The notes beneath the pieces were generated by a model, which did no database searches, had not been told where the DNA came from, and saw nothing but the letters and a program-made list of their open reading frames with translations. A stretch of DNA of 64,000 nucleotides from Eledone cirrhosa. Its lineage: Eukaryota. Shown piece after piece: positions 1 to 64,000 of this stretch. Made by a program: the position numbers and the translations under genes. The stretch spans positions 35,340,001 to 35,404,000 of the forward strand of contig OZ024744.1 of assembly GCA_964016885.1 (NCBI GenBank), given 5' to 3'. Positions within the stretch are counted from its first letter, which is position 1. Every line of letters begins with the position of its first letter.

Positions 1-110
1 TGAGAACAATACGTTAACATCAGTATGAGAGGCTGGTTACAGCCAGTTTGAACAGAAAGAGGTGATAGCATTCTGGCCGGGTACAGCCAGTTTAAATACT
101 AAAGGGTTAA
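1..110. mobile_element. piggyBac-like MITE family 1, partial (cut by window start)
   Basis: Ends in GTTTAAATACTAAAGGG-TTAA; internal sequence matches the copies at 238-452 and 40489-40703. Confidence 0.7.
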
Positions 111-237
111 GCTTCAGTTATATTATTAATCAGGTAATTAATCCATCAATCAGTTGGTTAATCAACTAATTCATTAACTTTCAATGCCTTTTCTAGATAT
201 CCAAGGATTAGATGGTGGTCTTCAACTGCGTAATGGT

Positions 238-452
238 TTAACCCTTTACCATTTACATTATTCTATATATACTATAAAGGCTTTATCTCACATAATTATC
301 GCACATAATATGGAAGCTATGAGATTTTGATATTATTTATTTTGAGAACAATACCTTAACATCAGTATGAGTGGCTGGTTACAGCCGGTTTGAACAGAAA
401 GAGGTGAGAGAAATCTGGCTGGATATGACTGGTTTAAATACTAAAGGGTTAA
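238..452. mobile_element. piggyBac-like MITE family 1
   Basis: TTAA-CCCTTTA(C/G)CATTTA ... TAAATACTAAAGGG-TTAA. TTAA at both ends and CCC/GGG termini are piggyBac hallmarks; no coding capacity; 7 related copies in the window. Confidence 0.75.
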
Positions 453-461
453 TGTACATTA

Positions 462-730
462 AGGCATGTTTGATTAGTTAAGAAGTTTGTTTTGCAACCA
501 TTAAATTCCAGGTTCAATCCCACTGGATGGCATCTTGGGCAAATGTCTTGGGTCAAACGAAGCCTTAAAAGTAAAATTGAGTAGAGAGAAACTGTATGGA
601 AGCCATGTCGCATTGATTCAGCTTGAGAATTATGTTAAGGGATCACATGTCTGTGGAATACTCAACCACTCACATGTTAATTTCATAAGCTGGAAGTTCA
701 GTTGATGAACCAATTGAATGCTCATTACCA
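462..730 (+). mobile_element. degenerate tRNA-derived SINE
   Basis: B-box-like GGTTCAATCCC, then TTGGGCAAATGTCTT ... GAAACTGTATGGAAGCC; similar to 63470-63630. Its 3' part matches the reverse complement of 33735-33840 and 55020-55180. Confidence 0.5.
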
Positions 731-954
731 AAAAACAACAGTGGATCCACCTCAGTCATTACCCAATGTGTCATTCCTTTCTTTAAGACTGTATAGTGTG
801 ATTTGAGGAAGTTTTGGCTGTCATTTTTAGCAGCCAATCATCCTCATAAAGGTTCCCTTCAATTGATCTTTGGTGATCAATATTTATATAAAAGTAAATC
901 TATTTTTTAACCATTCTTCCATAATTGTCCATGAAATAATGGAATGAGCATTCA

Positions 955-2120
955 TTATCGTTGTCACCGTCGTCATCATTGTTGTTGTCACCGTCGTCAT
1001 CATCATCATTGTCACCGTCGTCATCATTGTTGTTGTCACCGTCGTCATCATCATCATTGTCACGGTCGTCATCATTGTTGTTGTCACCGTCGTCATCATC
1101 ATCATTGTCACCGTCGTCATCATTGTTGTTGTCACCGTCGTCATCATCATCATTGTCACGGTTGTCATCATTGTTGTTGTCACCGTCGTCATCATCATCA
1201 TTGTCACGGTCGTCATCATTGTTGTTGTCACCGTCGTCATCATCATCATTGTCACCGTCGTCATCATTGTTGTTGTCACCGTCATCATCATTATTGTTGT
1301 CACCGTCATCATCATCATCATCGTTGTCACCGTCATCATCATCATCATCGTTGTCACTGTCATCATCATCATCATTGTCACCGTCGTCATCATTATCGTT
1401 GTCACCGTCATCATCATCATCATCATTGTCACTGTCATCATCATCATCATTGTCACCGTCATCATCATCATCATCGTTGTCACCGTCATCATCATCATCA
1501 TCATCGTCACCATCATCATCATCATCATTGTCACCGTCGTCATCATTATCGTTGTCACCGTCATCATCATCATCATCATTGCCACCGTCATCATCATCAT
1601 CATTGTCACCGTCGTCATCATCATCATTGTCACCGTCGTCATCATCATCATTGTCACCGTCGTCATCATCATCATTGTCACCGTCATCATCATCATCATT
1701 GTCACCGTCATCATCATCATTATTGTCACTGTCATCATCACCGTCGTCATCACCATTGTCATCGTCGTCTTCATCATCGTTGTCGTCATCGTCTTCATCA
1801 TCACCATCTTTGTCATTGTCGTCGTCGACTTCATCGTCGTCAACTTTATCATTGTTGTCATTGTCCTAGTCATCTTCATCGTTGTCACCATCATCACCGT
1901 CATCTTCGTCGTAGTCATCATCGTTGTCGTCGCCATCGTCGTTGTCATATTCATATTCATCGTTGTCATCATCGTTGTCGTCCTCAGCGACATCTTTGTC
2001 GTTGTCATCATTGTTGTCGACGTCATCGTCATCGTTAACTTCATCGTTGTCATCATCATCATCGACATCTTTGCTGTTGTCATCAGCAATACCGTTGTTG
2101 TCGTCACCACCACCACCGCC
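955..2120. repeat. compound trinucleotide (CAT/CGT/TGT) repeat; left part organised as 24-bp units alternating into a 48-bp dimer
   Basis: GTCACCGTCGTCATCATTGTTGTT and GTCACCGTCGTCATCATCATCATT alternate from 963 to about 1270, then the tract decays rightwards. Confidence 0.95.
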
Positions 2121-2186
2121 ATCTTGCTCATATAATCCATAAATTAGCATGGTCTCTATAACTAGTCTTTTTCTAATTCTAGTCTC

Positions 2187-5100
2187 TTTATATTGTGTAC
2201 TGGGTACATTTTATGGTGGCACCAGCACTACCACTTTACAGAGTGTACTGGGTACATTTTATTGTGGGACCAGCACTATCACTTCACAGAGTATACTGGG
2301 TACATTTTATTGTGGCACCAGCACTACCACTTTACAGAGTGTACTGGGTACATTTTATGGTGGCACCAGCACTACCACTTTACAGAGTGTACTGGGTACA
2401 TTTTATGGTGGCACCAGCACTACCACTTTACAGAGTGTACTGGGTACATTTTATTGTGGGACCAGCACTATCACTTCACAGAGTATACTGGGTACATTTT
2501 ATTGTGGCACCAGCACTACCACTTTACAGAGTGTACTGGGTACATTTTATGGTGGCACCAGCACTACCACTTTACAGAGTGTACTGGGTACATTTTATGG
2601 TGGCACCAGCACTACCACTTTACAGAGTGTACTGGGTACATTTTATTGTGGGACCAGCACTATCACTTCACAGAGTATACTGGGTACATTTTATTGTGGC
2701 ACCAGCACTACCACTTTACAGAGTGTACTGGGTACATTTTATGGTGGCACCAGCACTACCACTTTACAGAGTGTACTGGGTACATTTTATGGTGGCACCA
2801 GCACTACCACTTTACAGAGTGTACTGGGTACATTTTATTGTGGGACCAGCACTATCACTTCACAGAGTATACTGGGTACATTTTATTGTGGCACCAGCAC
2901 TACCACTTTACAGAGTGTACTGGGTACATTTTATGGTGGCACCAGCACTACCACTTTACAGAGTGTACTGGGTACATTTTATGGTGGCACCAGCACTACC
3001 ACTTTACAGAGTGTACTGGGTACATTTTATTGTGGGACCAGCACTATCACTTCACAGAGTATACTGGGTACATTTTATTGTGGCACCAGCACTACCACTT
3101 TACAGAGTGTACTGGGTACATTTTATGGTGGCACCAGCACTACCACTTTACAGAGAGTACTGGGTACATTTTATTGTGGGACCAACACTATCACTTTACA
3201 GAGTGTACTGGGTACATTTTATTGTGGCACCAGCACTACCACTTTACAGAGTGTACTGGATACATTTTATGGTGGCACCAGCACTACCACTTTACAGAGT
3301 GTACTGGGTACATTTTATTGTGGGACCAACACTATCACTTTACAGAGTGTACTTGGTATATTTTATGGTGGCACCAGCACTACCACTTTACAGAGTGTAC
3401 AGGGTACATTTTATTGTGGGACCAGCACTATCACTTTACAGAGTGTACTGGGTATATTTTATTGTGGAACCAACACTACCACTTTACAGAGTGTACTGAA
3501 TACATTTTATGGTGGCACCAGCACTACCACTTTACAGAGTGTACTGGGTACATTTTATGGTGGCACCAGCACTACCACTTTACAGAGTATACTGGGTACA
3601 TTTTATGGTGGCACCAGCACTACCACTTTACAGAGTGTACTGGGTACATTTTATTGTGGGACCAGCACTATCACTTCACAGAGTATACTGGGTACATTTT
3701 ATTGTGGCACCAACACTACCACTTTACAGAGTGTACTGGGTACATTTTATGGTGGCACCAGCACTACCACTTTACAGAGTGTACTGGGTACATTTTATTG
3801 TGGGACCAACACTATCACTTTACAGAGTGTACTGGGTACATTTTATTGTGGCACCAGCACTACCACTTTACAGAGTGTACTGGATACATTTTATGGTGGC
3901 ACCAGCACTACCACTTTACAGAGTGTACTGGGTACATTTTATTGTGGGACCAACACTATCACTTTACAGAGTGTACTTGGTATATTTTATGGTGGCACCA
4001 GCACTACCACTTTACAGAGTGTACAGGGTACATTTTATTGTGGGACCAGCACTATCACTTTACAGAGTGTACTGGGTATATTTTATTGTGGAACCAACAC
4101 TACCACTTTACAGAGTGTACTGAATACATTTTATGGTGGCACCAGCACTACCACTTTACAGAGTGTACTGGGTACATTTTATGGTGGCACCAGCACTACC
4201 ACTTTACAGAGTATACTGGGTACATTTTATGGTGGCACCAGCACTACCACTTTACAGAGTATACTGGGTACATTTTATGGTGGCACCAGCACTACCACTT
4301 TACAGAGTATACTGGGTACATTTTATGGTGGCACCAGCACTACCACTTTACAGAGTATACTGGGTACATTTTATTGTAGCACCAGCACTACCACTTTACA
4401 GAGTGTACTGGGTATATTTTATTGTGGGACTAGCACTACCACTTTACAGAGTGTACTGGGAACATTTCATTGTAGCACCAGCACTACCACTTTACAGAGT
4501 ATACTGGGTACATTTTATGGTGGTACCAGCACTACCACTTTACAGAGTATACTGGGTACATTTTATTGTGGCACCAGCACTACCACTTTACAGAGTATAC
4601 TGGGTACATTTTATGGTGGCACCAGCACTACCACTTTACAGAGTGTACTGGGTACATTTTATGGTGGCACCAGGACTACCACTTTACAGAGTGTACTGGG
4701 TACATTTTATTGTAGCACCAGCACTACCACTTTACAGAGTGTACTGGGTATATTTTATTGTGGGACTAGCACTACCACTTTACAGAGTGTACTGGGTACA
4801 TTTTATTGTGGGACAAGCACTACCACTTAAAAGAGTGTACTGGTACATTTTATTGTGGCACCAGCACTACCACTTTACAGAGTATACTATGTATATTTTA
4901 TTGTGGGACCAGCACTACCACTTTACAAAGTGTACCGGGTACATTTTATTGTGGAACAAACACTACCACTTTACAGAGTGTACTGTATACATTTTATGGT
5001 GGCACCAGCACTACCACTTTACAGAGTGTACTGGGAACATTTCATTGTAGCACCAGCACTACCACTTTACAGAGTGTACTGGGTACATTTTATTGTGGCA

Positions 5101-8100
5101 CCAGCACTACCACTTTACAGAGTATACTGGGTACACTTTATTGTGGCACCAGCACTACCCCTTTCCAGAGTGTACTGGATACATTTTATGGTGGCTCCAG
5201 CACTACCACCTTGCACAGTGTACTGGGTATATTTTATTGTAGCACCAGCACTACCACTTTACAGAGTGTACTGGGTACATTTAATTGTAGCACCAGCACT
5301 ACCACTTTACAAAGTGTACTGGGTACATTTTATTGTGGGACCAGTATTACCACTTTACAGAGTGTACTGGATACATTTTATTGTGGCACCAGCACTACCA
5401 CTTTACAGAGTGTACTGGGTACATTATATGGTGGCACCAGCACTACCACTTTACAGAGTGTACTGGGTACATTTTATTGTGGCACCAGCACTACCACTTT
5501 ACAGAGTGTACAGGGTACATTTTAGGGTGGCACCAGCACTACCACTTTACAGAGTGTACTAGGTACATTTTATGGTGGCACCAGCACTACCACTTTACAG
5601 AGTGTACTGGGTACATTTTATGGTGTCACCAGCACTACCACTTTGCAGAGTGTAGTATGTACATTTTATTGTGGCACCAGCACTACCACTTTACAGAGTG
5701 TACTGGGTAAATTTTATTGTGGTACCAGCACTACCACTTTACAGAGTGTACTGGGTACATTTTATTGTGGCACCAGCACTACCACTTTACAGAGTGTACT
5801 ATGTACATTTTATTGTGGCACCAGCACTACCACATTGCAGAGTATACTGGGTACGTTTTATTGTGTCACCAGTACTACCACTTTACAGTGTGTACTATGT
5901 ACATTTTATTGTGGTACCAGAACTACTACTTTACAGAGTGTACTGGGTACATTGTATTGAGTCACCAGAACTACTACTTTACAGAGTGTACTGGGTACAT
6001 ATTATTGTGGAACCAGCACTACCACTTTACAGAGTGTACTGGGTATGTTTTATTGTGGCACCAGCACTACCACTTTACAGAGTGTACTATTTACATTTTA
6101 TTGTTGTACCAGAACTACTACTTTACAGCGTGTAATGGGTACATTTTATTGCGGAACCAGCACTACCGTTTTACAGAGTGTACTGGGTACATTTTATAGT
6201 GTCACCAGCACCACCACTTTACAGCGTGTAATATGTACATTTTATTGTGGCACCAGCACTATCACTTTACAGAGTGTACTGGGTACATTTTATTGTGGGT
6301 CCAGGACTACCACCTTACAGAGTGTACTGGGTACATTTTATTGTGGCACCAGCACTACCACTTTAAAGAGTATACTGGTACATTTTATTGTGGCACCGGC
6401 ACTACCACTTTACAGAGAGTACTGGGTATATTTTATTGTGGCACCAACACTACCACTTTAGAGAGTGTACTGGGTACATTTTATTGTTGCACCAGAACCA
6501 CCACTTTGAAGAGTGTACTGGGTACATTTTATTGTGGCACCAGCACTATCATTTTACAGTGTGTATTATATACATTTTATTGTGGCACCAGCACTACCAC
6601 TTTACAGAGTGTACTGGGTACATTTTATTGTGGCACCAGCACTACCACTTTACAGAGTGTACCGGGTACATTTTATTGTGGAACCAACACTACCACTTTA
6701 CAGAGTGTACTGGATACATTTTATGGTGGCACCAGCACTACCACTTTACAGAGTGTACTGGGAACATTTCATTGTAGCACCAGCACTACCACTTTACAGA
6801 GTATACTGGGTACATTTTATCGTGGCACCAGCACTAACACTTTACAGAGTATACTGGGTACTTTTTATGGTGGCACCAGCACTACCACTTTACAGAGTAT
6901 ACTGGGTACATTTTATGGTGGCACCAGCACTATCACTTTACAGAGTGTACTGGATACATTTTATGGTGGCACCAGGACTACCACTTTACAGAGTGTACTG
7001 GGTACATTTTATTGTGGCACCAGCACTAACACTTTACAGAGTGAAATGGGTACATTTTATTGTAGCACCAGCACTACCATTTTATAGAGTGTACTGGGTA
7101 CATTTTAATGTGGCACCAGCACTACCACTTTACAGAGTGTACTGGGTACATTTTATTGTGGCACCAGCACTACCACTTTACAGAGCGTACTGGGTACATT
7201 TTATTGTGGCACCAGCACTACCACTTTACAGAGTATACTGGGTACACTTTATTGTGGCACCAGCACTACCCCTTTCCAGAGTGTACTGGGTACATTTTAT
7301 GGTGGCTCCAGCACAAGCACTTTGCACAGTGTACTGGGTACATTTTATTGTAGCACCAGCACTACCACTTTACAGAGTGTACTGGGTACATTTAATTGTA
7401 GCACCAGCACTACCACTTTACAAAGTGTACTGGGTACATTTTATTGTGGCACCAGTATCACCACTTTACAGAGTGTACTGGGTACATTTTATTGTGGCAC
7501 CAGCACTACCACTTTACAGAGTGTACAGGGTACATTTTATGGTGGCACCAGCACTACCACTTTAAAGAGTGTACTGGGTACATTTTATGGTGGCACCAGC
7601 ACTACCACTTTACAGAGTTGACTTGGTACATTTTATAGTGTCACCAGCACTACCACTTTGCAGAGTGTAGTATGTACATTTTATTGTGGCACCAGCACTA
7701 CCACTTTACAGAGTGTACTGGGTACATTTTATTGTGGCACCAGCACAACCACTTTACAGAGTCTACTATGTACATTTTATTGTGGTACCAGAACTACTAC
7801 TTTACGGCATGTACTGGGTACATTTTATTGTGGCACCAGCACTACCACTTTACAGAGTGTACTATGTACATTTTATTGTGGCACCAGCACTACCACATTG
7901 CAGAGTATACTGGGTACGTTTTATTGTGTCACCAGCACTACCACTTTACAGAGTGTATTATGTACATTTTATCGTGGTACCAGAACTACTACTTTACAGA
8001 GTATACTGGGTACATTGTATTGAGTCACCAGAACTACTACTCTACAGAGTGTACTGGGTACATTTTATTGTGGGACAAGCACTACCACTTTACAGAGTAT

Positions 8101-11100
8101 ACTGGTACATTTTATTGTGGGACCAGCACTACCACTTTGCACAGTGTACTGGGTACATTTTATTGTAGCACCAGCACTACCACTTTACAGAGTGTACTGG
8201 GAACATTTAATTGTAGCACCAGCACTACCACTTTACAAAGTGTACTGGGTACATTTTATTGTGGCACCAGTATTACCACTTTACAGAGTGTACTGGGTAC
8301 ATTTTATGGTGGCACCAGCACTACCACTTTACAGAGTGTACTGGGTACATTTTATGGTGGCACCAGCACTACCACTTTACAGAGTGTACTGGGTACATTT
8401 TATTGTGGCACCAACACTACCACTTTACAGAGTGTACAGGGTACATTTTATGGTGGCACCAGCACTACCACTTTACAGAGTGTACTGGGTACATTTTATT
8501 GTGGCACCAGCACTATCACTTTACAGTGTGTATTATATACATTTTATTGTGGCACCAGCACTACCACTTTACAGAGTGTACTGGGTACATTTTATTGTGG
8601 CACCAGCACTACCACTTTACAGAGTGTACTGGCTCCATTTTATTGTGGCACCAGCACTACCACTTTACAGAGTGTACTATGTACATTTTATTGTGGCACC
8701 AGCACTACCAAATTGCAGAGTATACTGGGTACGTTTTATTGTGTCACCAGCACTACCACTTTACAGAGTGTACTATGTACATTTTATTGTGGTACCAGAA
8801 CTACTACTTTACAGAGTGTACTGGGTACATCGTATTGAGTCACCAGAACTACTACTTTACAGAGTGTACTGGGTACATTTTATTGTGGAACCAGCACTAC
8901 CACATTACAGAGTGTACTGGGTACGTTTTATTGTGGCACCAGCACTACCACTTTACAGAGTGTACTATGTACATTTTATTGTGGTACCAGAACTACTACT
9001 TTACAGCGTGTACTGCGTACATTTTATTGCGGCACCAGCACTACCATTTTACAGAGTGTACTGGGTATATTTTATTGTGTCACCAGCACCACCACTTTAC
9101 AGCGTGTAATATGTACATTTTATTGGGGCACCAGCACTACCACTTTACAGAGTGTACTGGGTACATTTTATTGTGGGTCCAGGACTACCACCTTACAGAG
9201 TGTACTGGGTACATTTTATTGTGACACCAGCACTACCACTTTACAGAGTATACTGGTACATTTTATTGTGGCACCGGCACTACCACTTTACAGAGAGTAC
9301 TGGGTATATTTTATTGTGGCACCAACACTACCAATTTAGAGAGTGTACTGGGTACATTTTAATATGGCACCAGAACCACCACTTTGAAGAGTGTACTGGG
9401 TACATTTTATTGGGGCACCAGCACTATCACTTTACATATTATACAGGGTACATTTTATTGTGGCACCAGCACTACCACTTTACAGAGTGTACCGGGTACA
9501 TTTTATTGTGGAACCAACACTACCACTTTACAGAGTGTACTGGATACATTTTATGGTGGCACCAGCACTACCACTTTACAGAGTGTACTGGGAACATTTC
9601 ATTGTAGCACCAGCACTACCACTTTACAGAGTATACTGGGTACATTTTATCGTGGCACCAGCACTAACACTTTACAGAGTATACTGGGTACTTTTTATGG
9701 TGGCACCAGCACTACCACTTTACAGAGTATACTGGGTACATTTTATGGTGGCACCAGCACTATCACTTTACAGAGTGTACTGGATACATTTTATGGTGGC
9801 ACCAGGACTACCACTTTACAGAGTGTACTGGGTACATTTTATTGTGGCACCAGCATTAACACTTTACAGAGTGAAATGGGTACATTTTATTGTAGCACCA
9901 GCACTACCATTTTATAGAGTGTACTGGGTACATTTTAATGTGGCACCAGCACTACCACTTTACAGAGTGTACTGGGTACATTTTATTGTGGCACCAGCAC
10001 TACCACTTTACAGAGCGTACTGGGTACATTTTATTGTGGCACCAGCACTACCACTTTACAGAGTATACTGGGTACACTTTATTGTGGCACCAGCACTACC
10101 CCTTTCCAGAGTGTACTGGGTACATTTTATGGTGGCTCCAGCACAAGCACTTTGCACAGTGTACTGGGTACATTTTATTGTAGCACCAGCACTACCACTT
10201 TACAGAGTGTACTGGGTACATTTAATTGTAGCACCAGCACTACCACTTTACAAAGTGTACTGGGTACATTTTATTGTGGCACCAGTATCACCACTTTACA
10301 GAGTGTACTGGGTACATTTTATTGTGGCACCAGCACTACCACTTTAAAGAGTGTACTGGGTACATTTTATGGTGGCACCAGCACTACCACTTTACAGAGT
10401 TGACTTGGTACATTTTATAGTGTCACCAGCACTACCACTTTGCAGAGTGTAGTATGTACATTTTATTGTGGCACCAGCACTACCATTTTACAGAGTGTAC
10501 TGGGTACATTTTATTGTGGCACCAGCACAACCACTTTACAGAGTCTACTATGTACATTTTATTGTGGTACCAGAACTACTACTTCACGGCATGTACTGGG
10601 TACATTTTATTGTGGCACCAGCACTACCACTTTACAGAGTGTACTATGTACATTTTATTGTGGCACCAGCACTACCACATTGCAGAGTATACTGGGTACG
10701 TTTTATTGTGTCACCAGCACTACCACTTTACAGAGTGTATTATGTACATTTTATCGTGGTACCAGAACTACTACTTTACAGAGTATACTGGGTACATTGT
10801 ATTGAGTCACCAGAACTACTACTCTACAGAGTGTACTGGGTACATTTTATTGTGGGACAAGCACTACCACTTTACAGAGTATACTGGTACATTTTATTGT
10901 GGGACCAGCACTACCACTTTGCACAGTGTACTGGGTACATTTTATTGTAGCACCAGCACTACCACTTTACAGAGTGTACTGGGAACATTTAATTGTAGCA
11001 CCAGCACTACCACTTTACAAAGTGTACTGGGTACATTTTATTGTGGCACCAGTATTACCACTTTACAGAGTGTACTGGGTACATTTTATGGTGGCACCAG

Positions 11101-14100
11101 CACTACCACTTTACAGAGTGTACTGGGTACATTTTATGGTGGCACCAGCACTACCACTTTACAGAGTGTACTGGGTACATTTTATTGTGGCACCAACACT
11201 ACCACTTTACAGAGTGTACAGGGTACATTTTATGGTGGCACCAGCACTACCACTTTACAGAGTGTACTGGGTACATTTTATTGTGGCACCAGCACTATCA
11301 CTTTACAGTGTGTATTATATACATTTTATTGTGGCACCAGCACTACCACTTTACAGAGTGTACTGGGTACATTTTATTGTGGCACCAGCACTACCACTTT
11401 ACAGAGTGTACTGGCTCCATTTTATTGTGGCACCAGCACTACCACTTTACAGAGTGTACTATGTACATTTTATTGTGGCACCAGCACTACCAAATTGCAG
11501 AGTATACTGGGTACGTTTTATTGTGTCACCAGCACTACCACTTTACAGAGTGTACTATGTACATTTTATTGTGGTACCAGAACTACTACTTTACAGAGTG
11601 TACTGGGTACATCGTATTGAGTCACCAGAACTACTACTTTACAGAGTGTACTGGGTACATTTTATTGTGGAACCAGCACTACCACATTACAGAGTGTACT
11701 GGGTACGTTTTATTGTGGCACCAGCACTACCACTTTACAGAGTGTACTATGTACATTTTATTGTGGTACCAGAACTACTACTTTACAGCGTGTACTGCGT
11801 ACATTTTATTGCGGCACCAGCACTACCATTTTACAGAGTGTACTGGGTATATTTTATTGTGTCACCAGCACCACCACTTTACAGCGTGTAATATGTACAT
11901 TTTATTGGGGCACCAGCACTACCACTTTACAGAGTGTACTGGGTACATTTTATTGTGGGTCCAGGACTACCACCTTACAGAGTGTACTGGGTACATTTTA
12001 TTGTGACACCAGCACTACCACTTTACAGAGTATACTGGTACATTTTATTGTGGCACCGGCACTACCACTTTACAGAGAGTACTGGGTATATTTTATTGTG
12101 GCACCAACACTACCAATTTAGAGAGTGTACTGGGTACATTTTAATATGGCACCAGAACCACCACTTTGAAGAGTGTACTGGGTACATTTTATTGGGGCAC
12201 CAGCACTATCACTTTACATATTATACAGGGTACATTTTATTGTGGCACCAGCACTTCCACTTTACAGAGTGTACTGGGTACATTTTATTGTGGCACCAGC
12301 ACTACCACTTTACAGAGTGTACTGGGTACATTTTATTGTGGCACCAGCACTACCACTTTACAGAGTGTACTATGTACATTTTATTGTGGCACCAGCACTA
12401 CCACATTGCAGAGTATACTTGGTACGTTTTATTGTGTCACCATCACTACCACTTTACAGAGTGTACTATGTACATTTTATTGTGGTACCAGACCTACTAC
12501 TTTACAGAGTGTACTGGGTACATTTTATTGTGGCACCAACACTACCACTTTACAGAGTGTACAGGGTACATTTTATGGTGGCACCAGCACTACCACTTTA
12601 CAGAGTGTACTGGGTACATTTTATGGTGGCACCAGCACTGCCACTTTACAGAGTTGACTGGGTACATTTTATGGTGTCACCAGCACTACCACTTTGTAGA
12701 GTGTAGTATGTACATTTTATCGTGGCACCAGCACTACCACTTTACAGAGTGTACTGGGTACATTTTATTGTGGCACCAGCACTATCACTTTACAGTGTGT
12801 ATTATATACATTTTATTGTGGCACCAGCACTACCACTTTACAGAGTGTACTGGGTACATTTTATTGTGGCACCAGCACTACCACTTTACAGAGTGTACTG
12901 GGTCCATTTTATTGTGGCACCAGCACTACCACTTTACAGAGTGTACTATGTACATTTTATTGTGGCACCAGCACTACCACTTTGCAGAATATAGTGGGAA
13001 CATACTATTGTGGCACCAGCACTACAACTTTACAGAGTGTAGTGGGTACATTTTTTTGTGACACCAGCACTACCACTTTGCAGAGTGTCCTGGGTACATT
13101 TTATTGTGGCACCAGCACTACCACTTTGCAGAGTGTACTGGGTACATTTTATTGTGGCACCAGCACTACAACTTTGCAGAGTGTACTGGTTACATTGTAT
13201 TGTGGCACCAGCACTACCACTTTGCAGAGTATACTGGGTACGTTTTATTGTGGCACCAGCACTACCACTTTGCAGAGTGTACTAGGTACATTATATTTTG
13301 GTAACAGCAATACCACCTTGCAGAGTGTACTGGGTACATTTTATTGTGGTACAAGCACTACCGCTTTACAGAGTGTACTGGGTACATTTTATTTTGGCAC
13401 CAGCACTACCACTTTACAGAGTGTACTGGGTACATTTTATTATGGCACCAGCACTACCACTTTATAGAATATACTGTGTACATTTTATTGTGGCACCAGC
13501 ACCACTACTTTGCAGAGTGTACTGGATACATTTTATTATGGCACCAGCACTACCACTTTGCAGAGTATACTGTGTATATTTTATTGTGGCACCAGCACTA
13601 TCACTTTGCTAAATGTACTGGCTATATTTTATTATGGCACCAGCACTACTAGTTTACAGATTATACTGGGTACATTTTATTGTGGCACCAGCACTACCAC
13701 TTTACAGAGTGTACTGGGTACATTTTATGGTGGCACCAACACTAGCACTTTACAGAGTATTATGGGTACATTTTATTGTGGCACCAGCACTACCTCTTTA
13801 CAGAGTGTACTGTGTACATTTTATTGTGGTACCAGCACTACCACTTTACAGCATGTACTGGGTACATTTTATTATGGCACCAGCACTACCACTTTGCAGA
13901 GTGTACTAGGTAAATGTTATTGTGGCACCAGCACTACCATTTTGCAGACTGTACTGGGTAAATTTTATTATGGCACAAGCACTACCACTTTACAGAGTGT
14001 ACTGGGTACATTTTATTGTGGAGCCAGCACTACCACTTTGCAGAGTGTACTAGGTACATTTTATTGTGGCACCAGCAATACCTCTTTACAGATTATACTG

Positions 14101-17100
14101 GGTACATTTTATTGAGGCACCAGCACTACCACTTTACAGAATGCACTGGGTACATTTTATTGTGGAACCAGCACCACCACTTTACAAAGTGTACTGTGTA
14201 CATTTTATTGTGGGACCACCACTACCACATTGTAGAGTGTACTGGGTACATTTTATGGTGGCACCAGCACTCCCACTTTGCAGAGTGTACTGGGTATATT
14301 TTAATCTGACACCAGCACAACCACTTTGCTGAGTGTATTGGGTATATTTTAATGTGGTACCAGCAATACCACTTTACAGAGTGTACTGGGTATATTTTAT
14401 TGTGGCACCAGCACTACCACTTTACAGAGTATACTGGGTACATTTTATTGTGGCACCGGCTCTACTGCTTTAGAGATTGCACTGGGTACATTTTATTGTG
14501 GCACCACTACTACCACTTTATAGAATATACTGGGTAATTTTATTTGGGCACCAGCACCACCACTTTACAGAGTGAACTGGGTACATTTTATTTTGGTACC
14601 AGCACTAACCCTTTGTAGAGTGTACTGGCTATATTTTATTACGTCACCAGCACTACCACTTTACAGAGTGTACTGGGTACATTTTATTATGGCATCAGTA
14701 CTACCACTTTGTAGAGTATACTGCGTATATTTTATTGTGGCACCAGCACTACCACTTTACAGAGTATACTGGGTACATTTTATTGTGGCACCGGCTCTAC
14801 CACTTTAGAGATTGCACTGGGTACATTTTATTGTGGCACGAGCACTACCACTTCACAGAGTGTACTTGTTACATTTTATTTTGGCACTAGCACTACCACT
14901 TTGCAGAGTGTACTGGGTGCATTTTAGTGTGGCACCAGTACTACCACTTTACAGAGTGTACTGGGTACATTTTATTGTGGAACCAGCACTACCACTTTGC
15001 AGAGTGTACTGGGTACATTTTATTGTGGCACCAGCAATTACCACATTACAGAGTGTACTGGGTACATTTTATGCTGGCACCAGCACTACCACTTTACAGA
15101 GTGTACTGGCTATATTTTATTATGCCACCAGCACTACCACTTTACAGAGTGTACTGGGTACATTTTATTGTGGCACCAGCACAATCACTTTACAGAGTGT
15201 ACTGGGTACTTTTTATTGTGGCACCAGCACTACCACGTTACAGAGTAAAATGGGTACATTTTATTGTAGCACCAGCACTACCACTTTACAGAGTGTACTT
15301 GGTACATTTTATTGTGGACCAGCATTACCACTTTGCAGATTATGCTGGGTACATTTTATTGTGGCACCAGCACTACAACTTTACAGAGTGTACTGGGTAC
15401 ATTTTATTGTGGAACCAGCACAATCACTTTACAGAGTGTACTGGGTACATTTTATTGTGGCACCAGCACTACCACTTTACAGAGTATAGTGGGTACATGT
15501 TATTGCGGCACCAGTACGACCACTATGCAGAGTATACTGGGTACATTTTATTGTGGCACCAGCGCTACTACTTTACAAAGTAAACTGGGTACATTTTATT
15601 GTGGGACCAGCACTTCCACTTTGCAGAGTGTACTGGGTACATTTTACTGTGGGACCAGAACTACCACTTTGCAGAGTGTACTGGGTAAATTTTATTGTGA
15701 CACCAGCACTATCACTTTACAGAGTAGACTGGGTACATTTTATTGTGGCACCAGCACTACAACTTTACAGAGTATACTGGGTACATTTTATTGTGGCACC
15801 GACTCTACCACTTTAGAGATTGCACTGGGTACATTTTATTGTGGCACCAGCACTACCACTTTATAGAATATACTGGGTAATTTTATTTGGGTACAAGCAC
15901 CACCACTTTACAGAGTGTAGTGGGTACATCTTATTGTGGCACCAGCACTACCACTTTACAGAGTGAACTGGGTACATTTTATTTTGGTACCAGCACTAAC
16001 CCTTTGCAGAATGTACTGGCTATATTTTATTATGTCACCAGCACTACCACTTTACAGAGTGTACTGGGTACATTTTATTATGGCACCAGTACTACCACTT
16101 TGCAGAGTATACTGTGTACATTTTATTGTGGCACAAGCACTACCATTTTATAGAATATACTGGGTACATTTTATTGTGGCACCAGCACCACCACTTTACA
16201 GAGTGTACTGGGTACATTTTATTATGGCACCAGCACTACCACTTTATAGAATATACTGGGTACATTTTATTGTGGCACCAGCACCACCACTTTGCAGAGT
16301 GTACTGGATACATTTTATTATGCCACCAGTACTACCACTTTGCAGAGTATACTGTGTATATTTTATTGTGGCACCAGCACTACCACTTTGCCAAATGTAC
16401 TGGCTATATTTATTATGGCACCAGCACTACCAGTTTACAGATTATACTGGGTACATTTTATTGTGGCACCAGCACTACCACTTTACAGAGTGTACTGGGT
16501 ACATTTTATGGTGGCACCAACACTACCACTTTACAGAGTATACTGGGTACATTTTATTGTGGCACCAGCACTACCTCTTTACAGAATGTACTGTGTACAT
16601 TTTATTGTGGCACCAGCACTACCACTTTTCAGCATGTACTGGGTACATTTTATTATGGCACCAGCACTACCACTTTGCAGAGTGTACTAGGTAAATTTTA
16701 TTGTGGCACCAGCACTACCATTTTGCAGAGTGTACTGGGTAAATTTTATTATGGCACAAGCACTACCACTTTACAGAGTTTACTGGGTATATTTTATTGT
16801 GGAGCCAGCACTACCACTTTCCAGAGTGTACTAGGTACATTTTATTGTGGCACCAGCAATACCTCTTTACAGATTATACTGGGTATATTTTATTGTGGCA
16901 CCAGCACTACCACTTTACAGAATGCACTGGGTACATTTTATTGTGGCACCGGCACCACCACTTTACAAAGTGTACTGGGTACATTTTATTGTGGGACCAC
17001 CACTACCACATTGCAGAGTGTACTGGGTACATTTTATGGTGGCACCAGCACTCCCAATTTCCAGAGTGTACTGGGTATATTTTAATCTGGCACCAGCACA

Positions 17101-20100
17101 ACCACTTTGCCTTGTGTATTGGGTATATTTTATTGTGGTACCAGCAATACCACTTTACAGAGTATACTGGGTACATTTTTTGTGGTACCGGCTCTACCAC
17201 TTTATAGAATATACTGGGTAATTTTATTTGGGCACCAGCACCACCACTTTACAGAGTGTAGTGGCTACATCTTATTGTGGCACCAGCACTACCACTTTAC
17301 AGAATGCACTGGGTACATTTTATTGTGGCACCGGCACCACCACTTTACAAAGTGTACTGGGTACATTTTATTGTGGGACCACCACTACCACATTGCAGAG
17401 TGTACTGGGTACATTTTATTGTGGCACCGGCACCACCACTTTACAAAGTGTACTGGGTACATTTTATTGTGGTACCAGCAATACCACTTTGCAGAGTGTA
17501 CTGGGTATATTTTATCGTGGCACCAGCACTACCACTTTACAGAGTATACTGGGTACATTTTATTGTGGCACCGGCTCTACCACTTTAGAGATTGCACTGG
17601 GTACATTTTATTGTGGCACCAGCACTACCACTTTATAGAATATACTGGGTAATTTTATTTGGGCACCAGCACCACCACTTTACAGAGTGTAGTGGGTACA
17701 TCTTATTGTGGCACCAGCACTACCACTTTACAGAGTGAACTGGGTACATTTTATTTTGGTACCAGCACTAACCCTTTGCAGAGTGTACTGGCTATATTTT
17801 ATTATGTCACCAGCACTACCACTTTACAGAGTGTACTGGGTACATTTTATTATGGCACCAGTACTACCACTTTGCAGAGTATACTGTGTATATTTTATTG
17901 TGGCACCAGCACTACCACTTTACAGAGTGTACTGGGTACATTTTATTGTGGCACCGGCTCTACCACTTTAGAGATTGCACTGGGTACATTTTATTGTGGC
18001 ACGAGCACTACCACTCTGCCGAGTGTACTGGGTACATTTTATTGAGGCACCAGCACTACCACTTTGCAGAATATAGTGGGAACATACTATTGTGGCACCA
18101 GCACTACAACTTTACAGAGTGTAGTGGGTACATTTTTTTGTGGCACCAGCACTACCACTTTGCAGAGTGTCCTGGGTACATTTTATTGTGGCACCAGCAC
18201 TACCACTTTGCAGAGTGTACTGGGTACATTTTATTGTGGCACCAGCACTACAAATTTGCAGAGTGTACTGGTTACATTTTATTGTGGCACCAGCACTACC
18301 ACTTTGCAGAGTATACTGGGTACGTTTTATTGTGGCACCAGCACTACCACTTTGCAGAGTGTTCTAGGTACATTATATTGTGGTAACAGCAATACCACCT
18401 TGCAGAGTGTACTGGGTACATTTTATTGTGGTACAAGCACTACCGCTTTACAGAGTGTACTGTGTACATTTTATTTTGGCACCAGCACTACCACTTTACA
18501 GAGAGTACTGGGTACATTTTATTGTGGCACCAGCACTACAACTTTACAGAGTGTACTGGGTACATTTTATTGTGGCACCAGCACTACCACTTTACAGAGT
18601 GTACTGGGTACATTTTATTATGGCACCAGCACTACCACTTTATAGAATATACTGGGTACATTTTATTGTGGCACCAGCACCACTACTTTGCAGAGTGTAC
18701 TGGATACATTTTATTATGGCACCAGTACTACCACTTTGCAGAGTATACTGTGTATATTTTATTGTGGCACCAGCACTACCACTTTGCCAAATGTACTGGC
18801 TATATTTTATTATGGCACCAGCACTACCAGTTTACAGATTATACTGGGTACATTTTATTGTGGCACCAGCACTACCACTTTACAGAGTGTACTGGGTACA
18901 TTTTATGGTGGGACCAACACTAGCACTTTACAGAGTATACTGGGTACATTTTATTGTGGCACCAGCACTACCTCTTTACAGAGTGTACTGTGTACATTTT
19001 ATTGTGGTACCAGCACTACCACTTTACAGCATGTACTGGGTACATTTTATTATGGCACCAGCACTACCACTTTGCAGAGTGTACTAGGTAAATGTTATTG
19101 TGGCACCAGCACTACCATTTTGCAGACTGTACTGGGTAAATTTTATTATGGCACAAGCACTACCACTTTACAGAGTGTACTGGGTACATTTTATTGTGGA
19201 GCCAGCACTACCACTTTGCAGAGTGTACTAGGTACATTTTATTGTGGCACCAGCAATACCTCTTTACAGATTATACTGGGTACATTTTATTGAGGCACCA
19301 GCACTACCACTTTACAGAATGCACTGGGTACATTTTATTGTGGAACCAGCACCACCACTTTACAAAGTGTACTGTGTACATTTTATTGTGGGACCACCAC
19401 TACCACATTGTAGAGTATAATGGGTACATTTTATGGTGGCAGCAGCACTCCCACTTTGCAGAGTGTACTGGGTATATTTTAATCTGACACCAGCACAACC
19501 ACTTTGCTGAGTGTATTGGGTATATTTTAATGTGGTACCAGCAATACCACTTTACAGAGTGTACTGGGTATATTTTATTGTGGCACCAGCACTACCACTT
19601 TACAGAGTATACTGGGTACATTTTATTGTGGCACCGGCTCTACCACTTTAGAGATTGCACTGGGTACATTTTATTGTGGCACCACTACTACCACTTTATA
19701 GAATATACTGGGTAATTTTATTTGGGCACCAGCACCACCACTTTACAGAGTGAACTGGGTACATTTTATTTTGGTACCAGCACTAACCCTTTGCAGAGTG
19801 TACTGGCTATATTTTATTACGTCACCAGCACTACCACTTTACAGAGTGTACTGGGTACATTTTATTATGGCATCAGTACTACCACTTTGCAGAGTATACT
19901 GCGTATATTTTATTGTGGCACCAGCACTACCACTTTACAGAGTATACTGGATACATTTTATTGTGGCACCGGCTCTACCACTTTAGAGATTGCACTGGGT
20001 ACATTTTATTGTGGCACGAGCACTACCACTCTGCCGAGTGTACTGGGTACATTTTTTTGTGGCACCAGCACTACCACTTTGCAGAATATAGTGGGAACAT

Positions 20101-23100
20101 ACTGTTGTGGCACCAGCACTACAACTTCACAGAGTGTAGTGGGTACATTTTTTGTGTGGCACCAGCACTACCACTTTGCAGAGTGTCCTGGGTACATTTT
20201 ATTGTGGCACCAGCACTACCACTTTGCAGAGTATACTGGGAACGTTTTATTGTGGCACCAGCACTACCACTTTGCAGAGTGTACTAGGTACATTATATTG
20301 TGGTAACAGCACTACCACCTAGCAGAGTGTACTGGGTACATTTTATTGTGGTACAAGCACTAACGCTTTACAGAGTGTACTGGGTACATTTTATTTTGGC
20401 ACCAGCACTATCACTTTACAGAGTGTACTGCGTTCATTTTATTTTGACACCAGCACTACCACTTTATGAAATATACTGGGTACATCTTATTGTGGCACGA
20501 GTACTACCACGTTATAGAATATACTGGGTACATTTTATTTGGGCACCAGCACCACCACTTTACAGAGTGTACTGGGTACATCTTATTGTGGCACCAGCAC
20601 TACCACTTTACAGAGTGTACTGGCTACATTTTATTTTGGTACCAGCACTATCCCTTTGCAGAGTGTACTTGCTATATTTTATTATGTCACCAGCACTACC
20701 ACTTTACAGAGTGTACTGGGTACATTTTATGGTGGCACCAGTACTACCACTTTACAGAGTGTACTGGGTACATTTTATTGTGGCACCAGCACTACCACTT
20801 TATAGAATATACTGGGTACATTTTATTGTGGCACCAGCACCTCCACTTTGCAGAGTGTACTGGATACATTTTATTATGGCACCAGCACTACCACTTTACA
20901 GATTATACTGGGTACATTTTATTGTGGCACCAGCACTACCACTTTACAGAGTGTACTGGGTATATTTTATGGTGGCACCAACACTACCACTTTACAGAGT
21001 ATACTGGGTACATTTTATTCTGGCACCAGCACTACCTCTTTAGAGAGTGCACCGTGTACATTTTATTGTGGCACCAGCACTACCACTTTACAGCATGTAC
21101 TGGGTACATTTTATTATGGCACCAGCACTACCACTTTGCAGAGTGTACTAGGTAAATTTTATTGTGGCACCAGCACTACCATTTTACAGAGTGTACTGGC
21201 TAAATTTTATTATGGCACAAGCACTACCACTTTACAGAGTGTACTGGGTACATTTTATTGTGGCACCAGCAATACCTCTTTACAGATTATACTGGGTACA
21301 TTTTATTGTGGCACCAGCACTACCACTTTACAGAATGCACTGCGTACATTTTACTGTAGCACCAGCACCACCACTCTACAAAGTGTACTGGGTACATTTT
21401 ATTGTGGGACCACCACTACCACATTGCAGAGTGTACTGGGTATATTTTAATCTGGCACCAGCACAACCACTTTGCTGAGTGTATTGAGTATATTTTATTG
21501 TGGTACCAGCAATACCACTTTACAGAGTGTACTGGGTATATTTTATTGTGGCACCAGCACTACCACTTTGCAGAATATAGTGGGAACATATTATTGTGGG
21601 ACCAGCACTACAACTTTACAGAGTGTACTGGGTACATTTTATTGTTGCAGAAGCACTACCACTTTGCAGAGTGTACTGGGTACATTTTATTGTGGCACCA
21701 GCACTACCATTTTGCAGAGTGTTCTGGGTACATTTTATTGTGGCACCAGCACTACAACTTTGCAGAGTGTACTGGGTACATTTTATTGTGGCACCAGCAC
21801 TACAACTTTGCAGAGTGTACTGGGTACATTTCATTGTGGTACCAGCACTAACACCTTGCAGAGTGTACTGGGTACATTTTATTTTGCCACCAGCACTACC
21901 ACATTACAGAGTGTACTGGGTACATTTTATTGTGGCACCAGCACTACCACTTTACAGAGTGAAATGGGTACATTTTATTGTGGAACCAGCACTACCACTT
22001 TACAGAGTGTACTGGGTACATTTTATTTTGTCTCCAGCACTACCACTTTATAAAATATACTGGGTACATTTTATTGCGGCACCAGCACTACCACTTTATA
22101 GAATATACCGGGTGATTTTATTTGGGCACCAGCACCGCCACTTTACAGAGTGTACTGGGTACATCTTATTGTGGCACCAGCATTACCACTTTACAGAGTG
22201 AACTGGGTACATTTTATTTTGGTACCAGCACTACCCTTTGCAGAGTGTACTGGCTATATTTTATTGTGGCACCAGCACTACCACTTTATAGAATATTCTG
22301 GGTACATTTTAATGTGGGACCAGCACCACCACTTTGCAGAGTGTATTGGGTACATTTTATTATGGCACCAGTACTACCACTTTGCAGAGTATACTGTGTA
22401 TATTTTATTGTGGCACCAGCAGTACCACTTTCCAAATGTACTGGCTATATTTTATTATGGCACCAGCACTACCTTTTTACAGTTTGTACTAGGTACATTT
22501 TATTGTGGCACCAGCACTACCACTTTACAGAGTGTACTGGGTACATTTTATTGTGGCACCAGCACTACCACTTTGCAGGGTGTATTTAGTATATTTCATT
22601 GTGGTACCAGCAATACCACTTTACAGAGTGTACTGGGTACATTTTATTGTGGGACCAGCTCTACCACTTTACAGAGTGTACTTGGTACATTTTATGGTGG
22701 TACCAACACTACCACTTTACAGATTATACTGGGTACATTTTATTGTGGCACCAGCACTACCACTTTACAGAATGTACTGGGTACATTTTATTGTGGCACC
22801 GGCACCACCACTTAAGAAAGTTTACTGGGTACATTTTATAGTGGAACCAGCACTACCACTTTGCAGAGTATACTGGGTACGTTTTATTGTGCGACCAGCA
22901 ATATCACTTTGCAGAGTGTACTGGGTACATTATATTGTTGCACCAGCACTACCACTTTACAGAGTGTACTGGGTACATTTCATTGTAGCACCAGCACTAC
23001 CATTTTACAGAGTGTACTGGGTACATTTTATTGTGGCACCAGCACTACCACTTTACAGAGTGTACTGGGTATATTTTATTGCGGCACCAGCACTACCACT

Positions 23101-26100
23101 TTATGGAATATACTGGGTACATTTTATTGTGGCACCAGCACCACCACTTTACAGAGTGTACTGGGTACATTTTATTGTGGCGCCAGCACTACCACTTTGA
23201 AGAGTGCACTAGGTACATTTTATTATGGCACCTGTACTACCACTTTGCAGAGTATACTGTGTATATTTTATTGTGGTACCAGCATTACCACTTTACAAAG
23301 TGTACTGGGTACATTTTATTGTGGGACCACCGCTACCACATTGCAGAGTGTACTGGGTACATTTTATTGTTGCAGAAGCACTACCACTTTGCAGAGTGTA
23401 CTGGGTAATATTTTATTGTGGCACCAGCACTACCACTTTGCAGAGTGTCCTGGGTACATTTTATTGTGGCACCAGCACTACCACTTTGCAGAGTGTACTG
23501 GGTACATTTTATTGTGGCACCAGCACTACAACTTTGCAGAGTGTACTGGGTACATTTCATTGTGGCACCATCACTACCACTTTGCAGATTATACTGGGTA
23601 CGTTTTATTGTGGCACCAGCACTACCACTTTGCAGAGTGTACTGGGTACATTATATCGTGGTACCAGCACTAGCACCTTGCAGAGTGTACTGGGTACATT
23701 TTATTGTGGTACAAGCACTACCACTTTACAGAGCGTACTGGGTACATTTTATAGTGGCACCAGCACTACCACTTTACAGAATGTACTGGGTACATTTTAT
23801 TGTGGCACCAGCTCTACCACTTTACAGAGTATACTGGGTACATTTTATTGTGGGACCAGTATTACCACTTTGCAGAATGTACTGGGTACATTTTATTGTG
23901 GCACCAGCAGTAACACTTTACAGAGTATACTGGGTACATTTTATTGTGGCACCAGCTCTACCACTTTACAGAGTGTACTGACTATATTTTATTATGGCAC
24001 CAGTACTACCACTTTGCAGAGTGTACTGGGTAAATTTTATTGTGGCACCAGCACTACCACTTTACAGAGTGTACTGGGTACATTTTATTGTGGCACCAGC
24101 AATACCACGTTACAGAGTGTACCGGGTACATTTTATTGAGGCATCATCACAACCACTTTACAGAGTGTACTTGGTACATTTTATTGGGGCACCAGTACTA
24201 CCACTTTTCAGAGTATACTGGGTACATTTTATGGTGGCACCAGCACTACCCCTTTGCAGAGTGTACTGGGTATAATTTATTGTGGCACCAACACTACCAC
24301 TTTGCAGAGTGTACTGGGTACATTATATCGTGGTACCAGCACTAGCACCTTGCAGAGTGTACTGGGTACATTTTATTGTGGTACAAGCACTACCACTTTA
24401 CAGAGTGTACTGGCTACATTTTATTATGGCACCAGCACTACCACTTTGCAGAGTGTACTGGGTAAATTTTATTGTGACACCAGCACTACCACTTTGCAGA
24501 GTGTACTGGGTAAATTTTATTGTGGCACCAGCAATACCACTTTACAGAGAGTACCGGGTACATTTTATTGAGGCATCAGCACTACCACTTAACAGAGTGT
24601 ACTGGGTACATTTTATTGTGGCACCAGCACTACCACTTTACAGAGTGTACTGGGTACATTTTATTGGGGCACCAGTTCTACCACTTTTCAGAGTATACTG
24701 GGTACATTTTATGGTGGCACCAGCACTACCACTTTGCAGAGTGTACTGGGTATATTTTATTGTGGCACCAACACTACCACTTTGCACAGTGTACTTGTTT
24801 TATTTTATTGGGGCACCAGCACTAGCACTTTGCAGAGTGTACGAGGTAATATTTCATTGTGGCACCAACACTACCACTTTACAGAGTGTACTGTGTAAAT
24901 TTTATTGTGGCACCAGCACTAGCACTTTGCAGAGTGTACTAGGTACATTTTATTGTGGCACCAGCACTACCACTTTACAGAGCGTACTGGGTACATTTTA
25001 TAGTGGCACCAGCACTACCACTTTACAGAATGTACTGGGTACATTTTATTGTGGCACCAGCTCTACCACTTTACAGAGTATACTGGGTACATTTTATTGT
25101 GGGACCAGTATTACCACTTTGCAGAATGTACTGGGTACATTTTATTGTGGCTCCAGCAGTAACACTTTACAGAGTATACTGGGTACATTTTATTGTGGCA
25201 CCAGCTCTACCACTTTACAGAGTGTACTGACTATATTTTATTATGGCACCAGTACTACCACTTTGCAGAGTGTACTGGGTAAATTTTATTGTGGCACCAG
25301 CACTACCACTTTACAGAGTGTACTGGGTACATTTTATTGTGGCACCAGCAATACCACGTTACAGAGTGTACCGGGTACATTTTATTGAGGCATCATCACA
25401 ACCACTTTACAGAGTGTACTTGGTACATTTTATTGGGGCACCAGTACTACCACTTTTCAGAGTATACTGGGTACATTTTATGGTGGCACCAGCACTACCC
25501 CTTTGCAGAGTGTACTGGGTATAATTTATTGTGGCACCAACACTAGCACTTTGCACAGTGTACTGGGTTTATTTTATTGGGGCACCAGTACTAGCACTTT
25601 GCAGAGTGTACTAGGTACATTTTATTGTGGCACCAGCACTACCACTTTATAGAGCGTACTGGGTACATTTTATTGTGGCACCAGCACTACCAGTTTACAG
25701 AATGTACTGGGTACATTTTATTGTGGCACCAGCTCTACCACTTTACAGAGTATACTGGGTACATTTTCTTGTGGGACCAGTACTACCACTTTGCAGAGTG
25801 TACTGGGTACATTTTATTGTGACACCAGCAGTAACACTTTGCAGAGTGTACTAGGTACATTTTATTGTGGCACCATCACTGTCACATTACACAGTGTACT
25901 GGGTACATTTTATTGTGGAACCAGCACTACTACTTTACAGTGTACTGGGTACAATTTATTGTGGCACCAGCACTACCACTTTACAAATTATAATGGGTAC
26001 ATTTTATTGGAGCACCAGCACTACCACTTTATTGAATATACTGGGTACATTTTATTGTGGCACCAGCACTACCACTTTGCAGAGTATATTGGGTACATTT

Positions 26101-26407
26101 TATTGTGGCACCAGCACTACCACTTTGCAGAGTATATTGGGTACATTTTATTTTGGCACCAGCACTACCACTTTGGAGAGTGTACTGGGTATGTTTTATT
26201 GTGGCACCAGCACTACCACTTTGCAGAGTGTACTGGGTACATTTTATTGTGGCACTAGCACTAACATTTTTCAGAGTGTACTGGGTGTATTTTATCTGTG
26301 TACAAGCACTACTGCATTTCAGTGTGTGCTGGTTGCATTTTGTTATACCACTAGCATTACCAGTTTACTAAGTGTATTAGGTGCATTTTATTGTGACACC
26401 AGTACTA
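2187..26407 (+). repeat. satellite 1: 48-bp tandem array, about 500 monomers, consensus CAGAGTGTACTGGGTACATTTTATTGTGGCACCAGCACTACCACTTTA
   Basis: Directly visible uninterrupted head-to-tail array of about 24.2 kb; occasional 47- and 49-bp monomers; most homogeneous at the left end. Confidence 0.98.
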
Positions 26408-26849
26408 GATGAAAATAGGTCCATGAGCATGAAGATGGGGAAGAGAGTAAGTAGATGCTATAAGTCAATAAATCAAGAAATAGAATAGTAGCAGAACGCA
26501 GTCTCTTTACATTCCATTTCCCATTTCCATTACTAGGAATTAGAGAGAAAACAAATGATACAATATCTTTCAGAGAAAAGATTCTAGCAATCAAATTTAT
26601 AATTCCTTTCTTACCATTCCCCTAAATCAATACATCCATAAGTCAATCTTAAACATATTTTTTTATCTTTCAATCCTACTGATGAATTCCTATTGTAATT
26701 CTTCACAGTATATAGTTTGTAATTGAAAGCTCTTTTACACACATATACATGTTTAAGTAAACACACATATTTAAACACATACACATGTAATCACAAATAC
26801 ACAAAGAACAAGCAAGAGAGAGGGATAGAGAAAGAGATAGAAAATGTGA

Positions 26850-27132
26850 TATAAGCCCCCACTGCAAAGTGGTTGTGATGGTGACACAACAAAAAGCACC
26901 CGGCCTACACTATAAAGTTGTCGTGTAGGTGTCACGATAAAAAGCACCCAGTACCCACTGTAAATGCGATTGGCATTAAGAAGGGCATCCAACTGTAGAA
27001 ACCAATTCGAAAGCAGTTCTATATGAGCAAACATGGTCACATGACTTGGCATTGCTCACAACAGGACAACTCATCTAACCCATGCTAGCATGGAAAAATG
27101 GACATTAAACGGTGATGATGATGATAATGATA
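26850..27132 (+). mobile_element. RTE LINE 3' UTR fragment with (GAT)n tail
   Basis: AAGAAGGGCATCCAACTGTAGAA ... AACCCATGCTAGCATGGAAAAATGGACATTAAAC-(GAT)n; reverse complement of the 3' end of the LINE at 27518-27800; carries two 48-bp motif units. Confidence 0.8.
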
Positions 27133-27517
27133 TTTAAGGTGTTCATCTATATTGGAGTGAACACCTTAACCTTAATTCTTATTTCTTGTTCAGGCTGAGC
27201 CAGCCTACAACTCCATATGCAAATGTGGCTAATCAACCCATGTACATAGATGTCAAAACTATATTTGCACCAATATTGACTTCCAGCAGAAAGTTGGGTA
27301 AAGGGGAGCATTATTTTGATAATGATTATCAGTCTATCAGTCAGAAACAGGCATCAGTAATTTTCGCCTTGTTTTTGTTGGAATTTGCTATGTGACGCCC
27401 TGCCACTAGCTTCCAAAGTTCATAGCTAAGGGCATTCAAATGTTTATTCATAAACATAACATATATTATTAAATATACAAAATACACGTACTTATATATA
27501 TATATATATATATATAT

Positions 27518-29437
27518 ATCATCATCATCATTATCATCACCATTTTACGTCCGTTCTTCCACGCTAGCATGGGTTAGACGGGTTGTCCTGTTGTGGGCAG
27601 TGTCTGGTCGGCTGACCATGCCTTGCTCATACAGGAACTGATTTGGCTTGCTTTCTACAGCTGGATGCCCTTCCTAACACCAACCTCATTTACAGTGAGT
27701 GCTGGGTGCTTTTTTGTGGCGCCTACACGTCCACTTTACAGTGTGGGCTGGGTGCTTTTTTGCCGTGGCACCTCCACGACCACCTTGCAGTGGGGGGTGT
27801 GGGGGCATATTGTTTATATGCTTCAGCTTGTACCCATGGGAGGTCGGGTACTCTGTATTACTGCATGACGCCAGATGTCACGGTCGTGTGTCATCGCCTT
27901 TGAGAGGTGTAATTGGGTAAGGTCGGCTTTTATCACCTCATCCCATGTCATCTTGGGTCTCCCCACTCCGCGGTTTCCATCGACTTCTAGTGCTCTGCAC
28001 CTTTTTATGCAGCTGTCATCCTTCATACGCATCACATGTCCATACCAACGCAACCGCCTCTCCTGCACACAGCATTTGATTCCTCTTATGCTCAGTCTCT
28101 CTCTCAATTCATTTATGCTTTGTTGTTCGCGTATATTACTATTATACATCCATCCGAGCATGCAGGCTTCGTTTCTCTCTAATCTACGTAAGTCTTCCAC
28201 CTTCAGCGCCAAAATCTCACTACCATGCAACATCGCTGTTCGGATACACGCATCATACAGTCTTTCTTTCATTTTGAGGGAGAAGCCTTTTGCAGCTAGC
28301 AGTGGTAGTAGTTCCCTAGACTTCTTCCATCCCGTTCTTACCCTAGTTATTGTACTTTCTGAACACCCACCTCCGCTGCTAATTCGGTCACCTAGGTAGC
28401 AGAAGCTGTCTACTGTTTCTACAGAGCCCTCCCAGAGATTGGTGGTACTTGTTTCCTGTGGCTGTTTGCTGCTTTCTGTCCCAGCACAGCTGCTGCATGT
28501 GAAGCCTACATTCTTAATTAAGCTTCCTGAGATCCCACTACATCTCTTGTGTACCCATTGTTTGCATTTGGGGCAGAGAATGGAGTTCCTACCTACACCT
28601 TTCCTACATACTGAGAAAGGCCATTTCCCTGAGGGGATCTGGGTTCTGTCTTCTCATCTACTTACAAGGACCTTAGTCTTTGTCATGTTGACTTTGAGAC
28701 CCTTTCTTTCTAGTCCCTGCTTCCAAGTTTGGAATTTATTCTCTAGTTCTACCATAGATTCAGCTATAAGTACGAGGTCATCAGCATACAGGAGTTCCCA
28801 TGGGCATCCGGTCTTAAACTCCTTCATTATTGCTTGCAGGCCTATGATGAACAGGAGAGGGCTAAGAACAGAGCCCTGGTGGACACAAACCTGTACGCTA
28901 AATTCCTCGCTATACTCATTGCTAATCCTAACTTTGCTGACTGCTCCCCTATACATGGCTTGTACCGCTTTCATAAGCCATTCATCTACTCCTAGTTTTC
29001 TAAGAGCCCACCAGATTACAGCACGTGGAACTCTGTCAAAGGCTTTCTCAAGATCGACGAATGCCAGGTAGAGTGGCTTACTTTTAGCTAGGTACTTTTC
29101 CTGTAACTGCCTCACAAGGAAGTGGGCATCAGTGGTGCCTCTTCCTGGTACAAACCCAAATTGCATCTCATCTAGTTTCACCCAGTCCCTAATCAACTGT
29201 GCTATAACTCTTTCTGTTACTTTCATGACCTGGTCCATCAGCTTTATACCTCTATAGTTTCCTCTATCTAGTGCATCACCTTTACCTTTGTAGCAGTTGA
29301 CAATGATGCTACTGCACCAATCTTTTGGTATGACACCTTCTAGTATTACCTGGTTAACAATACGTGTGGTTATAGTGTGACCTACAGACCCAGATGCCTT
29401 CAGCATCTCGGCAGCTATACCCGATGGACCGGTTGCT
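27518..29437 (-). mobile_element. RTE-clade LINE copy A, 5'-truncated (RT, Cys/His finger, C-terminus, 3' UTR, (GAT)n tail)
   Basis: ORF 29406-28654 has non-LTR RT motifs (YKGKGD..NYRGIKL, QFGF, FVDLEKAFDRVPR, QGSVLSPLLF, LYADDL). It continues in the same frame past one TGA to 27823 ([19 protein letters not shown]). (TA)n on both flanks. Confidence 0.93.
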
Positions 29438-29459
29438 ATATATATATATATATATATAG

Positions 29460-29541
29460 CAGAGCACTAGAAGTCAATGGAAACCGTGGAGTGGAGATGA
29501 GGTGATAAAAGCCGACCTTGCTCAATTACACCTCTCAAAGG
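29460..29541 (+). mobile_element. short inverted RTE fragment with an internal deletion
   Basis: CAGAGCACTAGAAGTCAATGGAAACCGTGGAGTGG..GATGAGGTGATAAAAGCCGACCTT..CAATTACACCTCTCAAAGG is the reverse complement of about 27897-27997, lacking about 20 nt. Confidence 0.8.
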
Positions 29542-30060
29542 CTTCCCTTCTCAGCTCAAGCTGGTGGGGCTGGACCGAGGAGACGGCAAGAGGCCAGATG
29601 GCATGACCATTTTCCCGTTCCACGGTGGCAAACCTCTCGTTTGGGATGCTACTTGCACCGACACTTTCTGCAGTAGCAACCTAGTGCAGTCTGCGACTAG
29701 CCCAGTTTCTGCTGCACGTCGGGCTGAGGAGTCCAAACTCCTCAAACACCGGTCACTCTCCGACAGGTTTGCGGTTGTACCCCTGGCAGTGGAGACTTCT
29801 GGTGTCCTCAGCCCTAGGGCTATCTCCCTATTCACCACCTTAGGCGCTGAGCTGACCAGCCGCAGGTGTGAGCCCCGTGAGTTGGAGTGGCTTTTCCAGG
29901 GTGTCTCCCTTGCCATCCTCCGGCGAAACGCCTTCTCCAGTCTGTCTTCCAGGGCTGTGAGGGGGAGGGGGCATCGTGTAACAGTCCATATTTAGGTATC
30001 CAGATTAATGGTTTTTATATACACACCACTTGTATTTATCTTCCCCTATATAAATAAATG
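29540..30060 (+). mobile_element. 3' fragment of an RLE-type (CRE-like) non-LTR retrotransposon
   Basis: GFPSQLKLVGLDRGDGKRPDGMTIFPFHGGKPLVWDATCTDT..AEESKLLKH..VPLAVETSG..WLFQGVSLAILRRNA: RPDG/WD/K PD-(D/E)xK-type endonuclease pattern typical of CRE-clade C-termini. Stop at 29995, AATAAA near 30052. Confidence 0.8.
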
Positions 30061-30077
30061 AAAGACTTGTGAGAGAA

Positions 30078-32240
30078 TTTACAGTGTGTGCTGGGTGCTT
30101 ATTGTCATGACACCTACATGACCACTTTACAGTGTGTGCTGGGTGCTTATTGTCATGACACCTACATGACCTCTTTACAGTGTGGGCTGGGTGCTTATTG
30201 TCATGACACCTACATGACCTCTTTACAGTGTGGGCTGGGTGCTTATTGTCATGACACCTACATGACCATTTTACAGTGTGGGCTGGGTGCTTATTGTCAT
30301 AACACCTACATGACCACTTTACAGTGTGGGCTGGGTGCTTATTGTCATGACACCTACATGACCACTTTACAGTGTGGGCTGGGTGCTTATTGTCATGACA
30401 CCTACATGACCACTTTACAGAGTGGGCTGGGTGCTTATTGTCATGACACCTACATGACCACTTTACAGTGTGGGCTGGGTGCTTATTGTCATGACACCTA
30501 CATGACCACTTTACAGTGTGGGCTGGGTGCTTATTGTCATGACACCTACATGACCACTTTACAGTGTGGGCTGGGTGCTTATTGTCATGACACCTACATG
30601 ACCACTTTACAGTGTGGGCTGGGTGCTTATTGTCATGACACCTACATGACCACTTTACAGAGTGGGCTGGGTGCTTATTGTCATGACACCTACATGACCA
30701 CTTTACAGTGTGGGCTGGGTGCTTATTGTCATGACACCTACATGACCACTTTACAGTGTGGGCTGGGTGCTTATTGTCATGACACCTACATGACCTCTTT
30801 ACAGTGTGTGCTGGGTGTTTATTGTCATGACACCTACATGACCACTTTACAGAGTGGGCTGGGTGCTTATTGTCATGACACCTACATGACCACTTTACAG
30901 TGTGGGCTGGGTGCTTATTGTCATAACACCTACATGACCACTTTACAGTGTGTGCTGGGTGCTTTTTGTCGTGACACCTACATGACCTCTTTACAGTGTG
31001 GGCTGGGTGCTTATTGTCATGACACCTACATGACCACTTTACAGTGTGTGCTGGGTGCTTATTGTCATAACACCTACATGACCACTTTACAGTGTGTGCT
31101 GGGTGCTTTTTGTCGTGACACCTACATGACCTCTTTACAGTGTGGGCTGGGTGCTTATTGTCATAACACCTACATGACCACCACTTTACAGAGTGGGCTG
31201 GGTGCTTATTGTCATGACACCTACATGACCACTTTACAGTGTGGGCTGGGTGCTTTTTGTCATGACACCTACATGACCACTTTACAGTGTGGGCTGGGTG
31301 CTTATTGTCATAACACCTACATGACCACTTTACAGTGTGTGCTGGGTGCTTTTTGTTGTGACACCTACATGACCTCTTTACAGTGTGGGCTGGGTGCTTA
31401 TTGTCATAACACCTACATGACCACCTCTTTACAGTGTGAACTGGGTGCTTTTTGTCGTGACACCTACATGACCTCTTTACAGTGTGGGCTGGGTGCTTAT
31501 TGTCATGACACCTACATGACCACTTTACAGTGTGTGTTGGGTGCTTTTTGTCGTGACACCTACATGACCTCTTTACAGTGTGGGCTGGGTGCTTATTGTC
31601 ATAACACCTACATGACCACCTCTTTACAGTGTGGACTGGGTGCTTTTTGTCGTGACACCTACATGACCTCTTTACAGTGTGGACTGGGTGCTTATTGTCA
31701 TGACACCTACATGACCTCTTTACAGTGTGTGCTGGGTGCGTTTTGTCGTGACACCTACATGACCACTTTACAGTGTGTGCTGGGTGCTTTTTTGTCATGA
31801 CACCTACATGACCACTTTACAGTGTGTGCTGGGTGCTTTTTGTCATGACACCTACATGACCACTTTACAGTGTGTGCTGGGTGCTTATTGTCGTGACACC
31901 TACATGACCACTTTACAGTGTGGGCTGGGTGCTTTTTGTCGTGACACCTACATGACCACTTTACAGTGTGGGCTGGGTGCTTTTTTGTCATGACACCTAC
32001 ATGACCACTTTACAGTGTGGGCTGGGTGCTTATTGTCATGACACCTACATGACCACTTTACAGTGTGGGCTGGGTGCTTATTGTCATGACACCTACATGA
32101 CCACTTTACAGTGTGGACTGGGTGCTTTTTGTCGTGACACCTACATGACCACTTTACAGTGTGGGCTGGGTGCTTTTTGTCGTGACACCTACATGACCAC
32201 TTTACAGTGTGGGCTGGGTGCTTTTGTCATGACCTCTACA
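30078..32240 (+). repeat. satellite 2: 48-bp tandem array, about 45 monomers, consensus CAGTGTGGGCTGGGTGCTTATTGTCATGACACCTACATGACCACTTTA
   Basis: Directly visible; a few 51- and 49-bp monomers in the right half. Confidence 0.98.
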
Positions 32241-32269
32241 TCGATGGAGGTAGAGTTGGGAAGTGGTGG

Positions 32270-33320
32270 TGGTGGAGTAAATGTTGGGAAACATTCAACA
32301 GTGATTGCACCACAGACTGACCCTGGGTGCCATGTGAACACAGATATACACGCAAAAGTACACATGCACACCCTAAGTGAGAGCCATGGAGTGTGTATGT
32401 TGGTGGTATGTGATGGCATGCATATGCATATGTGTGTATGCATGTATGCATCAGAATGTGCAGGGGAGTGGAAATGGTGATATGATGACCCTGGATGCAG
32501 ATGTCTGCATATATGATACAACCATATGTGTGTGTGTGCAGATTGTGAGACATGGAAACTTACATCTGTGTGCAGTGGGACGGATGGGACTGATAGGGAG
32601 GATATGTATGTGTGTGAATAGGAATTTGAGGGTTAGGTGTCTACAGAGATATATATGTGTGTGTTGGGTGGTGTAAACGGGTGTTGTGAATGTTAGTGTG
32701 TATTGTGTCGTGGCTTGAGACATGTGTGTGTGTGTGCATGTGCTTGAGTATGAGAGAAAGGATAAAGGGAGGTTATGGAAACTCTGGGCGAGAATTGAGT
32801 TCATTCGGGAAAGTAATGTCAAGGTGAAAATGAAGTTCTGCTCAGTCCTGTTTCAAGAAGCTGGGGATCTGTGATGTAAAATGTTGCTTGAGACAGAAAG
32901 GTGTTTAGTAGAGTGGTTGGGGAATGGAATTGATGGACAACAGGGGTGTCTTTTCCAAGTCATATGTCCCTCAGGTGTTCTGAAAATCAGTCTGTCAGAT
33001 GGTGGCTTGTTTGTCTGATGTATATGAACCCACAAAGGGAAAATGGTGGGCAAAGACAATGATGGTAGAAGTGAAGGTGAAGGAGTGGTGAAGGCAAAAA
33101 AGAATGGTTTGTACCTGTTGGGATAGTGAGTTTGCTTATGTTGGGACAGGTACTATAGCAGGGATGAGAGCAGAGATGAGAGTCAGTTGGAGTCCTTGGG
33201 AAGGAAGAGAAGGAACTATATACAAGAAGGTCACAAAGATTATGGCTGTGCTGAAAGGGAGTGATGGGTGGGTTAGGAAAGAATTGAGAGGTGACAGGGT
33301 CAGAAACTAGTGTTTGGAAG
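32270..33320 (-). mobile_element. degenerate Penelope-like element 3' remnant (GIY-YIG endonuclease region plus probable 3' UTR)
   Basis: Minus-strand translation SDPVTSQFFPNPPITPFQHSHNLCDLLV..HLCSHPCYSTCP..SLCGFIYIRQTSHHLTD*FSEHLRDI..DTPV matches the pattern P-P..F-R..NL.D.LV / CxxxxCxxC / CxxCxxxYIGxT..L..RF.EH of Penelope endonucleases, with stops and frameshifts. The 3' boundary is approximate. Confidence 0.7.
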
Positions 33321-33727
33321 CTGATGACGATGATTATGATGTTGATGATGATGATGACAACGATGATGTTGATGATGATGCTGATGATGACGATAATTAT
33401 GATGTTGATGATGACGATGATGATGATGACAACAATGACGACAACAACGACGATAACAACAATGATGGTGATGATGATGATGACAATGATGACGATGATG
33501 ATGATGATGACAATGACGATGATGATGATGGTGATGATGATGATAGTGATGACAATGATGATGGTGGTGATGATGATGACAATGACGACAATGATGATGG
33601 TGATGATGATGATGATGATGACAATGACGACAATGATGATGATGGTGATGATGATGATGACAATGACGACAATGATGATGGTGATGATGATGACAATGAT
33701 GACAATGATGATGATGATGATGATGGT
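33321..33727. repeat. compound (GAT/GAC/AAT)n trinucleotide tract
   Basis: Directly visible. Confidence 0.95.
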
Positions 33728-33967
33728 GTTACTTGATGAGCATTCCACTGTTCAATCAAGTGAACTAACTGTCTCTGTTAAATTAAAGTGGCCAAGCATT
33801 CCACAGATCAGTAGACATTTGAATTACAGGTACAGTCCTACCAATAAACTTCACACACTTTCCATTCACTTGAGGCTATGGTAAAATAAAGATAATTGAT
33901 AAAGATGCCAAGACTGAAGAAATTGAAGGGGGGCCTAGATTATATATATATGTATATATATGCATAT

Positions 33968-36578
33968 ATCATCATCATCATCATCAACGTTTAACGTCCG
34001 TGTTCCACGCTTGCATGGGTTTGGACGGGGGTAGTCCCACTTGAGGCAAGAGTGATTGTCTTGCTCGCATAGGACTGTCTGGCAGGTTTTCTACAGTTGG
34101 ATGCCCTTCCTAACACCAACCACATTTACAGTGTGGGTCTGGGAGGTTTTTACCGTGTTGCCTACACGGCCACATTACAGCGTGGACTGTGTTTTTTTTG
34201 TCGTGACACCTACACGATCTCATTTGTTTCGGCCTGGATGGTGTGGCACCAACATAACTTTACATAGAACGGGGTGGTGTGGATGGGATGGGGGTGGTGG
34301 TGGTGGGAGGGGGGGGGGGGTATTTTGTTAGAGATGCCTACTGGCTGTAGTAGGTTTTACTATGTATTTAGGTAAGGCGGGTCTTCTCTGTTACTGAGTA
34401 CCGCCAAAGGTCTCGGTCCAGTGACATTGTCTTGGAGAGGTGTAAGTGTGTGAGGTCGGAGTTTATCAGCTCGTCCCAGGTTTTTCTAGGTCTGCCTATT
34501 CCGTGGCTACCGTCTATCTTTATTGCCCTGCACTTTGTTATACAGCTATCGACTTTCATGCGCATCACGTGTCCATACCAACGTAGCCTTCTCTCGAGTA
34601 AACAACATCTGATCCCTCTTATTTCTAATTTTTTCCTTAGTTCGTTTATGCTTTGTCGTTCACGTATATTACTGTTACACATCCAGCGGAGCATGCAAGC
34701 TTCGTTCCTCTCTAGTCTGCGTATATCCTCTGCACACAATGCCCAGGTCTCACTGCCATGCAACATTGCTGTTCGTATGCAGGCATCGTACAACCTGCCT
34801 TTCATTTTTAGGGAGAACCCTTTAGCAGCTAATAGTGGTATAAGCTCTCTGAACTTTTTCTAACCAGTTCTGACTCTAGCTACTGTACTTTCAGAGCACC
34901 CTCCCCCACTGTTGATTTTATCACCCAGGTAACGGAAGCTGTCCACTATTTCTATAGAACCCTCTGCGCAATTGAAAGAGCTAGTATTTTGTGGGCACTT
35001 GCTGCTACTTATTGCACCAGATACCTGGCCACATGTAAAATCTATGTTCTTAGTTAGCTTACCTGTGATCCCACTACATCTTTTATGCACCCATACTTTG
35101 CATTTAGGACATAAAATGGAGTTTCTACCTACGCCTTTCCTACACACCGAGCACGACCATTTCCCAGAAGGGACCGCCGCTTTATTTTCTTTCCTACAAA
35201 CTAGAACTTTAGTCTTAGCCAGGTTAATTTTAAGTCCTTTTGATTCTAGGCCGTGCTTCCATGTTTGGAATTTCTTCTCTAGCTCGACCATTGATTCCGC
35301 TATGAGTGTCAGGTCGTCTGCGTATAGGAGTTCCCATGGGCAGCCGGTCTTGAACTCCTCTGTTATAGCCTGAAGGGCAATAATAAATAGTAGGGGGCTG
35401 AGAACAGAGCCCTGATGGACGCCAACTTTTACGCTAAACTCTTCACTATATTCGTTGTTAATTCTAACCTTGCTGACTGTTTCTTTATACATGGCTTGTA
35501 TAGCTCTCACAAGCCATTCGTCAACGCCTAGTTTTCTAAGAGCCCACCAGATAATGGAGCGGGGGACTCTGTCGAAGGCTTTCTCCAAGTCGACAAAAGC
35601 TAAGTAGAGGGGTTTACCTTTAGCTAGGTACTTCTCCTGTAGTTGTCGTACAATGAAAAGAGCGTCTGTGGTACTTTTGCCTGACACAAACCCGAACTGC
35701 ATTTCATCTAGGTCAATTCTCTCTCTGATTAGTTGTGCTATTACTTTTTCCGTGACCTTCATGACCTGGTCGATTAATTTAATGCCTCTATAGTTACTCC
35801 TATCTAGGGCGTCTCCTTTACCCTTATAACAGTTAACGATGATGCTGCTATGCCAGTCCTTCGGAACAACCCCATTCTGTACGACTTGGTTAACTATGCG
35901 GGTGACCATGGTGTGTCCCACCGTGCCAGATGCCTTCAGCATCTCAGCAACTATTTCCGAAGGCCCAGCCGCCTTACCCGTCTTCATATCCTTGATTGCC
36001 TTACTTATTATACTCCCCTCGACTAACACTGCTGGTCCCTCTATTGGGTGGATATGGGGGAGACTGTCTTTCTCCCATTTATTCTCCTCATTTAGTAGCC
36101 TTCCATAGTGACACTTCCAAGCTACCTTCTTATCAGCGTCGGTGATGGCAAGTATGCCATCATCGTTAAGTACACACTTCTCCCCGACAATATCACGGTT
36201 TTCCTTGACGCATTGCCTAGCAATCCTGAACACCTCACGTTTTTGGTCCTCGCGTTGTAGAACATGCTTGAACTTTCTTTCCTCAGCTTCCCTTCTTACG
36301 AAGTACACTTGTCTCCTAGCTTCCCTCCTGGCCACTTGATAGTCTTCTCTACTTCCCCCATCTCGCCATATTTTCCAAGCCTGCTCTTTGGCCTTGATTG
36401 ACTCCACCTTACTGTTCCACCACCATGTTACTCTCCTCCTGCCTACAGGCCTGCTCCAGCCACAGACTTCGTCTGTCGCCATCAGCAGGTTTGCTTTCAG
36501 AAATTCCCACTGTCCCTCTATATTGTCCAACTCTAAATGTTCTTCCTTACTGTCGAAAGCATCAAGTAATATGCTTTG
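33968..36578 (-). mobile_element. RTE-clade LINE copy B, 5'-truncated (linker, RT, Cys/His finger, C-terminus, 3' UTR, (GAT)n tail)
   Basis: ORF 36530-34860 (TWWWN, RT motifs including GVHQGSVLSPLLF and LYADDL) continues in frame past one TAG (W codon in copy A) to 34368. (TA)n on both flanks. Confidence 0.95.
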
Positions 36579-36668
36579 ATATATATATATAACAAAGAAT
36601 TATGGTAAGGAACCAGATGGACCATAACACACCAGAGTACTCAATACTTAGGGTAGTAGAGTGAGAAA

Positions 36669-36785
36669 TAGGAAAAAGTATGACCTCGACGGCAGAGCTC
36701 AAGCCATTTCGACGGCTATTTCTGGAATTTAGTCCAGAAATAGCCGTCGAAACGTCTTGAGCTTTGCCGTCGGGGTCATACTTTT

Positions 36786-36790
<5 letters not shown>
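36669..36790. repeat. long near-perfect inverted repeat (58-bp arms, 6-nt loop)
   Basis: Arm 36669-36726 versus the reverse complement of 36733-36790: 5 differences, loop ATTTAG. Confidence 0.9.
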
Positions 36791-36816
<26 letters not shown>

Positions 36817-36832
36817 ATCTAGGCCCCCTTCA

Positions 36833-36869
<37 letters not shown>

Positions 36870-36874
36870 GATAC

Positions 36875-36923
<49 letters not shown>

Positions 36924-36952
36924 CACACATATATATATATACACACACACAT

Positions 36953-37120
36953 ATCATTTCATTTCATTTTATGTCCGCTTTTTCCTTGCTTGCAAGGGTG
37001 GGATGGGAACTGATTCTGGGTCGATTTCTACAGCTGGATGCCCTTCCTAACACCAACCTCATTTACAGTGAGTGCTGGGTTTTTTGTTGCCATGGCACCT
37101 CCACGACCACTTTGCAGTGG
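36953..37120 (-). mobile_element. RTE 3' UTR fragment carrying one 48-bp motif
   Basis: TTTCTACAGCTGGATGCCCTTCCTAACACCAACCTCATTTACAGTGAGTGCTGGG is identical to copy A around 27652-27706. Confidence 0.75.
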
Positions 37121-37139
37121 AATGATAGTGACCCCAGTC

Positions 37140-37215
37140 CCTATCATCTCATTTCTACAGCTGAGTAAACTGGAGCAATGTGAAATAAAGTGTCTTGCTC
37201 AAGGAAACAACACAT
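37140..37215 (-). mobile_element. SINE central fragment
   Basis: CAGCTGAGTAAACTGGAGCAATGTGAAATAAAGTGTCTTGCTCAAGGA is the reverse complement of the core of the SINE at 39020-39290. Confidence 0.6.
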
Positions 37216-37654
37216 CATATATATATATATATACATATACAACACATATATATATATATACATATACAACACATAAATATATATATATATACAACACATA
37301 TATATATATATATATATACATATACAACACACATATATATATACATATATATGCACATTTACATATTGTATATTTGGGGCCAAAATATATAGTCTGTGGA
37401 TTTGGGCCAAATTAATAGATTAAAAATGTGGATCCTGGCAGTAGCTTGTGCCAAATCTTTAAGTCATTTGTATAGTATAAAAATTTTATTTTTGCAAACC
37501 ACTTTTTAACAGAAACACATACACTTGTACATGCACCTATACATATATATTTATAGATCTCTGCTTCTATCTTTAACCCTTTCTTTACATATATACACAC
37601 ATACATATATATGTATGTATTATATATCACATATCGAATATGTAGGCGTGTAAA

Positions 37655-38160
37655 TAAGCCAGAAAATATGAATTTCCATGGAAATTAGAAAATAATAAGA
37701 AACAATTTTCAAACCTAATTGCGCTCTTACCAGAAGGCATGTATATCATCCAAACAACCACTACGAAACATGTATTTGGTGGACTTATATATTCATTATT
37801 CTGAAATGGACATACTAATTTGCATATAATTAGTGCTCATGTTGGCAATTAATGAAGATATATTTTAAGAAGTGTGCTAGCATCCGAAGTGCATGACAAA
37901 ATTGTATCTGTATAAATACAGTATGGGTAACTGAGACTGCACCAATGTGTATATAGATATTTACATATCTAATAAGTAGACATGTAAACATGCCAGAAAA
38001 CATGAATTCCTTTGTATATTGAAAAAATGTTAAACATTTTTAATGGATTTTGGATCTTACCAGAATTGGGTGTATATCATCCAAACAAACACAAGGAAAC
38101 AGGTATTTGGTGGGATTATATATCCGTTTGCTCTTAGTATTATTCTGAAAAGACCATAGG
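37655..38160. repeat. diverged direct duplication, period about 333 bp
   Basis: GCCAGAAAA-ATGAATT..TCTTACCAGAA..TGTATATCATCCAAACAA..GTATTTGGTGG..ATTATTCTGAAA occurs near 37658 and again near 37992. Confidence 0.65.
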
Positions 38161-38429
38161 AATTCCTATGGAGTTTGTTGTAGTTATTGTTACAGTTGTT
38201 ATCGTAATCGTTAGTGATGACATAATTATCAGAGTTTCACTTCTGTTCAGGAGTAACAAGGAAGCATTTAAATATTGAAAACATTAATATACAAACTATT
38301 CAGAAGACAATGTTAAGTAAGCTATATATAGCTATGAGAAACATATACGTATACACCAGGTCCGAACACAAAGGAACCAAACTCCCACTGTCTCTGCCTC
38401 CGTCTCTCCCACTCTCCCCATCTCTCACT

Positions 38430-38655
38430 ATTATGAGCAAATGGGGGCCCACATGCTGGCCACCCCACGGCCCTGGCGGATAGAATAGAGAAGGTGTTTT
38501 CCTGGAGGATAGTAAGGAAGACACGCTGGAAGAGCCACTCTGGCTCATGAGGCTCACACCTGTGGGTAGCGAACTCTATACTGATGATGGTGAGTAGGGA
38601 GGTGGTCCTAGAGCCAAGGCCACTAGAAGTCCCCACTGTTATGGGCTTGACTGCT
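38430..38655 (-). mobile_element. degenerate CRE-like RLE 3' fragment
   Basis: AVKPITVGTSSGLGSR..THRCEPHEPEWLFQRVFLTILQENTFSILSARAV aligns to AVVPLAVETSGVLSPR..SRRCEPRELEWLFQGVSLAILRRNAFSSLSSRAV of the 29540 copy. Confidence 0.75.
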
Positions 38656-39019
38656 ACACATAAACAGCCACAGTAACAATATACACTTGACCCCTCACAT
38701 TTTACTACAGAGTTAAAACATAACACAACAGGCCTACCATCATTAACATTGAGGAGGACTTAACAGAAACAATACAGAAAATATAAAAATAACATAATAA
38801 TATCAATGGACATGGGTCAATATAAAACACCTGCTTAACTTACACATGAACAAGTAAATGCAAGTTACTTAAGTTACACATGAACAAGTAAGTAACTGGA
38901 AGAAATTTTTGTTTGTAGTCCATGTAAACAAATTACCTGGATATTGATCTGTAATGATTTAGCAGGAAATATCTAAAATGGGTGTGTTAATTCAAATGTT
39001 TATAGTATATTAGGGAAGA

Positions 39020-39290
39020 CACTTAATCTTGTGGTTAGGGCATTGAACTTACTGTCACAATGCTGTGGGTTTGATTCCTAGACAGTGTAGCGCATTGTGT
39101 CCTTGAGCAAAACACTTTATTTCATGTTACTTCAGTCCATTCAGCTGAAAATGAATATCATCAGCAGTAGCTTGAGTTTAACCCTGCAATGGTCTGGCAT
39201 CCTGTCCAGGGAGTATAGTCTTGTACTCTCAGTTAACCAATGAACCCGGGATAAGCTCTGGCCTAATGAGACTCTAGTCTTGGGACAGAC
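39020..39290 (+). mobile_element. tRNA-derived SINE
   Basis: A-box-like TGTGGTTAGGGC, B-box-like GGTTTGATTCC, core GTGTCCTTGAGCAAAACACTTTATTTCA..CAGCTGAAAATGA. Related copies at about 41850-42120 (-), 42820-43060 (-), 55000-55300 (-) and 61770-62140 (+). Confidence 0.65.
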
Positions 39291-40069
39291 TTTGACCTTT
39301 TTTAAAATATATTTTTTACTAGTGAACTGATTGTGGTGAAATTTGCAGTAAACTAAAGTAAAGACTTTAATTTTTTTTGTGATGTAGTCATTGTGCTGCT
39401 TCCTACTTTTCAAGAATGTAATACAGGGCATTAGGAGTACAGTAGCAGTGGTATTATCATGAGAAATTGGGCTTGATCCAAATAGAGCTAAACCATACCT
39501 CATAAGTTAGATAAAATTGAGAGGGAGAAAAAAAAAATGAAAAGAACTATCCATGTTTAGTGAAATGGGAATGACGGAGTTAGCAAGAATAAAAATGAAA
39601 ATATTCATGAATAACAAGGAAAAAAAAATTGGCTTGGATTGATTACTAAAATGCTTTTCGTAGTATTTCATATTCCTGAATACTGGAAACACTCCACAGA
39701 AATAAACAACTCCAATACTAAATAAATATATCAACCATGCCATGTCAACATAGAAAACAATCATATCACTACAATGCAAAGAGAAGATGATTAAAATCAG
39801 TCCAATACCCATATAGTAAGAGAAATACTTCTACTAAAACTCATTAGGCTTCCTACCCTGTTACCTAACTAAGATTCCATTAAAAAACATCTGCATAATG
39901 AAATCACCAATGGTTATAAATGCTATGGACAAACTATAAACATTCTCCTCTATATGGATAATTTGAAAATATTTATAATGGGACAATATACAATTGAAAA
40001 ACCACCACCACCGCCATCACTACTAAATTCAGATTTGCTATTCTTTTAGATGCACTACATGTGTTGAAT

Positions 40070-40230
40070 AAGGCGGCAAATTGGGAGAGTTGTTAGTACG
40101 TTGGATAGAATGCTTTGTGGCATTCATTCCAACTCTCTTTTCTCCGAGTTCAAGTCACACTGAGGTCAACTTTGCCTTTTATCCTTTTGAGGTCGATAAA
40201 AAAGTACCAGTCAAGTACTTGGTTGATTCT
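40070..40230 (+). mobile_element. SINE family with central GCCTTT-ATCC..GGTCGATAAA..GTACCAG motif
   Basis: B-box-like GAGTTCAAGTC followed by the conserved motif. Further copies at about 40795-40870, 44166-44335 (-), 47200-47310 (-), 50490-50670 (-), 55735-55890, 56250-56303 and 57633-57727 (-). Confidence 0.65.
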
Positions 40231-40488
40231 TCCTCTACATCTCTTTCTCACTTTCTAGCCTTCTCTGGAATAAATCTACTGTGTTCAGACCTAGAAAGGG
40301 ATAGGCTCCACCAGGCTTAAGATGTCTTAAGAAACGGCATATATGGTGCCCCTATGACTCCATCAGGAATTATAGGACTATCATATCACCAGTGTTGCAG
40401 CTTACAAAATCAACATCTTCTCTGTTGATTCCATATATTGAATTTTGGGAGAGTCATGCAGCTAGTCAAAACACATACACTGGTTGAA

Positions 40489-40703
40489 TCAACCCTTTAG
40501 AATTTACATTACTCTATATTTACTATTGTATTTTCATGACAAATTATCTTACATAATTATCTTACACAATATGGAAGCTATGATATTTTGATATTATTTA
40601 TTTTGAGAACAATACCTTAAAATCAGTATGAGTGGCTGGTTACAGCCAGTTTGAACAGAAAGAGGTGATAGAATTCTGGCCGGTTTAAATACTAAAGGGT
40701 TAA
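40489..40703. mobile_element. piggyBac-like MITE family 1
   Basis: TCAA-CCCTTTAG ... CTAAAGGG-TTAA. Confidence 0.75.
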
Positions 40704-40956
40704 GCTTCAGTTATATTATTAATCAGGTAATTAATCCATCAATCAGTTGGTTAATCAACTAATTCATTAACTGTCAATGCCTTTTCTGGATTTTTCTGTG
40801 AGTTCAAATTCCATTGTGGTCAACTTTGCCTTTCATTCCAACATGGTCAATGAAATTAAGTACGTGTTAAAGACTACAAACTGGTGGAATTGTTAGTGTC
40901 AAATGAATGCCTTGTATTCGTTTTGGCTCTGTGTTCTGAGTTCTTGAGTGATAGAT

Positions 40957-41204
40957 GTAACCCTTTAGCATTTAAACTGGCTGTATCTGGTCAGAAATCT
41001 CTCACCCCTTTTTGTTCAAACCAGCCATAACCAGCCACTCATACTTATATTAAGGTATTGTTCTCAAAATAAATAATATCAAAATCTCATAGATTCAATA
41101 TTATATGAGATAATTATGTAAGATAAAGCCTTTACTGTGAAAATATAATAGTAAATAGAAAATATAATAGTAAATATAGAATAATGTAAATAGTAAAGGG
41201 TTAA
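40957..41204. mobile_element. piggyBac-like MITE family 1 (opposite orientation)
   Basis: GTAA-CCCTTTAGCATTTAAAC ... TAAAGGG-TTAA, with a small internal duplication (AAATATAATAGTAAATA twice). Confidence 0.75.
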
Positions 41205-42359
41205 ACCATTGCCAGTTCAGTTCAAGACCACCATCTGATCCTTGGATTAAGGTTATTAAAAAAGAGATTAAGGATATTAAAAAAAAAAAAAATTATGCAT
41301 TCTTTAATCAACAGCAGATTAATCAACAAAATATCCCCCCCCCCACCACTTCAACCTCTACCATCACCATAATCATTATTGGAAGCATTTATGTCAGGCA
41401 TCTGCTTTTAAAGACTTCTCCCTCTATCTTCTACTAGTTTCAGAAGTCCTAAAAATATAAAAGGGCATAGGTATTGGTGTCTCCCTGATTAAGCAGTAAA
41501 AAAACATAAATGTAACTATGTAACTGGCAACACCATATTTAGAGTGTGTATCACATGGGACAGCCTGTGAGCTTGCCCCATGCCGGTTTTCTATACATAC
41601 TCAAATATATTCAGCAAACCCAAAAGTGTCCCCCCCCCCCCCACCACCACCATAAAAGTGTTGCCCAGAGTGGATTGACCCCTAGTTCCTTTCCTAGCTA
41701 TGCTAATGGTAACTGAATTGACAATACTATCATTGTGTGGTATTCATATCATACATACTGAGAGTAAGAGTAAATTCTAAGAAGAGTTGAGTACCAATAA
41801 ATTCAATTGTCACATAAAAAAAATTCTGTCTCAAATTCAGAGGCTCATTAGGCTGGAACTTATCTCCTGGTTTATTTATTGTTGAGCGATTGGAAATGAA
41901 AGTGGGGACACCAGCTCAGTGCAGATTTAAACCCCAACTGCTGCCATCATTCAGCTGAGAGGACTAGAATAATATGAAAAGTAGCGTGTTGCTCAAAAAC
42001 ACAATATGTTGGTCAATTGTGAGTCTTAATCCATAGATTACTTGCTTCCAAGCATGAGAATTGAATTCACTATCTTATGATCAATTAACTCAATACTCTA
42101 ACCACTAGACCACGCACCTCTCTGATTATTAAACTACATAGCTTTGTTTTTAATCTGTTGTCATGGGCAAAAACAACAACTGACATTTGAGTCTAGTCAG
42201 ATCCCTTCCCATCCTCATTGCTTGGAGTCAGAGATCATGGACAATAGCACCAATGCTCATCTAAATGATGCTGTATTAGTTGGTCTCAAATTCTCATCTG
42301 ACCATTACCCAGTGTGAAGCCATTGATCACTTAAAAAGGTTGTTACCAAGGGGATTACA

Positions 42360-42706
42360 GAATCACATCTACACCAGTTTTGAAATCAGTTATTCTTCTC
42401 CAAGACAAACTGCAAACCAAAGCTAATGAGCTCTGTCTACCTATTTTATATATTACTAAATCCTTTCAAATTTTTTATTATTTAAAAATCATAGGCAATG
42501 TCTTTCATACGAATATGGCAAGAAAAGGGTTAAAGTGTTTATATTTATCTAAAAACCTTGCCCTCATAATTTGATATATTCCAAACATTAGCTTAATAAC
42601 GAGAATATTATTACAAAAATCCTTCCAAATTATGATTATTTTCAAAATTATTTGAAAATCCGAGTAGGATTGTCTTTTATGAGATTAAGGGTATTGAAAG
42701 AGTTAA
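42360..42706 (-). mobile_element. two partial copies of piggyBac-like MITE family 2
   Basis: End in AAAAGGG-TTAA (about 42533) and AAAGAG-TTAA (42706); internal sequence is the reverse complement of 60157-60404. Confidence 0.5.
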
Positions 42707-43435
42707 AGAACTTCCAAGAAGCTTTGGATTTTGAGCAAGTATACAAAGAGAATGTGTAGGATGAGGAAAATGCAAAAAAAAAATCAAGAATTAAAAATCT
42801 GAAGTCTGTCTTGAGTTCAGAAACTTATCAGGCTGGTGCTTATCATGGTGTCTGTGATGTGAAGTGACTGAGAGTACAAGACTCCCTACTGGACAGGGAT
42901 GCCAGTCCCCAACTATTGCTGGTACTCATTTTCAGCTGAGTATACTGGAGCAACATGAAATAAAGTTTTTTGCTCAGACATGACACAGAACCCAGTCCAG
43001 GAATCAAATCCAAAACATTATCATCGTAAGTCCAATGCCCCTACCCCTAGGTGCTGTCACTTAAAAGTTTAAAAAAGAATTACAGTTACCACATCAACAA
43101 AAATTTTCTTTATCAGAACAGATGACAGGGACAGCCAGATACAACAAAGAGAAACAGAAAGAAATAGTGAGGGATTGGGGTGGAGAAGGAGGTAGCTGAG
43201 TAACAGGAGAAAGAGGAAGAGGTGGAGGAGTGAGCAGAAGAGCAGGAGAAGTATGCTTTGTTGGGAACCTATAAATCCGGTCATACACCTTTAAAATCGA
43301 TTGATGAGGCTTTCATTAGATGCTGTCAGAAGGTGCCAAAAGCATTGATTTAGCTTTACTCGGTGATGATGTTGTTCATGTTGGAGTAAATTATGCATTT
43401 TATATATATATATGTCTGTGTGTAAGCATATATAA

Positions 43436-43524
<89 letters not shown>

Positions 43525-43525
43525 C

Positions 43526-44151
43526 ACTCGAGAGAAGGCTACGTTGGTATGGACACGTGATGCGCATGAAAGTCGATAGCTGTATAACAAAGTGCAGGGC
43601 AATAAAGATAGATGGTAGCCACGGAATAGGCAGACCTAGAAAAACCTGGGACGAGCTGATAAACTCCGACCTCACACACTTACACCTCTCCAAGACAATG
43701 TCACTGGACCGAGACCTTTGGCGGTACTCAGTAACAGAGAAGACCCGCCTTACCTAAATACATAGTAAAACCTACTACAGCCAGCAGGCATCTCTAACAA
43801 AATACACCCCGTCCCACCACCCCCACCTTATCCACACCACCCCCTTCTATGTAAAGTTATGTCGATGCCACGCCATCCAGGCCGAAACAAATGAGATCGT
43901 GTAGGTGTCACGACAAAAAAACACACAGTCCACGCTGTAATGTGGCCATGTAGGCAACACGGTAAAAACCTCCCAGACCCACACTGTAAATGTGGTTGGT
44001 GTTAGGAAGGGCATCCAAACTGTAGAAAACCTGCCAGACAGTCCTATGCGAGCAAGACAATCACTCTTGCCTCAAGTGGGAATACCCTCGTCCAAACCCA
44101 TGCAAGCGTGGAACACGGACGTTAAACGTTGATGATGATGATGATGATGAT
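43526..44151 (+). mobile_element. RTE LINE copy C, 5'-truncated to about 625 bp
   Basis: [76 protein letters not shown] is identical in protein to the copy B C-terminus; full 3' UTR and (GAT)n tail; (TA)n on both flanks. Confidence 0.93.
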
Positions 44152-44165
44152 ATATACTTATATAT

Positions 44166-44335
44166 AATTGTTTCTACTTTAGGCACAAGGCCAGCAATTA
44201 CCCAGTGCATTACTGGTACTTTATTTTATCGACCCCGTAAGGATGAAAGGCAAAGTCAACCTCGGCGGGATTTGAACTCAGATCGTAAAGGGACGTAACT
44301 ATGCTGGAAAGCATGGCGTCCGACCCTCTACCGAT
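44166..44335 (-). mobile_element. SINE (GGTCGATAAA-motif family)
   Basis: TGGTACTTTATTTTATCGACCCCGTAAGGATGAAAGGCAAAGTCAACCTCGGCGGGATTTGAACTC contains the reverse complement of a B-box (GAGTTCAAATCCC). Confidence 0.7.
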
Positions 44336-44666
44336 ACTTATATATAATGGACTCTGGATAGGTAAAAATAAAGAAATGAATTTCCGTAATAATATCGATA
44401 CAGCTATGCATCAAAACACACATTATACTACCAAAACTACACAAATATAGTCATGTAACTCTTATAAATGTTTTTACATGTGATCATTAGAACATAATAG
44501 TGTATTTAAATAATTTCCCCATCATAACATTTATGTTTATTTGATTCACAAATGTTTACTTTTTGTCTGTGAGGGATTAGAATTAACTTTTACATGAGTA
44601 AATATGGTATGTATATATATATATATTTTCATCGTCATCACCATCCTTTTTGCATATATATATATA

Positions 44667-45761
44667 TCATCATCATCACCGTTTTACATCCATTCTTCCA
44701 CGCTAGCACCGAAGCATGCTGCCTTCATTTCTCTCCAGCCTTTGCATATCCTTGGAGTCATTGCCCATGTCTCACTACTATGTAGCATTGCACATCACAA
44801 TACAGGCATCATACAGCCGACCTTTCATTTGTAGGGAGAAACCTTTTGTTATTAATAGAGGTAGTGACTTCCTGAACTTTTTCCATTGTTTTAATTCTAG
44901 CTACTATATTCAGAGGAACCTACTTCACTGCTAATTAGATCACCTAGATAGCAGAAGCTATCAACCCATTCTTGGGATCCTACCTAGGATTAAAAAAAGT
45001 TGTATATCACTGACACTCTTACTATCAATTTTCCCTGAACATCTATTACATACAAAGTCTACCTTTCCAGTTAGTCTGCCTGTTATCCTGCTTATAACTA
45101 TTGAGTAGTTAAGATTTACATTGTGTACATCATATAGAGTTTCTACCTACTTCTTTTTTACATATCAAGCAATGGCAGTGGGATCAAGGACTAGTCTTCT
45201 TTCCTACTTATAAACACTTTAATTTAGCCCCTCCATTAAAAGGACTATAATAAACAGAATTGGGTTGAGGACCAAGCCCTGATACACTCCTACTCTTACT
45301 TTACTGACAGCTTCTTTGTACATAGCTTACACAGCTCTCACAAGTCACTATCTACATCTGGTTTTCTCAAGGACCACCAGATGACAGATTGTGGTACTTA
45401 CTCTACCAACAAAAGCTGGTTGTAGAGGCTTACTCTTAACTAAGAACTTCTCTTGTAGTTGTCTCACTAAAAAGATAGCATCTGTGGTGCTCCTCCCTGG
45501 CATAAAACCAAACTGATGTCATTTAATTTGACTCTTCATCTAATTAACTGTATTAAAACTCTTTCTGTTATTTTCATAACCTGGTCCATTAGTTTTATGC
45601 CCCTGTAGTTTCTCCTTTTTAGGGCATCAACGTTTTCCTTGTAAAAATTAATGAGTATACTGTTGGCCAGTTATTAGGTATAACCCCTTCCTGTATTACC
45701 TGATAGACTATGCAGGTTACTAGTTCAGCACCTCCTTGGAGGCTTTCAGCATCTCAACAAC
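44667..45761 (-). mobile_element. RTE LINE copy D, degenerate and internally deleted
   Basis: (ATC)n tail plus the terminal 40 nt joined directly to decayed ORF sequence colinear with copies A and B (GCATCATACAG, GGGAGAAACC, TAGCAGAAGCT, TTTCCTACCTAC-like, TTCAGCATCTC). (TA)n flanks. Confidence 0.8.
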
Positions 45762-46863
45762 TCTCTCTCTATATATATATACGTTTAAGTTTGGTAGTTC
45801 ATCACTGGGTAGGAGTGGTCAATCCGCAGTATTAATTATGATGTAATAGTAGGAAAGCACTCAACGTTATGCAACTCATCCATCTATGATATTGAATCCT
45901 GTTTCTATGTAACCTGGCCACTGAAATGTACATATGTTTGCAGAAATAAAAATTTAAAGGAATTTCATTTGTCCGACCTCCTCTATAATATGTGTGTGTG
46001 TGAGTTGATATAGATGTATAAATACATATATAACAATGTATGTGTGCGCACGAATATTTGTATTTCTGTATGCGGGGTTTGGGTGATATTTCTACATAAT
46101 TTTTCAAATTTGAATTTTTGAAGATCCAGCCAGTGGCTTCACTGAGACGTATTTCTGTTGGGATACACCGAAACGTTTAACTGTAAAGTCGAAACAGGTT
46201 TGTTCTGTGGTCTCATTTCCAGTTGGTATATATAGGTAATATTGTTCAAGTGAACCGCCGAACACACACACACGCACACGCACATATATATAAATAAATA
46301 AAAATATTGCTATCTAAACTGGCGTAACCTTTTGTTCAATACAATAGTCAGTGAGTCATGGTGCATAACAGCCTCTCAGCTGCGCGGCGTTTTCTGTGTG
46401 TGGGAGTGACTATCATAGTCTTCGTCTTCGTATTACTGTAACTATTATAAGCTGTGAATGTGTAACAAAACAACCACAACTTACCATTAACAATAATGAA
46501 AAAGTAAATAAAAAGAAAAAAAATACCAAACACGATCGCGCGTGCATACACATATGCACGCACATACACTTATACACACAAACATTCGAACATAAACCTT
46601 TCTCACCCCCACCCACCCCCATCAAACAAATATATATAAATAGTTGGCTGGTCTTGGTGTGCATCTTTGGTTGTATTGATCTTGAGATCGAAGCCACCAT
46701 TATTCGACAACCTCCTTAAGTGACAGAGTAATTATGATAAATAATGAATATTTAAGAAACCAAAACAGTGACACATTTGTTTAGCCCGTCCCAGAGAAAG
46801 GTTTGTATTCATGCGACTGTGATGTTGCTCCAATCGATGCATCACTCCGTTTTACATTGCAGG

Positions 46864-47020
46864 CAGTAGCGGATTAAACTTGCATAGGGCTGATGAACAT
46901 TTAACGGAGGACCTTGCATATTAAAAAGAAATAATAATTAATTTGGAGCCCTTTAAATATTGAAGAGCTCTTGACTACAGTCCAAGCATCTCCCTACTAC
47001 GACATCCTAATCCGCCACTG
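46864..47020. mobile_element. possible hAT-like MITE
   Basis: Terminal inverted repeats CAGTAGCGGATTA / TAATCCGCCACTG (12 of 13 match); no target-site duplication seen. Confidence 0.4.
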
Positions 47021-48479
47021 GATACGTCTATTACGTATCACTATTAACCAGGTTACGAAAGAGCCAATTTCGTTTCCCGCCTCGGAAAACCGGTAATAGT
47101 AAACGGAATTTGAACTGAAAACGGATAGATTCGCAAAAGATACAGCAACGTATTTGGTTCGCTGTTTTATTTCCTCTCTAGGTTAGCATTTAATTTTTTT
47201 AGGAGCGAAAAGCAAAGTTGATCTCTGCAAGATTTGAACTCATAGCATAGAGAACCGGAACGAATGCCCCCATAGCGTTCTATCTAGCTCTAACGACTCT
47301 GCCGATTCATCGTTTTATTATGTCACACACATTGACATGAAATTTTCGGTATGGGGTGATAAAAGAAATTGCGCTTAACCACCTGTTAGAGTTAGAATGT
47401 TTGTTGATACGTAACTAATACAGAAACATATATTTCAACAAGTATCTCTATACAAATCTCTCTCTCCCCCCTTTGCCTACACATATAATCATATGCACTC
47501 AAGGAAGAATATATCTTAAATTATACGTAGGGTTGCTGCTTTTGTTGCTTGGCTTTCATAGAACAAGCCGATGACGAAATTCGTGACAACTTATGACCAT
47601 CCTGTTTTTCTTTCTCTTTCAGATTTGTGTATATGACAGCATAATCCTACGTATCCACCCGTCTTAAAAGAGTAGGTTACGATTTAAGGGAGATATAGCT
47701 ATTTTTATATATCCGTGATCTCCAATAACTACATTTTAACGATAAGAACTCCAAACGATAGAAATAATGTGTACATTTTCCTTGTTATTTTCCTTTATTA
47801 AAAATTATATCATTTCATAATTAAAATAAAAGCTTTAGAATGCTATATAGAACTGTCAAACTTTACTGGCGAACCTTGTGGGAACCTGACTTATTTTTTC
47901 ACGAAACCTTAAAATATTTTAGTTAACCCTTTGGGTTCATAAGGCCCTAGGCTGGTGATCAGTTATATATTATTGGTTCGATGTAGGGGTTTATTTGGGG
48001 GAGATATCCGATTAGATAAGTACTCCGTCTCATCCCCTCTCTCTATATGTATATATTTCTTACACACATGCACTCTCTGTTTTTGCCGGCTTTTGAGACA
48101 GTCGTCAAAAAAAGTTTTAAGATTAAAAAAAAAAAATGAACGAAAGACGAAGGAGAGATACGATCAAGTTATAATTAACCCACAAAACTACTAAATGTGG
48201 TGCGATGTCATATTGATAGTTAGAAATATAGATACATGCACGTTTGGATAGACAGATAAATGCATACATAAGAAATGAATAAATAAACATTAAATAGACT
48301 ATGTTGTTGTTTAACCCCATGTCATCTCTGGTCGTCGTTTGATCAGTATTACACCTATAACCATTCCATCTTATTTTCAATATATCCAGCACTATATTAT
48401 TCAATGTGTCCTTCCTAGTTTTAAAGGCAGGTAATATGTATTTTGAGAAGAATTTGAGTGCTATTTTCAGTCGATCGAG

Positions 48480-49340
48480 CCAAACAAATAGATAGATAGA
48501 CAGATATATATATAGAGAGAGATAAAGAGAGAGTGTGTGTGTGTGAGAGAGACCGGTAAATTGACATTCTAGCAGATAAACTAACAAATAGGTGAGATAT
48601 GCCGGCTCACAGATAGATAGATAGACAGGAAAAACGAAAAAAAGCAAGAACCAATTCGCGCGGGGATTAGTTTGAGTTGACAATAAAACAAATATAAAAA
48701 GAAATAGACAGATAGATAGATACAGAGAGAGACTGTGTATGTGTGATAGATAGATAGATAGAGAGAGGGAGGCTGTATGTGTATGATAGATAGATAGAGA
48801 GAGAGAGAGAGAGGGAGGCTGTATGTGTATGATAGATAGATAGAGAGAGAGAGAGAGGGAGAGAGAGACTGTGTGCGTGTAGTGTGATTGACAAAGGTAA
48901 AAGAGAAATATAAAATATAAAAGATGTGTAGGAGGTGGATAAGTAAAATACAAATAAAAATAGAAATAACAGACGAAAAAAAAAGAAAAAGAGAAAAGAA
49001 AAACAAACAGTAGATGGGGAGGGAGTGAAGTTGGAGAAGGAAGAGGAAGGAGAGGAGGAGAAAAAGGAAAAAAGAGAAGGTGTGTATGTTACGTGTGTAT
49101 AGAGAAGGGAAGGCAAGTCGTTGCTGACGAGACGGCAATACATGATAACGAAAACAACAACAACAATAATAAGCAAACATAATTAATATAATAATAATAA
49201 AATAAATAATTATAATATAACAACAAAGAAAAAGAAGGAAGAAGTGGTGAAGAAATAATAATAATTAAAAATAAAAGAAATTAGAGAAAAGAAAGAATTG
49301 GCAGTTAAGCAAGAATTTCAGTCAATGGTCAGCAGTAGAA
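48480..49340 (+). promoter_or_regulatory. candidate promoter / purine-rich 5' UTR upstream of the candidate exon
   Basis: Strongly A/G-skewed, low-complexity tract ((GA)n, (GATA)n, (AAT)n) free of recognisable transposons, with a local CpG cluster (CCAATTCGCGCGGGG near 48651), leading into the ATG at 49341. Inference only. Confidence 0.3.
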
Positions 49341-49428
49341 ATGGAAACAAGAAACAGCAAAAGGAGGTCTGTGCTCGGCGAGGACAGGATGAGTTTCTTG
49401 AGGGACAGTAAAACGATGGATAAAGAAG
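49341..49428 (+). CDS. candidate first coding exon of an unidentified gene (METRNSKRRSVLGEDRMSFLRDSKTMDKE, phase 1)
   Basis: GAAATGG start context, higher-complexity island in low-complexity DNA, ends at AAG|GTAGGA donor followed by T-rich intron-like sequence. No protein family recognised. Confidence 0.4.
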
Positions 49429-49635
49429 GTAGGAATTAGAAAGAGTTATTATCATTATTATTACTATTGCTCTTGTTGTTTAATATTAATTTTATTTATC
49501 TATCGTTTGTTATCCATCGTAGTATCCAGATTATCCCGAGAGAAGGAGATTGTTTTTGTTATTGTTTGTTTTCCTTCACCTACTGCCCCACTCTCTCTCT
49601 CTTTCTCTAGCCCCTGACACACACACACACACACG

Positions 49636-49703
<68 letters not shown>

Positions 49704-49988
49704 CCTAAAATAAAGGTGAGAACCCAGTCTGTGAGAGGAGCTGTAATGTGTATTCTCTTTAAAACCCCAATGTTTACAAGTAGATACCTACCTGTAAACA
49801 TCGGTATTAAATCATATATATATATATTATGCACACATCTATCTATGTTTCTTTCTTCCCGTATGCATATACACAATATACATGCACGTATCTGTATGTG
49901 CTTGTGCATGCTTATATGTATGTATATACGCGAACATGTAAAAATACATTCAGCTGCAAAATTATGTTGCTATCTTTCTCTCTCTCTT

Positions 49989-50058
<70 letters not shown>

Positions 50059-51059
50059 TGTATGTATGTTTATAAACACAAATACACGTTTTTCTGTCTC
50101 ATATTTTCGTTCCACACCCAACCGCTGCGATCATTGTAATTTCCCCATAGTTAAAACATCGTATATATATTTTCTAGTTACCTCACGGTCTCACCTGTAC
50201 TTAGTTGTTATTTTTATCCTAACACGAACTGAGTTGTTGTTTAGCCCAGAGCAGCCCTGGTCAAGCTGACCCATAATCAAAGGTGTTTTAGTCGTTACCA
50301 TCGTATGCTATTTTCTTTTTCTTTTACAATTAGTACTACTTTATGCTTAAAAAAAAAAATATTTTCAAGGCGTGATTTAAGGGAAATTCTGCTGCTCTTT
50401 CTATGCGGCGAAGCGTTCACGTATAGACAATGATTACATATTCCCATCATACTATTATAATCTATAGCCTACTTTATAGAAATATAAAATTCAGCCCCAT
50501 CACATCACATTCCAGTGCTTGATTGATACTGAATGTTATCCACACCGAAAGGATGTAAATACTAAATTAATCTCGGTTAGAATTGAACTCAGAACAACAA
50601 GGGCCGTAACTAAATACCGTAGATATTTACTCCAACGCTCAAACTATTCTGTCAAATAACCACCTGTTGATATTACTAGAGATTTCATTGTTGTGGACAT
50701 TACGAAACCAGCAATTGTTATTATTATTATAATATTTTTTTTGCCATGAAAAGAGGATGGTATAAAACCGGTAGGAATGGAAGAGGAGAACCGGCATTAC
50801 AACGTTCTTCTACTTTCGTTTATCTCCGGTGTTGATATTTTCATGCATCTGGTGTTTGATAAATTAAACACCCGTTGGTTACACACGCAGACCCGCCACA
50901 CAAAATTACATCCCCACACACATTAAATTAGCTATTAGATATGCTTCAAAAACAAAAACAAAATCACCATCCAAGTAAGGAAGAAGTATTTATAAGTGAA
51001 TGGATCGAGGGATTCACTGAGTGATCTTTCGATCTGCAAGAAGTCACACCTCATCCTCT

Positions 51060-53095
<2,036 letters not shown>

Positions 53096-53383
53096 CTCCC
53101 TAAAAAGATGGAATGGTCATGTCTGAATGCCTTTATGTCATAGCTGTGCTCGATCAAGGAAGACCTGGCATTTGAGGGAATCTGCGTAGTCTCTTAATTT
53201 ACTAAAAACAGCTATCATTCTACCAACCCACTTCAAATCACACCCTACCATCTTAAATAAGGAAAGGCCACCTATTGCTACAGATTAACCCCACCCCAAA
53301 AAACTGGCCACGACTGCAAAGCCTTTGTTGATCTGCTCGATCAAGTTTACCGGGATGTACAGGCTAAAACAACTAATATATTA

Positions 53384-53795
53384 GACTTGTGGGAGATCGG
53401 TGACAGCTATCCAATTTTATACACCATACACCTTGTTATCACAAAAATCTTGTCGGATGATCCATAAGTAATAGATTAAATCAATATAATCCCGACAAAA
53501 AGATTTAGTTTCCTGTTTAATCAGAATGAACATATTTTATAAACAATGTAAATAACAAAACTAATATCATTGGACTTGAGGTAGATCGGTTGACAGATAT
53601 GCAACTTTTTGGTACACACCTTACACCATGTTATCACAAAATCTTGCCGGATGTTGCACAAGTGTTAGATTGGTACACACCTTACACCATGTTACCACAA
53701 AATCTTGCCATATGTTGCACAAGTGTTAGATTAAATTGACATATTTCTGACAAAATGATTCAGCTTCGTGCTGAATGAAAATAAACAAATTTTAT
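53384..53795. repeat. diverged tandem duplication (about 190 bp) with a nested 61-bp duplication
   Basis: GACTTG..AGATCGG.TGACAG.TAT..ACACC.TACACC.TGTTATCACAAAA starts near 53384 and 53573; GGTACACACCTTACACCATGTTA..GTTAGATT repeats at 53611 and 53672. Confidence 0.75.
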
Positions 53796-55445
53796 TATTG
53801 TTGTTTAGCTTCAGGTCATTCCTCGTCCTGTCTTTTTTGTATATCTAGGACTACATTGTCAAATATATTCATATTTTTTTTATACGATAGGGTGTAATTC
53901 CAGGACGAATTGCCTACTATTTCAAGCTTTAACTAGTTGTCAATAATATGTGAGCAATAATCGAGGGTAGTTCACCAACCAACTGAATCTGCGAACCGGT
54001 TTTGATTTCTGATAGTATTTATTTCATTTCACCTTCGTCGGAAAGAGCTGCTGCATAAACCCCGAGTCTTTTTCTTTACTTTCGGTTTTGTAAGAAACAA
54101 TAATAGAGTTATTTATGCTGCGATGGCTGAGGTTGTAAATATAAACACCTGGTTAGCCGAACCGACCCTTTTCATTTACGTCGCTAATGGTCTTGAGTTA
54201 GATACGAACATAAAATAAAGTACCAGTTAAGTACTGAGGATCGGTTTAATATTTCCATAAAGCATCTTAAATGTGAATGAAATTATAATACAAGAAGAAA
54301 TACCACACTGTTTATTTAACAGTAGATTTCATGCAGAGATGAGACTAGCGATAATACGACAAATGAACTTATCGAACTCTCATAAATGTTTTGCAAGTGA
54401 TCGATCAAATAATCGTCATTTCGGATTCGAATCTGGCGGATTTATTTTATTTTATTATTTTTTTTTATTTCGCCTGCCTTCGTAAAATAAGAATCAGTCG
54501 TTGTTGTTTAGCTCGTGATCAACTGTGATCGAGTAAACATACCCCAAAGCTTTCCACCCTGTCTTTTCTTGTTACCATGCTGTCTTTCTTGGACTACGTA
54601 ATCAGACAATAAATATTATGTCAGAACTTTTGTTAAGTTACATTCCAAACAATCTGTGTGTATGCACCCTCTCCCATATATATATATACACACACGTTAT
54701 CCAACGTTTTTTCTCTTCCTTTTTAAAGCAATGTGGTGTAATTGGAAATTTAGGAGAGATATAGCAGCTGTTATTTCTAGCGGGTATAGCGACTACGGGT
54801 ATATTATAACTTACAACATTGCTCAATAAGAATCAGTTTTTACACTGAGGCCAGATGTCATATCGAAATGTCTTATGCCTGTTTATAAAAAAAGCCCTAT
54901 ATTTAACTAAAAATGATAAGATAAAACCCACATCCTTTCTCTGTCTTCTTATCCATCACTGTTATGGTAAATGTGAAAGAAACAATTGTATGTGCGTTGA
55001 AACTCGGTCGATTCCGACGACAATTGTTGCAGTTATTTCTCAATGGAACAATCTGCTAGTGAAATCAAGTGCAAGTGGTTGAGTATTCCACAGATACGTG
55101 TACCCTTAATGTAGTTTTCTAGGTGAATCGGCGTGACAAGGCTGGTTGGCCCTTTGAATTACAGGTTCAACTAGTTTTGTCCGCCCGAGTGAACTGAAAC
55201 AACAAATAAAGTGTCTCACTTAAGGATATAACATGCCAGAAATTGAACTCCCAGCCAAACGATCAACTGCCGAACATCCTAACCATTAAGCCACACGCCT
55301 TCACAAAGAAACAACATAAATGCTGCTCGGGTCAATTCAAATTTACCGTACAGCGCGCTCTTCGTCCTCGCTTTAGTAAATCTTCAGCTGTAACAAAAGT
55401 GAATGTGAAGCGCTAAACTTAAGCATCACCCGTTAATTTATGGCC

Positions 55446-55708
55446 TTAACCTTTCCATTACCATATTTCCAATGAAATACACCACCATTTTTATAGATGA
55501 TTTTTAAAATAACCAAACATTTACAGCGATTTAATAAAATAATCAAGTTTTTTTCTTTACTAAGCTGATATTTAGAAGATTGCTTATGAAATTTTTAAAA
55601 AATAAAATTATGAATAAGGTTTTTAAATAAGGAAAAACATTTTAAAATTGGCAGTTTTGTGTCATAAATCCAGTTTAGTTTCAAGCGGTTTGGTATCAAA
55701 GGGGTGAA
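55446..55708 (+). mobile_element. piggyBac-like MITE family 2
   Basis: TTAA-CCTTTCCATTACC ... GGTATCAAAGGGG-TGAA; internal similarity to the 59443 and 60157 copies. Confidence 0.55.
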
Positions 55709-56985
55709 AGTGGATTAGTAGAATTTAGTTGCGGCATTTTATGTTCTGAGTTCAAATCCCACCTAGGTCAACTTTGCTTTTCATCCATCCGAGGTCGATA
55801 AAATACGGTAGCAGTCAAGTATTGGGGTTGATTTAATCAACTTTTCCCCTCTCTTAATTCAGTGGCCTTGTGGCCAAAATAGAAATTATTGTTGTTGTGT
55901 AGGGAGTTGACAGAAATATCATGCTTTAAACATTTTTTTAGTTTTTACATTTAGTTTTTATATTTGTCTGTTCAAAAATCTCAATTAGATTTATTATATT
56001 CACCCTTAATTAGTTATTCCAAAGTTAATAAGATACTTGTCATACACTAGTGTTGATTAAATCGCCCTTTCCCTACCCTACAAAGATCTGTGTGTGTGTG
56101 TGTGTGTGTGTGTGGATATATGTGTCAATGAAGGAAATTCCCCTTGTTATTGTTATTGGTAATATTATTGTTTTTAATGCTCCTCTTGCTTTGTTTTTCT
56201 TTTGTATTTGAATGTTTTCACATTACATTACATTATATTGAATTGAATTGTACCAGTAATGCACTGGGTAATTGCTGGCCTTGTGCCAAAAAGTAGAAAC
56301 AATTATATTGAATTGCACTGTGTTATTATCGATATTAAAATCAATATTTGCCTTGTTAGAAATCGATATTATGATTATTGATTGTTATTGATGTTGCTCT
56401 TTGATGATCACGATGTTTATATTTATGATGTTGGTATAACTAATCGTGCCTATGTTTTTAATTGATTTTTATTTTAATTTAAAAAAAATATTGTTTTTGT
56501 TTTCAGCCTTTCCTTGTAATTTTTTATGTAATTTATTCTCTTTTATATTTTGGTGATAATGTTTTGAGAATATTTCGCTTTAGGTATATAGCAGAAATGA
56601 AAAAAAAAAAAAAAAAAATTTAAATGAATAGTAAAAAAAAAAAAAAAAAATTTAAATGAATAGTAAAAAAAAAAAAAAAAAAAAAAAGACAATAAATTAA
56701 AGCTGAATGAAACTTGTATGTTTCATCGGAACTTTGGGGAACTTAGGCAAGAGTTTTTCTTTTCTGGGACTGCAAACAATTTGGTGTAAGAGAGCAGGTC
56801 CATATCGTAAAAAAAAAAAACTCCAGTCATTCAGATAAAAGTTTTCATTAATATATAGTTCAGTTTATTGATTAAAAATAAAGAAGAAAATCCGAAAGTC
56901 AGGGAGACTGAGAAAGATTATATACTTTTCATTTTCTTTCCTTTTATCGTCTACCATTTTTATTTACCTAAAGCGAAACATCTAC

Positions 56986-57755
56986 TTATAATGTTTCAAT
57001 GATAATGTTTCAGTTATAATGTATTGATGATAATATTAGGACGAGAGCCACAGCTTCCGCAGCCGAGCGGAGTAAGACCATCAAATACTCTGATCTATCG
57101 GCCAGCTACATTTTTCAGCCTGTGGTTTTCGAGACTTTTGGGGGAGTCGGGCCGCTGACTGCGAGGTTCCTCTCTTCACTGTCGGCTCGCCTAATAGAGG
57201 TAACTGGCGAATCTCGCGAGGGCGCTTGGCTGTTTCAGCGCCTCTGTCTCGCCATCACCCGAGGCAACGCTGCGAGTGTGCTGGCTTGCTTCAAAAATCA
57301 TTAGAGGGTTGTCCACTACCCCTCGCTGCTGTCTTTTGCTCTGGTGTTGGCTCGGTTGTTCAGCCCTTCTTTTACATTTTCTTTAATATTGTAACATTAA
57401 AAGAATATTTCAATGATAATATTTCGATGATAATTGTTTCTACTTTAGGCACAAGGCCAGCATGATAATGTTTCGGTGATAATGTTTCAATGTAATGTTT
57501 CAATTATAATGTTTCGATGATAATACTTCGATGATAATGTTTCGATGATAACACTTCGATGATAATGTTTCAATGATAATGTTTTGATGATAATATTTCA
57601 ATGATAATATTTCAATTACATTGTTTCGATGATAATTGTTTCTACTTTTGGCACAAGGCCAGCAAATACCCAGTGCATTACTGGTACTTTATTTTATCGA
57701 CCCCGTCAGGATGAAAGGCAAAGTTAATATGATAATGTTTAATAATGATGTTTCA
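56986..57755. repeat. 14-bp minisatellite (GATAATGTTTC(A/G)AT) interrupted by a CRE fragment and two SINE 3' stubs
   Basis: Units visible at 56986-57037, 57403-57432, 57462-57635 and 57728-57755. Confidence 0.85.
57039..57400 (+). mobile_element. CRE-like RLE 3' fragment, 5'-truncated
   Basis: ASAAERSKTIKYSDLSASYIFQPVVFETFGGVG..GESREGAWLFQRLCLAITRGNAASVL*: canonical AE..K..KY / F.P...ET.G / QRL..AI.RGNA C-terminal pattern, followed by a short T-rich 3' UTR. Confidence 0.8.
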
Positions 57756-58004
57756 AAGATGGTTTGATGGTATTTTGACAGTCAGGCATCTTTATCATCA
57801 GCAATTCTTAACTCGGGAGAAATATTTTTCTCTCCGGAGGTGGGTTGGATGAAATTTCAGCATCCTAGAAGGGAAGGGGGATTCTAGTGTGGATATTGTT
57901 TTTAGGTTGAATATTTTTTAAAATCGTTATTTACATCTTTTTAAAGATATATTTGTATTAGTGATGTTATTAAAGATGTTAATCATCATACTCTTCATCA
58001 ACAT

Positions 58005-58730
58005 AATCATTATCATTGTTTAACGTCCACTTTTCCTGTTAGCAAGGGTTGGACCAAGTCATAGACCAAGTCAGTACCGAAGCAGGGCTACTGACAGGCT
58101 GGACGTCTGCATCTCACTTACGTATGGTCCCATGTTTTACCGAGTGCTCCAGCACAAGAGGGGTTGTCATGTCTTTGACACAACTGTAGGGTCCTCACAA
58201 CTCTTTGTTTGGCAAGCTTTCTATGGGTGGATGCCCTTCCTATCACCAACCACTTTACAAGGTGTACTGGGTGTGTTTATCATGTAAATCACCAACATTG
58301 GAGAGGTTGTCATACACAACTAAAGGGTAGTGATGGAGAGAATAGCTAAGGAGTAATAGTGGAAGGGGCATGGATGGAGTGGGTGGTGTAGTGATGGTGA
58401 GGACAGCTGCTAGGGAGTGTTAGTGGAAGGGAGACACAAGGGTAAGTCAGGTCACTTTGTATGCTGTTGGTTGGGTCTTCACCAGCAAAGCATAGTGCTA
58501 GTTCTCACGGTCCTTTGTCATCTGTGAGGTATCATTTTTTAAGGTTGGTCTTCACTACCTTGCCCCAAGTCTTCCTAGATCTACCTCTCCTATGGGTTCC
58601 AGCCATTGGGGTTTCTCAGCATTTTTTATGTAGCTGCTATCTTCCATATCCATACCAACACAGTCTTCTCTTTGCACACTACATCCGATTCCTCATATGC
58701 CAAGTTTTTCACTCAGTTTGCTGTAAATAT
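58005..58730 (-). mobile_element. old RTE 3' remnant (copy E)
   Basis: (ATC)-like tail, GTTTAACGTCCACTTTTCC, GGATGCCCTTCCTATCACCAACCACTTTACAAGGTGTACTGGGTG, then decayed ORF sequence (CCATACCAACACAGTCTTCTC corresponds to RRLxWYG). Confidence 0.7.
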
Positions 58731-58821
58731 ATAGCTGTTAATGTTATTTAATAAATTATGTTGTATACATTACTACTTTGTTTATCGTAAGTGGGGGGGG
58801 GGGGGGGGGGGGCTGGTGGAA

Positions 58822-59200
58822 ATCATCATCATTTAATATCCATTTTCCCTGCTAGCAAGGTTTGAACTGGTTATCACAGACATAGAACTTAATCAGAGTT
58901 ACTGACTTCAAAGATGGGCTTGGGGTTGCATCTCACTTACATATATTTCCTTACTCTACAGAGTGTATGGGCGAATTTTATTGTTGTATCAGCACTAGGG
59001 AACTTGTTATGCCTTTGACAATAGATAAATCCTTTCAGCCCTTTGTTTATCAAGATTACTATAACTGAATGCCCTTCCTATCATCAATCACTTTGCAAGA
59101 TGTACTTGGTGCATTTATTCATAGAGAGGATGTGTCCTGGACACAGATGGTTTCTGCTGCTGGATGTCCTTCTTATCACTAACATTTATACAAACATGCA
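58822..59200 (-). mobile_element. old RTE 3' UTR remnant (copy F)
   Basis: ATCATCATCATTTAATATCCATTTTCC..GCTAGCAAGG, ATGCCCTTCCTATC, and a satellite-1-like unit TACAGAGTGTATGGGCGAATTTTATTGTTGTATCAGCACTA near 58957. Confidence 0.55.
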
Positions 59201-59229
59201 CAAATGCATATATATCTATACATACACAT

Positions 59230-59278
<49 letters not shown>

Positions 59279-59442
59279 TACATATATGTGTGAGTGCTTA
59301 TGTTTTAATATAAAAAATATAAAAGTACTCAATACAACCTTATAGAAGAAGTTTGTAGAGTCTAAATGTGGTAATCAGGATATCAACCCATAGTTGATAT
59401 CAAAATCCATTCATCAGATCACAGACATCAGAAGAGTTTACC

Positions 59443-59866
59443 TTAACCCTTCCATTGCTATTATTTTGAAATAATTTTGAAAATAATCAAGAATTTGAAA
59501 GGTTTATAAAGTTGGTCTTTAATAATATGACTAACTTTATCATTATAAAGTTGGTCTTTAATAATATGACTAACTTTATCATTATAAAGTTGGTCTTTAA
59601 TAATATGACTAACTTTATCATTATTAAGTTGGTCTTTAATAATCTGACTAACTTTATCATTATTAAGTTGGTCTTTAATAATATGACTAACTTTATCATT
59701 ATAAAGTTGATCTTTAATAATATGACTAACTTTATCATTATAAAGTTGGTGTTTTACAGAGGTTCTTACAAAATAATTATGATGGATGGTTTTTTTTGAT
59801 AAATATAAATACATTAAAACAGTTTTGTACAATAGAACCTAAGTAGTTTGTTATCAAAAGAGTTGA
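59443..59866 (+). mobile_element. piggyBac-like MITE family 2 with an internal 39-bp tandem expansion
   Basis: TTAA-CCCTTCCATT ... TATCAAAAGAG-TTGA; contains 6 full copies plus a partial copy of ATAAAGTTGGTCTTTAATAATATGACTAACTTTATCATT (59506-59750). Confidence 0.65.
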
Positions 59867-59919
59867 AGAATTTGAGTAGTGTAGCAGTAGAGGAAAATTA
59901 ATTATGGCATTTCATTTGT

Positions 59920-60110
59920 GTTGTTATTTAGCCTTAGGTCAAATCTAATCGAGCAGACTTATGATCAAAGGTATTCCAGTTGTGACCACCTCATTTTTTT
60001 CCTATGTATAGCAAGCCAAAGACCACTTCATCTAACATGTTCTTTTCTCAAAATGGTAGAATTGGTAGAATGTGACTTGAGGGAGATTTGATTGGTTGGG
60101 CCTTCAAGGT
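59920..60110 (+). repeat. dispersed unclassified repeat family (TTGTTGTTTAGC..GATCGAGCAGAC.TATGATCAAAGG..TGACCA..GATTTGAGGGAGATTTGG)
   Basis: Related stretches at about 750-880, 47530-47705, 48305-48480, 50230-50420, 53100-53375 (-), 53797-53930 and 54500-54790. Confidence 0.5.
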
Positions 60111-60156
60111 GATACATTGCTTTTAATGCCACCTCTTTCAAATCGATGGTGCTCTA

Positions 60157-60404
60157 TTAACTCTTTTTTCACCATATTTCTTATGAAAGACACTGCCTAT
60201 AATTCTGAAAATAATCAAAAATTTGGAGTGATTTATATAACTAACTTTATCATTATCAAGCTGGTGTTTGAAATATAACTTAACGTAGATTCTAACATAA
60301 ATTATGATGGAAGGGATTTAGATAAATATAAACAGTTTAAAACAAACAGCTTTGTATCATAGAACCAGCAGCACTTTCAAGTGGTTTGGTATCAAAAGGA
60401 TTAA
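60157..60404 (+). mobile_element. piggyBac-like MITE family 2
   Basis: TTAA-CTCTTTT ... GGTATCAAAAGGA-TTAA; has a single copy of the motif that is expanded in 59443-59866. Confidence 0.6.
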
Positions 60405-60537
60405 AACTTGTTTATATAATATTTAATATTACTGTCGTACGTGTCTCAGGTTTTAGAATAGGTACACCACATGCATGGTGTAAAAGGTGATTAAAAGGAT
60501 TGATGTCAGAAAGAAAATCCAGCTATAAAACATTGTC

Positions 60538-60763
60538 TTAACCCTTTTAGCATTTAAACCATATCTGGCAAGAATTCTCTCACTTTATTCTGTTCAAACT
60601 GGCTGTAACCAACCTCCCATTCTGATGTTAAGGTATTGTTCTCAAAATAAATAACATCAAAATCTCAGAGAATCAATATTATGTGAGATAATTATGTGAT
60701 GTAAAGCTTTTACCATGAAAATATAATAGTAAATATAGAGTAATGTAAATGCTAAAGGGTTAA
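60538..60763. mobile_element. piggyBac-like MITE family 1
   Basis: TTAA-CCCTTTTTAGCATTTAAACC ... GTAAATGCTAAAGGG-TTAA. Confidence 0.75.
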
Positions 60764-61199
60764 AACATTCATTTCAGCCCATGCCAGCATAGCAAAGTGG
60801 AGATGAAAACGATGATGATGATGATGATATTATATTTCTTCCTTCATCTTCCAATTTTATAAATAAATCTTCAAGAGTGTGTTTCTTTCTGAATAGCAGT
60901 GAAAGAAGTGGTGGAGCTATTGTCTTGCTTGACCATGAATCTTGTATAGCTGGTTTGAAGTGTCTTCTGCAGTGAGGTTACATGATAAATGTCAGTTAAC
61001 TGTCAAGTGTTGTGTGACCGGCTTATGATTGTTGAGCGTCATTTAAAACGTCAAACGTTTATTCATTATTCTTTTCAGGCTTATGTATATATTCAATTAG
61101 TCAGACAGAAAAATAAATATATAGATAGATGGTTTCTGGTTGCACAAAAATATTTACATTTGGTTTTGTAAACCTGGTTACTGCACATATGTTCATATA

Positions 61200-61300
61200 C
61201 AGAGTGTCCCCCCAAAATGTATATACATTTTAACAGCATACTAATAAATATTGCCTGTACAGGTAATCAAAGTGTATATACATTTTTGGGGGACACTCTG
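61200..61300. mobile_element. Tc1/mariner-type MITE (101 bp)
   Basis: TA-CAGAGTGTCCCCCCAAAATGTATATACA ... TGTATATACATTTTTGGGGGACACTCTG-TA: inverted repeats of about 28-30 bp with TA on both sides. Confidence 0.8.
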
Positions 61301-61317
61301 TATATGCTAACGTATGT

Positions 61318-61318
<1 letters not shown>

Positions 61319-61403
<85 letters not shown>
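61319..61403. repeat. (CA)n microsatellite
   Basis: Directly visible; another at about 59232-59273. Confidence 0.95.
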
Positions 61404-61406
<3 letters not shown>

Positions 61407-61488
61407 TATGAAAATAGGGAACTGCTTTTCTTTCAAACATGTTATATAGAAAACAGGACTGGTTTTGAGTTTGATCTTTTTTATTCAG

Positions 61489-61552
61489 GATTTTTTGGCA
61501 TTTCCTTATTAGTTCCTTATGTTTGGTTTGCAATAATAGCTTTCCTAAATCC
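61489..61552 (+). CDS. candidate 64-nt internal exon encoding a hydrophobic segment (GFFGISLLVPYVWFAIIAFLNP)
   Basis: TCTTTTTTATTCAG| acceptor and |GTAAGA donor; phase-1 entry is compatible with the 49341-49428 exon. A second frame is also open, so the frame is not certain. Confidence 0.3.
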
Positions 61553-62144
61553 GTAAGACTATTAACATTTTAGGGACCTTCACAGCCCCATCTTTAGAAT
61601 ATGGTGGATTACACCTGTGGTGTATTACTCATATGCTTTGTTTGCTGTCATTGCAAAAGAAAAGAGAACTAGTAAAATCTTCTCTGCTAGATAAAAAAAA
61701 ATTTGATGGCTAAGGGCTGGTAGTTTTCATAGTTAATTTCATGTCTGCTGTTTTTGTGTGTGAAGGTACCAGCTTAGTGGTTAGAGTGTTAAGTTTACAA
61801 TCATGAGGATATTTATTTTGATTCTTGGACTGGGCAACATGTGTTCACGAGCAAAACACTTTATTTCACATTGCTTCAGTCGACTTAACTGGAAAAAATA
61901 AGTTGTTATGACCCTATTGTCAAACTGTATCAGTGTTTATCTTTCACTTGGACAACATTGGTGGCATTGAAAGGGGAGACTGACATACATGAGCGACTGC
62001 TGGTCTACTACAAAAACAGACAAACAAAACAAACAAACAAACAAACAAAACAAAATAAAAAGACTCAATTTTCCAAGGTTTGTGCTTTGAAGAGGAAATT
62101 TCCAAGGGCAAATCCATGGTCAGTCATGACCAAAGATGGGGGAT

Positions 62145-62312
62145 TTAACCCTTTAGTATTTACCTTACTCTATATTTACTATAATATTTCCATGGTAAAG
62201 GCTTTATCGCACATAATATCTATGTGATTTTGATGTTATATATTTTTGAGAACAATGCCATAATATCAGTATGAGCAGCCAGTTATGGCCAGTTTAAATG
62301 CTAAAGCATTAA
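62145..62312. mobile_element. piggyBac-like MITE family 1, internally deleted
   Basis: TTAA-CCCTTTAGTATTTAC ... GTTTAAATGCTAAAGCA-TTAA. Confidence 0.65.
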
Positions 62313-62340
62313 GTAATTTAACTTACTAGTTAAATTACTT

Positions 62341-62387
<47 letters not shown>

Positions 62388-62467
62388 GTGTGTTTCTGTG
62401 TGTGTGTATGTATATATATATATATATGTGTGTGTGTGTGGTGAGAATCAATAGAGAATTATATGCT

Positions 62468-62541
62468 CCCGTCTAACCCCTGCTCCCATCTAACCCATGC
62501 TAGCGTGGAAAATGGACGTTAAACGAAGATGATGATGATGA
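62468..62541 (+). mobile_element. RTE terminal stub with (GAT)n tail
   Basis: TCTAACCCATGCTAGCGTGGAAAATGGACGTTAAACGAA(GAT)n matches the last 45 nt or so of copy A; a similar stub lies at about 60778-60828. Confidence 0.7.
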
Positions 62542-62936
62542 GGAAAGGATTAAACTTACCTTAAACCTATAGTTATAATGTAACTTGTTCAGTCTAGTCT
62601 TCCCCACCATATAACTAATTTTGCTAACAAAAATGTAGAAAGAAGCAATATAAGTGTTGTCAGGTGCGTATAGGAGCATATAGAATATGTTTATATAGTT
62701 TATATATAATAGTATAATAAATATACATAAGCCTTGCCATGGGTGTTTTCATGTCACAGCTGTCTCAGAGATCTTGTGAAAGGATAATTTACTGTAGTAT
62801 ATAAGCTATCAACTTATTTGCCTCAGTACCAAGTGAGCAAACATTACTTATGACGTATTTAATAAATCCTGAAATACTACTGTATATGGCATTCTCACAT
62901 GGTTACTGAGGTTGCTGTGACATACATGATGACAAC

Positions 62937-63161
62937 TTAACCCTTTAGCATTTAAACCGGTTGTATCTGGCCAGAATTCTCTTACCTCTTTCTGTTCAAA
63001 CCATCTGTGGCTGCTTATATTTATGTTAAAGTATTGTTCTCAAAATAAATAATATCAAAATCTCATAGATTTGATATTATTTGAGATAATTATGTGAGGT
63101 AAATCCTTTACTGTGAAAATATAAGAGTAAATATAAAGTAATGTAAATGCTAAAGGGTTAA
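62937..63161. mobile_element. piggyBac-like MITE family 1
   Basis: TTAA-CCCTTTAGCATTTAAACC ... GTAAATGCTAAAGGG-TTAA. Confidence 0.8.
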
Positions 63162-63469
63162 AATACCCACAGCAAGACTTATATATGTTTATTATACCTA
63201 AACATATTGTATATGTTTCAATATAATCCTCTATTCTGAATTAGATAGGTGTCATTGTCAAAGCAAGACAGGAGTGGGTTATGAATGCTCATTATGAACT
63301 TCACCAATAACCTCACCTGTTCAGCGTACATCAGATAGCAGCATTTTAAACAATTTTATGTAGAACAATGACCTGCAATAGCTGTTATAAAGTTTTCTTG
63401 TTTTTACATTTCAACTTGGTCTGGTCCCGCTTATCTGATTTCAGTTTTTATTTTAAATCATTTATTGAA

Positions 63470-63630
63470 TGGCGGTGGGGTTAAGAGGTTTGTTTGTGCA
63501 AATTATATAGTTTTGAGTTCAATCTCACTGTGTAGTACTCTGGGCAAGTGTCTTCTATTGTAGCCACTGGTTTTCTAATGCCTTGTGAGTGAAATTTGAT
63601 AGACAGAAACTGTGCAGAAGCCCATTATAT
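63470..63630 (+). mobile_element. tRNA-derived SINE
   Basis: GGCGGTGGGGTTAAG (A-box-like), GAGTTCAATCTC (B-box-like), TGGGCAAGTGTCTTCTA..GCCTTGTGAGTGAAATTTG..GAAACTG..GAAGCCC, then (TA)n. Confidence 0.6.
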
Positions 63631-63643
63631 ATAAATATATATC

Positions 63644-63674
<31 letters not shown>

Positions 63675-64000
63675 AATATATATATACACAAAGTGTTAAA
63701 ACGATCAAATTTTAGTTTAGAACATTTATTTGCTGACAATTGTTTCTTCCAGAGGGAAGTCTGGAATCATCGGAGCATAGGGAATGTCGAAACATGTTAC
63801 TAAAATCCTAGTCATTTAGAACATTTAGGCTACATAATTGTTGTTAGTGTCAAAGGTAACATGTGGAGAGTCAGGAGTTAAAAAGATGTTCTGCTTGAAA
63901 GAACACAATTACAGGCAGCACTGGCTAGAAGTGTAATAGGTATAAGCGGAAATCACAAGAAAAAACATACAGGCAAAAAAGTTATAAATAAGGAAAAGTG

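Follow-up and report, generated by a model that had tools for sequence, protein, structure and literature searches.

The growth of a short tandem seed into a satellite is usually inferred from its end products. In Lathyrus sativus, tandem repeats in the 3' UTR of Ogre/Tat LTR-retrotransposons expand into satellites (PMC7004042), and pea PisTR-A is cited in PMC9659126 as having the same Ogre-type origin. Satellites related to LINE ends are also known, including the cetacean common satellite (L1 3' end), chicken HinfI (CR1) and Drosophila 18HT (HeT-A/TART), as listed in PMC9659126. Here we analysed a window of 64,000 nucleotides from Eledone cirrhosa, whose genome comprises 3 billion bases. We consider it probable that the satellite arrays found there and elsewhere in the genome are tandem copies of 3' tail segments of an RTE-like LINE, likely grown in place after insertion from scattered seeds of two or a few units.

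Like the Ogre system, this one shows short 3'-UTR tandem repeats that are dispersed with the element, occasional long arrays and several satellites per element family, with monomers homologous to the 3'-UTR tandem units. The host, however, is a non-LTR element and not a Tat/Ogre LTR element. Also unlike the Ogre case, the seeds consist of 2-3 units instead of hypervariable arrays, the founding insertions of arrays of 188 and 304 kb can still be read, the satellite type changes from one element lineage to the next, and the seed is common to a SINE. The system works like the Ogre case without being a member of it. As in the LINE-end satellites, the monomer shows homology to the 3' region of a non-LTR element, but those are described as single families (PMC9659126), whereas here many independent in-place births are seen at dispersed loci, with all intermediate sizes. 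We found no prior description in the literature searched; a Repbase or Dfam entry may exist.

A 48-bp module in an RTE-like LINE and a SINE

The analysis confirmed that an abundant RTE-like LINE carries the 48-bp module in its 3' UTR. A full element (L279) holds one ORF of at least 200 aa, which spans 1098 aa from stop to stop with Exo_endo_phos, RVT_1 and PHD domains; the ORF ends at 5564 and is followed by the units (5657-5752), a 139-bp tail and (GAT)n. The element has two marks of the RTE clade, namely one ORF encoding both an AP endonuclease and a reverse transcriptase (RT) and a 3' end formed by a short tandem repeat, (GAT)n, in place of poly(A); its C-terminal motifs are presumably RTE-like as well, and the homologues and clusters inspected bore no clade names. 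Lepidopteran RTEs (PMC2887409) and octopus RTE-2_OV (PMC9115989) are likewise described with one ORF of about 1100 aa, encoding endonuclease, RT and a zinc-binding domain, and with a microsatellite 3' end. The 3' UTR of about 330 nt departs from the extremely short one of lepidopteran RTEs, but its length varies within the clade, since RTE-2_OV is reported to have about 600 nt (PMC9115989). The UTR of RTE-2_OV is described as mostly microsatellite and its finger as being of the C2H2 type (PMC9115989), whereas here the 330-nt UTR carries the module and a PHD-type finger follows the RT. Known RTE by-products are microsatellites, in contrast to the 48-112-bp satellites seen here.

Young full elements carried exactly two diverged 48-bp units in 58/58 cases (29/29 and 29/29), with identities between the two units of 40/50 and 33/50 in today's two young subfamilies. 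The original prediction, made from the letters of the window, had proposed a copy-number-variable module that repeatedly seeds arrays; repeated seeding held, but the unit number of young full elements is fixed. The module is also carried by a SINE that has its tail in common with the LINE. A full copy (L252:8723-9055, about 330 bp) has the features of a tRNA-derived SINE, with a tRNA-like head, the LINE-shared tail and no ORF, the head scoring 24 bits with the Rfam tRNA model (E 0.011), below the gathering threshold of 29. The segment next to the unit may resemble the conserved central domain of Nin/Deu-domain SINEs. By its architecture of tRNA-like head, body and LINE-derived tail with (GAT)n, the SINE can be likened to octopus OR/OK and Ceph-SINE (PMC5804259, PMC5786205). 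The tail motif was absent from the full-text literature search and from four searched supplement files of PMC4758252. For the middle-aged LINE subfamilies we recovered no master element.

Unit coordinates in the window were taken from a scan with a unit HMM. Two young LINE copies with RT and PHD coding parts lie on the minus strand, one of subfamily A at 27520..29436, with (CAT)n, tail (27542-27688) and two units (27689-27783), and one of subfamily B at 33970..36560, with tail and two diverged units (34125-34221). On the plus strand, a 5'-truncated LINE tail at 26855..27131 has two reversed units (26869-26964) and a (GAT)n end, and a 5'-truncated subfamily B copy at 43530..44150 has two reversed units (43893-43990). 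An old one-unit element is located at 58010..58330 (minus strand, unit 58254-58297), and a decayed old-type unit at 58955..59000 (minus strand) was missed by the unit HMM and matched by blastn with satellite 1 (E 2.4e-6). All unit sites of the original prediction were thus recovered by HMM or blastn. The single unit at 37062-37110 belongs to a SINE remnant with the LINE-shared tail (36955..37215, minus strand), where it precedes the body of the tRNA-headed SINE and not a LINE body.

Two arrays in the window

Satellite 1 (2195..26407, plus strand) comprises 504.8 copies of a 48-bp unit of the old (S1) type with 87% matches, and satellite 2 (30078..32241, plus strand) 44.9 copies of a 48-bp unit of the younger (S2) type with 93% matches (both by TRF), in agreement with the predicted numbers of about 500 and 45. 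When monomers were compared with element units by local score, none of 2000 shuffles scored as high in 7/8 comparisons, so that the predicted relationship withstood this control; the weak comparison was satellite 2 with the unit at 58955, where 64/2000 shuffles reached the score. Identity to the young LINE unit was 41/50 for satellite 2 and 36/50 for satellite 1, and identity to the 58.95-kb remnant was 35/48 for satellite 1 versus 24/48 for satellite 2. These identities, together with the association of unit type with tail age described below, agree with the proposal that satellite 2 is closest to the younger LINE units and satellite 1 to old remnants.

An intact tail flanks neither array. 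A weak remnant of an old-type element tail (2120..2165, plus strand) lies in the correct order ahead of satellite 1; it scored 10.2 bits with the old-tail HMM (model positions 77-125), and none of 24 reversed flanks gave a match of 0 bits or more. The CAT-rich microsatellite at 952..2100 (plus strand; TRF and sequence) probably represents, judging from order and orientation, the (CAT)n terminus of the same old insertion in expanded form. The distal end of satellite 1 resembles the end of a one-unit old element, and the array contains block duplications of 2275 bp at 98.7%, offset by 58 units (offset scan). Inspection of the flanks of satellite 2 revealed a LINE tail at neither end. The unrelated dispersed repeat to its left (29540..30030, plus strand; 5688 candidates at about 88%) had a unit or tail adjoining in 0/9 relatives, and 29501-29995 gave no Pfam match; the unrelated old dispersed repeat to its right (32242..33320) had a unit in 0/7 relatives. 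Because the flank relatives carry no units, the idea that these flanks represent a long LINE UTR was rejected. Rfam gave no match in 26400-38000.

Junctions, ages and private variants of the arrays

Among arrays fetched from across the genome, the tail precedes the first unit in 34/58 with a visible proximal flank, where about 0.2 (0.19) would be expected, and in 22 of these 34 the junction lies within 1 bp. A tail at the wrong end was found in 2/61 arrays, and an old-tail model added three clear cases and one weak case of decayed tails to the 34. Arrays entered this first set because they resembled the window satellites, which biases both CpG state and monomer type. In a second set, taken from pattern matches on contig C1, the tail stood before 8/9 48-bp arrays, and in evenly spaced samples (790 kb) 47/53 unit clusters follow a tail. 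About 20 of the 58 arrays, satellite 2 among them, have no tail, which counts against a LINE origin. Distal ends continue into LINE body in only 8/61 arrays, with two young bodies as references, and most (53/61) end in non-LINE sequence. Many of the ends fall within (TA)n. Arrays still joined to the element range from 1 to about 3900 units, and raw DNA reads of another study contain both one-unit and extra-unit joints. From 56 tails in the 790 kb we estimate about 200,000 insertions with the seed genome-wide, and some thousands (900-27,000) grown into arrays; unit sequence makes up about 0.6% of the sampled DNA.

In a tree of 99 tails (152 columns; 41/88 inner branches open), the array label requires 19 changes, of which well-supported branches force at least 7, and array-bearing tails formed a single clade in 0/200 bootstrap trees. 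The array tails are scattered over the tree; the direction from LINE to satellite, repeatedly taken, is supported. Array tails are older (neighbour distance 0.157 versus 0.039), the 48-bp arrays occurring on older insertions, and unit type tracks tail age, with S1 on the oldest tails and S2 on middle-aged tails. Monomer distance was smaller within than between arrays (0.080 versus 0.128; 0.083 versus 0.182), 25/26 arrays showed an excess of shared variants, and monomer spread was below tail age in 18/26 (Wilcoxon p 0.001). In two other organisms (C and E), the alignment of 126 and 115 contigs, respectively, breaks off behind a single unit, beyond which the contigs share one unique sequence; the one-unit element is also present in this genome.

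The youngest LINE lineage carries a new tail duplication of 111/112 bp with 9,958 exact junctions, mostly single and dispersed. Two giant arrays begin in a recognisable tail: a 48-bp array of 187,861 bp on C1 starts in its own LINE tail, and a 111/112-bp array of 303,529 bp on C23 (29.62-29.93 Mb) starts in a tail that has 95.5% identity with the young LINE. Variants and their frequencies are shared between C23 and the 111-bp arrays on C20 (3.25-5.32 Mb), so that some arrays have been spread, or mis-placed, without a new LINE insertion. Tail junctions, tree, private variants, one-unit outgroup elements and giant arrays together uphold the proposed derivation of the satellites from the LINE-tail module.

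Of 180 monomers from elements, 113 and 114 had CG at two CpG sites of the unit, compared with 336 and 225 of the 2099 S2 monomers from arrays. Both decay products occur genome-wide, with a fivefold excess of TG over CA at one site (41,530 versus 8,287) and an excess of about 2.4-fold at the other (36,899 versus 15,586); this excess is not predicted by plain decay and may reflect a few giant arrays. A CpG-decay palindrome favouring expansion was rejected, as across the genome the palindromic form is outnumbered by the other (15,586 versus 36,899). An RNA hairpin in unit or tail as a recognition signal was unsupported in 12 segments (z 0.13 to -1.70), and DNA folds likewise gave no support (z -0.03 to -1.71).

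Probable growth of arrays in place and its alternatives

We propose that a master element would first duplicate a tail segment across a short stretch of microhomology; ACCAC-like words flank the 48-bp unit, and GGACTGT stands on both sides of the 112-bp unit. Retrotransposition would then account for the duplicated tails, which are seen in LINE and SINE copies scattered by the tens of thousands. A few percent of these insertions expand, presumably by replication slippage and unequal exchange, and individual arrays have fixed their own variants, dimers and duplicated blocks; a few arrays measure 190-300 kb. As the master's units diverge, seeding by that unit may fade, and another duplication would give rise to the next satellite. 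Three satellite generations are visible: the S1 48-mer on the oldest tails, the S2 48-mer on middle-aged tails and the 111/112-mer in the youngest lineage.

The most serious competitor, though still unlikely, is that middle-aged masters already carried long arrays (about 10-30 units), which were copied with truncation inside the array and remodelled later. The S2 consensus is alike across loci (26 distinct among 37), CpG decay is one-sided, the array at L137 has S2-type units by the tail and S1-type units distally, and the 112-bp duplication is plainly master-borne, all as such masters would predict; but the tails that carry arrays are intermingled with coeval tails of one to three units, only 5/53 clusters in the even samples have at least four units, and no unit-by-unit correspondence between compared arrays was apparent by eye. 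Arrays might instead be made at insertion, the reverse transcriptase re-copying a 48- or 112-nt template stretch repeatedly before falling off. We regard this as improbable, since one cDNA cannot yield 190-300 kb, and the array-private variants, dimers and long block duplications that monomers share, the two units of all young copies and the older tails of 48-bp arrays also speak against it, even though a distance of 90-150 nt separates the repeats from the 3' end at which copying begins, array ends in non-LINE sequence look like 5' truncation, a 34-bp array begins at the same boundary as the 48-bp arrays, and microsatellites have been proposed to arise by slippage at the 3' ends of RTEs (PMC2887409).

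The reverse direction, capture of an older free satellite by the LINE tail, is already largely refuted and very improbable. The tail-less arrays and, as a hint only, the high summed depth over the unit junction in organism C would fit it, but the one-unit element has a unique continuation in two other organisms and exists here too, element units keep the CpG that array units lose, unit type follows tail age, and the 111-bp satellite includes 54 bp of conserved tail. That the host keeps the arrays for a putative function, as a small-RNA source against the LINE tail or as centromeric or heterochromatic sequence, is rather doubtful: thousands of small arrays with several unit types fit neutral growth and unit folding does not exceed that of shuffles, set against a tail segment in the 111-bp unit that is exact in 107,413 places, three giant arrays within 1-5 Mb of contig ends, one adjoining another satellite, and satellites being the sole repeat class with higher methylation in Octopus bimaculoides (PMC9476566). 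A silencing or decoy role of array transcripts, as suggested in the original prediction, is likewise putative. Most likely the arrays are passive by-products. Only as a speculation, with little weight, do we consider one LINE lineage as a serial satellite factory, in which every duplication by its master of a tail piece beside the priming end would sow seeds by the thousand, and chromosome ends or centromeres would turn a few of these into arrays of 100-300 kb as putative centromeric DNA or as a small-RNA source against the element's most conserved segment, a feedback that could drive LINE subfamily turnover.

For annotation, the arrays count as LINE by-products. The same seed in about 200,000 insertions, each datable from its tail, with thousands grown and two giants that retain their founding insertion, offers a rare view of repeated satellite birth, in which expansion rates are measurable against insertion age, seed identity and chromosomal position, a natural experiment of the kind called for in PMC7004042.

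The window's arrays and the LINE that carries their unit

The genome searched (3.0 Gb in 1796 contigs) includes the window as G000:C28:35340001-35404000. Both 48-bp arrays and every related unit of the original prediction were present, with one correction: the unit at 37062 is part of a SINE that combines a single unit with a tRNA-like head and a shortened tail (the tail being the LINE stretch between the units and the (GAT)n end). A 127-bp tandem duplication spanning SINE tail, unit and body was seen around L109:6444. Alignments of monomers with element units beat shuffles, with 0 of 2000 shuffles scoring as high in seven of eight comparisons; the weak one was satellite 2 (30078-32241) against the decayed 58.95-kb remnant (58955-59000), where 64 of 2000 did. 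The predicted nearest relatives also held, namely the young LINE units for satellite 2 and the 58.95-kb remnant for satellite 1 (2195-26407). Satellite 1 is preceded by a weak old-type tail (10.2 bits at 2120-2165, from an old-tail profile that found nothing in 24 reversed flanks) and contains a 2275-bp block whose second copy lies 58 units away (98.7%). Satellite 2 stands without a tail between two unrelated repeats, and no unit was found beside relatives of these flanking repeats (0/7 and 0/9). The segment at 29540-30030 is a piece of another dispersed element (5688 candidates, ~88%); Pfam gave no match, and its translation resembles the restriction-like endonuclease of an R2/CRE-type LINE. 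The window also holds a 39-bp minisatellite (6.4 copies, 96%; 59504-59754), a 14-bp minisatellite (12.9 copies; 57462-57642) and a 1.7-kb (TA)n run (51384-53095).

The window's LINE pieces encode a reverse transcriptase (RT) and a PHD finger. An RT search returned 149,535 candidates, of which the 117 scored all showed 99-100% identity, many with frames longer than 1000 aa. In one copy, L279, a single ORF (1098 aa) encodes endonuclease, RT and PHD, and the 330-nt 3' UTR behind it comprises two units, then the 139-bp tail and lastly (GAT)n. By description, this architecture fits the RTE clade as presented in PMC2887409 and PMC9115989; PMC10294476 reports RTE-BovB as expanded in cephalopods. A 23-bp word from the tail occurs exactly 107,413 times genome-wide. 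Among the best-matching young copies, exactly two units were present in 29/29 of subfamily A (27520-29436 in the window), a count biased because the query contained units, and in 29/29 of subfamily B (33970-36560), whose copies were found by protein. The (TA)n runs at both ends of young copies (27493-27519, 29436-29459, 33940-33970 and 36570-36590) suggest that TA microsatellites are preferred as insertion sites. A short inverted fragment of the LINE's own C-terminal region (29460-29530) lies where the copy at 27.5-29.4 kb has its 5' junction.

LINE tails at array ends, independent origins and growth

Satellite searches gave 975 and 1343 candidate places, of which 39 were scored for each satellite, and 60 stretches were fetched around most of the scored arrays. 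The tail profile, built first from five non-array window copies and then from 40 tails of an even sample (79 evenly spaced 10-kb pieces), had no match in reversed sequence. Among 68 arrays of at least 10 units, some at a common locus and three long ones counted twice with one entry per end, 58 had a visible proximal flank; a tail preceded the first unit in 34 of these (0.19 expected), 22 of them within 1 bp. At the distal end a tail was found in 2/61, and the sequence ran on into LINE body in only 8/61 on comparison with two young bodies. The old-tail profile added tails at L138, L149 and L140 and, weakly, at satellite 1; about 20 arrays, including satellite 2, remain without one. In a second set, from exact-pattern hits on contig C1, a tail was present at 8/9 48-bp arrays whose proximal end could be seen. 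The even sample held 108 units in 53 clusters, 47 of them behind a tail, with 29 clusters of one unit, 14 of two, five of three, one of four, two of six and two of 10. Seeds lie in dispersed elements, every size class occurs and tails are in register. At L305:1941-2030 a telomere-like (CCCTAA)n hexamer run has grown within a LINE tail directly before a 16-unit array, and a further array, of 34-bp units (14 copies; L252:9432-9900), begins at the 48-bp arrays' boundary word straight after a tail.

Origins were independent. In a tree of 99 of 159 tails (shorter ones excluded; low support on 41/88 branches), the array label required 19 changes, at least seven of them forced by well-supported branches, and arrays formed a single clade in 0/200 bootstrap trees. 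Tails bearing arrays are older. Arrays of the older S1 unit type cluster on the oldest tails, and no 48-bp array occurs in either of the two youngest clades (17 and 22 rows). The in-register tails and scattered origins support the proposal that both satellites were born from the LINE-tail module. That this module varies in copy number and seeds repeatedly was right as to its many origins, but the best-matching young copies have exactly two 48-bp units.

Within-array statistics exclude the second ends L103, L118 and L128. Monomer distance was smaller within than between arrays, shared variants exceeded independent mutation in 25/26 arrays, 18/26 were more uniform than tail age would give, and dimers and array-private variants were evident. 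Private variants, dimers, block duplication and excess shared variants are marks of DNA-level expansion. One array (L137:3064-4272) has younger S2-type units beside the tail and S1-type units distally.

Outside the window, a 48-bp array spans 187,861 bp at C1:2,295,292-2,483,153, as read at its two ends and in four 4-kb samples from within, and its first unit comes after a tail scoring 101 bits. In the youngest lineage there is a second duplication, 112 bp long, which joins 54 bp of tail to one unit and is edged by a shared 7-bp word. Its exact junction occurs 9,958 times, mostly single and dispersed among the matches listed, and the plain form 28,840 times. Young elements hold arrays of 5, 5, 6, 12 and 16 copies (96-99%). 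At C23:29,624,216-29,927,745 (L307-L312) the 111-bp satellite extends over 303,529 bp, as read at the two ends and in four samples from within; this array starts in a tail with 95.5% identity to subfamily B of the window, and an unrelated 54-bp satellite follows it (L312, L313). Unit types, three in all, follow tail age. Two C20 arrays of the 111-bp satellite (3.255-3.365 Mb, at least 110 kb; 5.304-5.316 Mb, 12 kb; L315-L319) have variants and variant frequencies in common with the C23 array. Because their origins are unseen and one starts at an assembly gap, either spread or mis-scaffolding may account for them.

Direction, mechanism and meaning

Element units kept two CpGs (113/180 and 114/180), and S2 array monomers, a set biased toward the search query, mostly did not (336/2099 and 225/2099). 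Genome-wide, intact CG and both of its decay products occurred at the two sites: site 41 read TG 41,530, CG 9,585 and CA 8,287, and site 28 CG 39,078, TG 36,899 and CA 15,586; the TG excess over CA may come from giant arrays. The tail and units are present in organisms B, C and D, and contigs of organisms C and E (126 and 115, from one study) run from the tail through a single S1-type unit into the same unique sequence, a form also found in old elements of this genome. We therefore give very little credence to capture of the unit by the LINE from an older satellite. RAD reads of another study under the same species label carry joints skipping one unit (3700 reads, 35 starts) and joints going back 48 (18 starts); thus, assembly error does not explain the variation in unit number. 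When L136:2371-2406 was compared with runs X6 and X8, contig depth at the unit junction summed to ~2.7e5 in organism C and 3e3 in organism E, with similar tail depth, a hint that array load differs between species.

We favor a route in which a master LINE would duplicate a tail segment at microhomology, through template switching or at the DNA level; seeding would fade as the master's units diverge (40/50 and 33/50 identical), and slippage and unequal exchange would drive array growth after insertion. Inheritance of arrays from array-bearing masters is unlikely as the main account, set beside the scattered origins in the tail tree, and may add to this route. Array production by RT stutter is improbable next to the DNA-level marks. 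A host function of the arrays is conjectural and rather doubtful; folding analysis gave no signal.

The origin of satellites in retroelement 3' UTRs is established: PMC7004042 derives nine of eleven Lathyrus satellites from Ogre 3'-UTR repeats, and PMC9659126 tabulates L1, CR1 and HeT-A cases. The likeness to Ogre lies in satellites arising from 3'-UTR repeats, whereas here the element is non-LTR and has a SINE partner, unit types are serial and founders of giant arrays are readable. No published description of these arrays was found in the literature searched, repeat libraries aside, including passages of PMC5786205, PMC5804259, PMC4758252 and PMC9476566. The phenomenon is real, on a larger scale than the window alone would indicate; its kind is known, the variant new, and the LINE-tail arrays are a useful test bed for satellite birth.
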